This document shows positions 1 through 64,000 of a stretch of 64,000 nt of DNA, one piece after another. The notes beneath the pieces are model-generated. The model saw nothing but the letters and a program-made list of their open reading frames with translations. It was not told where the DNA came from and made no database searches. Location of the stretch: IMG/VR virus record IMGVR_UViG_3300035181_000471, positions 124,001 through 188,000 of that record, one strand, 5' to 3'. A program made the position numbers and the translations under genes. Numbering within the stretch: position 1 is the stretch's first letter; each line of letters begins with the position of its first letter.

Positions 1-2
1 AT

Positions 3-1532
3 GATCAGTTTGCAAATGCCACCGAAGTAGATAGATACTCCCAGTTCTGGAGAGAGTGGTCTGGAAATTTTGACTCACTGATGCAAGAAGATGGTTATGT
101 TCCTTATGTAATGAACTACTGGCTCATCCTTGATTCTGCCGTAAGTCCTCTTGCGAGTGGTGAATTATTCTCTTATTTAAAGACCGATTACATGACTCGT
201 GACTTGGGATGGAAGCCCGGAGATGGACTACTTAATCTACCCAAAGCCGTCTACTTCAATATTGATCCAGGTTGGAGACCCGATGATTCAAACAACGGAT
301 GGAGTGCAGATGGCAAGACCTTTGATGAACAAGCCTTCATCTCTCGTCCTGATATCCTGGCTCTACCTATTCCAACACAGATGGCGATGATGGATTTAAA
401 TAAGTCCTATGCCACTGTCCTAAAATTCCGTGATACTATGTCAGCCGCTATCGACAGTGAGATAACAGCTATTCAAGCAACCATTGACGAAGCCTCTTCT
501 GTAGTCGGATTCCAAGTCTCCACCTCGGACAAACTCACGCTTCTCACTAATGAACCTTATGTGATTTCCTTCCCCACTATAGTATTCGACCACACTAAGA
601 ATGTTGCAGACCCAACCAAGTTCATTGTCAAAAAGACTGGGGACTACACTGTGGCTGGAGCCTTCTACACTAGCACCTCTTCTACCCCAGCCACTAGAAA
701 AGTTGAGATTCTAGTTAACGGGAAAACCCTACTCTCCAACACCTCAGACAAAACTACCAATGAGGCTTTAATTGGTTTGAGTGGTGCGCTCCCATTAGTC
801 GAGAACGATGAGGTTCAGATCTTTATATCTCAAGACGGTGTTAACCCCGTAGAGCTACTTCAGGACTCTACAGTGTCCTTCATGGTCACAGTGTCCGATC
901 CAACAGTTGTGGCCGCTCAGAGTGCCTCCTACGGCTACCCGGTGGGTATTGGCTCCATCTTAAACCTCACCGCCTCATTCATCTCCACCAGCGGTAAAAT
1001 TCTCCCCATTCACCCTGAATTGGATGTTTCTACTCCGCCTTGGTTCGATGGTATCACTTTAAAGCCTGGAAAAGCTGATGAATCCGTGCCACTAGCTATG
1101 GAATACGGCAAGGTCTACTCAATTGATGAGCCTGTCTTAAGCCCAGGAATGGTAATGTTTGCTGGACCAAACGGAGTAATTAACCAGGACTACAACACCA
1201 CAGCCGCATCTTGTAGGTGGATTGTAGTGGTAGGCAAGGCCATCTCTCCAACTGAGTTTGTATTCCAGCCCCATCTACCCACTGACCAAGCCAAGTCCGG
1301 TGGAGGAGCCTCAGTGAACGATTCCAACTATGTCCATGAACAGACTACACCATCTAGTGCCTGGGTGGTCCACCACAATCTAGGTAAGTATGTCTCGGTT
1401 GATTTGGCCTATGACAACGGTCAGCAATTTGATGCAAACATCATCTACGGAACCGATGCAGATCCCAATGATCTCAACACTGTTAGGGTGTTCATGACTC
1501 GCGCCATCACGGGTAAGGCCATCTGTAATTAA
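3..1532 (+). CDS. 5'-truncated virion structural protein with C1q-like domain and C-terminal HNLG-type module
   Basis: Frame is open from position 3 (DQFANATEVDRYSQF...) into the tracked ORF 81..1532. IVFDHTKN...FIVKKTGDYTV resembles gC1q; the C-terminus is WVVHHNLGKYVSV. Confidence 0.6.
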   Translation, partial: DQFANATEVDRYSQFWREWSGNFDSLMQEDGYVPYVMNYWLILDSAVSPLASGELFSYLKTDYMTRDLGWKPGDGLLNLPKAVYFNIDPGWRPDDSNNGWSADGKTFDEQAFISRPDILALPIPTQMAMMDLNKSYATVLKFRDTMSAAIDSEITAIQATIDEASSVVGFQVSTSDKLTLLTNEPYVISFPTIVFDHTKNVADPTKFIVKKTGDYTVAGAFYTSTSSTPATRKVEILVNGKTLLSNTSDKTTNEALIGLSGALPLVENDEVQIFISQDGVNPVELLQDSTVSFMVTVSDPTVVAAQSASYGYPVGIGSILNLTASFISTSGKILPIHPELDVSTPPWFDGITLKPGKADESVPLAMEYGKVYSIDEPVLSPGMVMFAGPNGVINQDYNTTAASCRWIVVVGKAISPTEFVFQPHLPTDQAKSGGGASVNDSNYVHEQTTPSSAWVVHHNLGKYVSVDLAYDNGQQFDANIIYGTDADPNDLNTVRVFMTRAITGKAICN

Positions 1533-1534
1533 AG

Positions 1535-1554
1535 ACTTCCTGCTTCTTCTTTGA
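1535..1554 (+). promoter_or_regulatory. candidate late promoter motif
   Basis: ACTTCC-tgctt-CT-tcttt-GA, directly followed by SD-like GAGG and ATG 1565. Confidence 0.5.
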
Positions 1555-1564
1555 GGAATGTTGA

Positions 1565-4266
<2,702 letters not shown>

Positions 4267-4275
4267 GGATATACT

Positions 4276-7155
4276 ATGCCCCAGCCTTTAGTCAATAATA
4301 TCAGAAAGCAACTTGATCTTCCAACTTGGGAGTGGATGCGTTTTGCCCCAGCCGTTTCCGCTGGTGGATCTGCTTCCTGTGCCGCTGATAACTCTAACTT
4401 CCATGTCCAGCATGGGAGATACATTTACTATCTAATCAGTGCTACAGGTTTTTGGCGCTATGATACTTGGACTGACAGCTACGAACAGTTAACCTCTCCC
4501 CCAATCGCACCCCTAACATGGTCCTCCATGAAATTCAGTGGATCTATGGGTTTCGAAGGCTTAGTTCTAGGTGCGACCTCTACAACGCTAACCATACCCG
4601 CCTACTCTGGTCAAGCACTAAAATCCTTTGATATTCGTATCGTAGGTGGGACTGGTATGGGTCAAAGAAGAACTGTGTCGGCAGTAGCCGAACCAGTAAC
4701 CGCCGATACTGGCGTTCCAACCGCCGTAAACAATGTCCTTGGCGCTATTACTATCACGGATACAACTAAGAACTGGGTTGTCAACCAGTGGGCTGGGTAC
4801 CAAGTTAGAATCAGTTTCGGGGCTGGTGTGGGTCAGGTTCGCAGAATCATTTCAAACACGGCCACCGTTTTGACTCTCGGTGACATCGGCTGCTCTGGCA
4901 TGAATAACTTCTGTAACCCTGGTATTACCTCTCCTGCTATTTCTGCTGTAGCAGGTACACAGTCCATCTACACCATCGAGTCCTCAGTAGTGACCGTAGA
5001 TAACGCCTGGAGTGTAACCCCCGACATCACCTCTGTTTTTAGAGTTGAATCTGGAATGATCGTGTTGGCATCCAGCACTGCAACCACGCCTTTCTACACC
5101 CTACAATACTACGACATTCTATCAGATACCTGGTACATCAGAACCGCTAATACTTTGAATGTTGCTCTTGCTGGATCAGACGGAACTATTGAGAGATGCG
5201 CTGAGAATTCAACCCTTTGGGATAGGGGCAGTGCTTCTGCTGGATCTACTTCGACTACTCTTGTTGACCTGACAAAGAACTGGACCCCTAATCAGTGGGC
5301 TGGGTATTGGGTTAGAATTTTCTCTGGAACTGGTGAAGGTCAGCTAAGACAGATTGTCTCCAACACTCAAACGGGGTTAACTTGGTCCGTAGCTGGAACC
5401 GCCCCAGATACTACATCTGACTACCTAATTGATGGATTTGATTCTGGGACTGCCACTAGCGGGTCTACCACTACCATCGTTGACACCGCTAAAAACTGGG
5501 CTGTAAACCGCTGGGCTAACTACATGGTCAGAATGACTTGGGGAACTGGCAAAGGCCAGCTAGTCCAAATTGCCTCTAACACAGCAACAACTCTAACCTT
5601 TGTCCGCCCTGTCCCAGTCTCTCCAGACTCCACAACTACTTACTCCTTGCAGGGAGATGTCGATAAGATTTACTTAGCTATTCAGGCTAACGCCGCAACT
5701 TTGATTCATAACAATGACTGTGACATCGCTTCTTACGGAAGAATGTATGACCAGGGCATTGCCTCCAATGCAGTAGTGATCTATGGCTCTGGCATCTCGC
5801 CTTATAAGCCTATTGCCATCGCTTCCGCCACTCATGCCGCTACTACAGCTACCATCACCACAGCAATCTCTCATTGTTTAAAGGTTGGTATGACCATTAC
5901 GGTAAAGGGCATGACTGACGCCAATTTCAACACAACGGCGACAATTCTAACCGTCCCTTCTGCCACCACATTCACCTACACAATGGCTGGAACTCCCTCC
6001 GCTGACACGCTTGCTGGCACTCAGTCTACCACCACCCTAACTGACTCCTCAAAGAATTGGACTGTTAACCAGTGGGCTGGCTACATGGTCTATATGACCA
6101 CTACTGCTGTAACCGCCGCCACCGGACTTGCGACAGGGCAGGCTCTCCAGATTGCCTCTAATACGGCTACTACTCTTACATTCGTAGCTGGAACTGCGCC
6201 TATTAACGGAGTGTCACGCTATGTCATCACTCCAAGAAGCGTGATTGGAGCTATGGATCATGGTATCGCAACTGGAACCCAGTCCACTGTTCTTTTAACC
6301 GACACCAATAAGACTACAGCTTTTACTGGATCAGTGCCCAACGGAAGCACCATCCTAACTGTATCCACGACTCCAGCAGGAATCCTTTCACCTGGGATGT
6401 CTGTTACTGGAACTAGCATCCCAACTGGAACAGTGATCGTCAATCAGCTAACTTCCACCATGCCTAACGGCTCCCCAGGTGGGCAGGGAACCTACACTCT
6501 TTCCGCCGCCGCAACAGCCCTCATTTCCGGTGCCTCCATCACTCCAGGATGGGTGGTCAATGCCTATGCTGGCCGTAAGTGTAAGATTATTGGGTCTACT
6601 GGTCAGTCGCAAGAATCTACTATTACTGCCAACACAGCCAATACCCTAACCCTAACCACTTTAACCACAGCACCAGTAACCCTAGTTTCCTCCTATGTCA
6701 TTCTTGAGCCTTCAGTCCGTGGAGCCGGAATAGCTATGAACTGGGTTCCTGGACTCTCTAGTCCAGCAGGACAGACCTTAGCACAGGGAAACGCAGGAAA
6801 GTTTTTAGTAATTCCTCGTGGTGGCGGTGTAGTAGGATTTGATAAACTAGACATCACCACAGACCACTGGAACTTGATGCCTATAACTCCTCAGCTAGAA
6901 ACACTGACCACAGGCTCCATGTACTCCTACGATGGTGGGGATAGGATCTACTTCACTAAAGATGTCACCAACCGTTGCTACTACTTGGATGTCAACACCA
7001 ACACCGTCCATGCCGCTGGTCTATTCCCTTACTCGGTTGGTTCCGCCATCGTTGGTAACCGAATGGAAATCTTCACCACCGCTGACGGCTTAAAATTCTT
7101 GTGGTTGAACCGTCATGCAAACTTGGAGTGCTTCAGACAACTTCTCTTCTACTAA
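4276..7155 (+). CDS. repeat-rich virion appendage protein (about 6 copies of TDxxKNWxVNQWAGY repeat, propeller-like termini)
   Basis: Repeats such as ITDTTKNWVVNQWAGYQVRI, VDLTKNWTPNQWAGYWVRI, VDTAKNWAVNRWANYMVRM and TDSSKNWTVNQWAGYMVYM; Thr/Ser-rich. Confidence 0.7.
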   Translation: MPQPLVNNIRKQLDLPTWEWMRFAPAVSAGGSASCAADNSNFHVQHGRYIYYLISATGFWRYDTWTDSYEQLTSPPIAPLTWSSMKFSGSMGFEGLVLGATSTTLTIPAYSGQALKSFDIRIVGGTGMGQRRTVSAVAEPVTADTGVPTAVNNVLGAITITDTTKNWVVNQWAGYQVRISFGAGVGQVRRIISNTATVLTLGDIGCSGMNNFCNPGITSPAISAVAGTQSIYTIESSVVTVDNAWSVTPDITSVFRVESGMIVLASSTATTPFYTLQYYDILSDTWYIRTANTLNVALAGSDGTIERCAENSTLWDRGSASAGSTSTTLVDLTKNWTPNQWAGYWVRIFSGTGEGQLRQIVSNTQTGLTWSVAGTAPDTTSDYLIDGFDSGTATSGSTTTIVDTAKNWAVNRWANYMVRMTWGTGKGQLVQIASNTATTLTFVRPVPVSPDSTTTYSLQGDVDKIYLAIQANAATLIHNNDCDIASYGRMYDQGIASNAVVIYGSGISPYKPIAIASATHAATTATITTAISHCLKVGMTITVKGMTDANFNTTATILTVPSATTFTYTMAGTPSADTLAGTQSTTTLTDSSKNWTVNQWAGYMVYMTTTAVTAATGLATGQALQIASNTATTLTFVAGTAPINGVSRYVITPRSVIGAMDHGIATGTQSTVLLTDTNKTTAFTGSVPNGSTILTVSTTPAGILSPGMSVTGTSIPTGTVIVNQLTSTMPNGSPGGQGTYTLSAAATALISGASITPGWVVNAYAGRKCKIIGSTGQSQESTITANTANTLTLTTLTTAPVTLVSSYVILEPSVRGAGIAMNWVPGLSSPAGQTLAQGNAGKFLVIPRGGGVVGFDKLDITTDHWNLMPITPQLETLTTGSMYSYDGGDRIYFTKDVTNRCYYLDVNTNTVHAAGLFPYSVGSAIVGNRMEIFTTADGLKFLWLNRHANLECFRQLLFY

Positions 7156-7185
7156 ATAGAGCTTTTGAACTCTATTTAGTAGAAG
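7146..7185. repeat. perfect 16-bp inverted repeat with 8-nt loop
   Basis: CTTCTACTAAATAGAG-cttttgaa-CTCTATTTAGTAGAAG; overlaps the stop at 7155; no U-tract on either side. Confidence 0.85.
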
Positions 7186-7198
7186 GCAGAATTAATTC

Positions 7199-10100
7199 AT
7201 GTCATTACCTTGGCTCCAACCAATTGAAGGCGTGTCCTTTAACCAAATTACCGGGCTATCCGATGCCGCTCCGCTTATCGAGGGTGTAGCATCGCCTGGA
7301 ACCTCTACGCTTGTCGCTAGAGCAGACCATGTGCATCCCGCTGGCGGTGGAGCCGCAGGTGCTACGGGAGCTACCGGAACCACAGGTGCTACCGGAGCAA
7401 CCGGAAACCCTGGGGCCACTGGCCCAGCTTCTACTGTAACAGGCCCTACCGGAGCGGCTGGAAACACGGGTATGACTGGTATGACTGGGGGTACCGGAGC
7501 CGTAGGCTTGACTGGGAACAGCGGTGCTACTGGTGGCATGGGTATGACCGGAATGACAGGTGTGACCGGAGCTACTGGCCCAGCCTCTACTGTAACCGGA
7601 GCAACTGGAGCCTCCGGCCCAACTGGTCTAACAGGGGCGACTGGAAACACAGGAAACAGCGGAGCTACTGGGGCTACTGGTTCTACTGGTAATGTTGGTG
7701 CTTATACCATGAATACTGCTAGACTTCTTGGTAGAACTACAGCAAGCACTGGAGCCCCAGAAGAAATTTCTGTTTCCGCCCCTTTATCCTTATCTTCTCT
7801 CGTTTTATCAATTCCTGCTGCAACAACCTCCGCGAATGGCTACCTAACTAGCACTGACTGGAATACATTTAACGGTAAACAGGCGGCGTATACTAATCTA
7901 ACAACATTCGGTTCTCTGCCTAATGCCATTGGTTATCTTTATAATGATGGCTCTGGTGTTCTATCCTATTCTACTACTTTAGGTGGTGTATCAAGTTTTA
8001 ACACAAGAACAGGTGCAGTAACTCTAAACTCTTCTGATGTAACTACCGCCTTAAACTATACTCCAATTAACAAGGCTGGGGACACCTTCACTGGAGCCGT
8101 TGCCTTGAATACGGGGGCGTTATCCGCCGCCAGTTCCGCGTATTCTTCTGTGATTCTGGTGGGTGGCTTGGGATCACCTTGGGCTGGAAAGACATACTTC
8201 GGAGATGGCACTGGGTGGAAGTATGCCTTTTCTCGTCGAAGCGCAAGCGTGGATACAGATGTCCTAACTATCCAGGACAACGGAAACATCAGTTCTTTGG
8301 GTAGTATCTCTGCTGGTGGACAGATAACTGGCACACAGTTCAATGGTTCTGGTGCAGGATTAACAGGGACAGCAAATTCATTAACTGCTGGGGGTGCCCT
8401 GGCTGCTACTCTCTTACTAAACGGTAACAATTGCCAAGGTATTATCAGGTCAAATGGAGATTCTTCACCTAACCTCCATCTTGACCCTACTACTGGCGCT
8501 AATTCTGTATATCTGAATTTCTATGCTGGGACTGGTGGAACCAAATTCTGTAACGGCTCTAATGGTGTTGTGGCTTCTATTGATGGAAGCGGTAACGGTA
8601 ATTTTAATGGCTCTATATCAGCCATCCAAATATACGGTAAATCAAATTTATCAAATCAACAAGCACCATTAAATTATTCCTATATTGGTAGTACAGATGA
8701 TAATGCAACTGATACTGTTGTATTGCTGCACCCTGCCTACAATGGAACAATAATCAATAAGTATCTATTTGATGGCACTATCACATTCCAGCGAGGTAGC
8801 ACTGGATCATCCAATATATCTGATACTTATGTAGTAAAAACTTCTACCGCATATACTTCAAATACTGGTTCTATAATTTCAAGAAATACCGCTAATACTG
8901 CCAATCTCATAACTTGCACATATAACAGTGTGCTTTATGTTGCTATATATGTTCCTAAAACATCATCAAGATCCATATATTACAAGGGTGATCTACTATC
9001 TACGCTTACCAGCCCATTAGTATTATCTGCTTCCTCTGTTAGCAATGTTTCAGTTCTGACACAAGATAATACTAATCTTGGTGGTTCCATATCAGCTACA
9101 TCAGGAACATTTAATACTGGTGGAGCTACTGTCTATGCCGGATTAGAAGTAAAGGCTTCTGGAAATAATACAATCGGTGGTAATAGATCCTCGGTAATCA
9201 TCCATCGCGGGGTTACTACTGGAAATCAATCGGGATTTCTTCAATTCGGAACTCCTGGCGGCACAAGTGTTTGGTGTTTGTTTAATGACTTTGGTGTCGC
9301 AGGAGGAAATGATTTTACTATTTTTAATGTTGCTGGAACCAACGCTCCCGCATTATCCTTCTCTTCTACAAGTGCCGCTACCTTCGCATCATCCGTCAGT
9401 ATGGGTGCGCTAGTAGCTACTTCAGGAACAATAAATGGTCCTGTTGAAATAGGCACAGGAGCGGATAAAACCTCAATAAATTCAGGTTCTATAGGATTTA
9501 ATAGAAGAACCTATGATGGTGCTATATATGATAACACTGGATATGCCTATCAGTGGCAACATACAAAAAGCACAACAGCCGCTTCGGATTATTTAGCACT
9601 ACAAGTATATAATCCCAGTGGCACACAAATAACACCTGTAGCTATTAAGGTTGATGGGAACGGTAATACGCAATTAAGTGGTTCCTTATCGGCTACTAGT
9701 GGGTCTTTTACACTCCCGGTCGTATGCCACTCCATGTCTGCGGGTGCTAATTTTACTGGTAATTGGTCTGGAGCTAACTACTGGGGTATTGGTCCCATTT
9801 CAGCACATGGAATTAGGCTTGGGATGGTAGATGCTTCAAATGCGTTTATGGCTGCCCCCGGAGATATGTCTTTACAGATAGATGCTTCTGTAAGTATGAG
9901 TGCCCTAACTGCTAATTCTGTCTCTATCAATCCAGTTACATTGGATTTATCTGGATTAGATCAAGCTACTTGGTATCCAGTTACTATAGGTATTCCCGTA
10001 AGAAGAAGAACCAGAATGAGAATCATGGTATCTCTTGATTCTGGAACTGTTCCTAATTGGTCCACCCATAGTCAAGGTTTCTCTGTTCTATGTGATTGGA

Positions 10101-11254
10101 CTTCTAATGGTAATGGATGGGGAATTGTTCCTGTCACAAGAACAATTCATACCTACACTTATAGCTGGTCTAATGTAAGTCCTGTTGGTGGCATTGCCCA
10201 AATGTCTAATAGCTCCCTTGAGGTAGTTTATCTAAGGGGTGGTGGTAAGTATTTCTTTGAGGCAGATTATCCAGTTACACCCGTTATTCAGACTACCAGC
10301 TACACAACTAACTCCCAGACGGTTTCTCCATCTACCTCACTAATAAATGATGTGTTTTCATCTGCTAATGCTCCTGTTGCTTTTGGTAGTGGAACATTTA
10401 GTGGTGCCCTATCAGCCTCTAACTTCTCTGGTTCGTCTTCAGGGACAAATACAGGCGACCAAACTAACATCTCTGGAACTGCTTCTAACATTACAGCTTA
10501 TACAATCAACCAAAATCTAGGAGTAGGAAATCAGGTAACATTTGATAGTGTAATTACTGGTAACAATGGTAATGGAACTAATTTTAGAATAGGGGATGAT
10601 TCTTGGATTGGTGATATTAATGTAGCAAATACATTCAGAGTTCAAGGTGTTCAGAATGCCGCCGCTGGTTATATTTGCTTTGGTAATGGTGATACTACAG
10701 CTTTAGGTAGAACTGGAACAGGAGCCTTAACTTATGGCGGTAACACTGTTATTCATTCTGGTAATATCGGTTCTCAAACAGTAGCTACAGCAGGAAACTT
10801 AACAGGACATGCTGCTGGTTATGCTTATGCTGATGGTGGAACAGCCACTAATCTATCAGGTGGTTCTGTTAATGCTACTACGGGAAGTTTTAGTGGTAGC
10901 GTGGGCTCTACTGGTGGAAGTGTATATGCTGCCGCAGGAGATGGTAATGGGTTTTATTTGTGGGGAAACTCCCTAAATTACTCTGTCTATATGTCCTCAG
11001 CAGCTAATGGAACCTACGGTGGAGGTTGGAACCAAAGTGGCAGTCCCGCTTCGGATTACAATATGTATTTCAACATGACTGGTTACGCTCGTGGGTATGC
11101 CTTCAAGAATAATGGAGCCGTATTTGCTCAACTTATTCCTAAGACTGGCGGGTCCTATGTTGGAGGTATGTTGATTCTTCGTGATGTTACAAATAACAAC
11201 GGCTACGGTATCTACATGGATGCCGGAGTAATGAAAGTGATCCAGGTGACCTAA
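7199..11254 (+). CDS. long tail fibre (collagen-like N-terminal segment, mosaic Gly/Ser/Asn-rich modules)
   Basis: G-x-T repeats at about 7358-7700; fibre-type motifs [39 protein letters not shown] and [12 protein letters not shown]. Confidence 0.8.
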
Positions 11255-11874
11255 TGACTTATGCTGCTACACTAGACTATGTTGCTCCTACTACATCTAC
11301 GGGGAAGGAGCTTTACGCTAGTAATGAGTACAACACCTCTACAGGAGCAATCACCAGACCTTCTACAACCTTTGTAGGAGCCTTCACGAAAGATGGGTCC
11401 TCTCGTATTGCATATATTACGGCTTGGACCGTTCAATGCACTTGTGATCTAAACTGTGCTAGTGATGGAGGGTGCTGTCCGGGTCCTTTGGTGCCTATCA
11501 CAATGGCAGATGGGTCACAGAAGCTTGCTAAGGATCTTCAGGCTGGTGATAAGGTCATGGGATACCACGAAGCTGAGAGCCGTTGGGGGGGATTTAGGGT
11601 TAGTGCCGTGGCGCGAGGTATGAACCACCTCTACCGAGTAGAACTAGAATCTGGGATTCGGATGGATTTTGCTCGTAACCATAGACTCCTAGACACTAAT
11701 AACAATTGGTTGCGTGTGGATAGTCTGCGTGTTGGAACTAAACTTTTTGGACGCCTTGGAGGAGTCGTAAAGGCTGTCGAGGACATTGGTTGGGGAGAAG
11801 TTATTAAAATTACTGTGGAAGATGCTCAAACCTACGACACTTGTGGCCTCTTGAATCACAACATTAAGAACTAG
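11254..11874 (+). CDS. Cys-rich N-terminal peptide fused to a Hint (bacterial intein-like) autoprocessing domain
   Basis: QCTCDLNCASDGGC then CPGPLVPITMADGSQKLAKDLQAGDKV (Hint block A), block-B His (ARNH) and terminal HN-IKN; TAATG coupling to the fibre gene. Confidence 0.8.
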   Translation: MTYAATLDYVAPTTSTGKELYASNEYNTSTGAITRPSTTFVGAFTKDGSSRIAYITAWTVQCTCDLNCASDGGCCPGPLVPITMADGSQKLAKDLQAGDKVMGYHEAESRWGGFRVSAVARGMNHLYRVELESGIRMDFARNHRLLDTNNNWLRVDSLRVGTKLFGRLGGVVKAVEDIGWGEVIKITVEDAQTYDTCGLLNHNIKN

Positions 11875-11881
11875 GATCACA

Positions 11882-13249
11882 ATGCACCCAGATTTTGTCC
11901 GCGTCAACTACACAGATTTTGATATTATTTACGCCCCTCGTCTTGATGTGGGGATTAAAGTAAGCCCAGGTGCAGATGGAGATGCTGAAATTGCCGCATT
12001 AGATTTACCAGCCTATGAAGCTCTTGGTGACCCACCATACTTTGTTGATCTAGACTCAAACATATCATTGAAGGACTATGATCAGATTACTTTGGGTATT
12101 ACCAGTAAATGCAACTTGCGTTGTGTCTATTGCTATTGTGATGGTGGTGAACATGATGATACGATGGAAAATAATGACATCATGACAGTGATCGAACAAA
12201 TCCCTAAAATGAGCAAAAAGGAGGTTAAGATCACTCTTTTCTCAGATGGGGAAACTATGGTTGAGCGAAGCACTCTCTTTGCTGCGCTGGCTAGAATTAG
12301 AGAGATTGAAACCGAGTCAGGAAAGGACATTACGGTTATCCTTGTGACTAACGGCTCACTGATCAACGAGTACTCCATTGAGTTTCTAAAAAAGGGGGTT
12401 AATCGCTTTCAGGTCAGCTACGATGGTTGTCCCGAAGCTCAAGGTGTAAATAGACCTAATGCTTTGGGCCAGTCTTCTCACGATGCGGTAGCAAAAGGTA
12501 TCAGGCTCATTGAAGCTGCGGGAATTCCATACCACCTACGAGGAACGGTTACCAGGAAGACAGTCAGACTAATTAGTGAGTCAGTTCGGTACATTCAAAA
12601 CAATTTCCCTCGTGCCCTTGGTTATCATGTTGAACCCGCAACTGGAGAGGGGCGACAAGATGGCCTTGATCCCTCCGTTGAAGATTTCTGTCGTGAATTC
12701 GTCAAGGCCCATAAAATCTCTCGGGATCTTGGGTTCAAACTCATCACAAAAGTTAATCTGGTTCCGAAGAAGGGGTTCTGTGGGGCCACAACTGGTCCAG
12801 GTTTATATATCACGCCTAATGGGGACCTGACAGGGTGTTCACGAGTCACACGCAAGGATGACCCGCTTGCAGATAAGTACATCTATGGTTCGATTAATCT
12901 GAAGACCGGAGATCTTCATTTTGACTATGATAAAGCCAAGAAACTTCGTCAAGCCACAGTTGTTGATGCCTACCCGGACTGCGAGGGTTGTTTTGCTCGT
13001 GCTAGCTGCGCTGGAGGTTGTTCAGCTATCAGAGATCAAGGTGGTCATGACTTTGATTGTGAGTCTACTAGAATCCTGACCAAATATCTAATCCTAGATC
13101 GCTACGAGAACGGAGAGTGTCGTAACCAAGTCATTGATCGAGAACTAGCGTATAAGAAGCCTAGGGTTGAGATTAAGTTTACCCCATCACAAATGCAGAT
13201 GGCACAGCCGACTGGCTTCTCAGTCTCATTTTCAGCCGCTAATCACTAG
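11882..13249 (+). CDS. radical SAM enzyme with C-terminal SPASM domain
   Basis: CNLRCVYC (CxxxCxxC), VTNGSL, VSYDG; SPASM cysteines FCGA...GDLTGC...CEGCFARASCAGGC...DC. Confidence 0.92.
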   Translation: MHPDFVRVNYTDFDIIYAPRLDVGIKVSPGADGDAEIAALDLPAYEALGDPPYFVDLDSNISLKDYDQITLGITSKCNLRCVYCYCDGGEHDDTMENNDIMTVIEQIPKMSKKEVKITLFSDGETMVERSTLFAALARIREIETESGKDITVILVTNGSLINEYSIEFLKKGVNRFQVSYDGCPEAQGVNRPNALGQSSHDAVAKGIRLIEAAGIPYHLRGTVTRKTVRLISESVRYIQNNFPRALGYHVEPATGEGRQDGLDPSVEDFCREFVKAHKISRDLGFKLITKVNLVPKKGFCGATTGPGLYITPNGDLTGCSRVTRKDDPLADKYIYGSINLKTGDLHFDYDKAKKLRQATVVDAYPDCEGCFARASCAGGCSAIRDQGGHDFDCESTRILTKYLILDRYENGECRNQVIDRELAYKKPRVEIKFTPSQMQMAQPTGFSVSFSAANH

Positions 13250-13261
13250 GAGAACAACACT

Positions 13262-14701
13262 TTGACCTCACCTCGCTTTAATCATACTGTTATTACACTT
13301 CTTGATGGTCGAGTCGCCATTATTGGTGGCAATGAAGAAGGAGTTCTTGCAGACATCGAAATCTTTGACCCTAATAGTCAGAAATTCACTATAGCTGGCG
13401 GAGTTTTGACTTCTTCACGCCATTCGCATTCAGCCGCGCTGACCGATACTGGAGAAGTTGCCCTCATTGGTGGAGGTACAGCCTCAATTGATACCTATGA
13501 CCCTGTAACTGATAAAGTGCAAGTGCGTAATGCCAACCCTTATCAAGATAGTGCCCTACATATTAAGTCTAAGGCCCTGAACATTGGCAATCACACCATT
13601 CTCGTTTACGGTGGGTATACAGCTAATAGATTCTACAATCCCGTATTGATTGACACTGAGACTTGGGTTTCCACAGAGATGAACACCGTCAGTCAGCATC
13701 GTATAGACTTCGCCATTCTTAGACTCAAAAATGGAAAGGTGCTGATTAGTGGTGGTTGGAATAGTGAAGGTGTTAAATCAGACATTGTGCAGTTTGATCC
13801 AGTTGATACCAGTTTTGTCACCCTGGCGTTGAATTTGACCTCTCCTCGCAAAAATCATACTATGGTTGAATACCCCAACGGTAAAGTTGGTGTCTATGGT
13901 GGTTATGATGTTAATGGTGTACCCCAGAAGACCGTAGAGGAACTAGACCTGTCTGCTTTGACAAGCACCACCAAGGGAAACCTAATTGATTCAAGGGCAA
14001 ATATGCAGTCTGTGTGTCTGCCAAATGGCTACACACTCCATGTCGGAGGCACAAACCTCAACAACTATGCCACAAACGCCTTGATGGTCTATGATCCTGA
14101 CACGATGAGCAGCGGCTACACGGGCTCGATTATGGGACTCAGTGCAAATTTAGCTGTAACCGAAATCCCTAAGGGTCTCTTGTTGGTCACTGGCGACTAC
14201 ACTGAGATACTAGACCCTCAGTCGAGTATCTTCATAACCTACCACACTACCTGGGTTCCGACTAGTGAGGAGATCCAGTTTACTGCCAATGGTGCTACTG
14301 CGGGTCTGGTATGGAGTTGTGATGTCGGTACAATTGACCAGACTGGCCTCTACCACACCCCAAATATGCCTGTAGCTGATGTTGCCTACATCACCGCCAC
14401 AAATAATGCAGGTCAGAAAGCTATAGCACACATAAACTTCCTCAAAGCGGTCGTAAACATTACAGGCCCTACGCTCACTTCCTTCAACACTCCGGCTCAG
14501 TTTAGCGCCAGTGTAGCTTACTATCGTACGATCCAAACTGTAACTTGGTCCATTGATGATTCTACTAAGGGGAGCATAGACGCCACAGGTCTCTTTACCC
14601 CCGCCCAGGGCTTCACTGGTACGGTTCGAATCAAGGGCACCTGTGACGCCAATCCGGTACACTCCTCCACCTTTGACCTAATTGTTGATCTTGCTGGCTA
14701 A
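13262..14701 (+). CDS. Kelch-repeat beta-propeller with two C-terminal Ig-like (Big2-type) domains
   Basis: TTG start with GGAG SD; Kelch repeats (PRFNHTVITLLDGRVAIIGG, PRKNHTMVEYPNGKVGVYGG etc.); VWSCDVGTIDQTGLYHTP and VTWSIDDSTKGSIDATGLFTP. Confidence 0.85.
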   Translation: MTSPRFNHTVITLLDGRVAIIGGNEEGVLADIEIFDPNSQKFTIAGGVLTSSRHSHSAALTDTGEVALIGGGTASIDTYDPVTDKVQVRNANPYQDSALHIKSKALNIGNHTILVYGGYTANRFYNPVLIDTETWVSTEMNTVSQHRIDFAILRLKNGKVLISGGWNSEGVKSDIVQFDPVDTSFVTLALNLTSPRKNHTMVEYPNGKVGVYGGYDVNGVPQKTVEELDLSALTSTTKGNLIDSRANMQSVCLPNGYTLHVGGTNLNNYATNALMVYDPDTMSSGYTGSIMGLSANLAVTEIPKGLLLVTGDYTEILDPQSSIFITYHTTWVPTSEEIQFTANGATAGLVWSCDVGTIDQTGLYHTPNMPVADVAYITATNNAGQKAIAHINFLKAVVNITGPTLTSFNTPAQFSASVAYYRTIQTVTWSIDDSTKGSIDATGLFTPAQGFTGTVRIKGTCDANPVHSSTFDLIVDLAG

Positions 14702-14853
14702 ACTCTTCATCATCTGTTTAAAACAATAGCAGTCTGGGTATTCTCTGATCAAGTAAATACCTTATTTACTGAATTATCTGCTACTGGTAAGGTTCGACTG
14801 GGGGCCTACTATTTTGTTGGAGACAACCCCCTCATTTCTTTAAAAGGGACAGG

Positions 14854-14873
14854 ACTTTTCAACTCTCTTGTGT
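14854..14873 (+). promoter_or_regulatory. candidate late promoter motif
   Basis: ACTTTT-caact-CT-cttgt-GT, ending immediately before ATG 14874. Confidence 0.45.
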
Positions 14874-19813
<4,940 letters not shown>

Positions 19814-19822
19814 GGAGCTTTT

Positions 19823-20560
19823 ATGGCAGGAAACGCCGCACCTATTTTCTCTCGCGTTGGTGACATTCAAGGTGGTGTCAACCTAACCTCCGCCGCCGCT
19901 GACTACACTGGTCAGAACATCAATAATGCCATCGTATTCACCGCTGATTCTACCAACGGTGGCTTCGTTCAGCGTCTTCGTTTCAAGGCCATTGGAACTA
20001 ACGCCGCAACCGTGTGCCGTGTTTACTATAACTCTGGCACGGGACGCCTAGCTGCTTCAATTTCAGCCGTGTCTGGAACTCCAACTGGAACCCCTAGCAC
20101 CACAGGTGGAACTTTGATGGCTGGAAACTATTTCGCCAAGATCATCGCCGTTGATCAGTATGGGTCGTTGACCGCCGCCTCTACAGAATCCGCCGCTGTT
20201 GCCGTTACAGGCACCACAGGTTCTATTGTCTGGAACTGGACTGCCGTAACCGGAGCCGTGTCTTACATGGTTTTCGTTGGACCCGTAACTGGTGGGCAGG
20301 TAACTTGGTTTACCACAGCTACCAACTCTCTCACTCAGACAGCCGCTATCGGTAACCGAGATTCTATTAACAGTATCGCAACCACCACTTTAATTGGAGA
20401 AGTAGCCCTACCCGCTACGACTGCTGCCACCACAACTTCAACCGTGGATATTGATTACCCGTTAAACATTGCCCTTCCTCCTGGCGGAAGAATTCTAGTA
20501 GGACTTGGCGCTCTAGTTGCCGCTGGTTGGAATGTCACTTGCTACGGTGGTAAATACTAA
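19823..20560 (+). CDS. virion structural/fibre-associated protein
   Basis: Thr/Ala/Gly-rich 245-aa ORF with AGGAG SD, inside the fibre cluster. Confidence 0.6.
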   Translation: MAGNAAPIFSRVGDIQGGVNLTSAAADYTGQNINNAIVFTADSTNGGFVQRLRFKAIGTNAATVCRVYYNSGTGRLAASISAVSGTPTGTPSTTGGTLMAGNYFAKIIAVDQYGSLTAASTESAAVAVTGTTGSIVWNWTAVTGAVSYMVFVGPVTGGQVTWFTTATNSLTQTAAIGNRDSINSIATTTLIGEVALPATTAATTTSTVDIDYPLNIALPPGGRILVGLGALVAAGWNVTCYGGKY

Positions 20561-20994
20561 TGGATTACATTCTCATTAAATTTGAAGACGGCACTGAAGG
20601 TTTCCAAGAAATATTTAATGGAAACATTTTAAGGACTACAGATTTGGCTGGAAATACTCTAGCCGTGGTTCAAAGTGCAGTTCTCATTAGTGCCTCTCCA
20701 ACCAAACCATCCTGGGCCTTACCTGACCCCGTTGTGGTGGACTCAACTGCCCCTCAAGCTATCCAAATTTCGAAACTCCAATTCCTTGATGCCTTCGAAG
20801 ATGACGAGTTAGAAGCCATCTACACTGCGGCTAAAAGTGTAGTAAAGATTGAAATCTTCTTAGACAAGTTCAAATTAGCTGAGTTTATTGACATTTCAGA
20901 TCCAAAACTACAGGGCGGAATTCATGCATTAGAGTCTGCTGGCTTACTTCAACCCGGAAGAGCCTCACAAATTCTAGTTAAACTAGGGGCTTAA
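20560..20994 (+). CDS. putative tail fibre assembly/chaperone-like protein
   Basis: C-terminal SKLQFLDAF...IDISDPKLQGGIHALESAGLLQPGRASQIL resembles small helical proteins found beside phage fibre genes; TAATG coupling. Confidence 0.5.
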   Translation: MDYILIKFEDGTEGFQEIFNGNILRTTDLAGNTLAVVQSAVLISASPTKPSWALPDPVVVDSTAPQAIQISKLQFLDAFEDDELEAIYTAAKSVVKIEIFLDKFKLAEFIDISDPKLQGGIHALESAGLLQPGRASQILVKLGA

Positions 20995-21975
20995 ATGTTA
21001 GATATGAACCACATTGCCTCCCAGTATGGGAATAATGTACAAATTTTTACCGCTAATTCGGCGGTAGCTGGTGTATCTTGGCAAACTTGGGTTAAACCAA
21101 GAGGAATTAGTATGGTCATGATTCTACTCTTAGGTGGCGGTGGAGCCGGGGGAGGCTCCGCCGTTGGAGGGGCTTCCCTAGCTTCCGGTGGGGGTGGAGG
21201 AGGCTCTTCCGCTCAATCTTTTGCTATTTTTCCAGCCGCATTCCTCCCTGATTGTCTTTGTATTTCAGTTGGTGTTGGGGGGATCGGCTCTACCTCCGCT
21301 GGTGGTGCTGGCGTTGCCTCTTATGTATCTGTAATCGAAAACTCTGGAACGGTAAACCACCTTCTAATGCAAGCTAACGGTGGTTCAGGTGGGGCCAAGG
21401 GTAATAACACGCCTTCCGCCTCTGCTGGTGGTGCTGGAGGAACCGTCACTACAATTGCTAACTGTCCTTTAGCCGGATTAGGTATTTTTGGCTGGGGTCA
21501 AGCCGCAACCAATGTGTCACTGGTGGGGCAGACAGGTGGAGCCGCCACAACTACCGCTGCTGGTGCCTCTCTAACTCTCCCCGTAACCGGATTGGTGGTC
21601 ACGGGTGGGACGGCTGGTGGATCTCTTGGAGCTTTATCTGCTACCGGAGCCGCTGGTGGATCTTTCGTAACTCCAGCCGGGGCCTTGTTCTTCCCATCTC
21701 AACCTGGAGGAATTGGTGGCGCTAACACTAACGCCGCTGGTGGCGTTGGCTCAAATGGTCTCAACTTCCTTAACAAGCTTTTTTATTTCTATGGTGGAAC
21801 TGGTGGAGGTGCTGGGGGTCTTGGCGCTTCCGGTGCAGCAACCGCAGTAGGTGGTAATGGGGGCTGTGGAGGTTTTGGTTGTGGTGGTGGTGGTGGAGCC
21901 GGAGGCTTCACTGGAGCCGCAGTCTCTCAAGGCGGCAATGGTGGTGACGGACTTTGCGTCATTATTGCATGGTAA
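20995..21975 (+). CDS. glycine-rich domain protein (fibre tip/adhesin-like), paralogue 1
   Basis: QTWVKPRGISMVMILLLGGGGAGG ... GGNGGDGLCVIIAW. Confidence 0.8.
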   Translation: MLDMNHIASQYGNNVQIFTANSAVAGVSWQTWVKPRGISMVMILLLGGGGAGGGSAVGGASLASGGGGGGSSAQSFAIFPAAFLPDCLCISVGVGGIGSTSAGGAGVASYVSVIENSGTVNHLLMQANGGSGGAKGNNTPSASAGGAGGTVTTIANCPLAGLGIFGWGQAATNVSLVGQTGGAATTTAAGASLTLPVTGLVVTGGTAGGSLGALSATGAAGGSFVTPAGALFFPSQPGGIGGANTNAAGGVGSNGLNFLNKLFYFYGGTGGGAGGLGASGAATAVGGNGGCGGFGCGGGGGAGGFTGAAVSQGGNGGDGLCVIIAW

Positions 21976-21984
21976 AGGACTGAT

Positions 21985-22968
21985 ATGCTAGACACCCTTC
22001 ATTTGACATCTCAGTACGGCAATAACCTACAAATTTTTAAGGCTAACTCAATTTCAGGTGGGTCTCAGTGGCAGACTTGGACAAAACCAAGAGGCATTAG
22101 CATGGTTCACATCATTCTTCTTGGGTCTGGTGGGGGAGGCGGGTCAGGCCAAGTTGGAGCCGCATCTCTAGCAGGAGGGGGAGGGGGAGGGGGAGCCGCC
22201 TCACAGTCTACTGCTTTGTTTCCAGCGATATTTCTCCCAGATCAACTTTACTTATCTATCCCCTATGGTGGTAAAGGTGGATCTGGTGGTGCGGGGGCTA
22301 CAGGCAATGGCTCTTATATTTCTGTTATTCCTGACGCTGGTGTAGTAGGTAATCATATTTTAATGACCGCTAATGGTGGTGGTGGTGGTGGCCTAGGAAC
22401 TACTGTTCCTGCTGGCGGTGCTGCTGGTGCTGCCGGTATTGTTGGAACAGTAGCTAACTCAGCGTTAGCTGGCCTCGGCTTATTAGGCTGGGGTAGGGAA
22501 GCTGGTGGTGTATCTTTAGGTGGTCAGCTTGGAGGTGCGGGAGGGACAACGGGTGCTGGCGTGTCCGTCACTCTTCCTGTCACCGGACTTTTGGCTACCG
22601 GGGGTGCTGGTGGGGCCGGATTAGGTGCGGCTAACGCCCCTGGAGCCGCTGGTGGCGCAATAACAACCCCAGCGGGAAACTTATTTTTCCCTCCGGCTCC
22701 AGGGGGTGCGGGTGGAACTATTGCACCTACCGCTGGTAGTCAGGGGGTTCACGGGGTAAACTTCCTTAACAAATTGCTTTATTTTTATGGTGGATCTGGT
22801 GGAGGAGCCTGCGGTCTAACTTCAACTCCGCTTGGAGCCGCTGGTGGACCCGGAGGAAATGGCGGTATTGGATGTGGTGGTGGCGGCGGCGGTTCAGCCT
22901 TCACTGGTAATGCCGCTGGCCTAGGTGGTGACGGTGGCCCAGGTATCTGCATTATTACTTGCTGGTAA
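21985..22968 (+). CDS. glycine-rich domain protein, paralogue 2
   Basis: QTWTKPRGISMVHIILLGSGGGGG ... GGDGGPGICIITCW; collinear with 20995..21975. Confidence 0.8.
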   Translation: MLDTLHLTSQYGNNLQIFKANSISGGSQWQTWTKPRGISMVHIILLGSGGGGGSGQVGAASLAGGGGGGGAASQSTALFPAIFLPDQLYLSIPYGGKGGSGGAGATGNGSYISVIPDAGVVGNHILMTANGGGGGGLGTTVPAGGAAGAAGIVGTVANSALAGLGLLGWGREAGGVSLGGQLGGAGGTTGAGVSVTLPVTGLLATGGAGGAGLGAANAPGAAGGAITTPAGNLFFPPAPGGAGGTIAPTAGSQGVHGVNFLNKLLYFYGGSGGGACGLTSTPLGAAGGPGGNGGIGCGGGGGGSAFTGNAAGLGGDGGPGICIITCW

Positions 22969-23664
22969 TTAATCCATATCTTGAGCGTTAATCAAAGCCA
23001 TAGGGAGATCCTTGGCGGAATAACGCTTTGCATACATATCGTAAGTAGCCGCTAGAAGCGACTCCATAGCTTCGTCATCACGAGGAATAGCAACCCTAGG
23101 CAATCTGGCGTTAGCACTCAAAAAAGCATCCCTATTAGTTTTCACGATGGCCACAGGTAAGGATTTAAGGATAGACTCAATTTGTAGTCTAAGATTTTCG
23201 GTAACCCTGGAGAACCAAATCCACCCAAGCTCCCCACGCTGGCTTTTCATAATCATCACATAGAACTTCTTAGGGTGCTGTGACACATAAGATGCATCAC
23301 TTTTTTCAGTAATGAAGGTATCGTCCCCTTCGATTTTGTTGATGATTTGAGCGGCTTGCCACCAGTAGCTAGACTTTCCGTGCCCTAACCTGTGGATGGC
23401 ACTATCTCCCTCTTCCCACACCTTCATATGTTGCCAGTGATGACAGACTTCGTGAGCGATAAGACGATCAACCGTTCTAGGATCATTCATGCACTTTTCC
23501 TGGAGCTTAATTGTCCCCTTGATAGGTGCATCTGCATTCCAGATGGTGATTCCGTCCCAATCCGATTCAGGGGAATCCTCAATCAAGACCTGAGGAAGTT
23601 CCATTCTAGAACCACCGGGGAGCATACTTAGATACTTTTTGGCAATAGCTTGTAGATCGGCCAT
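22969..23664 (-). CDS. SprT-like zinc metalloprotease domain protein
   Basis: LIAHEVCHHWQH (HExxH) followed by GHG...W. Confidence 0.8.
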   Translation of the reverse strand: MADLQAIAKKYLSMLPGGSRMELPQVLIEDSPESDWDGITIWNADAPIKGTIKLQEKCMNDPRTVDRLIAHEVCHHWQHMKVWEEGDSAIHRLGHGKSSYWWQAAQIINKIEGDDTFITEKSDASYVSQHPKKFYVMIMKSQRGELGWIWFSRVTENLRLQIESILKSLPVAIVKTNRDAFLSANARLPRVAIPRDDEAMESLLAATYDMYAKRYSAKDLPMALINAQDMD

Positions 23665-23687
23665 GTTCAGTCCTCACTTAGAATTGT

Positions 23688-23716
23688 ATATTACTCTCTT
23701 GCAATCACGATGTAAA
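23688..23716 (-). promoter_or_regulatory. sigma70-like (early) promoter of the SprT-like gene
   Basis: Minus strand TTTACA-N17-TAATAT, with AGAG immediately upstream of the -10. Confidence 0.55.
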
Positions 23717-23721
23717 GCCCA

Positions 23722-23742
23722 ACTTTCAGTATCTAAAGTAGA
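23722..23742 (+). promoter_or_regulatory. candidate late promoter motif
   Basis: ACTTTC-agtat-CT-aaagta-GA. Confidence 0.45.
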
Positions 23743-23864
23743 AGCAGGGGGTTTCAGTGAGAAAAGTCGTTTGGCTTGGCAGTCCACCCAGGATTAGAAT
23801 CGGTTCGTAAGAGTCACATGGTAACCTCAATATAGTCTCTTTTTTCCTGATAGGCGTTAGCTCT

Positions 23865-24275
23865 ATGTCAGCAGTCAAAACTTATACAGAAGTTCGTTCT
23901 TTAGTCAAGAAAGAAATTGATGCAATCAAGAAAAGGGATGGGGAGTTACCTCCAACAGCCTACATCGTAACCGAGATAGCTGTGAGGTTAAAAACCTTAA
24001 CTCCTTGGGACACTTATGATAAGGCTTATCCCCTTGCGAGAAATCTCCGCAAGGTAGTGGATGACATTATTCAAGGCAAGCCAAATTTGGAGGCTCTAGC
24101 TAAGAAGGAGTCTCGTGAAGAGATCCTAGCTTTGCTTCCAATATCGAAAGACGAGTATGATGAGCTACAAGACAACCTTGGCGACAAGAAGAAGACGAGC
24201 AAATCCGTAGATTTGTTGCCTTCAACTGTCGCCAAGAGACAAAAGCTAAAGAGAAAACTTAGGAAAGCTGGGTAG
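23865..24275 (+). CDS. hypothetical protein (basic C-terminus)
   Basis: 136-aa ORF; no recognised motif. Confidence 0.55.
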   Translation: MSAVKTYTEVRSLVKKEIDAIKKRDGELPPTAYIVTEIAVRLKTLTPWDTYDKAYPLARNLRKVVDDIIQGKPNLEALAKKESREEILALLPISKDEYDELQDNLGDKKKTSKSVDLLPSTVAKRQKLKRKLRKAG

Positions 24276-24783
24276 TGGGATTCAAGAAGTAGTAAACCTT
24301 GTCTAGCTCGTGATAAAGCTCTGAGAGTCCAGCGTTATTAGCAATCGTGAAGTCGGCACCTGTGTAAGATGCGGCGAATTTTTCAGATTCATGCTGGGTT
24401 CCACTAGCTCCACGCTCGACTAGATCCTGAATTGGAGCCTTGAGCATGACAAAGGTGAAGCCCAGCTCTCGGAGAGCTTTCTCTTCATTCTCAAACCTAC
24501 AGTCTGTGACATAGATATTGGTGTCTTCTGGTGTTTCCTTGATGCGATTGACTGCGACATTGACCCAGATATTCTGATCAATGGCTCTGCCCCATTCGGT
24601 TCCAAGCCATTGAAGAAGCATTCTATCTTTCTTTTCTGGTAGTCCAGCGATATTGTAGATAGCCTTCTGCATCTCGTAAAGAGGTGCGGCAAAGGATACA
24701 ATTGTCCCACCAAACTTCTCAATGAAGTAAGCGGCACTCGTATCCTTACCACTTCTCATCAATCCCATAAACGCTACTCTCAT
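24259..24783 (-). CDS. deoxynucleoside monophosphate kinase
   Basis: GLMRSGKDT P-loop, SFAAPL, LLQWLGTEWGR, VTDCRFENE. Confidence 0.9.
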   Translation of the reverse strand: MRVAFMGLMRSGKDTSAAYFIEKFGGTIVSFAAPLYEMQKAIYNIAGLPEKKDRMLLQWLGTEWGRAIDQNIWVNVAVNRIKETPEDTNIYVTDCRFENEEKALRELGFTFVMLKAPIQDLVERGASGTQHESEKFAASYTGADFTIANNAGLSELYHELDKVYYFLNPTTQLS

Positions 24784-24929
24784 TTTTGACTCCTTCTAAA
24801 TGGTTTAATACTCTCTGAGATCTTCTTTTTACCTCATTTGTGTGCTTCTGACATTTTTGGCACATTTCAGGTGTGTATACACTCTACCCCTAGCCCTTCA
24901 CTCCGTAGCCGTGACTTCGACTCGAAAGT

Positions 24930-26870
24930 TTATTTACAGATACCCAATTCAACCAAGAACCTACTAGGAGCCACAAATACATTACCTTTGTTGAAGTATT
25001 CCAACATAGAAGGGACACATAGAATTAGATTATCCTTCGCTCTAGTGAAGGCGACATAGGCAACTCTTCGCTCCTCTTCCACTTCCAACTCGGTCTTGGA
25101 CCACTTGTGAGGCAGCACACCCTCTACAACATTGGCGACATAGACCGTTTTCCATTCAAGTCCCTTAGCAGAGTGAATGGTAGACACGATGACCTTCCCA
25201 TCTTTGGTGTTTGGATCATCTTTCTGGTCTTGCATGGTCAACTGGAACACTAGATCGTCAGTAGTTAGGTCAGCGCCAGCCATCAAAGAAAGAATGACAT
25301 CCTTAAGCCTAGCTATATTGTTGACTTTTTGCTCTACCTTATCAGCATCTTTCTTGTAACGCTCCTTAAGGTAGTTCAGGTAGCCTGTGGCTTTGATAGT
25401 GTGTTCCAGAACCTTGATAGGATCTTCCTTCAATGCTGTCAGTTCATCTAGAAGGCTGAGGTACATGGAGAACTTAGCATGGCCGTAGACCTTAGCGGCT
25501 TTAATCATATCTCCATCGTGGTTTTCATTGGCGATGGTTCTGATCTTCTCAAGGGTTCCATCACCCACGCCTCTTTTTGGCACACCGATAGAGCGGAGCA
25601 TGGCAAAATAGTCCCTAGGATTACTGATAATTCGCATGTAGGACAGGAGATCACGGACTTCTTCGGTCTGCATGAGGCCCATAGTCCCGCGAATGATGTA
25701 GGGGATGCGATAACGAACTAGCTCAGTTTCGATGTCTCTGACCTGAGATCCAGCACGAACTAGGATAGCAGTCTCACCATATTTAACTCTGCCCTTGACA
25801 AGCTGGTTAGAATTCCAGATTTCATCAGCAATCTTCAGGGCTAGTTCTCTAGGAGTTCCGGCCTTGCGAAGAATGATGGCCCCGGATTCCCCCTGCTCTC
25901 CACGATACGACTTCATCTGGAGTGGGACTACATCAATCATGCAACGCTGGGTCTTATTAGCCAGCTTGACAATCTCAGGGACAGAGCGGTGGTTCTTCTC
26001 CAATTTATACATAGCTGGTGTGACACCTCTCCACTCTTTTGTGTATTGGTAAAGAAGATCAGGGCTGGCACCATTGAAAGAGTAAATTGACTGGGAGATA
26101 TCCCCAACTACGAAGAGGTTCTTGTTGTCGGGTCCGAGAAGCAGATTCACAAAATCCCACTGGACTACAGAGGTATCCTGGGACTCATCCATTAGTACAT
26201 GATGGAACATCTTCTGGATTGTCAGACGCCACTTTTCGTCCGAGCGACCTCTACGGACTACGAGGTGGAGCATGTCATCAAAGTCCACCACGCTCATCTT
26301 GGTCTTAAGGCTCTCGTAACCACCCCACACGGCCAGTTCGTCATCAGACATGGCATGGTAACCAGCGTGAGACACCTGGGCCTTAGCGTGGATCTCAGCC
26401 GTGTAGTCAGCCCTAAAGCCAACACCTCTGGCACGGTGGAACTGTATCTTTTCCAGGACGCTCCACTCTTTTACGATCTCTTCAAGCTTCTTTTCCTCAA
26501 TGACCTTCTTTAGAATCTGCTTTTGGTCATAGTCATCAATGGGTGTCACTTTCTCGCTCAGACCAAATCCCTGTGGGTTTCTGCGAATAGCAGATAGGGC
26601 CAAGCTGTGAATGGTTGTGATTCTGGGGGACTTATCCTCAGACACCACCGAAATTCGCTCCTTCATCTCATTCGCCGCCTTATTAGTGAAGGTCAGGCAC
26701 AAGATCTTCCTGGGTTCAACTTGCTTCTCTGCAATAAGATAGACAGTTCTTTGAGTCAACACACGGGTCTTACCACTACCCGCTCCAGCCAAACAGACCG
26801 CTGGATAGTCCATACGGTGTTCAACGGCTAGCTTTTGCTCCTCATTCAAGAGGGACGAGTCGTACTTCAT
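24930..26870 (-). CDS. UvrD/PcrA/Rep-family SF1A DNA helicase
   Basis: LAGAGSGKTRVL, LTFTNKAANEM, LMDESQD, VGDISQSIYSFNGA, LEKNHRS, STIHSAKGLEW, EERRVAYVAFTRAK. Confidence 0.97.
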   Translation of the reverse strand: MKYDSSLLNEEQKLAVEHRMDYPAVCLAGAGSGKTRVLTQRTVYLIAEKQVEPRKILCLTFTNKAANEMKERISVVSEDKSPRITTIHSLALSAIRRNPQGFGLSEKVTPIDDYDQKQILKKVIEEKKLEEIVKEWSVLEKIQFHRARGVGFRADYTAEIHAKAQVSHAGYHAMSDDELAVWGGYESLKTKMSVVDFDDMLHLVVRRGRSDEKWRLTIQKMFHHVLMDESQDTSVVQWDFVNLLLGPDNKNLFVVGDISQSIYSFNGASPDLLYQYTKEWRGVTPAMYKLEKNHRSVPEIVKLANKTQRCMIDVVPLQMKSYRGEQGESGAIILRKAGTPRELALKIADEIWNSNQLVKGRVKYGETAILVRAGSQVRDIETELVRYRIPYIIRGTMGLMQTEEVRDLLSYMRIISNPRDYFAMLRSIGVPKRGVGDGTLEKIRTIANENHDGDMIKAAKVYGHAKFSMYLSLLDELTALKEDPIKVLEHTIKATGYLNYLKERYKKDADKVEQKVNNIARLKDVILSLMAGADLTTDDLVFQLTMQDQKDDPNTKDGKVIVSTIHSAKGLEWKTVYVANVVEGVLPHKWSKTELEVEEERRVAYVAFTRAKDNLILCVPSMLEYFNKGNVFVAPSRFLVELGICK

Positions 26871-26904
26871 GGAGCCTCCTACACATAATACTCTAAGGAA
26901 ATGT

Positions 26905-26924
26905 GTTTTCTAAACCTCCAATGA
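26905..26924 (+). promoter_or_regulatory. candidate late promoter motif
   Basis: GTTTTC-taaac-CT-ccaat-GA, running into SD GAGGA before ATG 26933. Confidence 0.45.
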
Positions 26925-26932
26925 GGACCGAT

Positions 26933-28459
26933 ATGCAAAGTGAACTCCTGAAGGTGGCACGACCCACCGAGAAGAAAATCGAATTCCTGATGGAAAAGTA
27001 CAAAGTCTCTCAAGAAGAGGTTGAGTTAGCTATCGTCGCAGATCCTACTGAAAACCTTTATGTTGAATGGCTCATCAGAATGATGAGGTCTTCTAGACTA
27101 AGACTTCCAGAACAGACTGAAAACATCAAGATGGCCCTAGAGAAGTTCAATCAAACCAAGAACTCCCCAGCCTTCAAAGCCGAACATTCCCCTGACATCA
27201 ACCGTTGGATTCCCGATGAGCTTATCCAACTCTTCATTCAAGAGAACTTACATGAAGAGCAGAAGTCAGAGACTAAGAAAGAGAAGGATATCATCAAGGA
27301 CGGCGCTCCAGGTGCCAAGATCATTTTCAATACTCCACCCTGGAAGGTGTTTCAGGTTACGGACCCAAGCCTAGCTTCATTCCTAGGTAGTAATACTTCT
27401 TGGTGTACCACTCAGAGAGCAACTGCAAAAGACTACCTGAAGTCGGGAGACCTCTTTATCGTCTACAAGAATGACAAGCCTTGGGCGCAATATCATCATG
27501 ATGAGTCCGAATACGGCGATGAAGTCTTCATGGATACCCACGATAGAGAGCTAGAAAAGGGCTTTAACAAGGAACTCCAGGCTTTCTTGGAGGTGTGCCA
27601 CCTTGAGGTTTTCTCGAACTATAGAGTCCCTCAGGTTCAGGTAGAGAAGAAAGATGTTGGTAAGGCGCTAGCCAATGGCTTCACCTTCGATGAACTTAGG
27701 GGTGTAAATAAGGGTGATCTTGTTGGAACCTTTTGGACAAGTATTTTGACCAAAACACCTGTAAAGATGCGACTGGGGGCTGAGAAGAAGAAATTCTATG
27801 AAGCTTGGTTCGCTGACGGACCCCTATCCTATCCACTTCTAGATCTTGGTAGGAAATTGAGCCAGGAGTTAGCTAGACACTGGGAATATGTTGGTAGGGC
27901 TTATGTTGCCAAGACTCTCAATAATGTGTTTCTGGCTAGAGCAACGGCAGATATGATTGATTCTGATTTCCTTGAAATTCCCAATGATGATACACCAATC
28001 ATCGACAATTTCAATAAACCTGATATGGTTAAAGCCATTCTAGCCGCAACTAAGGTAGCTGTAAAGGGTCGTGGCCTTGACGGTATCCCTGAATACTGGG
28101 CTAAGTATCCTTGGTTCTGCGAAAAAGTGGGGCCACTATACCTCAAACATCTAAATAAGGCAATGCTTGAAACAGATGATTCCGGGGATGAAAACGGAAT
28201 AGTTCAAGAGGCAATCTCCAAGTGCGACACCTTCAAAGTTCCAATGTCCGAGGGTTTAATTACCACCATTGTTGAGTGGATTAAGAACAATATGGATGCT
28301 GATTATAGTGGAGTTCTAATCGCTTTCATTAATAGCCTAAAAGCTAGATGCCCACCTCTTGAAGATCTCCTTCTACATGATGATCATATTGATGATTTGA
28401 AGAATGCTTTACACGATTACGCCAAGCGTTTCAGACTAAAGGTGAGACTACATGATTAA
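26933..28459 (+). CDS. hypothetical (probable head-associated) protein with T-x-W-C domain
   Basis: ATG 26933 has a GAGGA SD (the track start, GTG 26903, is less likely); ADPTENLYVEWL, NTSWCTT...YLKSGDLFIV. Confidence 0.65.
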   Translation: MQSELLKVARPTEKKIEFLMEKYKVSQEEVELAIVADPTENLYVEWLIRMMRSSRLRLPEQTENIKMALEKFNQTKNSPAFKAEHSPDINRWIPDELIQLFIQENLHEEQKSETKKEKDIIKDGAPGAKIIFNTPPWKVFQVTDPSLASFLGSNTSWCTTQRATAKDYLKSGDLFIVYKNDKPWAQYHHDESEYGDEVFMDTHDRELEKGFNKELQAFLEVCHLEVFSNYRVPQVQVEKKDVGKALANGFTFDELRGVNKGDLVGTFWTSILTKTPVKMRLGAEKKKFYEAWFADGPLSYPLLDLGRKLSQELARHWEYVGRAYVAKTLNNVFLARATADMIDSDFLEIPNDDTPIIDNFNKPDMVKAILAATKVAVKGRGLDGIPEYWAKYPWFCEKVGPLYLKHLNKAMLETDDSGDENGIVQEAISKCDTFKVPMSEGLITTIVEWIKNNMDADYSGVLIAFINSLKARCPPLEDLLLHDDHIDDLKNALHDYAKRFRLKVRLHD

Positions 28460-29309
28460 TTTTGCACAAGGGAAACAACTAGGAACTGGGGATCTCAATA
28501 TCATCATTAGAGATGAAAACGGGACTCTCTATGATCCTGCTTCAGTTACCTACTCCATTTTTGCCATTGACCCAATCTCAAAGGCCGAAGTTCTAGTATC
28601 CGTTCCCAACTCTATTCCGGTTAAAGACCCCGGAAGTAACGGCATCTACCATGTCGCCATGACTATCCCAACAACTTGGGAGGGTGAATACAAACTCATC
28701 TGGTATATCACTCGCTACGCAGGCGGGGCCTACGACACTCTTTATGAAGAGTTCCAGGTGACAAACTTCGATCCAGCCAGAGCTTCCTATGAAGCTTCCT
28801 CGGTAATGATGGCGCAGAAGCCTGGGATCTCCGCTCAGACCGCAAGACTAGTAATGATGGTTCGTGAACTTCTTTCCGACACCAACCCAGACAGAAACTA
28901 CCACTTCAGACCCCCCACGGCAGGTAAAGTCATTGCTGGATTCTCAGCTAGAGTCGGTTTCATCTGGACCGATGAGACCATCATCCGTCTTCTCCAGTTC
29001 TCCATCAACAACATGAACTGGGCCAATCCCCTTAATCTCTACAGCTATGATATCAACAATGTCCCAGAGTCTTGGGCTATGGTAGCCTGCACCGGAGCCG
29101 CCGCTAAGTGTCTATCTGCTGAAGCCTCTCGTTGGGCTGCTGAAGAGTTCGGCTACTCCTTAAATGGTGTCTCCCTTGACATCAATAAGGCCAGCACCTA
29201 TCAATCCCTCGCCAGTGCATATGCCGAGGAGTTCAAGGAAATGTCAGTTCAAGTTACCGCTAACCGTCCCTTCTCCGCTGGATTGAGACAGCAGAGATTC
29301 CTTCTATAA
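28452..29309 (+). CDS. putative head-tail adaptor (neck 1) with N-terminal Ig-like domain
   Basis: Position before closure/terminator/sheath; C-terminal helical region WTDETIIRLLQFSI...FGYSLNGVSLDINK. Confidence 0.6.
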   Translation: MINFAQGKQLGTGDLNIIIRDENGTLYDPASVTYSIFAIDPISKAEVLVSVPNSIPVKDPGSNGIYHVAMTIPTTWEGEYKLIWYITRYAGGAYDTLYEEFQVTNFDPARASYEASSVMMAQKPGISAQTARLVMMVRELLSDTNPDRNYHFRPPTAGKVIAGFSARVGFIWTDETIIRLLQFSINNMNWANPLNLYSYDINNVPESWAMVACTGAAAKCLSAEASRWAAEEFGYSLNGVSLDINKASTYQSLASAYAEEFKEMSVQVTANRPFSAGLRQQRFLL

Positions 29310-29317
29310 GAGCCTAA

Positions 29318-30577
29318 ATGATCCAGGAAATTCTAGTTCTAAACAGTTCGTTCACTGGCTCCCGCGATTTATTCTGGGTGGACGAAGTTGACCCTGAGGT
29401 TATAGGATATAACATATATCGTTCCTATAATGCTCCTGGAGAGTGGGTAAAATTAAATGCCTACCCTCATCCCGGCCATCTTTACAGAGACATTACATCT
29501 GTAGAACTCGTAGAGTATGTAATCCAGCCTACGGACTGGGTATCTTACGGAATTGACGGACAGTGGGTGATGAAAGTTCCAGCCCCTATCTGGTCATCGG
29601 TAGTCAAAGGTAAAGCTCTAATCGCCAACCACCCCGATGATGTAACCCTAAAGGTTAACGGGGAAATAGTCAGAGCAGGCAGAGTAGATGGACAGGAAGG
29701 TCTAGTCTATATGACCAACTTTGCTAAGTTAGCCAAGGATGGCTCTGTCACGACTACCTCATCTAACCCACTAAAAGGTGGAGTTAAGGGGGAAATTCCA
29801 ACCAATCTAGATGTCAGAGTGACCTACAAGAAATTAACCAACTATGTAGACATCTTTATTTCGGGTGTCAAAACCTTCTATACAGTCGTTCCAGTTCTTG
29901 AAGGTGGGGCCGAAGCTCATCTAGTGGGGGAAGCAGGTTCAGCCATTGCCAATTCCTATGACACAGAACAAATCGACTACATTTACGAAGAGATGGTTCG
30001 CCGTAATCAGTGGATCTTTGAGCAGTCTGGAGAGCCAGCCTACCTGATGATTCGAAAGACTAAGGGGACCATCTGCCAGTGTGTAATCAGCAATGGTGAA
30101 CCTAGAACCGGATGCCCTTCTTGCTATGAAACTGGAGTTGTCGGAGGCTACTACGGGCCTCTCGATATCCTCTTCATTGATCCTGATGTCTCGGCAACGA
30201 GAACTTTGGATGAAGGTGGTGTCAAGGTCGAAAGAACCTCCAAATCCTATCTAACCAGGACTCCAATCGTGCATAGCGGGGACATGATAGTCAGACGCAA
30301 TGGTGAGAGAATGGTAATTTCCAATGTTGTGTATAAGTCCCCTAAGGGTGTAATCCTTCAACAAGATTTTGATGTTGAACTCCTACAGCCTAAGGACACT
30401 CGCTACCTAATTCCACTAGGCAACAACCCGCTACCCGCCCTCTTTGATCCCCGCTTCACAGCATCAGACCCAACCAAAGAGCCTGTTACCAATCCTGAAA
30501 CGGACCCAACTAAAACTTGGGAGAACCCAACCAAACCAGCCGGAAGAACCGTTTCCTTCGGCAACATCATGACCTAA
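29318..30577 (+). CDS. putative head closure (neck 2) protein with FN3-like N-terminus and Zn finger
   Basis: VIGYNIYRS; SGEPAYLMIRKTKGTICQC...CPSCYETGVVGGYYGP; IVHSGDMIV. Confidence 0.6.
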   Translation: MIQEILVLNSSFTGSRDLFWVDEVDPEVIGYNIYRSYNAPGEWVKLNAYPHPGHLYRDITSVELVEYVIQPTDWVSYGIDGQWVMKVPAPIWSSVVKGKALIANHPDDVTLKVNGEIVRAGRVDGQEGLVYMTNFAKLAKDGSVTTTSSNPLKGGVKGEIPTNLDVRVTYKKLTNYVDIFISGVKTFYTVVPVLEGGAEAHLVGEAGSAIANSYDTEQIDYIYEEMVRRNQWIFEQSGEPAYLMIRKTKGTICQCVISNGEPRTGCPSCYETGVVGGYYGPLDILFIDPDVSATRTLDEGGVKVERTSKSYLTRTPIVHSGDMIVRRNGERMVISNVVYKSPKGVILQQDFDVELLQPKDTRYLIPLGNNPLPALFDPRFTASDPTKEPVTNPETDPTKTWENPTKPAGRTVSFGNIMT

Positions 30578-30586
30578 AGGACAACC

Positions 30587-31126
30587 ATGAAATCTAGACT
30601 ACTCAACAAAAAGACTGGCACAGGGTGGGACGCCCCCACGGAGAAGTGGCACTATAAAGAGGACCAGCAAGTAACCAAGAAAGTCTGGAATGGTATCGCT
30701 GATAAGCTAAACCAGCTAAAGTCTACCCTAAAAGTCAAGGGTAAACCTCTAGCTCAATACAACCTAAAGGATGTGTTTCAGTCTGAAGACCCAGAGGTGA
30801 AGAGGGCCGGATATCAGGTTCGCTCCCTCATCAATCAGTATGTTTCTGAGACATTTGACGCAGCAACCCTAGCGAAGTTCAAGCAGGATTATGGGTCCAA
30901 TGTCACTGATTGGTTGACCCGTGGCAAGAGGGCTAGCACCGGATTTAAGTCTGCCCTTTACAAAAAGGCCAGTGCCGAGATCACCATTGAATCAGATGTA
31001 AATGATGATTTGAATCATATTGCCTCGATTCTAAAGGACAAGGACTTGAACCCCATGAAGGTTCAAGCCGCCCTCCAGGTCATAAAGCAAGCCAAGTCAA
31101 AAATTGGTTACTTAGACAAAATCTAA
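30587..31126 (+). CDS. hypothetical protein (K-x-A motifs)
   Basis: 179-aa ORF; KRAS, KKAS. Confidence 0.6.
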   Translation: MKSRLLNKKTGTGWDAPTEKWHYKEDQQVTKKVWNGIADKLNQLKSTLKVKGKPLAQYNLKDVFQSEDPEVKRAGYQVRSLINQYVSETFDAATLAKFKQDYGSNVTDWLTRGKRASTGFKSALYKKASAEITIESDVNDDLNHIASILKDKDLNPMKVQAALQVIKQAKSKIGYLDKI

Positions 31127-31155
31127 TTTCCGTTACTATGTGAAAGAGGTTAAAT

Positions 31156-31542
31156 ATGTACTTAAACCCACTCAAGCTAGCAGAACTTCTTTCGGAGTCC
31201 GTTAGCATTAGCTCCACCGAGAAAGGCAACACCGAAGTCGCCACCTCCACCTTCGCTCAGAAGTCCCCAGGCGAGAACATTCAGCCAAACCCCCTCAGCC
31301 CTATTTTAGGCGATGAGGTATTTTTCACCTACATGATGCCTGGAGCAGTATTCGAAGCTCACGATGGATCACAATGGGTCATTACCTCCTACGATTGGGA
31401 CGCCAGAGTCGAGATCCAAAACAGATGGTATCCAAGACAGGTTGCCAATGTTGGTACTTCAGACATCCGTAGATCTATTGCTATGTGGGTTGACCCTGTG
31501 AATATTAAGGTTCCCCCTCCCTTGGCTGTAGAATACCAGTAA
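31156..31542 (+). CDS. hypothetical protein
   Basis: 128-aa ORF with GAGG SD. Confidence 0.6.
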   Translation: MYLNPLKLAELLSESVSISSTEKGNTEVATSTFAQKSPGENIQPNPLSPILGDEVFFTYMMPGAVFEAHDGSQWVITSYDWDARVEIQNRWYPRQVANVGTSDIRRSIAMWVDPVNIKVPPPLAVEYQ

Positions 31543-31551
31543 GGACCATTC

Positions 31552-33108
31552 ATGCTAGATCTAACAGGTGAGAATCTCTCAACATACCTGCTTAGAGAGA
31601 TAAAAGACATTGTTAATCGTAACCCTAGATTTAGAAATATGGGCGGAGATGCAACAGTTCATACTAACTCTATGGTAGGCTGGGGTGATCTGAGAGTCAC
31701 GATCAGTGGTATTTCAAGTCAGGGGACTCGTATGAGTCCTGACTATTTCATGTGCAATCAATATGGAAGGGCCGTTCTTTGTAAGCTGGAGAACTACGAT
31801 GGGCTATTCATGGAGTGGGTTCAGGAACTCAAAGACACTTCCACTTCTCCTCAGCCTGGGGTTTACTACTTCAATGTGGATTCGGTTGACGAGGCCACAA
31901 GGGAAGTAGTGTTAACTGTCCAAAAGTATCGCTGGGAAAGCGGTAAATCCAAACTGGCTCTTGGTTCTAACATCTTTTTCAGAAAAGGAATTGATGTAGG
32001 CAAGGTCAGAGTTTTCGGCTCTAGTGTTCAAATCGAACAAAACGGTGACATGATTTCCGTGCTGACCTTTGACCCAGCACCTCTAGCCCTTAGGCTTGTC
32101 GGGGCCTCAAGTAATTTAGTGCCTATGGTGGACTACTGGTATTTAAGAAAATCTGTGTATGTTCTCCCTGCCACGGTTCTTGGGACTCAAGATATCCATC
32201 TTCCATTGGCCGATTACTGTGATGTTACCATTGTAGACCAGGATGACTACGAGTTAAAGGCTGGAAGGGACTTCGATTGGATTGGAACTGACAAAATCAG
32301 AACTACTGAGTGGACCCCAGCCGGAGCCATCCTAACTGTAACTTACACTATCAAGGCAGATCCAACTGCCATTCCAGCCGCTCACCCTGAAAACCTCCTG
32401 GAAATTTCTTCGGTCACTACAGGAGAGGTCATTACTAGCGGCCAGACCACCCTTTACGCCTCCAATGGCAATCGCTACGGTGATGACCAGTTTATCCAAG
32501 TGAACGGTGAATTGTGGCTAAAGAATCTACTTAAGATGGGGGAGTCTTACACCTGGGACTCTAGAGTCGATTGCGGCCAAACTCAAGTTACTGCCAAAAA
32601 ATTGGCGGCTAACACAAATCTAATTGACGGACTGTCCATTGGCATTGGAGATCAAGTCTTCGTTAACGACCAATGTGCCATCTTAATCTCCCCAGAGATC
32701 TCAGAGACCTATGAAGTTTATGGAGCCAAAGAGAATGTATCCTTTAATATAGAGGTAAAATCCAATGATAGGATGACCTCTTCTGAGATAGCCGAAGCAT
32801 TAAGAGGTCATCTACTTGTAAGGAGTAGGGATAACTTTGAAGCTAATGGACTGTCCATCTTTGAGGTGTCCAAGAGTTCTGATACAGGCTCCAGGGATTC
32901 CTCTGGGACCGCGCCCTCTACAACCTACAACCTGGAAGTCAGTGCCGCCGCAGATTGGGAGCTTTATGTCCCTCTGGTCACCAGAATTACCCAGTTTGCT
33001 GTCGATACCAGTGAAGAAACTCCCGCTATTGACTTCCCAGGTAAACTTTCTGCGACTCCTCGCATTGCTGCCTTCGGGTCTTCTAAGTTTTTACCGTATT
33101 ACTCATAA
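31552..33108 (+). CDS. putative tail terminator/completion protein
   Basis: Position upstream of sheath; C-terminal NVSFNIEVKSNDRMTSSEIAEAL resembles tail-terminator folds. Confidence 0.5.
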   Translation: MLDLTGENLSTYLLREIKDIVNRNPRFRNMGGDATVHTNSMVGWGDLRVTISGISSQGTRMSPDYFMCNQYGRAVLCKLENYDGLFMEWVQELKDTSTSPQPGVYYFNVDSVDEATREVVLTVQKYRWESGKSKLALGSNIFFRKGIDVGKVRVFGSSVQIEQNGDMISVLTFDPAPLALRLVGASSNLVPMVDYWYLRKSVYVLPATVLGTQDIHLPLADYCDVTIVDQDDYELKAGRDFDWIGTDKIRTTEWTPAGAILTVTYTIKADPTAIPAAHPENLLEISSVTTGEVITSGQTTLYASNGNRYGDDQFIQVNGELWLKNLLKMGESYTWDSRVDCGQTQVTAKKLAANTNLIDGLSIGIGDQVFVNDQCAILISPEISETYEVYGAKENVSFNIEVKSNDRMTSSEIAEALRGHLLVRSRDNFEANGLSIFEVSKSSDTGSRDSSGTAPSTTYNLEVSAAADWELYVPLVTRITQFAVDTSEETPAIDFPGKLSATPRIAAFGSSKFLPYYS

Positions 33109-33132
33109 GAAGCACCGTTTAAAGGAGCAATA

Positions 33133-33549
33133 ATGGCATTAAGAGAATATAAATGTGCGTGTGGAGTCCTAACTGAGAAAATTATTTTTGGAACAAATGA
33201 TATCCCTCAGGTTATCCCTTGTCCTAAATGCGGAGCCGAAGCCGCATACCTAGCAATCCCCACCAGTATTTCTCTTGGAAGATCCACATTTTCTGAAGCT
33301 CCAATTGATGTAATGATTGGAAAAGATTCAGATAGGCGCTGGGAAGACATCAATAAGAGGCAAGAAGTCCGAGACAAGGTAAGAAAAGAAACTGGATCAC
33401 AAGGTCTTTCCATGACCGGAAGAGGGGAGTTCACTCCTGTAACCGAGGATACCAAAGCCAAGAGAGCCGAAAGTGTGGAAGTTTTGTCTCAGTCGGGGCA
33501 TAAGCAAACCTTCGATTCTCCAGCCGATCAGAAAATCCTAGGAGCATAA
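33133..33549 (+). CDS. FmdB-like zinc-ribbon protein
   Basis: REYKCACG...IPCPKCGAEA. Confidence 0.75.
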   Translation: MALREYKCACGVLTEKIIFGTNDIPQVIPCPKCGAEAAYLAIPTSISLGRSTFSEAPIDVMIGKDSDRRWEDINKRQEVRDKVRKETGSQGLSMTGRGEFTPVTEDTKAKRAESVEVLSQSGHKQTFDSPADQKILGA

Positions 33550-33564
33550 GTGGAAGAGAATTAA

Positions 33565-33585
33565 ACTTTCTAATCCTTATTTTGA
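33565..33585 (+). promoter_or_regulatory. candidate late promoter motif (sheath)
   Basis: ACTTTC-taatc-CT-tatttt-GA. Confidence 0.55.
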
Positions 33586-33647
33586 ACGAAATCTATCTAA
33601 GGGCTTTTGGAAAATAGTCGCAAATTAGACCTCAAGGGAGAAAAAAC

Positions 33648-36600
33648 ATGGCACTTTTCGATCAGTACACAGAACCAGGAGTCTACACCCGTGAATCGGC
33701 GGACGCTCCTGGTGTCATCCTATTCGGTGACCTTCGTATTCCTATCTTCATCGGAGAGGGAGTCGAGGAATTCACCAATAAGAATGTGACCCTCCACAGA
33801 GGTTCTAGTTCTGTGGCCGATGATCTAGTGGTCAAGGAAAACATCACTGACCAGCTTTACAACGAGAGCAACATCTACAGTCCCACTCGCTCCTTCCAGC
33901 TAACTTACTTTCCTGTTGTTAAGGGTGATGGAACTGGAACCACCACTTCCCAGCCTACCGACATCACCGTCCTAGCTAACGGAGTTCCAGCCGCCGTAAC
34001 CTCCCTAAACGGCGTTACTGGTGAGCTAATGCTCCACGACATCTACGGTGCTGATACCACCCTAGAAGTCACCTACTACTTCAAGCGCAAGGATACTTAC
34101 TTCGCTAACGAGAATGTGTCTTCTCAGGTTCCTACCTTCGCTACTTGGACACAGCAGGCCAACCTCGTCCTATCGCTAACTAACCCTGGCGCTCTAGGTA
34201 ACAATGTCACCCTAGCTCTAACCAAGGTCACTCCCACCTCTGATGCACTAGCTGTGTCTGGTATCGGAACTGACTCCATCTCCATCGAGCTACAGCGCAC
34301 CGCTAAGGCAATTGCTGTTGGCCTACCCCTAACCTTCAATGCCGCTGGTAAGACCATCACCAGAGCTACTGGAACTTGGCCTGCTGAGGGTGTTAAGATT
34401 GGTGACTCCATCACCCTATCCGGTTTCGGAACTTCCGCCAACAACAAGGTTGTGACTGTATCTGGTGTGACTGACACCACCCTAACTGTGGCTGAGGTTC
34501 TAACCAACGCTACCACTGAAGTTGGAACTGTCTCCCTAATCGCAGTCAGATCCCTAACTGACCTAAAGAACCTAGTTCTTTCTGGAATCACCACCCTATC
34601 TGCTGGTGACCTAACCGTTGTTTCTCTAACTTCCGGTTTCGAAAATCTAGGTGCAACCGCCGCTTCCGCCTCCTTCTCCGGTGGTGCTGGACCCTCCTCT
34701 AACACCGTCTTTAAGGTAGCCCACACTCCTATCGTAGATGGTGCCAACGGTGGTGTTGTAACTTCCAACGCCTCTAAGGTTCAGGCTACTGTGAACGGGC
34801 TACCTGCTCCTATCGTAGCTGTTGATGGTCCTAACGGCCTAGTCACTCTAGCCTCCTCCGTGGTTGCTGGACAAACTGTGCTTCTAAGCTACTACTCCAA
34901 CAACTATCAGGACACCTACGAGCTTCTACCCTCTTCCAATGTCACCAGCATCTCTAATGTCGGTTACGGTCCTGACCGTGCTGATTTCGTAAACGGTGTT
35001 GATTATGTTCTAGAGAACCTAGCTAACGGTTCCAGCCGCATCCAGTGGGGAGCTTCTGCCTCCGTTGCTACCGGAACTTGGACTGCTGGCTTCACTCCTT
35101 TCGATGCCTCTGTAGTCACTACCACTCTAATTGACGAGAAGGTATACATGCAGCCTGTTCAGGGTGAGGTCAATGGCAAGAACGCCATCTTCACTCTAGC
35201 TGACAGCCCTGTTGATGGTTCTGGCCTCTCCAGAACTACTAACGATCCTGCTCTAGTTCAGATCTACATCGGCGCAAACCCTGTAGCCGCTCTAGCCGCT
35301 GGTGCTGTTCGCGTCATTCAGGTCGTCGGGGCTAACCGCACTGTCAAGCTCTACAATCCTCCTGCATCTGGAACCGTCTACGCTTCCTACTACAGAAGCG
35401 CACTAAACGACCACAGCTACACCTTAACTGTCGGAACCCCCGGAATCACCGGACAGGGAACCTACAAGATCTCCAATGAGCTAGGTGCTGTTATCGCTCC
35501 AATCGTTGCTGGTGCTTCTGCTGTAAGCGAAGCCGCAAACTTCGCTTCTACCGGAATCGTATGGCCTATCAACAACGCCCTATCCGTTCCCGACCTCTCC
35601 ACCACTCCTGGTGTAAGCCCTGATGAAACCATCACTCTCACCTTCCAGGATGACAGCCTTCAGTTCACCGTAACTCCTGCTGTCCAGGCCACTGCCAAGG
35701 ACACCTCTGGAGCCGGAACCAATGCCGCCATTCAGTTCCGCACCACTACCGCTTCTTCCGCTCCTAACGGTGTTGTGACTGTAGTGCTACAGGCTGGTGC
35801 TGGCGTTGCTGACGCAGTTGCCATCACTGGTGGTGGAACCAACGCCATCGTGGTCAACATCCTAAAGAATGGTGGAACTGTCTCCAGAACCCTACAGGAG
35901 ATCATCAACCTATTCGCTACTTACCCCACCAGCACCCCCCTTGGTGGATTGATCATCTGCGAAGCCGCTCCTGGATCTGGCCTAAGCCTAACCGCTAACG
36001 CTGTTCCTACCTCTGGTGGCCCCATTGCCTTCACTGGCGGTGTGACTCTTGTTCAGACCCCCTACGCTATCCGCTACAAGGTGACTTCTTCCAGAACCAC
36101 CACCAACCAGACCGCTGATGGAATGGGCCTAACTGGTGGAGTACACACTCCTTCCTACCTCAACTACTCCGGTGGTGGAACTCCTGTAGGAGCCGATGGT
36201 TACCTAGATCAGACTTACATTGATGCCGCAACTGGTGTCAAGTTCACCATCGTCAACCCAACTGACGCTCTAAGCTTCGGTTACACTTCCCTGCCCTCCC
36301 CTTCCTACCACTACCGTCCAGGTGACACCCTAACCTTCACCGTGAACAAGGCTACTGCTCGTTATACCTCTTCTGTCCCCACCGTCAGCATCCCTGGCCT
36401 AAAGGTCAAGGTAGCCTCTACCTACGGAATGAAGGCCGCTGACACCGCAGTCATCACCACCTACAACAAGGCTGGTAATGAGCCCTCAATCGGTGACTTC
36501 TACTATGCAAGCTATACCGTGGCTAAGAGCGAGAGTGACATGGGTCTAAAGATCTACACTAACCCTGTAGACGCTTACGCTCAGTACGGTGATCCTAACC

Positions 36601-37538
36601 CAACCAACAAGCTATCCCTAGCTACCCGCCTCTTCACTCAGAATGGTGGACAGATCTTCGGATGCATCCAGGTTGCTAAGGAAGTTGGCCTAGAGACTGC
36701 CTCTGACCAGGCTTTCATGACCGCAATCGCTTCTCTAGCAACTCCTCTACCCGGCACTGATCGTAAGGCCGATATGATTCAGCCTCTAACCACTTCTCCA
36801 GTGGTTGTACAGTATCTAAATCGTCACCTTCTAACCCAGTCCTCTCAGCGTAACTCTGGAGAAGCCACCGCAGTTTACGGCTTCGACTACTACGCAACCC
36901 CCGACACCATGAGAAACTCTGCCCGTTCCATTAAGTCTGATCGTATGATCGCCGTTGGAACCCCCGGAGCCATCCTAGAAATTGATGTCGCTGGTAAGAC
37001 CGCTGAGTTCGCTGTCGGTGGTGAGTTCCTCGCCGCTGGTATGGTCGGAATGATGATCAACCCCGCAATTGATGTTGCTACCACTCTAACCAGACAGAAC
37101 CTAGTTGGTTTCAGCCGACTCATCAAGAGATACGATGGTCCTACTATGGATCAGATGGCCTCTGACGGTGTTACCTGCATCCAGGAGAACAACGGCGCCT
37201 TCCAGGTTCGTCACTGGATCACCACTGATAACTCCAGCCCCCTCAAGAGAGAGCCTACTTCTCGCTTGATCGTTGACTACACTCGCAAGATCGTTCGTAG
37301 AAACCTAGATCAGTTCATTGGTCGTAAGCTAATGCAATCCACCATGAACTCTGTCTCCATCGTAGCCTCCTCTACTCTAAAGGCCCTAGTGGAACAGGAG
37401 ATCATCGAAGGCTTCAAGAATCTCGTAATCGAGAGAGATCAGGCCGATCCTACTGTTCTTCATGTGAGGTTCTCCATGAAGCCCATCTTTGCTCTGCTCT
37501 ACATTGATGTGGCTCTAACGGTCTCCACCAAGCTATAA
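33648..37538 (+). CDS. contractile tail sheath protein (1296 aa, large insertion domains)
   Basis: N-terminal PGVYTRES; C-terminal sheath core IVDYTRKIVRRNLDQFIG...DPTVLHVRFSMKPIFAL. Confidence 0.92.
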   Translation: MALFDQYTEPGVYTRESADAPGVILFGDLRIPIFIGEGVEEFTNKNVTLHRGSSSVADDLVVKENITDQLYNESNIYSPTRSFQLTYFPVVKGDGTGTTTSQPTDITVLANGVPAAVTSLNGVTGELMLHDIYGADTTLEVTYYFKRKDTYFANENVSSQVPTFATWTQQANLVLSLTNPGALGNNVTLALTKVTPTSDALAVSGIGTDSISIELQRTAKAIAVGLPLTFNAAGKTITRATGTWPAEGVKIGDSITLSGFGTSANNKVVTVSGVTDTTLTVAEVLTNATTEVGTVSLIAVRSLTDLKNLVLSGITTLSAGDLTVVSLTSGFENLGATAASASFSGGAGPSSNTVFKVAHTPIVDGANGGVVTSNASKVQATVNGLPAPIVAVDGPNGLVTLASSVVAGQTVLLSYYSNNYQDTYELLPSSNVTSISNVGYGPDRADFVNGVDYVLENLANGSSRIQWGASASVATGTWTAGFTPFDASVVTTTLIDEKVYMQPVQGEVNGKNAIFTLADSPVDGSGLSRTTNDPALVQIYIGANPVAALAAGAVRVIQVVGANRTVKLYNPPASGTVYASYYRSALNDHSYTLTVGTPGITGQGTYKISNELGAVIAPIVAGASAVSEAANFASTGIVWPINNALSVPDLSTTPGVSPDETITLTFQDDSLQFTVTPAVQATAKDTSGAGTNAAIQFRTTTASSAPNGVVTVVLQAGAGVADAVAITGGGTNAIVVNILKNGGTVSRTLQEIINLFATYPTSTPLGGLIICEAAPGSGLSLTANAVPTSGGPIAFTGGVTLVQTPYAIRYKVTSSRTTTNQTADGMGLTGGVHTPSYLNYSGGGTPVGADGYLDQTYIDAATGVKFTIVNPTDALSFGYTSLPSPSYHYRPGDTLTFTVNKATARYTSSVPTVSIPGLKVKVASTYGMKAADTAVITTYNKAGNEPSIGDFYYASYTVAKSESDMGLKIYTNPVDAYAQYGDPNPTNKLSLATRLFTQNGGQIFGCIQVAKEVGLETASDQAFMTAIASLATPLPGTDRKADMIQPLTTSPVVVQYLNRHLLTQSSQRNSGEATAVYGFDYYATPDTMRNSARSIKSDRMIAVGTPGAILEIDVAGKTAEFAVGGEFLAAGMVGMMINPAIDVATTLTRQNLVGFSRLIKRYDGPTMDQMASDGVTCIQENNGAFQVRHWITTDNSSPLKREPTSRLIVDYTRKIVRRNLDQFIGRKLMQSTMNSVSIVASSTLKALVEQEIIEGFKNLVIERDQADPTVLHVRFSMKPIFALLYIDVALTVSTKL

Positions 37539-37545
37539 GGAATCA

Positions 37546-37579
37546 AAATCAGGGGGAGCTTAAAACCTCCCCCTGATTT
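37546..37579 (+). terminator. intrinsic terminator-like hairpin after sheath
   Basis: AAATCAGGGGGAG-cttaaaac-CTCCCCCTGATTT. Confidence 0.8.
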
Positions 37580-37593
37580 CCTACCGAGGAACT

Positions 37594-38031
37594 ATGAAGA
37601 TCCATCCCGTTATTCAGCACTTGAATTCAGTTGTAACTGTCACCCTACAGGCTAGTTTCGTGGGTGATGCAAACGACTCCACTGATAAACAAAGAATTAC
37701 ATCTTATGGTGATCCAAAGGTTAATATGGCAGGAGATTTCATTGATCCTGTTGGTGGGGTTTTCACTTTCTCATTTCCCGTGTCTGAGTATTACAAGGGA
37801 GTGACCACTGAGTTATCCAATTACTCCGTTAGATTTATGACTCAGCTTCCTGCTGGCGTACCCGGTCAGGTGGCACCGACTCAGGGACCACTCGACTGCA
37901 TTACCTCAGATCCAATCCTAGCCGCAACCACATGGTCTACCGTCATGGGAACCAGGATTGGTGCCACCCTTACCACTCTAAGAGCTAAAACTCCAGCCAC
38001 ATTAACCACACTTCCTGATGCTACTGTATAA
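37594..38031 (+). CDS. hypothetical virion structural protein
   Basis: 145-aa ORF with GAGGA SD. Confidence 0.6.
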   Translation: MKIHPVIQHLNSVVTVTLQASFVGDANDSTDKQRITSYGDPKVNMAGDFIDPVGGVFTFSFPVSEYYKGVTTELSNYSVRFMTQLPAGVPGQVAPTQGPLDCITSDPILAATTWSTVMGTRIGATLTTLRAKTPATLTTLPDATV

Positions 38032-38043
38032 GGAGCTAGAAAA

Positions 38044-39399
38044 ATGCAATCGAATATGATGAGAAAAAGGGCCTTACAAGAAGCCAAGAAGTGTCCTGAC
38101 TGTGAGAGTCAGGGTCATGCTTGTGCAAAACACAACACTGTTGTAAGAGCGTTGGACCTACCTCAGTCTAAGAGTGCCATGCCCTCTAAGGAATATGAAC
38201 AGGATAAGACCTACCAAGACAAGGGTTCCGAAACTGATTTACAAGTCAACATTCAAGGTGCCGTTAGTCCTGCTAAGGGAGTACTAGACTACATCAAGCA
38301 GAAGCGTGTTGCACTAGAACAAGTTCTACAAACCAGAGGTGAGGCAGCAGTAGTCACCATGGCTTCTAAAGATCTTGCTGAGACTGTCCCCGGTGTAGCC
38401 AACACCAACACCAGCCTGCTAGGTGGAGTAATCGCCAAATATCTAATCCAACTAACACAGAAGGCCAAAGGCCAGAAGGTGACCCCCGCTTTTAACGACA
38501 GCCAATTTCTACAAGAAATCGAACCAATCCTAGAAAGGAAACACGCCTCCATGAACACCGCTGGAAAGAACCTAAAAGACAAGTCTGAGGAAGAATTAGA
38601 AGAGATGGAATCTTCTGATAAGGCCAATAAGACCAAGATGAAGAGACAGCCAGAAGGTGACAAGAAGGCTTCCTCGAAGCTAGCCGCCGAAGGTGGAGCA
38701 GAGGACGAAGAAGAGACTGAAGAGCAAACTTCTGTTGATTCAGCCGTGGTTGCCCTACTCGATTCCTGTAAGAACGAGTGGACCAATCTAGGTGAGCCTG
38801 TCAATCCTTCCACTTGGCCCAAGGAAATTGAAAGAGCCATTCTCAACCTAAACGACTCTATAATCAAAGCCATTGAGTCAACCGAGAGTAAGCTCATCGA
38901 GGGTGAGTTCTACTCTAAGAATGTTGACGAAGGTGTAAGCTCTGCTGGTGGTGGGTCTGCCATGATGAACGATCTATCTGTAGCTCCCGCTGAAGAAGGT
39001 GTAAATGGCGTCACCAATGATGAAGTTGTAGAGGAAGCTCCTTTAGACAACGAGATCAAGGCCAAGAAGTCTTCCAAGACTGCCGCCGCTGATATCACCT
39101 CCACCGAAACCAAAAAGGCCCTCAAGTTCGTCGAAGATCTTCAGGAAAAAGTTGCCGCTCTGTTCTTCGACTATAAAAAGACCGTAGAAGCCACTAATAA
39201 TTCTGCTCTAGTCAAGTCTGCTGGAGAGGATCTAGTTCGCCTCAAGACCAAGCTCAGCGAAGTAGAGAAGGTAATGAGCAAGCAGTTAACCGTTCTATCC
39301 GAGGCCGAGGAGTCCACCGAGAAGCAGAACAAAGAAAACGCCAAGTCTTCAAAACAGTCATCCAAGTTTATGGGCCTATCTCTTGCCTCTGAAGAGTAA
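38044..39399 (+). CDS. acidic/coiled-coil probable head-internal protein with Zn ribbon and K-x-A motifs
   Basis: KKCPDC; KKASSKLAAE, SKTAAAD; Glu-rich. Confidence 0.6.
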   Translation: MQSNMMRKRALQEAKKCPDCESQGHACAKHNTVVRALDLPQSKSAMPSKEYEQDKTYQDKGSETDLQVNIQGAVSPAKGVLDYIKQKRVALEQVLQTRGEAAVVTMASKDLAETVPGVANTNTSLLGGVIAKYLIQLTQKAKGQKVTPAFNDSQFLQEIEPILERKHASMNTAGKNLKDKSEEELEEMESSDKANKTKMKRQPEGDKKASSKLAAEGGAEDEEETEEQTSVDSAVVALLDSCKNEWTNLGEPVNPSTWPKEIERAILNLNDSIIKAIESTESKLIEGEFYSKNVDEGVSSAGGGSAMMNDLSVAPAEEGVNGVTNDEVVEEAPLDNEIKAKKSSKTAAADITSTETKKALKFVEDLQEKVAALFFDYKKTVEATNNSALVKSAGEDLVRLKTKLSEVEKVMSKQLTVLSEAEESTEKQNKENAKSSKQSSKFMGLSLASEE

Positions 39400-39444
39400 T
39401 TAAAGGAAACTGCATTTTAATTTCTATGAAAGAGGAGTAAATAT

Positions 39445-40125
39445 ATGGCAGGCACATCTGACAGCTACCTTTACAGACAAGGCGCTTCCGCCCAAACGAA
39501 GTCTGTAATTTCTAGCCGCTTTAAAATTTTCAGTCATGTCGCTGGAGTGGGTAAGTTCGTGAAGATGGGTGTGACCACCTCCTTCAACATTTCCGAGTCC
39601 AAGAACATTGACACCATTCGTGGTCTAGGCTATGGCGATCAAATTGCCGAGCTAGTCCCTGGCGTAACCCAGCCTATGTCCTTGACGATCAATCGTCACG
39701 CTCTCTACCTAGCCAATATCATGCAGATGTTCGGTTATAAGGCCGGAGCATCTGGACTAGTCCGTTCCCTCAAGCACCACAAGTGGCCCTTCGACATCAA
39801 GACCGAGATCGTGTTTTCTGAGCTAGCTTCAGAAGCCAAGGATACCGGACAGGCTCAGACTGCCGATGTTCCCTCTGAGGGTGGCCTAAACAATCTAGGA
39901 AACCCCGGCCTATACGCCATTGTAACCGTATACGAAGGTTGCTGGATGTCCAACTACTCCACCGCTTATCAGGTTGAGCAGGCCGCTGTATCTGAAGATG
40001 TGACTGTAATGGTCTCCGATGTCTTCGATGCTAACGGTTCCGTCTACGGTGAATTCATTGATTCCGGTCTAAATAAGGGTGATGCCACTGGCCGCTCCTT
40101 GAGACTAGCCAACGAACCCAGATAA
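39445..40125 (+). CDS. tail tube protein
   Basis: TSFNISESKNIDTIRGLGYG...ELVPG...SLTINRHALY; YEGCWMSNYS; follows sheath; own terminator. Confidence 0.8.
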   Translation: MAGTSDSYLYRQGASAQTKSVISSRFKIFSHVAGVGKFVKMGVTTSFNISESKNIDTIRGLGYGDQIAELVPGVTQPMSLTINRHALYLANIMQMFGYKAGASGLVRSLKHHKWPFDIKTEIVFSELASEAKDTGQAQTADVPSEGGLNNLGNPGLYAIVTVYEGCWMSNYSTAYQVEQAAVSEDVTVMVSDVFDANGSVYGEFIDSGLNKGDATGRSLRLANEPR

Positions 40126-40141
40126 CCAACAAAAACCGATG

Positions 40142-40174
40142 AAAGGCCCCTCATAAAATAGAGGGGCCTTTTTC
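40142..40174 (+). terminator. intrinsic terminator after tube gene
   Basis: AAAGGCCCCTC-ataaaata-GAGGGGCCTTT-TT. Confidence 0.85.
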
Positions 40175-40185
40175 ATAATAAACTG

Positions 40186-40206
40186 ACTATTGCACTCTTT
40201 AAGTGA
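40186..40206 (+). promoter_or_regulatory. candidate late promoter motif
   Basis: ACTATT-gcact-CT-ttaagt-GA, directly after a terminator, 10 nt before ATG. Confidence 0.45.
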
Positions 40207-40216
40207 ACGGTAGTAT

Positions 40217-40990
40217 ATGTCAAAAACCAAAATAGCCGACATCAACGACATCATAGAAATCCCTGGGAACAAGCTGTTCGACAACGGTCTTTGTGTAGAT
40301 GCTGGTCTACCTCCGCTTACAGATAGTGCAGAAGGCACGGTAGTTGTAAGCTCCCTACTCAAGAAAAAGGGGGATTTAAATGAAGAACTCACGAAGAACC
40401 GCACTTACTACGACAAGACTTACCAGACTGCACCAGGGCGTGATGGCGGTAACCCATTTGCTTCAAAACGAAATGAAGAGGATCAGTTACAGACTCAAGC
40501 AGACCCGCAGACGCATGATCATAAACCTCTCCGTTCTTCTGAGGATAAGGCGTGGATGGGATCTATGGGCATAAAGCAATCGGAGTACCATAAAGATCCC
40601 GATGAGCTTCCCCCTAGGGAAGACCTTAGAAACTATAGTGCTGAGGGGATCAAGAAAGAAGTTCTAGAAGAAGATCGTGATTTAGAGAAAACCTCCTCCT
40701 TATTAATTGGATCATTCAATCATACCGTTGATACAAAAAGAGCCGCTGTAAAAGTTGCATCTGTAAAATCGTTAAGAGCATTCGTAACTCCTACTAATAT
40801 CAAGATTCACGACCAACATCTAGTTGTCAATCTTCCAAGAACTGCCTCTCGTGACATCGAGTTTGATTCCAAGAAGCTATCCGCTATCGAAAATGAAATC
40901 TCCAGGGCTTTAAATGTGAGAGCTAAATACGCTCATTTTATGGTGTCCTCGTCCTATGACGGTGTGGCGTTGGAGTTTCTCTTATGCTAA
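40217..40990 (+). CDS. hypothetical head-region protein
   Basis: 257-aa ORF; KVAS, RTAS motifs. Confidence 0.6.
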   Translation: MSKTKIADINDIIEIPGNKLFDNGLCVDAGLPPLTDSAEGTVVVSSLLKKKGDLNEELTKNRTYYDKTYQTAPGRDGGNPFASKRNEEDQLQTQADPQTHDHKPLRSSEDKAWMGSMGIKQSEYHKDPDELPPREDLRNYSAEGIKKEVLEEDRDLEKTSSLLIGSFNHTVDTKRAAVKVASVKSLRAFVTPTNIKIHDQHLVVNLPRTASRDIEFDSKKLSAIENEISRALNVRAKYAHFMVSSSYDGVALEFLLC

Positions 40991-41096
40991 ACCGAGCTAA
41001 ACTAAGTTCCAGGATCTACTCTGATGATTATAGGGCTAGAATGAAAGTAGCCCCAAAACTTAGAAGGGAAAGAGAAGCCCTCTTGAAAGTGTAACC

Positions 41097-41960
41097 ATGC
41101 CAATCAACAAAACCGCAACAGCCGTGTTAACTGACCCAATCTATTCTTTGAATGATTGGAACAAGCTTCATGGGCCAAAAGCCTTCGGCCAGAAGACCGC
41201 AGGCTTCAGCAAATTTGCTGGCAATACCTCCAAGTATCTTCTTTCGCATGTCACCATCATGTCTTCTGTCATGACTGAGAACGAGCCTGATGACTACCTC
41301 ATCAAGCCTGAGTGTTCTTATCTAGTCAACCAGAATGAAGATGGTTGGGAAAACGAAGTTCTCAAGATGTCCTACAGATCCTTCGTAGGAGCTTTTAACT
41401 TCCTTGAACACATGCAGAACAGAAAGCAATCCAAAGGTCACATTATCGACTCCGTTCTCAGAAAGATCAGCATCACTGGGGATGTCTGGGTCTATTTCGT
41501 AGATCTCTTGGTTGCAACTGACCTAGCTCACGAAAAGCTTGTGAGTCAGATCAGAAATGGCGAAGTAAAATATCTCTCGATGGGATGTGTCACCGATCTA
41601 GTTATCTGCTCATATTGTGGACACAGAGTTACTGAGGATGGAAATTACTGCAACCACCTATCATACAATAAGGGGCAGTTCATCCCTGACGACGATGGTG
41701 TGTCTAGAAGAGTGGCCGAGCTTTGTGGTCACAAATCCCTACCCAACGGTGGCGTAAAGTTCGTTGAAGCCTCATGGGTAGAGATTCCCGCTTTCCCTGG
41801 AGCCGCTGTAAGAGAAATCATTGCAGACTCTTGGGAGGGTCCAAAGACCGCTTACACCAAAGACGCAGAAGAGCTAGGAAGGCGTAAAGCCGCATCTTCA
41901 TTGATTCTACCCGGAGCCGATGCTACTGATGCCGCCTTTAATAGATTGCTTATGAGGTAA
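41097..41960 (+). CDS. prohead (capsid maturation) protease, HK97/assemblin-like, with Zn-finger insertion
   Basis: NFLEH, YLSMGC (catalytic Ser candidate), CSYCGH...CNH, EASWVEIPAFPGA; upstream of scaffold and MCP. Confidence 0.85.
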   Translation: MPINKTATAVLTDPIYSLNDWNKLHGPKAFGQKTAGFSKFAGNTSKYLLSHVTIMSSVMTENEPDDYLIKPECSYLVNQNEDGWENEVLKMSYRSFVGAFNFLEHMQNRKQSKGHIIDSVLRKISITGDVWVYFVDLLVATDLAHEKLVSQIRNGEVKYLSMGCVTDLVICSYCGHRVTEDGNYCNHLSYNKGQFIPDDDGVSRRVAELCGHKSLPNGGVKFVEASWVEIPAFPGAAVREIIADSWEGPKTAYTKDAEELGRRKAASSLILPGADATDAAFNRLLMR

Positions 41961-41985
41961 ACTATTAAAGCTATGCAATATTTAA

Positions 41986-42005
41986 ACTTTTAATGTCTTT
42001 AAAGA
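41986..42005 (+). promoter_or_regulatory. candidate late promoter motif (scaffold)
   Basis: ACTTTT-aatgt-CT-ttaaa-GA. Confidence 0.5.
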
Positions 42006-42040
42006 AGAAGTCGAATTTCAAATAACCAGGAGTCTTCAAC

Positions 42041-43333
42041 ATGACCGCAAAACCTTCACTAAGAGAAAGAATCGCTACCCTAAAGGCCGAGAAAGAAGCC
42101 AAGACCGCCGCTTCTGCTTCCAAATTCTCTGCTAAGGAAGCAAAAACTCGTGTAGCCGCTTCTTGGACAATCGCCAAGACCCTACTTCCCTCCGCTCCTA
42201 GCGAAGTGCAGTATAAGTTGGCTTCTTCCCTACTAGGGAACTCCACCAATGCTTTGACCGCCATCGTGCGTCAGGCCGCTGTAAATGCTCACTGGACCAA
42301 GGTCGCAGAGAAGTTCGAAGAGATGCACAAGGTCGAACTAAATGAGCTAATCGAAGACCCCTCTCTTCTCAGCAAGATGCAGAATGAAGTTGAGAAAGAG
42401 CTAAAGGGCGAAGCCAAGAATGCTTCTGCTAAGTGTGAGTGTGGTAAACCCGGTTGCCCCGAGTGCAACCCTAAGACTGCAAAGGCTAAAAAGGCCGAAG
42501 GTGAGAACAAGCCCATTGAGAACAAGCCCATTGAGGATAATGAAATCAAGGAACCCGAAACGGAAGTCCCCGCTCCTTCAGTTGAAGACTCCTCTATGGA
42601 AGACTCCTCTATGGAAGACTCCTCTAATGAAGCTGACGCCGATGCCTCTGATGCTCCCGTTTCTCCTGCCGAGAACAAAAAGGACATTCTAGTAGAGCAG
42701 ATTCAGACCATTAAGGATGATGTTGCCGCTCTAGAGGAAGAAGTAACTGAAGGCGAGGAACTTGACTTCTCTGCCATCTTCGATGAAGAGGGAATGGAAG
42801 ACAAGGCTGACAATCTAGCCAATGAGAATGAGGATTTTGATGGCGACATCGAAGCTTCTGGTGAAGGATTCTTCACTCCCTCTGATGCTGGTGATCTAGA
42901 AGGCGCAATGGACGCTGATGGCATGGACTTCGCTGACGCTTCTGACTTCTTCTCCCACTCCGCCTCCGTAGACTCTATGGATGGCTTATTCGCTGGTGAA
43001 GCCAAGACCGCCGCTAAGGATGATGTCATTGCTCCTGGTGAGATGGGTGACAAGATCGTAAGCAAGGGAAATGTGGATGATGCTGAGTCGGACCACGAGG
43101 ACAACATCCTATTCGAAATCCTAGGCGATATCAAGTCTGTTGCTTATGAAGATGGCGAGTATAAGAGAACCACTGAGCCTAAGTTTGAGAAGGCTGCTTC
43201 TGCCAAGCCTGCTCCTGCTGTGAAGCGCCCAATTCGTTCCCTAGGTAATGTGAAGACTGCCGCTCCTTCACAAAGCGTTGAGAAGACTGCACTGGCTTCT
43301 CTAGTCTTCCCCGATGACGAACTCTTCGGATAA
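42041..43333 (+). CDS. capsid scaffolding protein (putative)
   Basis: Highly acidic, helical, between protease and capsid genes; many KTAA/KxA motifs; small Zn module CECGKPGCPEC. Confidence 0.7.
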   Translation: MTAKPSLRERIATLKAEKEAKTAASASKFSAKEAKTRVAASWTIAKTLLPSAPSEVQYKLASSLLGNSTNALTAIVRQAAVNAHWTKVAEKFEEMHKVELNELIEDPSLLSKMQNEVEKELKGEAKNASAKCECGKPGCPECNPKTAKAKKAEGENKPIENKPIEDNEIKEPETEVPAPSVEDSSMEDSSMEDSSNEADADASDAPVSPAENKKDILVEQIQTIKDDVAALEEEVTEGEELDFSAIFDEEGMEDKADNLANENEDFDGDIEASGEGFFTPSDAGDLEGAMDADGMDFADASDFFSHSASVDSMDGLFAGEAKTAAKDDVIAPGEMGDKIVSKGNVDDAESDHEDNILFEILGDIKSVAYEDGEYKRTTEPKFEKAASAKPAPAVKRPIRSLGNVKTAAPSQSVEKTALASLVFPDDELFG

Positions 43334-43350
43334 ACAACACAAATCAAGTT

Positions 43351-43386
43351 AAGTTGAGGCCCTGGGAAACTGGGGTCTCAACTTTT
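43351..43386 (+). terminator. terminator-like hairpin after scaffold
   Basis: AAGTTGAGGCC...GGTCTCAACTT-TT (one G-U pair). Confidence 0.7.
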
Positions 43387-43529
43387 ATAGACACAAATTT
43401 AAAGTAAAAGTACAAGTAAAGAAGAAATAAAATTAGCAATCCTATATTACATGAGACTTATCTCCTTGTGATCTTGCACTGTGCTGATCCGGTAAGCCTC
43501 GACCAAAATTTCTATAGGAGATACTTATT

Positions 43530-44024
43530 ATGTATCTTGAGTTGGAATACTACGGCCAGAACGATGGCATGACCATCCCTGATGTAGTCCTAACTGGCGA
43601 TCCTGGTGTTGATAACGCAACCCTAACCGCTGGCGGCTATAACAGTGGTGCGCTCGTGTCCGTTAAGGCTGGCGTCACCAACAATGCCAATGGCATTGTT
43701 ATCAATCCCTTCATTGGAACTTCTTCCACTGAAGTCCCCTACGGCTTCCTGCTTCTAGGTGCTGGACAGTTCTCTTCCTCCATTACCCCCTCCGGTTCTG
43801 GGAAGACCCCTGTTGTTCGCGCTCTACCTAAGTTCAAGCTACCTTCTTCTCAGGTAGACGGTGCTGGTACTGCTGGACTAGGCAAGTACATCTACGGTTC
43901 TCAGGTTACTGCTGGGAAGGTTTCGTTTGCCCCCGGAACTAACAACGGGCTAACCCCCGTGGGTATCTGCACCCACCTCATTACCGCTGCTGAGCCTTGG
44001 CTTGGCGTGTCTTCGTTGCTATAA
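43530..44024 (+). CDS. putative capsid decoration/cement protein
   Basis: 164-aa Gly-rich beta protein immediately upstream of the MCP, with the same codon style. Confidence 0.6.
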   Translation: MYLELEYYGQNDGMTIPDVVLTGDPGVDNATLTAGGYNSGALVSVKAGVTNNANGIVINPFIGTSSTEVPYGFLLLGAGQFSSSITPSGSGKTPVVRALPKFKLPSSQVDGAGTAGLGKYIYGSQVTAGKVSFAPGTNNGLTPVGICTHLITAAEPWLGVSSLL

Positions 44025-44039
44025 GAGGAGATAACTACT

Positions 44040-44945
44040 ATGGCTACTCTATCCCGCACCCAAGCACAGACCGCTCAGCTAGGTCAGATCCTAAAGACCG
44101 CCGCTGGCCGTCAGAAACTTGCCGCCGCTCTCGGACCTTCGCTCCGTAGACGCCGCGACTATATGTCCATCGCTCGTAAGGCCCTCATGGTTGAAACACT
44201 ACCTGATGGCGCACTACCAATCTACGACAAGGAATTCGATGAAACTGGTCGTTCCTTCGTTGAAGCATTCGTAGTAGGTGAGCAGGGTGGCGACATCGTG
44301 AAGTTGGCTAACCCCCTTCGCGTAACCGTCCCCACCTTCGAAATCGCCTCCAACCCAATGATTCCTATCACTCAGATCAAGGAGCGTAGATTCGACATCG
44401 TTTCTCGCGCCCTAAATCTAGCAAAGGCTGAAATTGGCGCTGCTGAAGATGGTTTCGTGTTCAACCTCTTCGATACGATTGCTACTGCTGCCAACGGCAA
44501 GGCTACCAGCGATCCTATCTACAATGTGAACTACCCCCTATCTGGTAGCATCACTCCTGATGCTATGGCCGATCTATTCGGACAGGTCCAGAGACATGAC
44601 AACTCCGTTGCCTATGTATTCGTCAATCCCCGCGATTACACTGACTTCCTCAAGTGGCATGACTCCACCCTAGACCGTGAGACCCAGAGACACCTACTCA
44701 AGACTGGTATCATGGGCTACCTCTGGGGCGCAACCGTCCTACAGAGCAGAAAAGTGGGCTACGGCTCAGTTTATGTCCTAGCTGACGCTGAGTTCCTAGG
44801 CGTAATTCCTGAGAGAGTTCCTCTCACAGTGCTTTCTGCTGATCGCCCTGACCTCCGTCAGATCGGTTTCAGCGTCTTCGAAATCGCTGGATTCCTCGTC
44901 TTCAACCCCTCTGGCGTTCAGAAGATGATCGTAACTCGTCCCTAA
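44040..44945 (+). CDS. major capsid protein (HK97-fold, inferred)
   Basis: RRRRDYMSIARKALMVETLPDGALPIYDK; protease-scaffold-decoration-MCP synteny; strong SD; strong terminator. Confidence 0.85.
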   Translation: MATLSRTQAQTAQLGQILKTAAGRQKLAAALGPSLRRRRDYMSIARKALMVETLPDGALPIYDKEFDETGRSFVEAFVVGEQGGDIVKLANPLRVTVPTFEIASNPMIPITQIKERRFDIVSRALNLAKAEIGAAEDGFVFNLFDTIATAANGKATSDPIYNVNYPLSGSITPDAMADLFGQVQRHDNSVAYVFVNPRDYTDFLKWHDSTLDRETQRHLLKTGIMGYLWGATVLQSRKVGYGSVYVLADAEFLGVIPERVPLTVLSADRPDLRQIGFSVFEIAGFLVFNPSGVQKMIVTRP

Positions 44946-44967
44946 TCAATACCTAGGGATCTAAGAT

Positions 44968-44993
44968 AAGGCCCCGCTTCGGTGGGGCCTTTT
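44968..44993 (+). terminator. intrinsic terminator after MCP (cUUCGg loop)
   Basis: AAGGCCCCGC-TTCG-GTGGGGCCTT-TT. Confidence 0.9.
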
Positions 44994-45050
44994 CCATTGC
45001 AGTTAATTTTTTTCTCAATATTTGCAGTAATAAACCATGAAGGAGCTTAT

Positions 45051-45671
45051 ATGCAGAAGCAGTATGTCAGTAACCACACAGTCAATTTCTCGGACTTTAA
45101 ATTCTTTGTCCGTCCAGGGGATGTTTGTGTGCATAACGAGGCCACAAATGACTTCGTGATCTACCGTAATGGCGACCTAGTTGCTACCCTCAAGACCTCA
45201 GTCATGGCTCTCAAGAGCATGATGACCCCAGAGACCAACTATTTCTCTGAGATCAAAGAAGATGCTGTCCCCAATGTTGTTGTCGTAGATGACGCTCCTG
45301 GCGACGATAAGATCACCCTTATTAACGAGCTAGCCTCCAAAGGTCTAGATGACCTGGAAGCTGGTAATGTCACTTCTCAGGAGGACGCCAAGCTCAAGCT
45401 TTCCAAGTTTTCTGTGGAAGAAGAGGGGACCGATGAAGATCTTGCCGATGACGAAGAGGGCACAGAGACTACTGGAGTGGCAGTTGCCACCGAAGAAAAG
45501 GGTGTGACCGTAACTCAGGTAGATCTTAATGAGGAAGCTATCGTCCAAACCATTCCCAGTGATCTAGCTCCCCCAGTCAAGGAAGTCATCGTAACTAAAG
45601 ACCCTGATAAGATCAAAGCTATCGCTGAGGCTCAGAAGGCTAAGGCCGCTAAGAAACCCAAATCTAAGTAA
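45051..45671 (+). CDS. hypothetical acidic protein
   Basis: ATG 45051 has an AGGAG SD; the track start at 44982 lies inside the terminator. Confidence 0.65.
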   Translation: MQKQYVSNHTVNFSDFKFFVRPGDVCVHNEATNDFVIYRNGDLVATLKTSVMALKSMMTPETNYFSEIKEDAVPNVVVVDDAPGDDKITLINELASKGLDDLEAGNVTSQEDAKLKLSKFSVEEEGTDEDLADDEEGTETTGVAVATEEKGVTVTQVDLNEEAIVQTIPSDLAPPVKEVIVTKDPDKIKAIAEAQKAKAAKKPKSK

Positions 45672-45705
45672 ATTGACTTTCCCTTACATTTGTAGGTGGT
45701 AAGTT

Positions 45706-46452
45706 ATGGCCGAAACTGAGCAGAAACCAAGAATGTGGATGAGTATACCCCTCCAACACTTGGCTTCTAAAAAATACAAAGTAGCCTTCTCCATCAAGGA
45801 GTTAGCACAAGCTTCAAACGATTTTTCTAAGAAGTATGTGGGTGGATGCACACCATCACTAATCAAGTCCGAGCCTAAGAAGCTCTTCATGCACTATAGG
45901 GTTACCTGCACCAAGGCCGATTCAGACCCCAAGGGTCATGAAGTCAGGGTGCAGTTTGACCTTTCTAAGATCGACACCTCCTCTACCATCAACAATCTAG
46001 ATGTGAGAGTGTCGTGTAGTTGCCCAGCTTTCCTATACTGGGGCGCTCAGTGGAATTTGAATTCCCTCGATTCTTTAGAGGGTGTGCCTCGTCCTGAGCT
46101 AAAGGCTCCAACCGAACAGCTTGAAAAGCGTGACACATACTTCATTTGCAAACATATCAAGGTGGTTAGTGACAGAATCACTCCAGCTATCGGTAATGTT
46201 CTTAATAGAATCAAGGACAGGCTCAGACTTGAGAAGATCCGTGATGATAGAGAGCAGGAACTAGCTGATAAGAAGTTAAGACAACAAGAGCAGGAAACCA
46301 AACAGCAAGAACCAGAGAAGCCTCAGCCACAAGAGCAAGCATCTCCAGCTACTCCCCCTAAGCCCAAGAAGCCGCCTGTGAAGCCTGATAGGGGGCATCT
46401 TGACATGGGACAGAGCAAACCGTCCAGGACAAGACCTGGGGTCATTAACTAA
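45706..46452 (+). CDS. SWIM-type zinc finger protein
   Basis: VRVSCSCPAFLYWG...FICKHI (CxCx(n)CxH). Confidence 0.75.
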   Translation: MAETEQKPRMWMSIPLQHLASKKYKVAFSIKELAQASNDFSKKYVGGCTPSLIKSEPKKLFMHYRVTCTKADSDPKGHEVRVQFDLSKIDTSSTINNLDVRVSCSCPAFLYWGAQWNLNSLDSLEGVPRPELKAPTEQLEKRDTYFICKHIKVVSDRITPAIGNVLNRIKDRLRLEKIRDDREQELADKKLRQQEQETKQQEPEKPQPQEQASPATPPKPKKPPVKPDRGHLDMGQSKPSRTRPGVIN

Positions 46453-46463
46453 GCGAGAAAGCC

Positions 46464-46886
46464 ATGCACGAATTACTTGTCAAGAAAGCCGCCCCTTTAA
46501 GCGATGATGCCAAAGACCGCCTTGGTCAGCATGGTGATGTCGTAGTTGAGGAGAGGGCTATCGGTGATTACGAATTCTTCCTGGTTCAGAACCGTTATAT
46601 GCGTTATGTCCAGTTAGGTATGCAAAGAGTGGGTCAGGACATGACCAATATTGAGGAGCAGACAACCAAAATCCCTCAAGAAAAAGGAAAATTTTCTATG
46701 AGTGAACTGAAAAGTTTGCTCAATGAGTGGGTATTTGAATATGAGAAGATCCTGATTGGGACTTACGAACCTAGAAAACGAGCATTCTACGCTAAGATTA
46801 TCAGGGCGCTAGGATTCAAATTAGGCGAGATGATGGTGGCCGGACATTCAGTCCTGGTCCTCAACGAACCCGCCGATAGCGAGTAA
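46464..46886 (+). CDS. hypothetical protein
   Basis: 140-aa ORF. Confidence 0.55.
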   Translation: MHELLVKKAAPLSDDAKDRLGQHGDVVVEERAIGDYEFFLVQNRYMRYVQLGMQRVGQDMTNIEEQTTKIPQEKGKFSMSELKSLLNEWVFEYEKILIGTYEPRKRAFYAKIIRALGFKLGEMMVAGHSVLVLNEPADSE

Positions 46887-46903
46887 GTCCTTCCATAAAA
46901 CAG

Positions 46904-46924
46904 ACTTTCAGAATCTTAAGATGT
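46904..46924 (+). promoter_or_regulatory. candidate late promoter motif
   Basis: ACTTTC-agaat-CT-taagat-GT. Confidence 0.5.
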
Positions 46925-46944
46925 AGGATTAACAAGGAGTCTAT

Positions 46945-47142
46945 ATGGCTAAAATTGCCGCTACAGATAACACCGCTATGAACAAGCTCTTCGCCCTTGA
47001 AGCCACCAAAGCTGGCAGTAAGGTCGCCGCTGGAGATGTTCAGGCATTCGAAGATCACAAGGACTATGTATCCACCCTAGAGTCCATCCTCAGCGATGAC
47101 AAGAAGACCTCTTGGTCCCCCAACGATCTTCTACTAGACTAA
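46945..47142 (+). CDS. small hypothetical protein (KIAA, KVAA motifs)
   Basis: 65-aa ORF with AAGGAG SD. Confidence 0.6.
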   Translation: MAKIAATDNTAMNKLFALEATKAGSKVAAGDVQAFEDHKDYVSTLESILSDDKKTSWSPNDLLLD

Positions 47143-47157
47143 AGATACGAGGTTCAA

Positions 47158-49470
47158 ATGACTCGTAATCTTCTAGATGCCCTGATTACGGCAACATCCG
47201 AGGTCTCCGTGAAAACTGGTTATTTACAGCCAGGGGATATGGCCGTTGCCGCTAACGGTAAGGCTTTCGTGGTTACCGCTTCTCGTTCTATGGGTAAAAA
47301 GAACACCTACAAAGTCGCCTTTGAAGACGGCACTGAGGTTCCCCTAGAAGGCGATGGAGTGATGACTTTTGAAGACATGGGCGCAGAGAATTCTCCCATG
47401 GAAAAACTTTCAACGCTGCATAAACTGGCGTTGAATCCTGACTTTGATCTTTATGTAAAAACCTCCATCTCGGACCACAACCTCCCAATTGATGAAGATG
47501 TCAATTGGGCTAAGTGGCTTGAAGCTACCTACAGAATGATGGTGGCTCCAACTAACGATGAAGTGAGAGATGAAGCCATTCACCATATGCTTATCGAAAA
47601 TCTATTCAGGTACGATGCCCTGGCTAGGTTCGATGCTTCAAGACTCCCTGCCTCTATTCAAGCCCTGCCAGTTGAGAAGCAAGTGTCTTCTTACCTGAAG
47701 GGTTATTTCCTTAAGCAGAGATCTGACTGCGTTGAGTGGGTCAAAAAGACTTACGCAACGGGTAAAGAAATGCTCGTCATGGACGATGCTGACGGTAGCG
47801 AAGCCTTCATTAACAGCCCTGAATACTCCGAGGCCGATTCTGGTTTTGAGGGCTCCATCTCTAAGATGGACACAGAGAAATTCAGAAAGTCCTTCCTGCA
47901 CTTCCTAGAGAATGGTGCTGGGCTAACCCACAAGAAAACAAAAGAGAAGGTTGCACTTCTTCTCAACTTGATCCTAGACACTCCTGCTACCAAGCCTGGA
48001 GAGATTATTCAACGACTCGCTGATCAAGCTGAGGTGTCGCACTCCACAGCTACCAAGCTATTCTTCACTACGCTTCCTCCTCTAATTGAAAAGTTTATGA
48101 AGACTCCTGAGGGTGCTTCATTGAACAGTGAGAAACAACCCTCTGTAGCTAAGCATTCTAATTTGGAGGACTCCTCGATGCGTAAATCCCGTTTTGCAAA
48201 AAGTAAGCAAGCTGAAGCTGATAAATGCCCTCAGTGCGGCCAGAATCTAGTAAATGGAATCTGCCCTACCTGTAAGGACAAGGCTGACAAGGCCGCTAAG
48301 GAACAGTCCAAGGCTCTAAATACCCAGCAACAGCCTGAAAAGACTGGTCCCCAGGTCAAGTCTTACGGCTCCGTAACCGCTGGTAACAAGGCAGCTAGAA
48401 CTGAAGGAACCCCTTCTGCATGGTCCGTAGATAACAATAGAGTTCTACCCTCCAAGGACGGTGAACCCGAAGGTCCAAAGATCAAGATCAAGGCTTCTAC
48501 TGATAAGTATGCCACCTTCCGTCACCTAGCTGAAGAGGAGGCTCCCGCAATTTCTGAGGCTCTAGTAGAACTTTCTCAGGCTTTCGCTACTCTAGCTGAA
48601 GCTTCTGAAGCTCTAGTAGAGAATCTAGACCTAGCCCCTATTCCCGAAGAGGGCTCTATTAAGGATAAGGTCGCTTCTCGCAAGAAGTTCGCATCCACCC
48701 TTAAGAAGCTAGCCGAAGAAGCACCTGATAAGGTTGAAGAGGCCGTCAAGGAACTTTACAGTTCTCTAGATGAGATCGCTTCGGCTATGGAAAATCTAGC
48801 TTCTAACCTAGGTATTGATCTAGTCAGTGAAGAATCTGAGTTGGATGAAGAAGTCCATGATGAGCTAGCTGATACCCATGACACTGAAGAAGTTGTTGAA
48901 GAAGTTGACAACTCTGAAGTGCCTGAGGATGTTCAGATTGATGGTGCCGATGCTCCTGCTATCCTGGATGAGTTTGTCGGTGAGAACAAAAAGAGCAAAG
49001 AAGCAATTAAGAAGCTTCACACTGAAAAAGGGAAAGAAATTGAGTACGGTCCTGGTGGAAAGGTAAAATGCCCTTACTGCAATACCTGGAAGAAGGCTCA
49101 GGAACCTTGCCCTAACTGTGGTAATAAAGAAGCCTCTCTACGCGAGAGAATCATGGCCCGTAGAGCCGCCAGAACTAAGACCGCCGCTCAAGTAGTCTGC
49201 AATACCGAGTCTGGTGGCGTGTGGACCAAGTATGAAGCTGGGGATGATGAAGCCATTATGAAGGCTTGTGAGGGTACCAAGTGGTCCCTTTGTGACCCAA
49301 GAATGGCCGCTGAGTATCTAGCTAAAGGTCCTCTATTCATCTTGTCTGAAGGCCCCGAATCCTTCGCTGTGTATGATCCCACCAGAGACATCATTTACGA
49401 TGTGGATGATGCCGAGACTGACTTCTTTGATGAGGAACTAGCAGAACTAAAAACCTGCCTAGGCCAGTAA
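47158..49470 (+). CDS. multidomain probable head protein containing an ECF-sigma-like domain, Zn ribbons and K-x-A motifs
   Basis: DEAIHHML...ARFDASR...VSSYLKGYFLKQRSD (region-2-like); GEIIQRLADQAEVSHSTATKL (region-4 HTH-like); CPQC/CPTC and CPYC/CPNC. Confidence 0.6.
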   Translation: MTRNLLDALITATSEVSVKTGYLQPGDMAVAANGKAFVVTASRSMGKKNTYKVAFEDGTEVPLEGDGVMTFEDMGAENSPMEKLSTLHKLALNPDFDLYVKTSISDHNLPIDEDVNWAKWLEATYRMMVAPTNDEVRDEAIHHMLIENLFRYDALARFDASRLPASIQALPVEKQVSSYLKGYFLKQRSDCVEWVKKTYATGKEMLVMDDADGSEAFINSPEYSEADSGFEGSISKMDTEKFRKSFLHFLENGAGLTHKKTKEKVALLLNLILDTPATKPGEIIQRLADQAEVSHSTATKLFFTTLPPLIEKFMKTPEGASLNSEKQPSVAKHSNLEDSSMRKSRFAKSKQAEADKCPQCGQNLVNGICPTCKDKADKAAKEQSKALNTQQQPEKTGPQVKSYGSVTAGNKAARTEGTPSAWSVDNNRVLPSKDGEPEGPKIKIKASTDKYATFRHLAEEEAPAISEALVELSQAFATLAEASEALVENLDLAPIPEEGSIKDKVASRKKFASTLKKLAEEAPDKVEEAVKELYSSLDEIASAMENLASNLGIDLVSEESELDEEVHDELADTHDTEEVVEEVDNSEVPEDVQIDGADAPAILDEFVGENKKSKEAIKKLHTEKGKEIEYGPGGKVKCPYCNTWKKAQEPCPNCGNKEASLRERIMARRAARTKTAAQVVCNTESGGVWTKYEAGDDEAIMKACEGTKWSLCDPRMAAEYLAKGPLFILSEGPESFAVYDPTRDIIYDVDDAETDFFDEELAELKTCLGQ

Positions 49471-49489
49471 TATACGAAAAAATGCATTT

Positions 49490-49524
49490 AACTTCGGGGA
49501 TTGAATAAGTCCCTGAAGTTTTTT
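49490..49524 (+). terminator. terminator-like hairpin
   Basis: AACTTCGGGGAT-tgaataa-GTCCCTGAAGTT-TTTT (G-U pairs). Confidence 0.7.
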
Positions 49525-49585
49525 GTTTAAAAATAAGTATCAATAGATGAGCGAGTAGTTAACTTGCAAGAACGAGGTATACTTA

Positions 49586-50200
49586 ATGGCGTCACCTGAT
49601 GTGGGGATTTACGGGATAGAGAATACGATAACTGACAAATGGTATATCGGATCTTCGGTTGAACTTAGTAAGAGGTTCAGTAGGCATCTATGGGAGTTGA
49701 GGTCTGGTAGACACCACTCCGACAAGCTTCAAAGATCATTCGATAAGCATGGTGTTAAGGCATTTGATTTCAAGTTACTAATGGTCTGCTCCAAAGAGGA
49801 TCTTGAGTTCTATGAGTCGAGAGCAATCAAGGCTTATAGGGGGTTTACCGATGGCTATAATGTCGCGGCTGAGGCTAAGGGGGGATTTATGCGAGGTCGT
49901 AATTGGCCCGAAGCTACCAAGGCCGCTAGGATTGAAGAGATGAAGACGCGCAGAATGACAGAGGAACAAAAGACAAAAATCTCTGAGCTTAAAAAGGCTG
50001 AGTGGTCTAACCCAGAAATTCACGAAGCTAGATCAGCGAGTATGCGTAAGCCCAAGAGTAAAGAGGGTGCCGCTAACATTGCCGCCGCCTCATTGAAACG
50101 CTTGCGTGACCCAGATCCGGCTCAAGTTGAAGCTAGGCGTCAGAACTTACTTAAGGGCTGGGAAACCAGGAGAAATAATAAAAGACAAGGGAGTCTTTAA
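49586..50200 (+). CDS. free-standing GIY-YIG homing endonuclease
   Basis: GIYGIENTITDKWYIGSS...RH...HHSDKLQRSFDKHG...E...YN; NUMOD3-like MTEEQKTKISE. Confidence 0.92.
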   Translation: MASPDVGIYGIENTITDKWYIGSSVELSKRFSRHLWELRSGRHHSDKLQRSFDKHGVKAFDFKLLMVCSKEDLEFYESRAIKAYRGFTDGYNVAAEAKGGFMRGRNWPEATKAARIEEMKTRRMTEEQKTKISELKKAEWSNPEIHEARSASMRKPKSKEGAANIAAASLKRLRDPDPAQVEARRQNLLKGWETRRNNKRQGSL

Positions 50201-50934
50201 TGGCTGAGAACTCGCCGTACTTCGAGTCAATTGTAGCTGATAGAGCATTACTATTAGATCCAGAAGACTACCAGGGTGACCACACCCTTTCCCTAGAAAC
50301 CCAAGCCGACATCGTAGCGCAAGACATAGCGTCTTACATCTTCGAAAATTTTAGAGACTTTTTAAAGATCCTTAAATTTCTCTCACCAGAAGATCAGGAA
50401 CTTTTACTCGGCTATTACATCCTATCCAAAACCCAGTGGAGTTTAGCCAGAATTCACAATTCCACTCAAACCATCTGTAGCTTTAAACTTCGACTCGCCG
50501 TAAAAAAGCTCGGGACTTACATGCTCCTTGGAGTGCCAACGGCAGAGAAGATTAACGAGATCCTAGAGAAGTTTGGTAGAACGAATTTCAATGAAGAGGT
50601 CCGACTCGCTGACCTAATCGACTACTACGCCAAGACTCGTTCGTTTAAAACCGTTGCCTCCCATTTCAAGGTCAAGAGACCTGATGTGAGAAGGGCTATG
50701 AGTAGTCTTGCTAAGGAACTGATGGATCAGAGAGACATTCACATGATGGCCTTGGGTGCTTTCGTATTCGGATTAATCGACAAAGCATCGGCTCAAGGCA
50801 AGGGTTTATCGGCCAGAGAGAAGGCAAAAATTTGTCCCATCTATCGCAGAGACCCACCCATTCTAGGGGAATTCCAAGTCAATGTTCAGGATTCCGACTT
50901 TGAGCATCTCTTAGTAACCAAGGCTAATTATTAG
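50200..50934 (+). CDS. sigma70 region-4-like DNA-binding protein with a second HTH
   Basis: LKFLSPEDQELLLGYYILSKTQWSLARIHNSTQTICSFKLRLAVKKL; second HTH YAKTRSFKTVASHFKVKRPDVRRAM. Confidence 0.65.
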   Translation: MAENSPYFESIVADRALLLDPEDYQGDHTLSLETQADIVAQDIASYIFENFRDFLKILKFLSPEDQELLLGYYILSKTQWSLARIHNSTQTICSFKLRLAVKKLGTYMLLGVPTAEKINEILEKFGRTNFNEEVRLADLIDYYAKTRSFKTVASHFKVKRPDVRRAMSSLAKELMDQRDIHMMALGAFVFGLIDKASAQGKGLSAREKAKICPIYRRDPPILGEFQVNVQDSDFEHLLVTKANY

Positions 50935-50952
50935 AACTGCTCTCATTTTAAA

Positions 50953-50973
50953 ACTTTCAGCCTCTAGTATAGA
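50953..50973 (+). promoter_or_regulatory. candidate late promoter motif
   Basis: ACTTTC-agcct-CT-agtata-GA. Confidence 0.55.
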
Positions 50974-50986
50974 GCGGAGTCATGCA

Positions 50987-51265
50987 ATGCGTTCCAAAAA
51001 TAATCAAATCCATTACCTAGGAAGAGTTAAGTCTACCATTCCTCCTGCGGAAAAAGGTGCTAAACAAGCCGCTTCTATGGGCCTTGTAAGGATCGCTGGG
51101 AATGTTTTTGAATGTCCTAGCTCTAAGGATTTATGGAAGGTTGAGGGTTCCAAGGTCATTCGACTATCCTCATCTGAGGTAGATAATGACGAATCCCTCA
51201 AGCCTGCGAATAAGGCGAATCCTTCCAAGTTCTTGAAAGACATTCTAGCTGAACTAGAGCTATAA
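50987..51265 (+). CDS. small hypothetical protein
   Basis: 92-aa ORF with GGAG SD. Confidence 0.6.
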   Translation: MRSKNNQIHYLGRVKSTIPPAEKGAKQAASMGLVRIAGNVFECPSSKDLWKVEGSKVIRLSSSEVDNDESLKPANKANPSKFLKDILAELEL

Positions 51266-51275
51266 GAGAGACAAA

Positions 51276-52583
51276 ATGACCAAACCAAAATACGCCGTTA
51301 CCTCCCTGTTAGACCAGTTTCTTGAAGAGACTGAGCCTGACTATAACGCTTTGGGACTAAAAGGCCCCAAGGCTATCGGTGACCAATTCAGGGAACTCTC
51401 AGCCGATGAAGCTGATTTCGGTTTCCTAGATGGCATTGCTGGACACTCCAGACACCAGACCGCCCTTGGTCACACCTCCAGTTACACGCCTCGTCAGCTA
51501 AATAGAAGCACTGATGAGACCAATGACTCCGTGCTTGGTGAGGCTACCCAGTCCTTCCAAAAGGCCGAGAACACTGATTACGAGAAAAAGGGGCTTAACG
51601 AAAGTGAAATTCACAATCGTCTGAAGCTCCTTTTGAATTTAGGGTTCACTCCTGAGAAGATCGCTGGCTTCATTAAGTCTGCTGATCTAAAGGTATTTGA
51701 CACCTCTCAGTCCCTTGGCACCTTCATTCAGGATTACGCTCCCGGCCTAGGTCTAGCCTACATCGAACCCAATTTTTACATGCAGTCTTGTGATCAGTCT
51801 TTCGCCAAGATTCAGAAAGAAGGCAAGCTAAGAGCAATGGCCGTTAAGAAGGTTTCTGCTTGTGAAGGTTGCGCCAAGCTCAAGAATGGTAATTGCAATT
51901 TATACCGCAAGCCTGTAGTAGCCAATGCCTCCGAGTTAACTACCGTAGTAAAGGCAGAGCTAGAGAAGAAGAATATCAAGTCAGCCTCCCTCAAGGAAGG
52001 TCTAGCCAAGCTAGCATCCAATGAGAAGGTTGCTCAGCCCTCCATCACCGCTATGCAAAATACTGGCACCGTAAGAACTGCTGGTGACAAGACTGCAATG
52101 ATCAAGAAGGAAGCTTCTGTTGCTGAGATCGGAGCCGCTATTACCGCTGGCATTCCTGTTCAGAAGGTATTCAAGCAAGCCGCCGCTCAGTATGGTAAGA
52201 TCTCCGCTATGGCCGCTGTAAAGCGTTATATCGCCTCCCTAAAGGGTTCCAAGGCCAAGGTTGTTATCGCCGCTCTAGACTGCTCTTACCTTAAGGGTAA
52301 GCTAGCATCCACCAATGCAATCATTGGTGAGTCCAAGTGTGCCTCTTGCTCTTACAGAGGCGGGATGCACTGTGGCTTGACTGGTGGAACTCTTCTATCC
52401 TTCCCTGGAATGAACAGAGTCGCAACCAACAAGATTTCCCACAGCACTGAGACCGATGGTCGTTCCGTTCTATTCGAATACGAGATGCTTGATACCAACG
52501 AAGATGTTCCTCTAACGATTGACGAAGATAGAACTGATACCGATGTCGAGTTGACAACCACTTCTAAGATTGATGTAGAATAA
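51276..52583 (+). CDS. probable head protein with duplicated 4-Cys module and K-x-A motifs
   Basis: C..ACEGCAKLKNGNCNLY and C..KCASCSYRGGMHCGLT; KSAS, KLAS, KEAS, RTAG. Confidence 0.6.
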   Translation: MTKPKYAVTSLLDQFLEETEPDYNALGLKGPKAIGDQFRELSADEADFGFLDGIAGHSRHQTALGHTSSYTPRQLNRSTDETNDSVLGEATQSFQKAENTDYEKKGLNESEIHNRLKLLLNLGFTPEKIAGFIKSADLKVFDTSQSLGTFIQDYAPGLGLAYIEPNFYMQSCDQSFAKIQKEGKLRAMAVKKVSACEGCAKLKNGNCNLYRKPVVANASELTTVVKAELEKKNIKSASLKEGLAKLASNEKVAQPSITAMQNTGTVRTAGDKTAMIKKEASVAEIGAAITAGIPVQKVFKQAAAQYGKISAMAAVKRYIASLKGSKAKVVIAALDCSYLKGKLASTNAIIGESKCASCSYRGGMHCGLTGGTLLSFPGMNRVATNKISHSTETDGRSVLFEYEMLDTNEDVPLTIDEDRTDTDVELTTTSKIDVE

Positions 52584-53074
52584 TGAGCGATGATACTCTT
52601 GTCGTTATAGACGATTCGGATGAGATTCCGACCCTGCTGACTAGCATCCCCGCTAATCGTATGGTTGAAATCCTGGATCTAATTGAAGATCCACTAAAAC
52701 CCGTATCCGATATCAACCGCATTATTGCACAAGAGATCGCCGCAGTAACCGGGGAAATGGCATCACTCACCCAGTCTAATGCTTACAAGCTAGCCATCCT
52801 CAAAGAGCAAGTCAGAGCTTTGAGAGAGTTAGCCAAAACACTAGTAGAAAACGAAGTTCTATCCAAGAAGGATATCCTAAACTTCGATGGACCTAAGTTC
52901 CAATTCGTTTTCCAAGAAATTACTTCCAGCTTCAAGAAAGCGATGAAAGATTCTGGAGTTTCTGAAGCCTCTGCAAATGATGTTCTCCGTAATTTCAGAG
53001 ACATCATGGCAGCTAAGGAAGTAGAACTACGCAAGGCCACTGAGAAAGTGGAATCAACCTTCATTTTGAAATAA
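52583..53074 (+). CDS. hypothetical helical protein
   Basis: 163-aa ORF; TAATG coupling. Confidence 0.6.
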   Translation: MSDDTLVVIDDSDEIPTLLTSIPANRMVEILDLIEDPLKPVSDINRIIAQEIAAVTGEMASLTQSNAYKLAILKEQVRALRELAKTLVENEVLSKKDILNFDGPKFQFVFQEITSSFKKAMKDSGVSEASANDVLRNFRDIMAAKEVELRKATEKVESTFILK

Positions 53075-53080
53075 GGGGTA

Positions 53081-56000
53081 ATGATGAGTAATGTTCAAAA
53101 GTCTTTCACTACAATGGGTCTACAGGCCGTTCTTGGTGCTGTAACCAATGCAGTCATTGAGGCCGAAAAGAAGGCCAAGAGTTCCAGGGAGATTCAGTCC
53201 CTAGACATCCTTCGTCCAGGACTTCGCCAGGATCTATACATTGGCAAGCTAATGGTCGTTCCTTACAATGTCATGGAAGATGTCAGCAAGGTTCCCCTAC
53301 CTCTACTCAAAGGCGCTACCCTAAGTCTATTTGATGGTGAGGAAGCCTCCTGCCTAGAAGCTCATAGACTAGCTGAGACCGAATTCGATGAGCTAGAGCC
53401 TAAGGACTTCGTAACCTACAAGGATAAGGTCTTCCGTGATGAAGATGGTAAACTGGGGTGCCTCTGTGTGTTCCTACCCGCTTGGTCTAATCCTCGTGAT
53501 TACGCTGGCTTCCGCTTTGTCAAGGACGCCACTAAGCTAGAGCAGTTGATTCGTCACTTAGTATTCTCCGCTTATTTCAAGCCTTCTCTCTCCGCAATGT
53601 TCGACATTCTAGAAGAGGACCAGCTAAAGCTTGACGCCGTAAACATCCAGCACGAACACATGGGGCCAATGTCTGAACTAATGGCTAAATCCAACACCTA
53701 CCCTGTGCTTGAGAGCGGTGCTACAAAGACCGCTGGGGTGGCTAGGAAGCCTCTATTGAGGTTTGCTGCATCCGAGATCAACTCCATTAAAGAGGAGTTC
53801 CTAAGCCCCGAAGAGAAGGCTGTAATGGATCAACTATCTGAAGCTGTGGTATCCAAAGCTTCTTCTTTATCTGATGGGCCTACGGGTCACACCTATAATC
53901 ACAGCAATGGCATAGTCCCTCAAAGAGGCGGCTATAATGACAGACCAGCGTCAGAGCCAGTAACCAACGCCTGCCGTAAATGCAATGAAAGCCTAGACGG
54001 AAATAAGAGTGATTACTATTGCGATAAGTGTAACATGCCTCTCAAGAAGTATGCTGAAGGTGAGGAGCCAGTAGAGGCTTCCATGATGCGTATTGGTGAC
54101 GAGGATGGCGCTGTTGTATCCGGCCCTAACACAGATGAAGATCTAATCATTGCCATCGCCAAGGATGCAGAAGACCTAGTATCCGAGAAATATCTAGCTT
54201 TGGGAGACTCTCTGGACCTAGTTGAGAATGTCGATTCCGGCGCTTACGATCTGGCTCTTGAAGAGGCTATTTACGAAATCATGGAAAAGAAGTCCATTCC
54301 TTACCATGATGCCGAGGAAGTTGCCGCTAAGGTCAAGGAGTACTTGACTGAAGAATGGGACGGAGAGACCACTGAAGGATGGGACGAAGAGAAGGTAGAC
54401 GGACTAGACCCCGAGCTAGAAGCGGAACTAAACAGTGTCTACGGTGATCCCGACATTGACATTGATGCTGAAGAATCCAAGACCTCTTCCAAGAAAGTTG
54501 CATTCATTGACTTTTTCGGTAAGTGTGAGAAGTGCGGCGCTCTAGTTGGTGTCCCCCCAGGTTCCGCTCCCGAGGGTCATGCGATCCTCTGCCCCAAGTG
54601 CCAGGGTGGGGATAACGACCCCAAGAAGACTTCTTCCAAGAAGAAGGCCGGTAATCCTACCGCTGGGTCCGTGGGTAACCACAAAGCTGAGCCTAAGAAG
54701 GCTACTCCTACTTCTTGGTCTGTAGATAACACTAGACCTGAACCCTCTACTCTTCCTCAGGAAACCACTGAAGAGCAGATCGAAGCCAAGGAAAAGACTA
54801 CCCCCAGTATTAATACTTCCGTATCTGCAAGCCTAAAGTTCGCTAAGGCCACTGAATACTTTGATGTGGTAAGAGAAGAACTACAAGAGCCCGAAGAAGC
54901 TGCCGTTACTGATGACTCCGGCCTAGATGTCCCAACTGAAGTCCAGACTGCCGCCGATGTTCTCTCTGAGGATTTCGCTGGTCAGAGGGGCCTAGGCTCC
55001 AAGCCTGACTATGATTCTGAAAAGTCGGTTGGTGCCATTGAGCCAGAGGACGCAGAGAAAGAGCCTAAGAAGACTCCAGAAGATGTGGAGAGAGAACTAA
55101 ATTCTCCCGCTGAAGAGAAGCCAGAGCCTAAGAAGACTCCAGAAGATGTGGAGAAGGAACTGGACGAGCCTAAGCCTGAGGAAAAGGCCAAGGAAGAGAA
55201 AGAAGAGCCCACCCCTAAGCAGGGCGGATTAAAAAAAAAATTAAATAAAGAGGCTATCACCTACCAGCATCCTGGTGACGGACTTCACGCTCTAGACATG
55301 GATCAGGAGGATGTTCTTCTCCGTCCAGAGTCTCTCAGCGCCCCCAAAATTAGCAAAAAGAAGCTAGCCTTTGACTGGGCCACTCCTGGACAAGTTCTAA
55401 GAGAATTCCAGCCTGGATTATACAATCAGCTTCAGGATCAAATGCACGACAGGGATGACTACTTCCCCGTAGAAGAGTCCATGAATAAACCAACCTCTCA
55501 TCCAGGAGAGCCTAGCCGTGATGAGAGCAATGCAGAAGAAAAGCACACGCTAACTTCTCCCGGCCTAGTATCTACTGAATCCGGTGGCGGAACCCCTCTT
55601 CGCTCTCAGGAGAGAAACATCCGTGGACCCTTCTTCATGGATCAGTTCTACAAGATTCACGCTGATATTGCTCCTGCGAACTTGACCGTGAAGTCCTCCT
55701 CCCTGAAGACGGCATCCAACGAAGAGAAACAGAGCTTAGTCTCTGACTACCTCCTCAAGCTTTCTGCTGAGATCGGGTCTTCCCTACTAGCCGCTTGCAT
55801 GGTAACTGACAAGCCTTCATTCGTTGGAGTCCCAACTGAAGGAACTATCGACCTAAGCAATGGTTGGACGGAAATGAACTCCATGTTTGCAACTGCAAAT
55901 CCTATGGTTGCACAGCTTAAGTCACTATTTGAATCCATCTCCGATAGTGAACTTTCTGATGCTATTAATGACGCTTGGTCTCAAGCCGCAGTATGGAAAA

Positions 56001-56110
56001 GCTCTGGAATCCAGGCATTCTTATACGAAGTCTTCGTCAGAATCGAATCTGTTGATACCGAAACCATGCTAGTCAAATACAAGTTCATAACCAGCCTAAA
56101 AGAAAAGTAA
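53081..56110 (+). CDS. large acidic probable head-internal protein (Zn ribbons, K-x-A motifs)
   Basis: CRKC/CDKC and CEKC/CPKC; KTAG, KVAF, KKAG, KEAI, KLAF, KTAS; 30-bp internal duplication (EPKKTPEDVE x2). Confidence 0.65.
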   Translation: MMSNVQKSFTTMGLQAVLGAVTNAVIEAEKKAKSSREIQSLDILRPGLRQDLYIGKLMVVPYNVMEDVSKVPLPLLKGATLSLFDGEEASCLEAHRLAETEFDELEPKDFVTYKDKVFRDEDGKLGCLCVFLPAWSNPRDYAGFRFVKDATKLEQLIRHLVFSAYFKPSLSAMFDILEEDQLKLDAVNIQHEHMGPMSELMAKSNTYPVLESGATKTAGVARKPLLRFAASEINSIKEEFLSPEEKAVMDQLSEAVVSKASSLSDGPTGHTYNHSNGIVPQRGGYNDRPASEPVTNACRKCNESLDGNKSDYYCDKCNMPLKKYAEGEEPVEASMMRIGDEDGAVVSGPNTDEDLIIAIAKDAEDLVSEKYLALGDSLDLVENVDSGAYDLALEEAIYEIMEKKSIPYHDAEEVAAKVKEYLTEEWDGETTEGWDEEKVDGLDPELEAELNSVYGDPDIDIDAEESKTSSKKVAFIDFFGKCEKCGALVGVPPGSAPEGHAILCPKCQGGDNDPKKTSSKKKAGNPTAGSVGNHKAEPKKATPTSWSVDNTRPEPSTLPQETTEEQIEAKEKTTPSINTSVSASLKFAKATEYFDVVREELQEPEEAAVTDDSGLDVPTEVQTAADVLSEDFAGQRGLGSKPDYDSEKSVGAIEPEDAEKEPKKTPEDVERELNSPAEEKPEPKKTPEDVEKELDEPKPEEKAKEEKEEPTPKQGGLKKKLNKEAITYQHPGDGLHALDMDQEDVLLRPESLSAPKISKKKLAFDWATPGQVLREFQPGLYNQLQDQMHDRDDYFPVEESMNKPTSHPGEPSRDESNAEEKHTLTSPGLVSTESGGGTPLRSQERNIRGPFFMDQFYKIHADIAPANLTVKSSSLKTASNEEKQSLVSDYLLKLSAEIGSSLLAACMVTDKPSFVGVPTEGTIDLSNGWTEMNSMFATANPMVAQLKSLFESISDSELSDAINDAWSQAAVWKSSGIQAFLYEVFVRIESVDTETMLVKYKFITSLKEK

Positions 56111-56119
56111 GGGGACAAC

Positions 56120-56455
56120 ATGGAAAAGAAAGCCACCATTCCAATGCTGGGCAATCTAAAGTTTGCTAGCGATGTAGCTGAGTATCTATACACTCTTGAA
56201 TTTGATAGATCCATTGGGTTGCCGGAGGATATCGGCTGGCACGGACTCTATGTTGGTGACTTAGCTGATGGTGCTGGGTTTGACCAGTTAACAACTGCTG
56301 ATCAAGAGGCCCTAAAAACTGCATCAGCCGCCATCCTAATGGAAGACGAACATCACTTTGTAGACGCTGAATTTTTCGATGACGAGCAGGAAGCCAAAAG
56401 AACCTGGGAAGACATCGAAGATAGTTATTACGACTTTTATGATAAGAGATCATAA
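56120..56455 (+). CDS. hypothetical acidic protein
   Basis: 111-aa ORF; KFAS, KTAS. Confidence 0.55.
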   Translation: MEKKATIPMLGNLKFASDVAEYLYTLEFDRSIGLPEDIGWHGLYVGDLADGAGFDQLTTADQEALKTASAAILMEDEHHFVDAEFFDDEQEAKRTWEDIEDSYYDFYDKRS

Positions 56456-56464
56456 GGAGCTAAG

Positions 56465-57061
56465 ATGTACGAACTTAAACCAGGACATATCCTCTTAGCT
56501 GAGAAAACTAGAGGATGGAAACTCTCTAACTTCTTCCCATTTGCAATTCGACTTATCACTGGCAACAAAATCACTCATGTTGCCATAGTAGAGTCTTGTG
56601 ATTTAAATTCTGTCTCCTACTGGGACGCCAACTCTGGTAAGGGAGTAAAATGTTCTCTAGTTCCCAACATGGAAAATTCAAAAGAAGGCGGTCTACTACT
56701 AGCCAACGATATGGTTGTAACTAAGGTCGCGGAGCTTCCACTTATTGATAGCATTCATGTTAGTGCTATTATAAATGAACTTCATTTGCTTGAAGGCTCT
56801 AAGTATAATTATGCCAGTATTCTTACATTAATGAAAGACCACATTCTAAGACAATTCTACACTCTACCTACCACAAAACCAGATTCAAGTTTTGGTAGAA
56901 AGTTCACTTGCTCTCAGCTTGTGACCCACCTTCTTTTGAAGGCCGGATTCCCTTTCTCCAGGCTATTTACGACCGTGACTTACCCAGCCCTAGTAGAGCC
57001 AGATAATTTCACAACCGCTCCATTCGTGGTTATTCCCCTCTCTGAATTAAAGAGGGGTTAG
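56465..57061 (+). CDS. permuted papain-like NlpC/P60 (YiiX/YebB-type) amidase
   Basis: LKPGHILL, ITHVAIV (His) before KYNY...FTCSQLV (Cys): permuted order. Confidence 0.8.
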   Translation: MYELKPGHILLAEKTRGWKLSNFFPFAIRLITGNKITHVAIVESCDLNSVSYWDANSGKGVKCSLVPNMENSKEGGLLLANDMVVTKVAELPLIDSIHVSAIINELHLLEGSKYNYASILTLMKDHILRQFYTLPTTKPDSSFGRKFTCSQLVTHLLLKAGFPFSRLFTTVTYPALVEPDNFTTAPFVVIPLSELKRG

Positions 57062-60000
57062 CACGATTGAGTATAGCGAGGGTTCATTGGCGATGATAGC
57101 CCATGCCGTTCCAGCTACATTCCCCCAATCAGAGACATAAGAAACTTGATCAGGAAGCAGGGAGTAGGCCCAACCATAATCTGGCATTCTATTGGGTAGG
57201 ATTCCATTGTTAATCGTAACAATGGTGCTACTGTTTGATCCCAGCTTTCTGGCTAACAGTTCATATTGGAATGTGCCCTCTGACCAAGGATACGGGGATA
57301 CTCCTGGGTATCCTCTGTCTGGTAGGTAGGGGACAAAGCCAGTTACAAGACCCACCGTCATTCTGAAGGCAAGAGCGTTAATGGATGCGGCTGTAGCTTT
57401 GGCAGTCTCTCCAGCGGCCAGTAAGAACATGGCTCCCCAAGTGTTTAAGTCCAGTGCATCAGCCGTATCTGGTGTTCCGTTGAACCCCTGGTAAAAACGC
57501 TCGGCATCTGCATTCCAAAGTTCTGCTACAATGGCTGTTTTCAGGCTGTTAGCTTCCGTGGTGTAAGAAGACACTCCTGTTACATGACCACAAGCCTGAA
57601 GAGCAAAATAGCAATCAATGTTATGCTCGGTTGAGAACCAAGCAATAGGAGCGTTAGCGTAAACATCATTAGTGTAAACACCCCTGCCACCCTTAATCAA
57701 TTGGTGGGGACCGACTGTAGCTTTGTCCTGTAGGAGTCTGTCTACACCCGCACGAGCAGCAGTAGTGGCCGCAGTTGCAAACTGTCCTTCAGGCATTAGA
57801 TGAGCGTAAAGAAGGAGAGCGTAGCAACACCAAGCGTGAGCGCCAGTCCTATAGTAAGGATCAACACTTAACCCAGTAGTTGCATCAAAGCTGAAATACC
57901 ACTCCTTAGAGGTTGAATCTTGCGCTTTGATGAGCCATTCAGCGAGGAAGTCTGGTGTGTTAGGGTCTTGAACTTTGTAAGCCAATGATGCAATCAAGGC
58001 AACTGCCTGATCGTAAGCGTAGCATCGGTTACTCAGAGAGGCATACGCAGAATCGGTTGGAGGAATAATGTAGCTTCTAACCAAACCGCCATGATTTCTA
58101 GTGATCTCTGCGCGACTTCCAGGTGTTCCTGAAGCGGCTACGAGCTTTGCCGTGTAATCACCATCTAGGTAAGTCCAGGGTCTATTTCCGGTAGACCAAG
58201 TTTGATTGGTCAATGCTGGTACGGTGTCGATGTAGTATTCGATGTCCGTCTTTTTCCAAAGTTCAACTGCGTAATTTGGGTCGATAGATGCGGTGTAATC
58301 AGTGGTGGCAACCAAAGTATAAACAAAGTTACCCGTGCCAGTCCATTTGAGGGTTCCAGTGCCAGTGCTTTGAGCCAGAGTGACGGTAGCTCCGCTTAAT
58401 GTGTAATCGGTCACTGAAGCCGTGCCACCAGTCGGAGTTGGTATAAAGCTAGTTCTAACTGTACCAAGCTCCACTTGAGGGTGACTAAATCTAATGGTTC
58501 CAGTTCCAGCCGCTACAGTGCCAATACCACAACGCAAGGTTGTAGCACCACTAGTTGCTCCAATTGTTAGTATTGTAGTAAGTATCCCAGTAGTTAAAGT
58601 TCCTGCTGCTGTTCCAGATGGATTAGCTGGGCAAACAGGGTAAGTTATTGTGCCACTGGGGAGGGCACCACCAAGAACTTCCTGGGCAGTCAAACCACCA
58701 GAAACCGCCTCGACTAACATGGAAAAACAGTAAGAAGTATTTGCATTCAGTGTGACTGTCTGGCTAAGGTAAGGTCTCTGCGCCGTAGCCGTTTGAGTGT
58801 AGGCTGTTCCAGGTCCACCCAAAGTAGAGGCACCAGGAGTGGAAGTTCCAGTCGCAGTTGGTTGAGTCCATCCAGTTGGGGCCGCGCCTCCTCCCGTTAA
58901 TAAAGAGTTCCAGAAGCTATTGGTTCTTGAAGTGGGGAGGAGCGGAATAGTCCCCTGCCAATCCGTGCGAGTTAGGGTACTGATTGTTGGAGATTGACTT
59001 GTTAACCCACCTAATGCCGTAAGGGTAAACGAAGTGCCGGAGCCACTAATAACTTCGTTTGTAAAGGATAGTGGCTGACTGGTTCCTTCTCCGAATTTCA
59101 GAAGCTTTGCAACTTTGTATCCAGCAGAGGCGTTAGCTATCGACCAATGCCCACTACCATCTAGCACGGAGTAGTAAGGTAGGGTAGGGTATTCCACATT
59201 AGCCACAATATCAAATGCAAGAACTCGGTAAAGTGGATAGTCGGTTACTACAACGCCTGAAACAGAACCAGCAATGGGGCCAGTGTAAGCGTCAGAGTAG
59301 CTACCTGAAAAAGATACGGACCCTGTAAATGGAGCCGTGTAGTTAGGTGCGGTCCAATTACCTCTACCGGCAAAACTATTTGGAGTTGTGTGAGTGTAGG
59401 AAATGTCGTAACCTGGAGTTGCATTCAGAGCTTTTGTCTGGTTCAAGATCCACTTTCGTTCTTGGTAGAACCCGTTCCAGTTGATCAGGTCAGACAGGTC
59501 AGTTGAAGCGTAGTAGTTGCTGAAGTCTGCGTAAGCCTGATCCTGAACGAAGTCCAAGTGAAGAAAGACATTAGCTTCAATGTAAGAACCCTCTTCAGGT
59601 ACAAACGATACGGTGACTCTACCAGAACAGTATTGAATGGCCTTAGGCTCTAAGCGAGAGTGAGGGTAGATGGTAGTCGTGCCAAACTCATTAGCGTCCA
59701 CAATGGCTTCATTCACAATGATTCCAGTCAGGCTAGTGTCACCAGTCATATAACCAGCAACCGTTACAGTTAGATTATTACCAACGAAGCCAGAGAAGGT
59801 GATAGAGTCTCCGATCTTTACTCCGTCTTCCGGCCAAGATCCCAAGGAACGGATGATGGTTTTGGTGGAAGCATCAAAAGTTAAATTGCCAGTATCCAAG
59901 ACTCTTGTTGGGGAGAAGTTGTCTAGCAGGGCATTCATGTCACCCTGGATGAACGACATCCATACAGTAAAGGGATTAGTTGACTGATCGAATATCGTCA

Positions 60001-60295
60001 AGCTAGTGGCTGAGGTTAGAATGACAGACTCTCTTGGGAACTCAATGGTGGCTCCGCGATTATCGCCTCTGCCCTCAGTGGCCCAGGAAGCCATCTGGAG
60101 GGGATCTAGAACCCCATTAATATAGTGCTTTCCATCGAAGCTAAAACCAGTTAACCCTAGAGTTGGGTTGAAAAACGCATCGTTGTCTTCTACACGGATT
60201 ACACAGGAAGCCGTGGCTCCGCTTCCAAACATCTGCTGTAGTCCCGTGGAGTCCAGGGACGAAGAAGAAATCAAGGGTGGAAAAGTGTTAACCAT
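57047..60295 (-). CDS. modular virion appendage protein with C-terminal six-hairpin-glycosidase-like (alpha/alpha)6 domain
   Basis: RTDWQG..RTN and PQVELGTVRTSFIPT (spike/CBM-like); C-terminal YAYDQAVALIA, YRTGAHAW, STEHNID, ALDLNTWG. Confidence 0.6.
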   Translation of the reverse strand: MVNTFPPLISSSSLDSTGLQQMFGSGATASCVIRVEDNDAFFNPTLGLTGFSFDGKHYINGVLDPLQMASWATEGRGDNRGATIEFPRESVILTSATSLTIFDQSTNPFTVWMSFIQGDMNALLDNFSPTRVLDTGNLTFDASTKTIIRSLGSWPEDGVKIGDSITFSGFVGNNLTVTVAGYMTGDTSLTGIIVNEAIVDANEFGTTTIYPHSRLEPKAIQYCSGRVTVSFVPEEGSYIEANVFLHLDFVQDQAYADFSNYYASTDLSDLINWNGFYQERKWILNQTKALNATPGYDISYTHTTPNSFAGRGNWTAPNYTAPFTGSVSFSGSYSDAYTGPIAGSVSGVVVTDYPLYRVLAFDIVANVEYPTLPYYSVLDGSGHWSIANASAGYKVAKLLKFGEGTSQPLSFTNEVISGSGTSFTLTALGGLTSQSPTISTLTRTDWQGTIPLLPTSRTNSFWNSLLTGGGAAPTGWTQPTATGTSTPGASTLGGPGTAYTQTATAQRPYLSQTVTLNANTSYCFSMLVEAVSGGLTAQEVLGGALPSGTITYPVCPANPSGTAAGTLTTGILTTILTIGATSGATTLRCGIGTVAAGTGTIRFSHPQVELGTVRTSFIPTPTGGTASVTDYTLSGATVTLAQSTGTGTLKWTGTGNFVYTLVATTDYTASIDPNYAVELWKKTDIEYYIDTVPALTNQTWSTGNRPWTYLDGDYTAKLVAASGTPGSRAEITRNHGGLVRSYIIPPTDSAYASLSNRCYAYDQAVALIASLAYKVQDPNTPDFLAEWLIKAQDSTSKEWYFSFDATTGLSVDPYYRTGAHAWCCYALLLYAHLMPEGQFATAATTAARAGVDRLLQDKATVGPHQLIKGGRGVYTNDVYANAPIAWFSTEHNIDCYFALQACGHVTGVSSYTTEANSLKTAIVAELWNADAERFYQGFNGTPDTADALDLNTWGAMFLLAAGETAKATAASINALAFRMTVGLVTGFVPYLPDRGYPGVSPYPWSEGTFQYELLARKLGSNSSTIVTINNGILPNRMPDYGWAYSLLPDQVSYVSDWGNVAGTAWAIIANEPSLYSIVLTPL

Positions 60296-60308
60296 AGAGA
60301 CCGTTACT

Positions 60309-60329
60309 CCTACTAAAGTGTTTGAAAGT
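60309..60329 (-). promoter_or_regulatory. candidate late promoter motif (minus strand)
   Basis: Minus strand ACTTTC-aaaca-CT-ttagta-GG, running into SD AGGAG. Confidence 0.55.
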
Positions 60330-60350
60330 AGTTCTTCCAGCCAGAAACGA

Positions 60351-60370
60351 ACTTCTGACTTCTTTTTTGA
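60351..60370 (+). promoter_or_regulatory. candidate late promoter motif
   Basis: ACTTCT-gactt-CT-ttttt-GA. Confidence 0.5.
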
Positions 60371-60394
60371 GCGTCTTTATGTTGAGGCTGATGA

Positions 60395-63300
60395 ATGACT
60401 AAGAGATATCCCCCTGCTTCAGTTAGCAGAACACTAGATCCCGCAGGTAGGAGCTTTACTACCGTTGTCGGAAAACATGACCGCAGATTAACTGATGCGG
60501 ATATTAACCTTATCCAAGATATCCAGGATTATAAAAACTACAAAAAAGTAGACAATGACATCTTTTCTGGAATGATGGGCTACCAGCCGTTTATCCTCAA
60601 TCCAACCAAGGAAAACTCCTTCACGGTGCCCGCCTTCGATGTCATGTTTAACGGTGAAGTGGTTACAATCGGTGGAAACAAGTCCTCGGATTTGAAGTCT
60701 AACTTGGTTACTCTCCCCGCTCCTCGGTCCAGGGGACCTATCAATAACGAAGAAGCTGGCCTATTCATCGTCTACTTAGAACTCTGGTATCGTGGCTTAG
60801 ACCCCACTACTGGCGATGGCTACCAGGTATCCGGCTCCCAGAACTTCATCTACCCTAACGGCTGTATTGAAGCCGATGCATCTCAGCTAATCCCTGACGA
60901 TGCCATCGACCCATTCCAGGGGCTAAACACTACCTCTAGAAGCCAGATTCAGTGGGCCATTCGTGTGACCCCAGTGTCTCTATTCTACGACTTCTCCAAG
61001 TACCGCTTCGGCCTAGACCCAGGCGCTAACTTGGCCTATGAGACTATTTTTGGAAGAGCCTTCCTACCATCTCCGCCAGAGACAAGTTCTCTAACCTATG
61101 CATTCAAAAACATGGGAACCATCAATGGTGACTATGGCCTATGGAGAGCCGGAGATGGTGAGGTTGTCCCCGCCATTCCAACACTCGATGGTTATACCTA
61201 CGCAATGCCTATGGCTGTGGTCTTCCAGAGAAACACTGGTCTATTCGATCAGGCTCTAAACCCATTCGGTTGCGGAGCCAATGTCGCTGACTCTTCTGGC
61301 ACTCTAGCCACTATTTCAGGCCGTTACGACAGAAAATTTGCTGATGCCATCTATGACTCTGACATTGTAGACACCAGAATGACTGTATCTCTACAGGGTT
61401 ATGACTGGGGTAAACTACTAAATAATTCCTTCGCAGATCTCGTGGGTGGAGACACCAACCTAAAGATCTCCAGAGGCGAAACCCCAGGTAACCTACCTGT
61501 GGCCGTGGCTTCTAGACCTTCCTACACCGTTGCAATCAGCCCAACTACGATGGCTAACACCGATAATCAGGGTGTGTTTGACGGCTACATGAACGGTTTC
61601 GGAACTGATGACCGTGTTTACTACACCACCAAGTCTTTCTCTGTCTCCAACAAGGCTGTAGGCATCAACGGGGCTAGATGGGAGAAGGGTGACGCAATCC
61701 AGCTAGACCTTTCCGAACTAGCCGCTACCACCGCTCCTGTAGTAGCTTATGTACTGACCCAGGCGCTAGTCTTACAGATTGATGGTTCTAATTCCTTTGA
61801 GCCTGTCATGCTTCTAAACGGACAGATCGAAGTAACCGGAATCGGGTCTAGACAAGTAGTTGTTAAGATTCTACAGGATCTAAAGAACACTCCTTATGAC
61901 CCAGGTCTCCAGGATTTATATGTGACCATCGGAGTTCGCTACGGGGTTCAGGTGGCCGCTACTGGCATCTCTGGATACTCTACAGTAAAGACCCCATTCT
62001 CCATCGAGGGCGGCGCTCTATTCGATTACGAATCCCTAAAGACCCTACCAGTATTCGGCATTTCCGACTTCAGAACAACGAAGAATTTCTCTGCTGGAGA
62101 CCTACAACTTGTCTCCTACAACCCTCAGTATTCCAACAAGGTATTCGGAACTAGAGCAGAAGTTATCGTAGCCGCTGAGGATGGAAGCGAAGATGTCCAA
62201 CCCACCTATACCCACACTACCTACAGTATCCCAAGATTAGGGCTAGCTGGTGTCTACACAGGACTCTATGTAGTGAAAGCTAGGGACCAAGTTTCTGGTA
62301 AGAGCTACACGGTCATCAGCAATGAAATCTTTGATGAAACCATTAGCGTTGTTCTAAACGGATCTATCCCAGCGCACACTAGCGTTGTGTTATCCGTCCT
62401 ACTAGACAAGACTACGCAGATGGGTTACAACGCACCCGTCAAGGCTATTACTGGAATCAAGGAAACTGTCATTATCGGAAACATTTCGAACTCAAGCTTT
62501 GAAACCGATAATAGAGTCAAGATCGTATCCAAGAAGATTGTTGGTGGAAACTATGTTATTCTGCTTGCCTCCAACAACTGTGTTCTCTCTGGTATCTCTG
62601 GTGATGATAACAACAAATTCCTCTTCATTGAACAGGTACAAGAGGGGGAGGGTGGGCCACCAGCTACTTCTTATACTTCTTGGCCTATTGCTTCTGCTAG
62701 TTTCACTAATGCATTCGTCACTTTGACTGTCCCCATCTCTGCCAACGGTTTAAGCATCAACCTAGACAGTAGCAAGTTCTTCCTAGTCGGTGCTATTGCT
62801 CCAGCCCTCGATCCTCAGTCCTCACTAGTCTTCACTTTCGACTACATCCCCTACCAGGGAGAGGGCGAGACTGATAGAGAATACTCCTTCATTCATTCTG
62901 ATGAGCTAGCTCACATTACTACTAACGGAACAGGTGCCGCTCCTATTGTCGGTCTAAAGGATGTCTACCCTTACAATCGTGAACTTCCTATGGCTACCAT
63001 TCTTCCTTCTCAGCCAACTTGGGATGATGCTGAATTGAACAACCAAGCCGTATCTGGTTACTTTGATAGTAATTATGATGCAAAGAAGTTTTCCAATGTT
63101 GAACATACTTTTGCCACCCCCTTGAAGACAAATGACTTTATTGAACCAGTAGCTAGCTGGAGAAGAAAGAAAATCAAGCTTTCCACCCCATCCGGTCGTG
63201 GTTTCGCTAAGGCGTTCCCTCATGTTGGCTTCGCTATTCGTCCTCCTGCACCAAAAGCAGTCCAGGGAAACCCTGTTCTAGCCACTACCGGAGCCATCTA

Positions 63301-64000
63301 CCTCTATGTAAACAACGCTTCTGGTAATGACTCTTACGATGGATTCACACAAACTACACCTAAGAGAACTATTAAGTCTGCTATGGCTGCACTACCTCCA
63401 GTGCTTCAGCATCCCTGCTACATCTTCTTAGTCTCTACCGCAGTCCCCTACAAGATGAAGTCCCTGAAGTCTCAGCTAGGCGCAGCTAAGCTAGGTGACG
63501 GTGAGATCACTCCTATTAATCGCTACTGCTTGGATAGCATCGCCTTCTCCGTCCAGGACGAAGGACGCCTCTATGTTGGGAGAGAACCTAATGCAACCGA
63601 CTATGCCATCATTGATGCAACTGATTTCGTAGCATTCGGTGATGGACCAACCTCGGCCTTCGTAGTTGACAACACTAGAGTTGTATTCAACGGAATCAAG
63701 TTCGTTGGGTTCAGAGATGCTGCCGTATACGGTGTGTCTTCTTCCATCGAATTGGTTGATTGCTGGTTCAACGGTAACTTGGTTTCCGGTTCGTTCTACA
63801 ACGGATGCAATGTTACAGCCTCTCGTTGCAAGATCGACCTCCAGCCCTCAGCAACCGGATTCATTGTATCTAACTCAGATCTTCTCGCCTCCAGCACCGC
63901 TCTTACCGCTATCTCCCCCAAGGTTAACGCCTTCTATGTGGTCGAGAGATCTGGCAGCTTGACCCTATCCAACCACAAACCAACGGAAGAGACTAATCTA
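60395..64000 (+). CDS. 3'-truncated large structural (baseplate/fibre-like) protein with C-terminal beta-helix start; absent from the ORF track
   Basis: Manual translation MTKRYPPASVSRTLDPAG... has no stop for 1202 codons up to the window end; IVYLELWY, YAMPMAVVFQRN, and YVNNASGNDSYDGFTQTTPKRTIKSAM near 63300. Confidence 0.85.
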   Translation, partial: MTKRYPPASVSRTLDPAGRSFTTVVGKHDRRLTDADINLIQDIQDYKNYKKVDNDIFSGMMGYQPFILNPTKENSFTVPAFDVMFNGEVVTIGGNKSSDLKSNLVTLPAPRSRGPINNEEAGLFIVYLELWYRGLDPTTGDGYQVSGSQNFIYPNGCIEADASQLIPDDAIDPFQGLNTTSRSQIQWAIRVTPVSLFYDFSKYRFGLDPGANLAYETIFGRAFLPSPPETSSLTYAFKNMGTINGDYGLWRAGDGEVVPAIPTLDGYTYAMPMAVVFQRNTGLFDQALNPFGCGANVADSSGTLATISGRYDRKFADAIYDSDIVDTRMTVSLQGYDWGKLLNNSFADLVGGDTNLKISRGETPGNLPVAVASRPSYTVAISPTTMANTDNQGVFDGYMNGFGTDDRVYYTTKSFSVSNKAVGINGARWEKGDAIQLDLSELAATTAPVVAYVLTQALVLQIDGSNSFEPVMLLNGQIEVTGIGSRQVVVKILQDLKNTPYDPGLQDLYVTIGVRYGVQVAATGISGYSTVKTPFSIEGGALFDYESLKTLPVFGISDFRTTKNFSAGDLQLVSYNPQYSNKVFGTRAEVIVAAEDGSEDVQPTYTHTTYSIPRLGLAGVYTGLYVVKARDQVSGKSYTVISNEIFDETISVVLNGSIPAHTSVVLSVLLDKTTQMGYNAPVKAITGIKETVIIGNISNSSFETDNRVKIVSKKIVGGNYVILLASNNCVLSGISGDDNNKFLFIEQVQEGEGGPPATSYTSWPIASASFTNAFVTLTVPISANGLSINLDSSKFFLVGAIAPALDPQSSLVFTFDYIPYQGEGETDREYSFIHSDELAHITTNGTGAAPIVGLKDVYPYNRELPMATILPSQPTWDDAELNNQAVSGYFDSNYDAKKFSNVEHTFATPLKTNDFIEPVASWRRKKIKLSTPSGRGFAKAFPHVGFAIRPPAPKAVQGNPVLATTGAIYLYVNNASGNDSYDGFTQTTPKRTIKSAMAALPPVLQHPCYIFLVSTAVPYKMKSLKSQLGAAKLGDGEITPINRYCLDSIAFSVQDEGRLYVGREPNATDYAIIDATDFVAFGDGPTSAFVVDNTRVVFNGIKFVGFRDAAVYGVSSSIELVDCWFNGNLVSGSFYNGCNVTASRCKIDLQPSATGFIVSNSDLLASSTALTAISPKVNAFYVVERSGSLTLSNHKPTEETNL

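What the first reader, a model, noticed from the sequence alone, without database searches (positions are those of the whole stretch)
7199..14701. Putative phage RiPP-like virion-modification system: tail fibre + Cys-rich Hint precursor + radical SAM/SPASM maturase
Seen: the fibre stop overlaps the start of a 206-aa gene (TAATG). That protein has 5 Cys in 14 residues (C62-T-C-D-L-N-C-A-S-D-G-G-C-C75, nt 11437-11478) directly ahead of a Hint domain. Seven nt later starts a radical SAM enzyme with a full SPASM cysteine set and about 70 extra N-terminal residues, followed by a Kelch/Ig protein. Established: SPASM rSAM enzymes (ranthipeptide/sactipeptide maturases such as CteB and AlbA; anSME) modify Cys-rich peptides encoded next to them. 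Inference: the phage installs thioether or other radical cross-links in a short Cys-rich peptide that Hint autoproteolysis frees or ligates, perhaps stapling or decorating the fibre tip. I know of no characterised system of this layout in a phage tail operon.
Basis: partly seen in the sequence, partly recalled or inferred. Interest (0 to 1): 0.9.

Follow-up and report, generated by a model that had tools for sequence, protein, structure and literature searches.

The report
Phage fibre-partner protein with radical-SAM-modified Cys tail
A giant soil-type phage encodes, right after a tail-fibre gene, a small protein whose cysteine-rich end is very probably cross-linked by its own radical SAM enzyme and then exposed by a self-cutting intein-like domain. 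The layout recurs in many phages, and no description of it turned up in the paper library searched here.

Summary
A collagen-like fibre gene ends in TAATG. A 206-aa gene follows, with 5 Cys in 14 residues directly before a mini-intein-like Hint domain. Seven nt later comes a CteB/PapB-like radical SAM/SPASM enzyme, then a Kelch protein.

- The rSAM belongs to a clade whose bacterial members are always next to C-x-C-[D/N/Q] repeat peptides or proteins.
- Four phage lineages share the triad: a fibre ending ...G.LKVIQV, a partner protein with a CxC core, and this rSAM. Two of them carry the Hint.
- Three lineages whose partner protein stops exactly where the core would begin have no rSAM.
- In about 40 of 68 other phage loci with SPASM rSAMs, a Cys-repeat protein lies nearby. 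Its Cys stretch is almost always at the very C-terminus, or is followed by a self-removing domain (Peptidase_S74 or Hint).
- One such protein (Campylobacter phage IBB_35 gene 3-9) is listed in that phage's published virion proteome.

Most likely the rSAM staples the Cys core (thioethers to Asp/Asn/Gln), and the Hint then cuts itself off at C74|C75. This leaves a rigid C-terminal knob on a fibre-associated protein. Chemistry, cleavage and virion location are inferred, not shown. I rate it a new variant of a known kind.

The parts
7199..11254 (+). Collagen-like tail fibre, 1351 aa. Its stop overlaps the next start (TAATG).
   Evidence: ORF. Pfam Collagen and tail-fibre PHROGs.
11147..11251 (+). 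Conserved fibre C-terminal module: the last ~35 aa, ending ...Y.IYMD.G.MKVIQVT.
   Evidence: Alignment A4. The same ending is seen on fibres in L008, L010, L020, L088, L090, L174 and L175. In each case the fibre lies directly upstream of a partner-family gene.
11254..11436 (+). Fibre-partner module, residues 1-61 of the 206-aa protein (motif DYVAP..GK.YASN.YN.STG ... IAYITAW).
   Evidence: A profile search of 1.84e9 protein representatives found this module at the C-terminus of 214-557-aa proteins that lack a Cys core (P0037-P0043), and in P0035, P0036 and P0001. Coding signature.
11437..11475 (+). Cys-rich core C62-C74 (C-T-C-D-L-N-C-A-S-D-G-G-C), the predicted rSAM substrate.
11476..11862 (+). 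Mini-intein-like Hint domain C75-N203: Cys1 C75, block-B His143, terminal His202-Asn203.
   Evidence: Alignment A6, the AF2 model and the fold search.
11863..11874 (+). Three-residue tail I-K-N plus the stop codon. There is no +1 Cys/Ser/Thr, so no canonical splicing.
11882..12091 (+). rSAM N-terminal ~70 residues: three strands plus two short helices, RRE-like.
   Evidence: AF2 model. The full-length fold alignment to CteB spans 459 columns, against ~381 for anSME, which lacks an RRE.
12092..13249 (+). Radical SAM core (CX3CX2C at nt 12110-12133), SPASM region (C300-C393, nt 12779-13060) and a disordered C-terminal tail.
13262..14701 (+). Kelch beta-propeller plus a probable Big_2 domain. It is a neighbour, not a conserved part of the module.
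   Evidence: It is absent from the equivalent position in L020 and L009/L010.

Best explanation
This is a three-gene tail-fibre accessory module.

The 206-aa protein is a minimal member of a phage 'fibre-partner' family. Its gene always follows a fibre that ends ...G.LKVIQV. A short Cys-rich core (C62-C74) has been appended to the conserved partner module (residues 1-61).

The adjacent CteB/PapB-like radical SAM/SPASM enzyme binds the precursor, probably through its N-terminal RRE-like domain. It installs intramolecular cross-links in the core. The most likely chemistry is Cys-S to carbon thioethers onto the Asp/Asn residues of the C-x-C-D and C-x-x-D motifs.

The C-terminal mini-intein-like Hint domain then performs an N-S acyl shift at C74|C75 and leaves. 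It probably also sheds I-K-N by Asn203 cyclisation. The stapled core thereby becomes the free C-terminus of a 74-residue product. That product stays with the fibre as a rigid, reduction- and protease-resistant tip or decoration.

What is shown:
- the gene layout and the catalytic motifs;
- the folds;
- the co-inheritance of Cys core and rSAM;
- the C-terminal position of such cores across phages.

What is inferred:
- the cross-link chemistry;
- the order of events;
- cleavage itself;
- presence in the virion.

Rough confidence by step:
- rSAM acts on the core, 0.85;
- thioether to D/N/Q, 0.55;
- Hint self-removal, 0.7;
- fibre-associated virion component, 0.6.
For: rSAM identity:
- The best curated match is the PapB ranthipeptide maturase, then nif11, SCIFF and QhpD types.
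- The family profile hits CteB at 6e-57, and the AF2 model matches CteB over its full length.

Linkage of rSAM to Cys core:
- The closest relative, L008, has the same three genes and all 5 Cys.
- L088/L089, L020 and L009/L010 keep fibre end / partner with CxC core / rSAM, with overlapping or nearly abutting genes.
- These four rSAMs form a clade (SH-aLRT 99) nested among bacterial rSAMs. The bacterial ones are followed by CxC peptides or proteins.
- Partner proteins that end exactly where the core would start (P0039, P0040, P0043) follow the same kind of fibre but have no rSAM.

Acceptor motif:
- CxC is followed by N/D/Q in 16 of 18 cases in the close clade and 65 of 86 in other phage Cys-repeat proteins. 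Background N+D+Q is about 17%.
- PapB links Cys to Asp/Glu in CXXXD motifs (PMC12373016).

Self-removing domain:
- Hint Cys1, the block-B His and the terminal His-Asn are present, and the fold matches BIL and mini-inteins.
- In 68 other phage rSAM loci, a same-strand ORF with at least 6 Cys in 24 residues occurs in 47 (about 43 after removing the rSAMs' own SPASM regions), against 3 on the opposite strand.
- The Cys stretch lies within 20 aa of the C-terminus in 30 ORFs. It is followed by Peptidase_S74 in 6 and by Hint in L034.
- L074 stops natively at ...CGCNY, exactly where its homologues continue with SDERLK.

Virion link:
- IBB_35 gene 3-9, a CTCDCNY-repeat protein near an rSAM, is listed among the MS-identified virion proteins. 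The rSAM gene 3-5 is not (PMC3322345 supplement).
Against: - There are no biochemical data for any member.
- The window's core is the smallest of the family, with one CxC-D and one CxxD.
- AF2 is not confident for residues 1-73 (pLDDT 30-60), so the partner module's fold and its contact with the fibre are unknown.
- The Hint scores below the Pfam cutoffs, and the block-B Thr is Ala. Cleavage is therefore plausible but unproven.
- The N-terminal domain of the rSAM is shorter than a canonical RRE.
- The IBB_35 proteome hit has only 2.6% coverage. That protein is only distantly comparable: its repeats are internal and it belongs to a different rSAM subfamily.
- No curated rSAM family cutoff is reached, so the exact chemistry cannot be read from family membership.
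Confidence: 0.6

Rival explanations
1. The product is a diffusible RiPP, such as a bacteriocin-like, signalling or anti-defence peptide. It is made during infection and freed by the Hint. The position beside the fibre gene is incidental.
For: Bacterial relatives of the rSAM sit next to short 46-55-aa precursors. Some have ABC transporters or conflict-system genes nearby. The mature window product would be only 74 aa.
Against: The first 61 residues belong to a family that always follows a fibre with a co-conserved C-terminus. In other members they form the end of 214-557-aa proteins. Translational coupling to the fibre is conserved. No protease or exporter lies in the module. A related class member is listed in a virion proteome.
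Confidence: 0.15
2. The Cys cluster is a metal, Fe-S or disulfide site of a fibre accessory protein. The rSAM then acts on something else: the fibre, another protein or a small molecule.
For: Cys-rich stretches often bind metals. Phage fibres are known to carry metal sites. No chemistry has been tested.
Against: Presence or absence of the Cys core tracks presence or absence of the rSAM in 7 of 7 partner-family lineages. The rSAM clade's bacterial members are also paired with CxC proteins. The conserved D/N/Q after CxC fits a cross-link acceptor better than a ligand set.
Confidence: 0.08
3. The Hint is a decaying selfish intein or BIL insertion with no role. The gene pair merely carries it.
For: Inteins are common in phage genomes (L003, L004 and L007). 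The Hint is absent from L020 and L009/L010, so it is dispensable for the modification itself.
Against: Its position is not inside a host protein. It sits at the extreme C-terminus, immediately after the last core Cys. Three lineages show this (window/L008, P0036, L034), and Peptidase_S74 occupies the same spot in others. The catalytic Cys1, His and His-Asn are kept at 61% overall identity, with a purifying-selection pattern. There is no homing endonuclease.
Confidence: 0.05
4. The rSAM is an anSME-type enzyme that turns a Cys into formylglycine.
For: anSME is the second-best structural match.
Against: The sulfatase-maturase model scores 67.9 bits against a cutoff of 349. There is no C/S-x-P-x-R sulfatase motif in the core and no sulfatase gene nearby. 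The N-terminal domain aligns with CteB, not anSME.
Confidence: 0.03

Closest known systems
Ranthipeptide maturase systems: CteB with the SCIFF peptide, and PapB with PapA (CXXXD repeats)
   Same: A radical SAM enzyme with an N-terminal peptide-binding domain and a SPASM twin-cluster domain. It is encoded next to a Cys-rich substrate in which an acidic or amide residue follows each Cys at fixed spacing. These are the best sequence and structure matches.
   Different: - The substrate is the C-terminal extension of a phage fibre-partner protein, not a free leader-core peptide.
- The motif is C-x-C-[D/N/Q].
- There is no leader protease or exporter.
- A Hint domain follows the core.
- No curated family cutoff is reached.
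QhpD/QhpC: thioether cross-linking of a protein subunit of quinohemoprotein amine dehydrogenase
   Same: A SPASM rSAM that installs Cys-to-Asp/Glu thioethers inside a structural protein subunit rather than in a secreted peptide. The model scores 83.4 bits.
   Different: Unrelated substrate and cellular context. The score is far below the 453-bit cutoff. This chemistry precedent rests on my own knowledge of the family; it was not checked in a paper here.
NCBIfam TIGR04115, the CXXX-repeat target rSAM family
   Same: A bioinformatically defined pairing of a SPASM rSAM with Cys-repeat targets. Phage rSAMs next to CxxxC-repeat tail proteins (L034, L066) come close to it, at 234 and 309 bits against a cutoff of 350.
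   Different: The window's rSAM belongs to another clade and its target has CxC spacing. As far as I could find, that family is not described for phage tail proteins.
Peptidase_S74 intramolecular chaperone domains of phage tail fibres and spikes
   Same: A C-terminal domain that removes itself after assembly. In L073, L083, L085, L052 and L050 it starts right after the Cys cluster, the position the Hint occupies here.
   Different: A different fold and mechanism: Ser-based cleavage in a trimerisation chaperone, against a Cys-based N-S acyl shift.
Bacterial intein-like (BIL) domains, including Tetrahymena BUBL BIL2
   Same: The best structural match. A Hint without a homing endonuclease and without a canonical +1 nucleophile, which activates the C-terminus of the upstream polypeptide as a thioester.
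   Different: BIL2 conjugates a ubiquitin-like domain to lysines (PMC8616854). No acceptor is known here, and hydrolysis is the simpler reading.
Campylobacter Firehammervirus phages (CP220, CPt10, IBB_35), which carry 11-12 radical SAM genes
   Same: Cultured phages with SPASM-type rSAMs near a CTCDCNY-repeat protein (CP220 gp140 = IBB_35 gene 3-9). That protein is listed in the virion proteome.
   Different: The published interpretation of these rSAMs was metabolic (PMC2853527), and the Cys-repeat protein was not discussed there. The repeats are internal, there is no Hint, and the rSAM subfamily is different.

Membership tests
Radical SAM / SPASM peptide maturases (CteB/PapB type) | CX3CX2C motif for the SAM-binding [4Fe-4S] cluster | tested here: met
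   C77, C81 and C84 are invariant in 27 homologues. Pfam Radical_SAM scores 60.1 bits against a cutoff of 29.5.
Radical SAM / SPASM peptide maturases (CteB/PapB type) | Seven-Cys SPASM set for two auxiliary clusters | tested here: met
   C300, C319, C367, C370, C376, C380 and C393 are invariant and align to CteB's SPASM region. The Pfam SPASM model itself was not reported for the window protein.
Radical SAM / SPASM peptide maturases (CteB/PapB type) | N-terminal RiPP recognition element (PqqD-like winged helix) | tested here: inconclusive
   The AF2 model shows three strands plus two short helices in residues 6-47, with pLDDT 65-87. The full-length alignment to CteB has about 70 more columns than the one to anSME. 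The domain is shorter than a canonical RRE.
Radical SAM / SPASM peptide maturases (CteB/PapB type) | Score above a curated equivalog cutoff (PapB, SCIFF, CefB, CcpM, CXXX-repeat and others) | tested here: not met
   PapB scores 113.8 against 340 and SCIFF 83.7 against 425. No model reaches its cutoff. So this is a member of the superfamily and of the maturase class, but not of any named equivalog.
Radical SAM / SPASM peptide maturases (CteB/PapB type) | Adjacent Cys-rich substrate that co-occurs with the enzyme | tested here: met
Radical SAM / SPASM peptide maturases (CteB/PapB type) | Formation of thioether (or other) cross-links | not testable with these tools
   Needs co-expression and mass spectrometry.
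Canonical intein | Hint fold with Cys1, block-B His and terminal His-Asn | tested here: met
   C75, H143 and H202-N203. Fold matches have TM 0.75-0.87 normalised to the target.
Canonical intein | +1 Cys/Ser/Thr, and a host protein that is restored by splicing | tested here: not met
   The +1 residue is Ile204, and only I-K-N follows. It is therefore a BIL-like autoprocessing domain, not a splicing intein.
Canonical intein | Pfam gathering score | tested here: not met
   Hom_end_hint scores 22.3 against 32.1, and Intein_splicing 19.8 against 35.8.
RiPP (leader-core precursor peptide) | A short dedicated precursor whose leader is removed to release the core | tested here: inconclusive
   The core plus maturase logic is met. 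However, the 'leader' is a conserved module of larger fibre-partner proteins, and no leader protease is present. The system is RiPP-like rather than a classical RiPP.
Anaerobic sulfatase maturase | Curated cutoff and a sulfatase C/S-x-P-x-R target | tested here: not met
   67.9 bits against 349. The motif is absent from the core.
Phage tail-fibre module | Location in a tail gene cluster and coupling to a fibre gene | tested here: met
   The window has several collagen-like fibre genes around the module and a sheath gene at 33648-37538. L020 has baseplate V/W/J/I-like genes around the triad. In L034 a collagen-like fibre lies upstream.
Phage tail-fibre module | Product present in the virion | not testable with these tools
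   The only indirect support is IBB_35 gene 3-9 in a published virion proteome, at 2.6% coverage.

The most novel reading that the evidence does not exclude
The Hint is not just a leaving group. Its thioester at Cys74 may be captured by a nucleophile on the virion, for example a fibre lysine, as in the BIL2/BUBL isopeptide conjugation. The radical-stapled peptide would then be covalently grafted onto the tail fibre without ATP or a ligase. That would be a phage-encoded, self-contained 'cross-link then ligate' decoration system for receptor-binding proteins.
Probability: 0.12. Interest if true: 0.9.

Novelty: new variant of a known kind. Interest (0 to 1): 0.78.

Why it matters
If the model holds, phages use RiPP-type radical chemistry on their own tail-fibre-associated proteins. 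The result would be covalently stapled C-terminal knobs, exposed by self-removing domains (Hint or S74).

- It would add a new kind of post-translational modification to virion and receptor-binding proteins.
- It would explain why SPASM radical SAM genes are so frequent in phage genomes. In Campylobacter phages they have been read as metabolic genes.
- It would define a large, uncurated rSAM/CxC-repeat family in bacteria.
- It would offer compact, genetically encoded modules (core + maturase + self-cleaving Hint) for making stapled protein termini.

It is directly testable by co-expression and mass spectrometry.

Tried and rejected
- blastn and tblastn of the module against 50,697 phage records found no close relative. 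The rSAM hits were at or below 27% identity, and the Hint hit only inteins.
- Single-sequence scans of IMG/VR returned only the source contig for the rSAM.
- Pfam, PHROGs and NCBIfam have no family for the partner module or for the bacterial CxC proteins.
- The nearest isolate, Tunturiibacter phage Tunturi_5 (sheath 43% identical), gave no hit to the rSAM in the phage-record search. It is also not syntenic upstream of the sheath, so it is no model for the module.
- The fibre's terminal motif was not found in isolated phages. Only the region before it matched, in Alteromonas and Xanthomonas phage fibre proteins.
- The conserved Lys of the fibre end (…LKVIQV) was considered as a ligation acceptor and set aside. 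The closest Hint-bearing relative, L008, has Asn there.
- Canonical intein and anSME readings were rejected (see the membership tests).
- Ten literature searches found no description of Cys-repeat phage tail proteins paired with rSAMs. Subscription-only papers are not covered by that library.

Full report
OBSERVATION. The window comes from IMG/VR contig UViG_3300035181_000471 (221 kb). It is a jumbo myovirus whose nearest isolate is Tunturiibacter phage Tunturi_5 (sheath 43% identical).

- A collagen-like fibre (7199-11254) whose TAA overlaps the ATG of a 206-aa ORF (11254-11874).
- Five Cys at positions 62, 64, 68, 74 and 75 of that ORF.
- A 455-aa radical SAM gene starting 7 nt later (11882-13249).
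- A Kelch/Big_2 gene (13262-14701).

The Cys cluster is not chance. Cys is 0.9% of the window's proteins, and this is the only 14-residue stretch with 5 Cys. Shuffling the protein gives such a cluster in 46 of 200,000 trials. A database gene call had shortened the ORF to 123 aa (P0002). The N-terminal 75 codons nevertheless differ from the 61%-identical relative mostly at third positions (21/17/46), so they are translated.

THE PARTS.

The rSAM:
- It has CX3CX2C (C77/81/84) and seven SPASM-region Cys, all invariant in 27 homologues.
- Its best curated matches are peptide maturases (PapB 9.6e-33, nif11, SCIFF, QhpD, StsB, CefB). None reaches its cutoff.
- A family profile hits CteB at 6e-57.
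- The AF2 model (pLDDT 84) aligns with CteB over its full length, including the N-terminal domain that anSME lacks.

The Hint:
- Residues 75-203 of the 206-aa protein fold as a Hint domain. Matches are BIL2, Ssp DnaB and gp41-1 mini-inteins, the C. thermocellum BIL and Hedgehog.
- Cys1 (C75), the block-B His143 and the terminal His202-Asn203 are present. The +1 residue is Ile and only I-K-N follows.
- It can therefore cleave but not splice.

THE MODULE RECURS.
- The only close homologue (P0001, 61%, on the 1.5-kb contig L008) has the same fibre end, the same TAATG junction, all five Cys, the Hint and the same rSAM start.
- The next rSAM relatives in phage DNA show the same order: L009/L010 (34%), L020 (32%, inside a P2/Mu-like baseplate cluster) and L088/L089. 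Each has a fibre ending ...Y.[IL]Y[VM][DE].G.LK[VLM][IV]QV, then a protein carrying a shared ~55-residue module followed by CxC repeats, then the rSAM with overlapping or nearly abutting starts.
- P0036 (L088) also has a Hint directly after its CTCNQV repeats. L020 and L010 end natively a few residues after the last Cys.
- In a 54-sequence tree the four phage rSAMs form one clade (SH-aLRT 99). L088 (Hint) and L020 (no Hint) are sisters, so the Hint has been gained or lost within the clade.

THE 'LEADER' IS A FIBRE-PARTNER MODULE.
- A profile of the leader plus core, searched against 1.84 billion protein representatives, found ten proteins. Three carry the Cys core (P0035, P0001, P0036). The other seven (214-557 aa, plus one of 86 aa) lack a Cys core. 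In at least six of them the module lies at the extreme C-terminus, stopping (…DG.NG[YH]WF….*) where the core begins in the others.
- Where context was available (L090, L174, L175), these Cys-less partners also follow fibres with the same ending. They have no rSAM downstream.
- Cys core and rSAM are thus present together in four lineages and absent together in three.

BACTERIAL ROOTS AND THE MOTIF.
- The phage clade nests within bacterial and archaeal rSAMs at 27-34% identity.
- These are followed by 46-55-aa peptides or 125-650-aa proteins rich in C[ST]C[DNEQ]xV units.
- No NCBIfam model covers these enzymes or their targets.
- CxC is followed by N, D or Q in 16 of 18 cases in the close clade and in 65 of 86 in other phage Cys-repeat proteins. 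The background is about 17%.
- This resembles the fixed Cys-acceptor spacing of PapB's CXXXD motifs, where Cys sulfur is joined to the carbon next to the Asp/Glu carboxylate (PMC12373016).

A WIDER PHAGE PHENOMENON.
- A scan of IMG/VR with the rSAM alignment returned 68 further loci.
- 47 have a same-strand ORF with at least 6 Cys in 24 residues (about 43 after removing the rSAMs' own SPASM regions), against 3 on the opposite strand. About 124 kb of control sequence gave one.
- These proteins include tail-fibre-like proteins and an RCC1 propeller.
- The Cys stretch lies within 20 residues of the C-terminus in 30 ORFs. It is followed by a Peptidase_S74 self-cleaving chaperone in six; Pfam was above cutoff in the two tested, L073 and L083. 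In L034 it is followed by a Hint (Pfam above cutoff). There the gene sits between a collagen-like fibre and two rSAMs, the same layout as the window in an unrelated protein family.
- L074 stops natively at ...CGCNY, exactly where its homologues continue with SDERLK.
- The common denominator is a Cys-repeat stretch that ends up at the mature C-terminus.
- Cultured Campylobacter phages have a member of the class. CP220 gp140 = IBB_35 gene 3-9 has CTCDCNY repeats and lies about 2 kb from an rSAM.
- Gene 3-9 is listed among the 38 MS-identified virion proteins of IBB_35, at 2.6% coverage. The rSAM gene 3-5 is not listed (PMC3322345).
- The CP220 paper read its 11-12 rSAM genes as metabolic and does not mention cysteine (PMC2853527).

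MECHANISM.
Best-supported model: the rSAM binds the precursor and cross-links the core. The Hint then undergoes an N-S acyl shift at C74|C75 and is released. A 74-residue partner protein with a stapled C-terminus remains on the fibre.

Shown:
- layout, motifs and folds;
- co-inheritance of Cys core and rSAM;
- positional equivalence of the Hint with S74 and with native stops.

Inferred:
- the thioether chemistry;
- the order of steps;
- cleavage;
- virion residence.

Rivals are weighed in their own sections: a diffusible RiPP, a metal site with an unrelated rSAM target, a selfish intein remnant, and anSME-type chemistry. The main argument against all of them is the strict co-variation of core, rSAM and fibre end.

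COMPARISON AND NOVELTY.
- It works like a ranthipeptide or QhpD-type maturation system. It is a member of the rSAM/SPASM maturase class but of no curated equivalog.
- The Hint is BIL-like, not a canonical intein.
- What is new is the substrate (a C-terminal extension of a phage fibre-partner protein), the C-x-C-[D/N/Q] unit, and the coupling to a self-removing Hint that is interchangeable with Peptidase_S74.
- Ten full-text searches found no description of this. The library lacks most subscription journals, so prior work cannot be excluded.
- I rate it a new variant of a known kind, of high interest because it is widespread, previously read differently, and testable in a week of co-expression and mass spectrometry.

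Noticed in passing
L046:3368-3841; L051:7402-7917 (stop at 7768-7770); also L055, L059-L061, L080: A CxxxC-repeat ORF next to an rSAM is interrupted by one in-frame TAG in the middle of the repeat, and the repeat continues in frame after it. The interruption is conserved across several contigs of sample 3300045988. This may be stop-codon recoding or readthrough in these phages.
   Followed up: partly
L005:1-2358: A collagen-like fibre protein is followed in the same ORF by at least four tandem Hint domains, each ending ...VHNK and restarting with CF...
   Followed up: no
L074:5071-5565 versus L073:8348-9178, L083, L085: One homologue ends natively at ...CGCNY, exactly where the others continue with the SDERLK start of Peptidase_S74. 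This is a natural equivalent of the cleaved product.
   Followed up: partly
L178:2161-3765 (CP220 gp140); L179:1300-2904 (IBB_35 gene 3-9): Cultured Campylobacter phages encode a 535-aa protein with seven CTC[DN]CNY heptads plus further CxC[NDQ] units, about 2 kb from an rSAM. It is listed in the IBB_35 virion proteome. The annotated 21-bp 'repetitive region x.1-x.6' of CP220 is this coding repeat.
   Followed up: partly
L015:6001-12519: A bacterial relative of the rSAM, with its 52-aa CxC peptide, sits beside a 1377-aa CHAT/NB-ARC/TPR protein and a PycTM-like gene. This looks like a conflict or defence-type neighbourhood.
   Followed up: no
L033:4738-6648 (= L039): An RCC1 beta-propeller protein and a second, 119-aa protein in tandem both end with near-identical CxxxC repeats and the same ...CDGCDGRWF terminus. 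The window instead has a separate Kelch propeller gene after its rSAM.
   Followed up: no
window 1565-3973, 7199-11254, 14868-17519, 17528-19813; 33648-37538: Four collagen-like fibre genes lie within 20 kb, and the tail sheath is unusually long at 1296 aa. The nearest isolate is the acidobacterial jumbo phage Tunturi_5.
   Followed up: partly
window 11254-11874: The public protein collection holds this gene only as a 123-aa product starting at Met84, inside the Hint domain. Automated annotation therefore hides the Cys core.
   Followed up: yes
window 42041-43333: A very acidic 430-aa protein carries a single CECGKPGCPEC knuckle. It has the only other local Cys concentration among non-rSAM proteins in the window (4 in 14 residues). 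It may be a scaffold-like protein.
   Followed up: no
L073:5246-8391: Two different SPASM rSAM genes and a UDP-glucose-dehydrogenase-like gene precede the Cys-cluster/S74 protein. L034 also has two rSAMs. Several maturases per substrate seem common.
   Followed up: no

What the first reader, a model, noticed from the sequence alone, without database searches (positions are those of the whole stretch)
11254..11874. Stand-alone Hint domain likely releases a 74-aa peptide with a reactive C-terminus
Seen: Hint block A begins at C75 (C-P-G-P-L-V-P-I-T-M-A-D-G), the block-B His is retained (ARNH, with the usual Thr replaced), and the protein ends HN-IKN, so there is no real C-extein. Established: bacterial intein-like and Hedgehog Hint domains form an N-terminal thioester that hydrolyses or is captured by a nucleophile. 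Inference: the N-terminal peptide could be cyclised, lipidated or covalently joined to a fibre subunit. The adjacent fibre lacks a recognisable peptidase-S74 chaperone, so this gene may fill that assembly role.
Basis: partly seen in the sequence, partly recalled or inferred. Interest (0 to 1): 0.65.

Follow-up and report, generated by a model that had tools for sequence, protein, structure and literature searches.

The report
Self-cleaving Hint fused to radical-SAM substrate
A small phage tail-fibre-module gene joins a cysteine-rich segment, which always travels with a neighbouring radical-SAM cross-linking enzyme, to a complete intein-like self-cleaving domain, a combination I found in no paper or curated family.

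Summary
ORF 11254-11874 (206 aa) carries a genuine Hint domain at residues 75-203. In an 84-sequence family alignment C75, H143, H202 and N203 are invariant. The aligned AlphaFold2 model has pLDDT of 90 or more over the domain, and its best PDB matches are a Tetrahymena BIL domain and mini-inteins. The domain is type-A-BIL-like: it ends HN with no +1 nucleophile, then three residues, with a near-universal Lys.

The next gene (11882-13249) is a radical SAM/SPASM peptide maturase. The N-extein ends in a conserved Cys-rich motif of the form C-T-C-D..C..D-G-G-C.

- All 6 independent Hint lineages with a Cys-rich pre-Hint segment have such an rSAM next door. None of 9 Gly-linker lineages does.
- The N-extein is homologous (E 3e-12) to the Hint-less C-terminal tail of a protein beside the closest rSAM relative.
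- Bacterial relatives of the rSAM sit beside tiny C-[ST]-C peptides.

Best reading: the rSAM cross-links the Cys-rich segment, probably by thioethers, and the Hint domain then removes itself. The chemistry is untested. The idea that the gene replaces an S74 chaperone is not supported, because related cassettes sit beside S74-bearing fibres.

The parts
7199..11254 (+). Collagen-like tail fibre gene (1351 aa). Its stop overlaps the start of the target ORF (TAATG). This is context and probably translationally coupled.
   Evidence: Pfam Collagen and PHROG tail-fibre families, with no Peptidase_S74 hit. The C-terminus is 52% identical to the gene upstream of the homologue in L007. The junction sequence is conserved.
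11254..11475 (+). N-extein, residues 1-74. It has no predicted confident fold and is conserved.
   Evidence: 62% identity to P0001. E 3e-12 to the C-terminal tail of P0045, a Hint-less protein beside the rSAM homologue P0004. pLDDT is below 50.
11437..11475 (+). Cys-rich motif, residues 62-74 (C62, C64, C68, D71, C74). Proposed substrate site of the neighbouring rSAM/SPASM enzyme.
   Evidence: C64, C68 and D71 are invariant in the Cys-rich subfamily alignment A2. The presence of this kind of segment coincides perfectly with an adjacent rSAM. Similar C-[ST]-C motifs occur in small ORFs beside bacterial rSAM homologues.
11476..11862 (+). Hint (type-A BIL-like mini-intein-like) domain, residues 75-203. 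Cys75 is the nucleophile, His143 is block B, and His202-Asn203 form the C-terminal end.
   Evidence: Invariant residues in A1. pLDDT>=90. Foldseek and PDB profile matches to BILs and mini-inteins.
11863..11874 (+). Three-residue C-extein I204-K205-N206 plus the stop codon.
   Evidence: The sequence itself. K205 is at least 90% conserved in the family. Lys is at +1 or +2 in 151 of 161 Hint ends, and C/S/T is at +1 in only 11 of 161.
11882..13249 (+). Radical SAM/SPASM peptide maturase (455 aa), the proposed modifying enzyme.
   Evidence: Pfam Radical_SAM 4e-16. The best NCBIfam hits are all thioether or cross-link RiPP maturases (PapB 9.6e-33, SCIFF, QhpD, StsB), all below their family cut-offs. 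CxxxCxxC lies at residue 77 and the SPASM CxxCx5Cx3C at residue 367. The Cys ligands are invariant in A3. 67% identity to the gene downstream of the homologue in L007.
13262..14701 (+). Kelch beta-propeller plus Ig-like (Big_2) protein. It is a neighbour and is not part of the conserved core.
   Evidence: Pfam Kelch families and Big_2. No equivalent gene was called beside the other cassettes.

Best explanation
The gene encodes a three-part precursor that belongs to a phage tail-fibre module.

Step 1 (inferred from gene linkage and homology): the radical SAM/SPASM enzyme encoded 8 bp downstream modifies the Cys-rich end of the N-extein (residues 62-74). The most likely modification is intramolecular thioether (ranthionine/sactionine-type) cross-links from Cys sulphur to carbons of nearby residues such as the conserved Asp71.

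Step 2 (inferred from a complete, invariant catalytic set and a confident Hint fold): the Hint domain (75-203) makes an N-to-S acyl shift at Cys75 and cyclises Asn203. It thereby cuts itself out, as type-A bacterial intein-like domains do. The cross-linked 74-residue product is released either with a free C-terminus or re-joined to the I-K-N tail.

Step 3 (inferred from synteny only): the product acts with the tail fibre, as a tip component, adhesin or assembly factor. The gene is translationally coupled to a fibre gene, and related cassettes always sit in fibre modules.

The Hint domain would then be a built-in, protease-free way of removing the part of the precursor that is not wanted in the mature product.
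For: Hint fold and catalytic residues.

Type-A BIL behaviour (HN end, no +1 nucleophile, thioester plus Asn cyclisation, cleavage dominant, splicing possible) is established: PMC4031507.

rSAM/SPASM identity.

Linkage: every Hint locus with at least 2 Cys in the 30 residues before Cys1 has an rSAM of this kind within about 1.3 kb. These are the window, L007, L016-18, L019-20, L028, L055/L072, L067, L068-69 and L070. None of 43 Gly-linker loci does. Counted as lineages this is 6 of 6 against 0 of 9 (exact p about 2e-4; the merged-cluster count gave 3e-4). Within one cluster of Hint domains at least 60% identical, only the Cys-rich members have the rSAM. The association occurs in at least two separate rSAM clades.

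Substrate homology: the N-extein matches the Hint-less Cys-rich tail of P0045, which overlaps the start of rSAM P0004, the closest relative of the window enzyme. Sister rSAMs P0005 and P0007 are followed by 46- and 52-aa ORFs with the same C-[ST]-C motif.

Precedent: PapB makes Cys-Xn-Asp thioethers (PMC9413430), and a SPASM enzyme installs ranthionines on an adjacent Cys-rich protein (PMC13692751).

The target is the only protein with such a motif in the 221-kb record, which has only one rSAM of this kind.

Fibre context.
Against: No chemistry was tested. Neither the cross-link type nor whether any cross-link forms can be read from sequence.

The rSAM scores far below every NCBIfam equivalog cut-off (113.8 against 340 bits for PapB), so its reaction is not assignable by membership.

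The complex prediction of rSAM with the N-extein gave no verdict. The N-extein has no confident fold.

Block-B Thr is replaced by Ala, which might slow the acyl shift.

The order of events (modification before cleavage) is assumed.

P0045 shows that the Cys-rich module can exist without a Hint domain, so the Hint is not needed for recognition and its specific benefit is unexplained.

The virus is uncultured, so virion association is inferred only from gene order.
Confidence: 0.55

Rival explanations
1. Conjugation rather than simple release. The Cys75 thioester is resolved by an amine, either the conserved Lys just after Asn203 or a Lys of the fibre. The N-extein, cross-linked or not, then ends up isopeptide-linked, as the Tetrahymena BUBL BIL2 domain links a ubiquitin-like domain to lysines.
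For: The best structural match is BIL2, which forms a Lys-epsilon-to-C-terminus isopeptide (PMC8616854). Lys at +1 or +2 is found at 151 of 161 family Hint ends, and K205 is at least 90% conserved. Invariant His-Asn shows that C-terminal cleavage matters, which simple Hedgehog-like release would not require.
Against: The structural similarity is generic to all Hint domains: DnaB inteins score almost the same. A conserved Lys could equally serve catalysis, folding or recognition. No target lysine can be named.
Confidence: 0.17
2. The Hint domain works as in the Gly-linker relatives, as a C-terminal self-removing module of tail proteins. The Cys-rich stretch is then only a disulfide or metal-binding knot, and the rSAM acts on some other substrate.
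For: Most family members have no Cys-rich segment and no rSAM, yet keep the same catalytic set. BIL2 is zinc-regulated. The cross-link chemistry is unproven.
Against: The perfect co-occurrence of Cys-rich segment and rSAM across 6 lineages and 2 rSAM clades. The same motif occurs in small ORFs or tails beside related rSAMs without any Hint. There is no other candidate substrate in the genome record.
Confidence: 0.13
3. One reading: the gene replaces a missing peptidase-S74 intramolecular chaperone and helps the adjacent fibre to fold or trimerise.
For: The window fibre has no S74 hit. The gene sits in the position that fibre-assembly or adhesin genes often occupy, directly after a fibre gene, in several lineages.
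Against: Related cassettes coexist with S74-bearing fibres (L028; L068). This does not explain the rSAM or the Cys-rich motif. There is no similarity to known fibre chaperones (no PHROG hit).
Confidence: 0.1
4. A decaying remnant: a C-terminal Hint module split from the fibre gene by a frameshift and no longer functional.
For: Most relatives are fused to large tail proteins. Gene callers did not call the full ORF.
Against: The split, with an identical TAATG junction, is conserved in a phage only 52-67% identical. dN is 0.30 with saturated dS across both parts. All catalytic residues are intact. Small stand-alone versions recur in other lineages.
Confidence: 0.03

Closest known systems
Type-A bacterial intein-like (BIL) domains (Amitai, Dassa and Pietrokovski; C. 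thermocellum BIL, PDB 2lwy)
   Same: Hint fold. Cys1, block-B His and a C-terminal His-Asn are present, with no nucleophile at +1. Both sit in variable surface-type proteins rather than conserved enzymes. The expected chemistry is thioester formation plus Asn cyclisation, with cleavage dominant.
   Different: Here the domain lies at the extreme C-terminus, with only 3 residues after it. A near-universal Lys sits at +1 or +2. The hosts are phage tail proteins. In this subfamily a Cys-rich segment and an rSAM partner are present. Pfam and PHROG models do not reach threshold for it.
BIL2 domain of the Tetrahymena thermophila BUBL1 locus (PDB 6y75/6tmm)
   Same: It is the best structural match (E 1.8e-10). 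It is a Hint domain that turns a thioester into a link to a lysine side chain. This is a possible parallel to the conserved Lys.
   Different: It is eukaryotic and flanked by ubiquitin-like domains. Sequence identity is 20%. No rSAM is involved. Whether the phage domain forms isopeptides is unknown.
Ranthipeptide/sactipeptide systems (PapA/PapB, SCIFF/ScfB), QhpC/QhpD and CrpA/CrpC
   Same: An rSAM/SPASM enzyme is encoded next to a Cys-rich substrate with Cys-Xn-Asp/Asn spacing. Substrates can be proteins as well as short peptides.
   Different: The substrate here is fused to a self-cleaving Hint domain instead of carrying only a leader that a protease removes. It is phage-encoded and sits in a tail-fibre module. 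The enzyme is below every named family's cut-off.
Hedgehog C-terminal autoprocessing (Hog) domains
   Same: A Hint domain at the C-terminal end releases the N-terminal part through a thioester that a nucleophile captures (one search matches 1at0 and 6tyy).
   Different: Hog domains have a sterol-recognition region and lack the terminal His-Asn. Here the protein ends 3 residues after an invariant His-Asn.
Peptidase S74 intramolecular chaperone of phage fibres and tailspikes
   Same: A C-terminal, self-removing module of phage tail fibre proteins. The wider Gly-linker Hint family occupies the same position on tail proteins.
   Different: The fold and chemistry are unrelated. The two coexist in L028 and L068. 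In the window the Hint is not fused to the fibre.

Membership tests
Hint (Hedgehog/intein) superfamily | Hint beta-fold | tested here: met
   The AF2 model has pLDDT>=90 over residues ~73-203. Foldseek gave 68 PDB hits at E<=1e-3, and every listed match is an intein, BIL or Hedgehog domain, with TM up to 0.85 on the target. The profile against the PDB gave 5e-16.
Hint (Hedgehog/intein) superfamily | N-terminal Cys/Ser nucleophile and block-B His | tested here: met
   C75 and H143 are invariant in 84 sequences. The block-B Thr is Ala here, and the family consensus is Ser.
True (class 1) intein | Cys/Ser/Thr at +1 of the C-extein | tested here: not met
   +1 is Ile204. Across the family C/S/T is at +1 in only 11 of 161 ends.
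True (class 1) intein | Insertion inside a conserved host protein that is restored by splicing | tested here: not met
   Only 3 residues follow the domain, and 90 of 148 relatives end within 15 residues of HN.
Type-A BIL domain | C-terminal His-Asn retained, with no +1 nucleophile | tested here: met
   H202 and N203 are invariant, and +1 is hydrophobic or Lys. The definition is taken from PMC4031507.
Type-A BIL domain | Match to the published A-type BIL sequence blocks | not testable with these tools
   No A-type BIL profile is in the libraries. The nearest proxy is the profile hit to the C. thermocellum BIL 2lwy at 2.8e-15, which is no better than DnaB inteins.
Type-A BIL domain | Autocleavage or splicing activity | not testable with these tools
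   Needs expression and mass spectrometry.
Hedgehog-type Hog domain | Sterol-recognition region after the Hint module, and no terminal Asn | tested here: not met
   The protein ends 3 residues after an invariant His-Asn.
rSAM/SPASM peptide maturase (neighbour gene 11882-13249) | CxxxCxxC radical SAM cluster motif and the 7-Cys SPASM motif | tested here: met
   C77/C81/C84, C367-x2-C-x5-C-x3-C380, and C300, C319 and C393. These are invariant or nearly so in A3. Pfam Radical_SAM 4e-16.
PapB family ranthipeptide maturase (NF047865) | Score above the NCBIfam equivalog cut-off | tested here: not met
   113.8 bits against a cut-off of 340. The same holds for SCIFF, QhpD, StsB and the others. The enzyme works like these, but is not a member of any named family.
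RiPP-type rSAM substrate (ranthipeptide/sactipeptide-like) | Cys-rich core encoded next to the maturase, recurrently | tested here: met
   6 of 6 Cys-rich lineages have the rSAM, against 0 of 9 Gly-linker lineages. Homologous motifs lie beside related rSAMs.
RiPP-type rSAM substrate (ranthipeptide/sactipeptide-like) | Enzyme-substrate recognition | tested here: inconclusive
   The complex prediction gave no verdict (score 0.02, mark 0.32).
RiPP-type rSAM substrate (ranthipeptide/sactipeptide-like) | Thioether cross-links in the product | not testable with these tools
   Needs MS of the co-expressed product.
Peptidase S74 intramolecular chaperone | S74 domain in the fibre or in this gene | tested here: not met
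   There is no Peptidase_S74 hit in the fibre 7199-11254 or in the target.

The most novel reading that the evidence does not exclude
Phages have joined two post-translational chemistries in one small gene. A radical-SAM enzyme ties the Cys-rich end of the N-extein into a thioether knot. The Hint domain then uses its thioester, together with the near-universal Lys next to the scissile Asn, to ligate that knot covalently through an isopeptide onto the short tail or onto a tail-fibre subunit, rather than merely releasing it. This would be a protease-free and ATP-free way to build a covalently decorated receptor-binding tip. The much larger Gly-linker family would then mark a general Hint-mediated covalent assembly step in phage tails.
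Probability: 0.15. Interest if true: 0.9.

Novelty: new variant of a known kind. Interest (0 to 1): 0.72.

Why it matters
Both halves belong to known kinds: BIL-type Hint domains and rSAM/SPASM cross-linking of Cys-rich substrates. Their fusion and obligate gene linkage were not found in any paper searched, nor in Pfam, PHROGs or NCBIfam.

If the model holds, it would be the first natural case in which a RiPP-like modified segment is freed by its own intein-like domain instead of a leader peptidase. It would also place radical-SAM cross-linking in phage tail-fibre modules.

The work exposes a large, unannotated clade of C-terminal Hint domains on phage tail proteins (GpJ-like and others). This clade has an invariant catalytic set and a conserved Lys after the Asn, and its role in tail assembly is open. 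A self-cleaving, rSAM-compatible tag could also be useful for making cross-linked peptides.

All members come from metagenomes. Routine gene calling cuts off the key part of this gene, which may explain why it has gone unnoticed.

Tried and rejected
- Single-sequence AlphaFold2 gave pLDDT 32 and was useless. The aligned run was used instead.
- Megablast of the locus against GenBank phages gave no match. tblastn of the target there found only generic intein hits. Two typical Gly-linker Hint domains found nothing in isolated phages. The rSAM found only distant hits in unannotated gut phage contigs.
- The search for related loci found no viral relatives with the rSAM as query. With alignments A1 and A2 it failed for lack of a conserved block. 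It was replaced by a degenerate DNA pattern for the C-terminal motif, which gave 45 true members.
- Complex prediction of the rSAM with N-extein residues 1-80 gave no verdict (score 0.02). It is not used as evidence either way.
- The ESM Atlas look-up of the N-extein gave no usable hit.
- PHROGs has no family for the target or for its N-extein.
- A Cys-rich tail on an 892-aa protein elsewhere in the genome was considered as a second substrate. I rejected it because it looked to me like a zinc-ribbon-type C-x2-C ... C-x2-C tail rather than the C-[ST]-C motif; this judgement came from reading the printed tail and no family search was run on it.
- A programmed frameshift fusing the fibre and the Hint gene was considered. 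No slippery site is evident at the junction, and the split is conserved in L007.
- dN/dS could not be computed because dS is saturated.
Full report
**What is in the sequence**

The window is part of a 221-kb IMG/VR virus record, estimated 77% complete. Its DNA is held by sediment and microbial-mat metagenome runs.

The ORF at 11254-11874 (+, 206 aa) is real, and its ATG is the first possible start. That ATG overlaps the stop of a 1351-aa collagen-like tail fibre gene as TAATG. Eight bases after its own stop begins a 455-aa gene, followed by a Kelch/Big_2 protein and then another collagen-like fibre.

**Is it a Hint domain?**

Curated libraries alone are equivocal. Pfam hits are below threshold (1.4e-4, 7e-4, 0.023), PHROGs gives nothing, and NCBIfam matches an intein segment at 1.3e-8.

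The word-indexed protein search found only one full-length relative, P0001 (61% identity), plus truncated calls of the window's own gene. Because so few relatives appeared, I ran the exhaustive HMMER search. It returned 680 relatives at E<=1e-3.

- An 84-sequence alignment has C75, H143, T193, H202 and N203 invariant, and P78 and K205 at least 90% conserved.
- With this alignment AlphaFold2 gives pLDDT>=90 for 128 residues, roughly 73-203, while residues 1-70 stay below 50. The single-sequence run had failed.
- Foldseek against the PDB returns only Hint domains. The best is BIL2 of the Tetrahymena BUBL1 locus (6y75, E 1.8e-10), followed by DnaB and gp41-1 mini-inteins, the C. thermocellum BIL (2lwy) and Hedgehog.
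- The family profile hits the same set by sequence, from 5e-16 downwards.

**What kind of Hint domain?**

It is not an intein. Residue +1 is Ile and only three residues follow. Among 148 relatives with a complete C-terminal end, 90 stop within 15 residues of His-Asn, and C/S/T at +1 is rare (11 of 161 ends).

It fits the definition of type-A bacterial intein-like domains: a His-Asn end, no +1 nucleophile, a thioester at residue 1 plus Asn cyclisation, cleavage products dominant and splicing possible through the freed amine (PMC4031507).

Two features stand out.
- A Lys lies at +1 or +2 at 151 of 161 ends.
- The hosts are phage tail proteins. P0059 and P0060 carry GpJ-type Phage-tail_3 domains, and all 45 matches to a degenerate DNA pattern for the C-terminal motif in IMG/VR are true family members on viral contigs.

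Pfam does not recognise the domain in these proteins. The named database members are 'hypothetical protein'. No isolated phage in GenBank matched.

The downstream gene is a radical SAM/SPASM enzyme.
- Pfam Radical_SAM scores 4e-16.
- C77-x3-C-x2-C and the SPASM C367-x2-C-x5-C-x3-C motif, together with C300, C319 and C393, are present. They are invariant or nearly so among 34 relatives.
- Its best NCBIfam matches are all peptide or protein cross-linking maturases: PapB 9.6e-33, Nif11-type, SCIFF, QhpD, StsB and CefB. Every one is far below its family cut-off.

In most relatives the Hint domain follows a Gly-rich linker. In the window it follows a Cys-rich stretch (C62, C64, C68, D71, C74), which is conserved in P0001 and in a subfamily (P0049, P0054, P0061, P0062, P0063, P0071). 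C64, C68 and D71 are invariant in that subfamily.

**Linkage test**

I translated all fetched loci in six frames. I then scored them with an HMM of the Hint family and an HMM built from the rSAM relatives.

Every locus with at least 2 Cys in the 30 residues before Cys1 has an rSAM adjacent or one gene away, with E-values from 5e-12 to 2e-107 where more than a fragment of the gene lies on the contig (5e-5 for the cut-off piece on L018). These loci are the window, L007, L016-18, L019-20, L028, L067, L068-69 and L070. L055, whose stored locus was too short, also has one 1.2 kb upstream in its 153-kb record. None of the 43 Gly-linker loci has one.

Counted by lineage and linker type this is 6 of 6 against 0 of 9, an exact p of about 2e-4. 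The cruder cluster count gave 3e-4. The sharpest contrast lies inside one cluster of Hint domains at least 60% identical, where only the Cys-rich members carry the rSAM.

In a quick maximum-likelihood tree the window enzyme forms a supported clade (99) with P0004 and four other Hint-neighbour enzymes. The L016/L028/L072 enzymes form a second clade (100). The association therefore exists in at least two rSAM lineages. That tree is the quick version, not the finished careful search.

**Substrate homology**

P0004 is the closest relative of the window rSAM. Its start overlaps the end of a 455-aa protein, P0045, whose last ~75 residues align with the window N-extein (34% identity, E 3e-12). P0045 ends in a Cys-rich C-S-C-N ... 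C-G-C-D tail with no Hint domain.

The sister enzymes P0005 and P0007 lie in bacterial-type contexts, one of them beside an ABC transporter. Each is followed immediately by an ORF of 46 or 52 residues with the same C-[ST]-C-[DNQ] pattern.

In the L028 type the pre-Hint segment is a run of C-x-C-D-x-N units. This is the repetitive look of known multi-cross-link substrates.

PapB makes Cys-Xn-Asp/Glu thioethers with n = 0-6 (PMC9413430). A SPASM enzyme was recently shown to install ranthionines on an adjacent Cys-rich protein (PMC13692751). Within the 221-kb record the target is the only protein with such a motif, and there is a single rSAM of this kind.

**Context**

The cassette is always in a tail-fibre module.
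- In the window and in L007 it follows a collagen-like fibre, with 52%, 61% and 67% identity across the three genes and an identical TAATG junction.
- In L019 and L067 the upstream genes match T4 gp37-type distal fibre families.
- In L028 and L072 the cassette follows very long fibre genes.

In L028 that fibre ends in a typical S74-type chaperone sequence, and in L068 a Peptidase_S74 protein is just upstream.

Only the Cys-rich-Hint gene and the rSAM are shared by all versions. The other neighbours differ: a Kelch protein here, a 220-aa unknown in L016 and L028, and a QueC-like gene in L067 and L068.

**Mechanism proposed**

- Shown: a complete Hint catalytic set in a confident Hint fold; a complete rSAM/SPASM neighbour; strict co-occurrence of that neighbour with a Cys-rich pre-Hint segment; and homology of that segment to Hint-less rSAM-associated tails and peptides.
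- Inferred: the rSAM cross-links the Cys-rich segment, most likely with thioethers to Asp/Asn-type acceptors. The Hint domain then excises itself through the Cys75 thioester and Asn203 cyclisation, freeing a 74-residue cross-linked product that works with the fibre.
- Open: the fate of the thioester, which could be hydrolysis, re-ligation to I-K-N as in type-A BIL splicing, or capture by a lysine. The conserved Lys and the BIL2 precedent for Lys-epsilon isopeptide formation (PMC8616854) keep the last option alive.

The complex prediction of rSAM with the N-extein returned no verdict and is not used.

**Novelty**

Full-text searches combining Hint or intein terms with radical SAM, RiPP, ranthipeptide, phage or tail fibre found nothing describing this arrangement. 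That library lacks most subscription journals, so a prior description cannot be excluded.

I rate the finding as a new variant of known kinds, of clear interest: a BIL-type Hint fused to an rSAM substrate, and a large unannotated clade of C-terminal Hint domains on phage tail proteins.

Noticed in passing
L004:1-2361: A viral contig encodes a collagen-like (G-X-Y) protein followed by four tandem Hint domains, each ending VHNK or HNKD directly before the next Cys. This is a different architecture from the window's.
   Followed up: no
window 11503-11874 (M84 to the stop): Public gene calls for this locus start at M84 (P0002, 123 aa) or later (P0047, 70 aa). Predicted proteomes therefore lack Cys75 and the Cys-rich segment. 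Conservation in P0001 and P0045 shows that the long form is the real one.
   Followed up: yes
window 1565-3973, 7199-11254, 14868-17519, 17528-19813: Four separate collagen-like tail-fibre genes lie within 18 kb. The phage appears to carry several fibre types.
   Followed up: partly
window 13262-14701: A Kelch beta-propeller protein with a C-terminal Ig-like (Big_2) region lies directly after the rSAM. No equivalent gene was called beside the other cassettes, and its role is unknown.
   Followed up: no
G000 (own genome) 198147-200354 (+) and 82096-84768 (-), outside the window: Two further open frames match the Hint profile weakly (2.6e-10 and 8e-5). They may be ordinary inteins in other genes.
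   Followed up: no
L012:6295-6435 and L013:6360-6518: Tiny Cys-rich ORFs (46 and 52 aa) with C-[ST]-C motifs directly follow bacterial relatives of the rSAM. L010-L012 also hold an ABC transporter. In L013-L015 the pair lies beside PycTM-like and CHAT/NB-ARC/TPR genes. This may be an undescribed RiPP family.
   Followed up: partly
L067:5244-5807, L068:5127-5690, L069:3742-4305: A 187-aa QueC-like gene follows the rSAM in three loci, two of them near-identical, of the Cys-rich-Hint cassette.
   Followed up: no
L016:2749-3429, L028:5566-6228, L072 about 6990-7690: In the second cassette type, a conserved 220-226-aa protein lies between the rSAM and the Cys-rich-Hint gene; the L028 copy gave no PHROG match and no Pfam family is on record for the L016 copy.
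   Followed up: no
L009:28-2269: The Hint-less Cys-rich-tailed protein P0045 follows a gene with a weak pilin-type (Shufflon_N) hit. The module may therefore also decorate non-phage surface fibres.
   Followed up: no

What the first reader, a model, noticed from the sequence alone, without database searches (positions are those of the whole stretch)
38044..56455. K-x-A-[S/A/G] recurs across head proteins: candidate prohead-protease cleavage code
Seen: KTAA/KTAS/KKAS/KVAS/KLAA/KEAS/KFAS/KTAG-type motifs, often clustered, in the scaffold (KTAA three times), MCP N-terminus (LKTAAG, QKLAAA), the protease (KTAG, KFAG, RKAAS) and ORFs 30587, 38044, 40217, 46464, 46945, 47158, 51276, 53081 and 56120, frequently at apparent domain borders. 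They also occur, more sparsely, in the sheath. Established: jumbo-phage proteases process many head proteins at short motifs (T4 gp21 and phiKZ gp175 cut after Glu), and herpesvirus assemblins, which share the HK97-protease fold, cut A/S bonds (e.g. YVKA/S). Inference: cleavage after Ala at K-x-A.
Basis: partly seen in the sequence, partly recalled or inferred. Interest (0 to 1): 0.7.

Follow-up and report, generated by a model that had tools for sequence, protein, structure and literature searches.

The report
Lys-x-Ala-Ser/Ala head-protein cleavage motif
The short motif Lys-x-Ala-(Ser/Ala) is strongly and specifically over-represented in the head-assembly proteins of this 221-kb jumbo phage and its relatives, and it flanks the catalytic domain of their capsid protease, so it is very probably that protease's previously undescribed cutting signal.

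Summary
The 19 ORFs of window 38044-56455 contain 39 K-x-A-[S/A/G] motifs, against about 11-13 expected from whole-protein or 20-residue local shuffles (z about 8). The other 193 ORFs of the genome contain 64 against 63-65 expected.

- **Unbiased scan:** K-x-A is the top over-represented residue pair in the head ORFs after C-x-x-C.
- **Which variants count:** only K-x-A-S and K-x-A-A carry the signal. K-x-A-G and permuted control motifs do not.
- **Relatives:** the excess recurs in six related phage head modules.
- **Conservation:** motif Lys and Ala are more conserved than their flanks or than other Lys and Ala.
- **Protease:** ORF 41097-41960 has the herpesvirus-assemblin / T4 gp21 fold. Its three motifs lie in flexible tails on either side of the catalytic domain.
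- **Protease family:** in 105 homologues about 35-74% identical to it, the post-domain site is a conserved island [K/R]-x-A-S. The motif is 3-4-fold enriched in the tails and not in the fold.

Best reading: this is a prohead-protease cleavage code, probably cut after Ala by analogy with assemblin A|S sites. It is a new specificity of a known kind of system. No proteomic data exist, so the scissile bond and MCP processing remain inferred.

The parts
41097..41960 (+). Prohead (head maturation) protease, 287 aa. The catalytic domain is about residues 44-243. His105 and Ser161 are invariant. A Cys-rich Zn-ribbon-like insert is present (C164, C171, C174, C185, H187).
   Evidence: phrog_18299 'head maturation protease' at 3.4e-18. 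AF2 model with mean pLDDT 84 and the domain above 90. VIA-align Z scores: 10.8 to VZV protease, 10.2 to T4 gp21, 8.4 to HCMV protease. Invariant columns in 105 homologues.
41193..41222 (+). Two N-terminal motif sites of the protease, KTAG33 and KFAG39, just before the catalytic domain. These are predicted N-terminal self-processing sites.
   Evidence: K33 and A35 are invariant in 6 clade members. The region has pLDDT about 60 and precedes the folded domain. N-terminal extensions of 107 homologues hold K.A[SA] 29 times against 9.7 expected.
41886..41897 (+). KAAS264, about 20 residues after the catalytic domain. This is the predicted C-terminal self-cleavage site.
   Evidence: Column counts in 105 homologues: K 76 / R 20; A 62 / V 16; A 97; S 57. 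The flanks are variable. 73 of 140 anchored homologues have K.A[SA] at a median of 37 residues after the WVxxPAxxGA anchor. Phage G gp19 has KVAS248 and KIAS274.
42041..43333 (+). Scaffold-like acidic protein, 430 aa, with six sites: KTAA21 (42101-42112), KLAS59 (42215-42226), KNAS126 (42416-42427), KTAA322 (43004-43015), KAAS384 (43190-43201) and KTAA405 (43253-43264).
   Evidence: 6 sites against 1.6 expected. K405 and A407 are invariant, and [K/R]-[T/Q]-A-[A/S/G] is kept at site 322 in five orthologues although the flanks diverge. The scaffold role is inferred from gene position between protease and MCP and from composition; no family hit was found.
44040..44945 (+). Major capsid protein, 301 aa, with KTAA19 (44094-44105) and KLAA26 (44115-44126) in the N-terminal arm. 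Processing here is possible but unresolved.
   Evidence: phrog_2522 at 1.7e-43. Phage G gp27 (PDB 6WKK) at 5e-54. KTAAGRxKLAA is kept in the 51%-identical LR745208 MCP although residues 1-17 diverge. KTAA19 is lost in some close homologues, and both sites are absent from phage G gp27.
38044..39399 (+). 451-aa protein immediately after the tail-tube-sized ORF (37594-38031, directly downstream of the sheath gene). Tunturi 5 gp328, the gene at the same position, is annotated 'DNA ejection protein'. It is a predicted internal-head or ejection protein. Sites: KHAS166, KKAS207, KLAA212, KTAA345, KVAA369, KSAG391.
   Evidence: 6 sites against 1.3 expected. Counterparts at the same position in relatives carry 5-12 sites. 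K-x-A-A at 212 and K-x-A-[A/S/T] at 345 lie directly N-terminal to the two conserved domains.
40217..40990 (+). 257-aa head-module protein with KRAA174 and KVAS179.
   Evidence: 2 sites against 0.33 expected. KVAS179 is kept as KVAA in one of two orthologues.
46464..47142 (+). Two small ORFs with N-proximal sites: 46464-46886 (KKAA7) and 46945-47142 (KIAA3, KVAA26).
   Evidence: Counts. K3, A5, K26 and A28 are invariant in three orthologues of the 65-aa protein.
47158..49470 (+). 770-aa protein, coiled-coil by composition with Zn-ribbon-like motifs. Sites: KVAS504, KFAS510, KEAS657, KTAA674.
   Evidence: 4 sites against 1.8 expected. Sites 504 and 510 are kept as KIAS and RFAS in an orthologue.
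50987..52583 (+). ORF 50987-51265 (KQAA26) and the 435-aa ORF 51276-52583, which has seven sites and the highest excess in the genome.
   Evidence: 7 sites against 1.15 expected, Poisson p 2e-4, top of 212 ORFs. KEAS278, KLAS342 and KCAS354 are kept in an orthologue. KCAS354 lies in an invariant Cys motif and may be structural rather than a cleavage site.
53081..56455 (+). 1009-aa ORF 53081-56110 (KTAG216, KKAG521, KTAS876) and 111-aa ORF 56120-56455 (KFAS14, KTAS66).
   Evidence: Counts. K876, T877 and A878 are conserved (KTAA in L003) directly before the conserved C-terminal domain. Sites 216 and 521, both with Gly at P1', are not conserved.
30587..31126 (+). 179-aa ORF outside the given range, with KRAG72, KRAS114 and KKAS126. 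It is a possible further substrate.
   Evidence: 3 sites against 0.45 expected, p 0.011. No orthologue lies in the fetched loci and there is no family hit.

Best explanation
K-x-A-[S/A], with Thr favoured at x and Arg sometimes replacing Lys, is the substrate recognition motif of the phage's own prohead serine protease (ORF 41097-41960). That enzyme has the herpesvirus-assemblin / T4 gp21 fold.

Proposed mechanism:
- During prohead maturation the enzyme trims its own N- and C-terminal tails at residues 33/39 and 264.
- It chops the scaffold-like protein into pieces small enough to leave the shell.
- It removes propeptides or separates domains of a set of internal-head or ejection proteins encoded at 38044-56455.
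- It possibly trims the first ~21-28 residues of the MCP.

Basis of each step:
- Shown by computation: head-specific enrichment, positional conservation, family-wide conservation next to the catalytic domain, and the protease fold.
- Inferred: that the motif is cut at all.
- Inferred by analogy: that the scissile bond is Ala|Ser/Ala. This places Lys at P3, Ala at P1 and Ser/Ala at P1'. The analogy is to the P3/P1 logic of T4 (L/I-x-E|), phiKZ/SPN3US (A-x-E|) and assemblins (V/L-x-A|S).
For: 1. Enrichment: 39 motifs against 11-13 expected in head ORFs, with none elsewhere in the genome (64 vs 63-65). Nine of the ten most motif-rich ORFs of the genome lie in window 30587-56455.
2. De novo discovery: K-x-A is the top non-Cys pair in head ORFs, p 2.7e-8 over 1600 patterns. 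Thr at x and Ser after Ala are also enriched.
3. Specificity: permuted motifs are null and only Ser/Ala after Ala count.
4. Replication: z 3.2-6.8 in Tunturi 5 and four metagenomic relatives, and 22 vs 7.7 in the 485-kb phage LR745208.
5. Conservation: motif Lys/Ala identity is 0.58 against 0.36/0.39 for other Lys/Ala, and 0.58 against 0.41 for the flanks (p 0.002), with control motifs null. Sites sit just before conserved domains.
6. Link to the enzyme: in 150 representatives of the protease family (clusters at 50% identity) the motif count is 239 against 77. A [K/R]-x-A-S island is conserved after the domain. By zone: N-terminal tail 29 vs 9.7, catalytic domain 8 vs 12.7, C-terminal tail 129 vs 33. 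An unbiased scan of 111 C-terminal extensions again yields K-x-A (p 3e-24), R-x-A and A-S.
7. Fold: VZV protease Z 10.8, T4 gp21 Z 10.2, HCMV protease Z 8.4. The motif sites lie in low-confidence tails outside the domain.
8. N-terminal bias: 7 of 19 head ORFs against 6 of 193 others have a site in the first 43 residues (Fisher 1.8e-5). This matches the N-terminal propeptides of SPN3US substrates; self-cleavage of its protease is also documented (PMC10052503).
Against: - No mass-spectrometric or N-terminal sequence data for this phage or any close relative were found in the papers I could read. The phage G capsid-structure paper, which may hold such data, is not held in the library.
- The portal homologue (genome 36113-38410) has no K-x-A-[S/A] site.
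- Phage G's MCP and its scaffold-position protein gp21 lack the motif, although its protease and portal carry it.
- Several individual sites are not conserved. At least one, KCAS354 in ORF 51276, lies inside an invariant Cys motif and is more likely structural.
- Which ORFs of 38044-56455 are truly head-internal is inferred from gene position only.
- The complex prediction of protease with a scaffold peptide gave no answer.
Confidence: 0.7

Rival explanations
1. The motif is the protease's recognition signal, but the cut is not after Ala. It could be after the Lys (a trypsin-like K|x-A-S cut, or a Lys at P1), or one residue further on.
For: Lys/Arg interchange at the first position (K 76 / R 20 of 105; R-x-A also enriched) is what a basic-residue P1 pocket would give. 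Nothing computed here fixes the bond.
Against: Ala two residues on is the most invariant position (97 of 105), and Ser follows it in 57 of 105. The closest structural relatives put specificity at P3 and P1. From general knowledge assemblins cut V/L-x-A|S; SPN3US cuts A-x-E| (PMC10052503). The i/i+2 spacing of Lys and Ala fits P3/P1.
Confidence: 0.15
2. K-x-A-[S/A] is a short linear binding or targeting motif, for example for docking to MCP, scaffold or portal, or a Lys modification site. It is not cleaved.
For: The conserved island in the protease tail could be a capsid-targeting element. From general knowledge, HK97-type proteases use their C-terminal tail for encapsidation. No cleavage has been shown.
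Against: The motif is repeated up to 6-12 times per protein in unrelated head proteins, often in pairs 5-7 residues apart and at domain borders. That is the pattern of T4 and phiKZ cleavage sites, not of a targeting tag. It flanks the catalytic domain on both sides and is not enriched inside it (0.6 of expectation).
Confidence: 0.08
3. The sites are cut, but by another peptidase. Candidates are a host enzyme or a second phage enzyme, such as the weakly crotonase/ClpP-like ORF 56465-57061.
For: ORF 56465-57061 has a weak PHROG hit (3.4e-7) to an enoyl-CoA-hydratase-like family. From general knowledge that fold is shared with ClpP/S49 peptidases. Phage G encodes ClpP/ClpX, which were found in its virions (PMC12484599).
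Against: There is no Pfam support for ORF 56465. The motif co-varies with the assemblin-fold protease: it flanks that domain in more than 100 diverse homologues, including protease-scaffold fusions.
Confidence: 0.04
4. The excess is a compositional or structural by-product of Lys/Ala-rich helical or low-complexity head proteins. On this reading it has no function.
For: Head-internal and scaffold proteins are Lys/Ala/Glu-rich, and K-x-A without Ser/Ala is mildly high (51 vs 38.7, z 2.2).
Against: Local 20-residue shuffles still give z 7.6. Reversed and register-shifted motifs are null. Motif residues are more conserved than their flanks while control motifs are not. The same motif emerges de novo in an independent, diverse protein set.
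Confidence: 0.03

Closest known systems
T4 gp21 prohead protease and its L/I-x-E| sites
   Same: Same fold (Z 10.2). The gene sits with the scaffold and MCP genes. A short P3-x-P1 type motif is scattered through scaffold, internal proteins and the MCP N-terminus. Predicted self-trimming occurs at both ends.
   Different: P1 would be Ala rather than Glu, and P3 Lys rather than Leu/Ile. [LI].E is only weakly elevated here (z 2.7). Sequence similarity is too low for Pfam or PDB sequence searches. A Zn-ribbon-like insert is present.
phiKZ gp175 / SPN3US gp245 prohead proteases (S/A/G-x-E| or A-x-E|)
   Same: A jumbo-phage setting in which many head and ejection proteins are processed at a three-residue code. 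Multiple sites occur per propeptide, substrates carry N-terminal propeptides, and the protease self-cleaves (PMC10052503).
   Different: [SAG]-x-E is not enriched in this head module (z -0.7). The code here is K-x-A-[S/A].
Herpesvirus assemblins (VZV, HCMV, KSHV proteases) cutting (V/L)-x-A|S at the M and R sites
   Same: The best structural match is VZV protease at Z 10.8, with HCMV at 8.4 and KSHV at 6.8. Small Ala followed by Ser are the conserved or enriched residues. A site follows the catalytic domain, like the assemblin R (release) site, and another lies near the scaffold C-terminus, like the M (maturational) site.
   Different: The position equivalent to P3 is Lys/Arg rather than hydrophobic; [LIV]-x-A-[SAG] is not enriched (z 0.1). 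The host is bacterial. The protease and scaffold are separate genes in this genome, though fused in many homologues.
Bacillus phage G gp19 and Tunturiibacter phage Tunturi 5 gp331 (uncharacterised homologous proteases of cultured phages)
   Same: Homologous protease, MCP and module order. Tunturi 5 shows the same enrichment and aligned sites. G gp19 has KTAA43, KVAS248 and KIAS274, and G's portal has KQAA18, KMAS55 and KIAS625.
   Different: No cleavage specificity was found reported for either in the accessible literature; the phage G capsid-structure paper could not be read. Phage G's MCP and gp21 lack the motif.

Membership tests
Assemblin / T4 gp21-fold prohead serine proteases (MEROPS clan SH) | Characteristic beta-barrel fold shared by herpesvirus proteases and T4 gp21 | tested here: met
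   The AF2 model has pLDDT above 90 over residues 44-243. VIA-align top hits are VZV protease at Z 10.8, T4 gp21 at 10.2 and HCMV at 8.4, clearly above unrelated hits at Z about 6. Foldseek's top hit is T4 gp21 at probability 0.80.
Assemblin / T4 gp21-fold prohead serine proteases (MEROPS clan SH) | Conserved catalytic His followed in sequence by catalytic Ser | tested here: inconclusive
   H105 and S161 (in the S-M-G motif) are invariant in 105 homologues, and H51 and H145 are nearly invariant. Their residue-by-residue superposition on the gp21 or assemblin catalytic residues could not be inspected with these tools.
Assemblin / T4 gp21-fold prohead serine proteases (MEROPS clan SH) | Encoded in the head-assembly module next to the scaffold and MCP genes | tested here: met
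   The gene order is protease 41097, scaffold-like 42041, a 164-aa ORF at the position of phage G's decoration gene gp26 (43530), then MCP 44040. The same order is seen in relatives.
Assemblin / T4 gp21-fold prohead serine proteases (MEROPS clan SH) | Proteolytic activity and self-processing | not testable with these tools
   There is only indirect evidence: conserved motif sites on both sides of the catalytic domain.
HK97 gp4-type prohead protease (Pfam Peptidase_S78/U35) | Significant match to the Pfam family model | tested here: not met
   The protease has no Pfam family at E up to 0.01.
Glu-specific head-protein cleavage codes (T4 L/I-x-E; phiKZ/SPN3US S/A/G-x-E) | Enrichment of the x-x-E motif in head proteins | tested here: not met
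   [SAG].E gives 110 vs 116 (z -0.7). [LI].E gives 88 vs 68 (z 2.7), which is not significant after multiple testing.
Assemblin-type A|S cleavage sites ((V/L/I)-x-A|S) | Ala at P1 and Ser at P1' | tested here: inconclusive
   Ala is nearly invariant (97/105) and is followed by Ser in 57/105 at the protease tail site. K-x-A-S is the most enriched variant (18 vs 4.3). That the bond cut is Ala|Ser is not testable here.
Assemblin-type A|S cleavage sites ((V/L/I)-x-A|S) | Hydrophobic residue at P3 | tested here: not met
   The position is Lys/Arg in 96 of 105 homologues. [LIV].A[SAG] is not enriched (26 vs 25.4).

The most novel reading that the evidence does not exclude
A very large, mostly uncultivated clade of jumbo and mega-phage prohead proteases uses a Lys-x-Ala|Ser/Ala code. 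The clade comprises about 1,400 clusters at 50% identity and includes phage G and Tunturi 5; its members have the assemblin fold with a Zn-ribbon insert. That code is a herpesvirus-like P1-Ala/P1'-Ser specificity, which to my knowledge has not been reported for a phage capsid protease. If true, A|S cleavage is either ancestral to the assemblin/prohead-protease lineage or arose twice. The motif could also be used to read the processed, head-internal (ejected) proteome of uncultured huge phages directly from sequence.
Probability: 0.45. Interest if true: 0.75.

Novelty: new variant of a known kind. Interest (0 to 1): 0.6.

Why it matters
Prohead-protease codes are the key that let T4, phiKZ and SPN3US researchers define which proteins are packaged, trimmed and ejected. 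Only Glu-type codes are well established for large phages.

A K-x-A-[S/A] code for the phage G / Tunturi 5-like clade would have three uses:
- It would give a sequence-only predictor of scaffold, propeptide and internal-head proteins in hundreds of uncultivated huge phages, whose head modules are almost entirely 'hypothetical'.
- It would tie phage and herpesvirus capsid proteases together at the level of substrate specificity as well as fold.
- It would be testable right away, because two relatives are in culture and virion MS data already exist for phage G.

Tried and rejected
- **MCP structure:** AF2 on 36 homologues (72-85% identical to the query) gave mean pLDDT 55, with the N-terminal half below 50. 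It cannot show where the N-arm starts, so MCP processing stays open.
- **Complex prediction:** protease residues 40-250 with scaffold peptide 392-420 returned 'no answer' at score 0.01. This is not evidence either way.
- **Family searches:** Pfam and PHROG searches of most head-module ORFs found nothing. A PDB sequence search with the protease found nothing meaningful.
- **Near-identical phages:** a megablast search found none.
- **Literature:**
  - Searches for proteomics or cleavage data on phage G, Tunturi 5, Bxz1-like phages or other jumbo phages with this motif found none.
  - The phage G capsid paper (J Mol Biol 2020) is not held.
- **691-aa ORF:** the motif-rich ORF at genome 206958-209033 was tested as a possible portal and is not one. 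The portal homologue is at genome 36113-38410 and is motif-free.
- **Erwinia Alexandravirus:** its protease homologue is short, has no tails and no motif, so it is uninformative.
- **Mycobacteriophage Catera:** gp93 and gp94 show about 2.5-3-fold [K/R]-x-A-[S/A] excess, but the Catera MCP has no clear site. This is suggestive only.
- **Rejected ideas:**
  - Paralogy among head ORFs as the cause of the excess.
  - Lys/Ala composition as the cause.
  - Sheath sites as substrates.

Full report
**Context.** The window is bases 124001-188000 of a single 221,217-bp contig. It is a jumbo myophage.
- Nearest cultured relative: Tunturiibacter phage Tunturi 5, 309 kb, MCP 69% identical.
- More distant relatives: an uncultured 485-kb phage (LR745208, 51%) and Bacillus phage G (37%).
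- Homologous MCPs are abundant in metagenomes, with 1,443 hits.

**Gene content of the stated range.**
- ORF 41097-41960 is a head maturation protease (phrog_18299, 3.4e-18).
- ORF 44040-44945 is the MCP (phrog_2522, 1.7e-43; PDB 6WKK phage G gp27, 5e-54).
- Between them lie an acidic 430-aa scaffold-like ORF (42041-43333) and a 164-aa ORF at the position of phage G's decoration gene.
- Upstream are a long sheath (33648-37538) and a tube-sized ORF.
- Most other ORFs of 38044-56455 match no family.

**Check of the observation.** I called 212 ORFs over the whole genome and counted K-x-A-[S/A/G].
- The 19 ORFs within 38044-56455 hold 39 motifs. Whole-protein shuffles give 11.3 +/- 3.1 and shuffles within 20-residue blocks give 12.9 +/- 3.3. 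None of 300 shuffles reached 39.
- The other 193 ORFs hold 64, against 62.5-63.4 expected.

- In the head ORFs K-x-A ranks second only to C-x-x-C (90 vs 47.5, p 2.7e-8), and adjacent K-T and A-S are also high.
- In the rest of the genome K-x-A is not among the top patterns.
- Around head K-x-A instances, Thr at x and Ser after Ala are enriched.

Control motifs with the same composition are all null: reversed, KA.[SAG], K..A[SAG] and A.K[SAG].
- K-x-A-S gives 18 vs 4.3 and K-x-A-A gives 15 vs 6.0; these two carry the signal.
- K-x-A-G (6 vs 2.8) and K-x-A-T do not.
- R-x-A-[SAG] is mildly high in both compartments.

Further points:
- The head ORFs are not paralogues.
- The sheath is not enriched (1 vs 1.17).
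- Nine of the ten most motif-rich ORFs in the genome lie between window 30587 and 56455.
- Seven of 19 head ORFs have a site in the first 43 residues, against 6 of 193 others (Fisher 1.8e-5).

**Replication and positional conservation.** The same excess appears in the head modules of all relatives examined:
- Tunturi 5 (24 vs 8.7) and four metagenomic relatives (14-35 vs 6-11; z 3.2-6.8), with permuted controls null apart from K..A[SA] in L005 (27 vs 9.5).
- LR745208 (22 vs 7.7).

Orthologue alignments show sites held in place while their surroundings drift.
- Protease: K33 and A35 are invariant, and K-x-A-S is kept at residue 264.
- Scaffold-like protein: K405 and A407 are invariant about 25 residues from the C-terminus. 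[K/R]-[T/Q]-A-[A/S/G] is kept at residue 322 inside a poorly conserved stretch.
- ORF 38044 family: K-x-A-A and K-x-A-[A/S/T] lie directly N-terminal to the two conserved domains.
- ORF 53081: K-T-A-[S/A] lies directly before the conserved C-terminal domain. The two Gly-type sites are not conserved.

Quantitatively:
- Motif Lys and Ala are 58-59% identical across orthologues, against 36-39% for other Lys and Ala in the same proteins (p 7.5e-4 and 2.7e-3).
- The motif core is 0.18 more conserved than its +/-12-residue flanks (p 0.002). K-x-A-[other], A-x-K-[SA] and K-x-x-A-[SA] show no such difference.

Not every site is conserved. KCAS354 of ORF 51276 sits in an invariant Cys motif and is probably structural.

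**Link to the protease.** An exhaustive HMMER search found 1,381 representatives (clusters at 50% identity) of the protease family. Many are protease-scaffold fusions of 450-600 aa, and some are long enough to carry inteins.
- In the best 150, K-x-A-[S/A] occurs 239 times against 77 expected.
- In an alignment of 105 members about 35-74% identical to the query, the only conserved element after the catalytic domain is an island at query residues 264-267. The counts are K 76 / R 20; A 62 / V 16 / T 7; A 97; S 57. The flanks are variable.
- 73 of 140 anchored homologues have an exact K-x-A-[S/A] at a median of 37 residues after the WVxxPAxxGA anchor.
- By zone in 107 homologues: N-terminal extensions 29 vs 9.7, catalytic domain 8 vs 12.7, C-terminal extensions 129 vs 33.
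- An unbiased pair scan of 111 C-terminal extensions again returns K-x-A (353 vs 195, p 3e-24), R-x-A, A-S and K-x-x-S. The excess persists beyond the first site (69 vs 22).
- Phage G gp19 carries KTAA43, KVAS248 and KIAS274, and its portal gp14 carries KQAA18, KMAS55 and KIAS625.

**Fold.** The AF2 model of the protease has mean pLDDT 84 and a well-defined domain at residues 44-243. The tails carrying sites 33, 39 and 264 have low confidence.
- An all-against-representatives structural search puts VZV protease (Z 10.8), T4 gp21 (Z 10.2) and HCMV protease (Z 8.4) clearly on top. Foldseek's top hit is T4 gp21.
- H105 and S161 are invariant.
- A Cys/His cluster (C164, C171, C174, C185, H187) forms a family-specific insert.

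**Interpretation.** The pattern has several features that are the signature of prohead-protease cleavage sites as known from T4, phiKZ and SPN3US (PMC10052503; general knowledge for T4):
- A three-to-four-residue motif, head-specific and repeated within scaffold and internal proteins.
- Sites placed near N-termini and at domain borders.
- Sites conserved within variable linkers.
- Sites on both sides of the protease domain, with no enrichment inside it.

I therefore consider K-x-A-[S/A] the recognition code of this protease (confidence about 0.7).

Placing the cut after Ala is inference. The two determinant positions are spaced i and i+2, like P3 and P1 in the Glu-type codes. Ala followed by Ser matches the A|S bond of assemblins, the best structural relatives. 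A cut after the basic residue cannot be excluded.

**MCP.** KTAA19 and KLAA26 lie in a conserved N-terminal arm.
- For trimming: LR745208 keeps KTAAGRxKLAA although residues 1-17 have diverged.
- Against: some close homologues lose the first site. Phage G has ETEE and VALA at these positions. Only 7-14 residues of N-arm would remain before the RRRRDY segment.
- The structure model was too poor to help.

I put MCP trimming at roughly even odds.

**Novelty.** The accessible literature contains no cleavage motif or N-terminal data for phage G, Tunturi 5 or related phages; the phage G capsid-structure paper could not be read. To my knowledge, the well-defined cleavage codes of large phages are Glu-type. 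This is a new specificity within a known kind of system. It is shared by a very large clade of huge phages, and it is directly testable in two cultured relatives.

Noticed in passing
window 38044-56455, e.g. protease 41097-41960 residues 164-187 and scaffold-like ORF 42041-43333 residues about 131-142: C-x-x-C is the single most over-represented residue pair in the head-module ORFs (13 vs 0.7). Zn-ribbon-like Cys pairs occur in the protease, where they are invariant in 105 homologues, and in the scaffold-like protein and ORFs 38044, 47158, 51276 and 53081. Metal-binding knuckles in scaffold and internal head proteins are unusual.
   Followed up: partly
window 49586-50200; also L002 6460-7125, L003 4135-4749 and 8377-9012(-), L004 8363-9040(-), L005 5191-5730: A GIY-YIG homing endonuclease gene sits inside the head module. 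Relatives carry GIY-YIG or Endonuclease VII genes at different places in the same module. L004 has an intein in the orthologue of ORF 45706. Many protease homologues of 900-1000 aa look intein-bearing. The head module appears to be a hotspot for selfish elements.
   Followed up: no
window 56465-57061: A 198-aa ORF at the end of the module has a weak PHROG hit (3.4e-7) to an enoyl-CoA-hydratase/carnitine-racemase-like family and no Pfam hit. From general knowledge that crotonase fold is shared with ClpP/S49 peptidases. It could be a second peptidase-like protein or a metabolic gene.
   Followed up: partly
genome 36113-38410 (minus strand; outside the window): The portal homologue (phage G gp14, E 7e-35) is encoded about 125 kb away from the protease-scaffold-MCP module, on the opposite strand. 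Unlike phage G's portal, it has no K-x-A-[S/A] site.
   Followed up: partly
genome 206958-209033 (L006 5659-7734; outside the window): A 691-aa ORF of unknown function has 4 K-x-A-[SAG] motifs against 0.54 expected. It is the only strongly motif-rich ORF outside the window's head region, so it may be a head-internal protein encoded elsewhere. It is not a portal homologue.
   Followed up: partly
window 33648-37538: The tail sheath is unusually long at 1,296 aa. Only its C-terminal ~330 residues match sheath families. Tunturi 5 has a 1,204-aa orthologue.
   Followed up: no
L007 (Mycobacterium phage Catera 39292-47450): In cluster C mycobacteriophages the homologous protease domain is part of a 1,369-aa protein (gp94) next to a 1,337-aa gp93. 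Both show about 2.5-3-fold excess of [K/R]-x-A-[S/A], mostly as R-x-A-A. This suggests the code may extend to that clade with Arg in place of Lys.
   Followed up: partly
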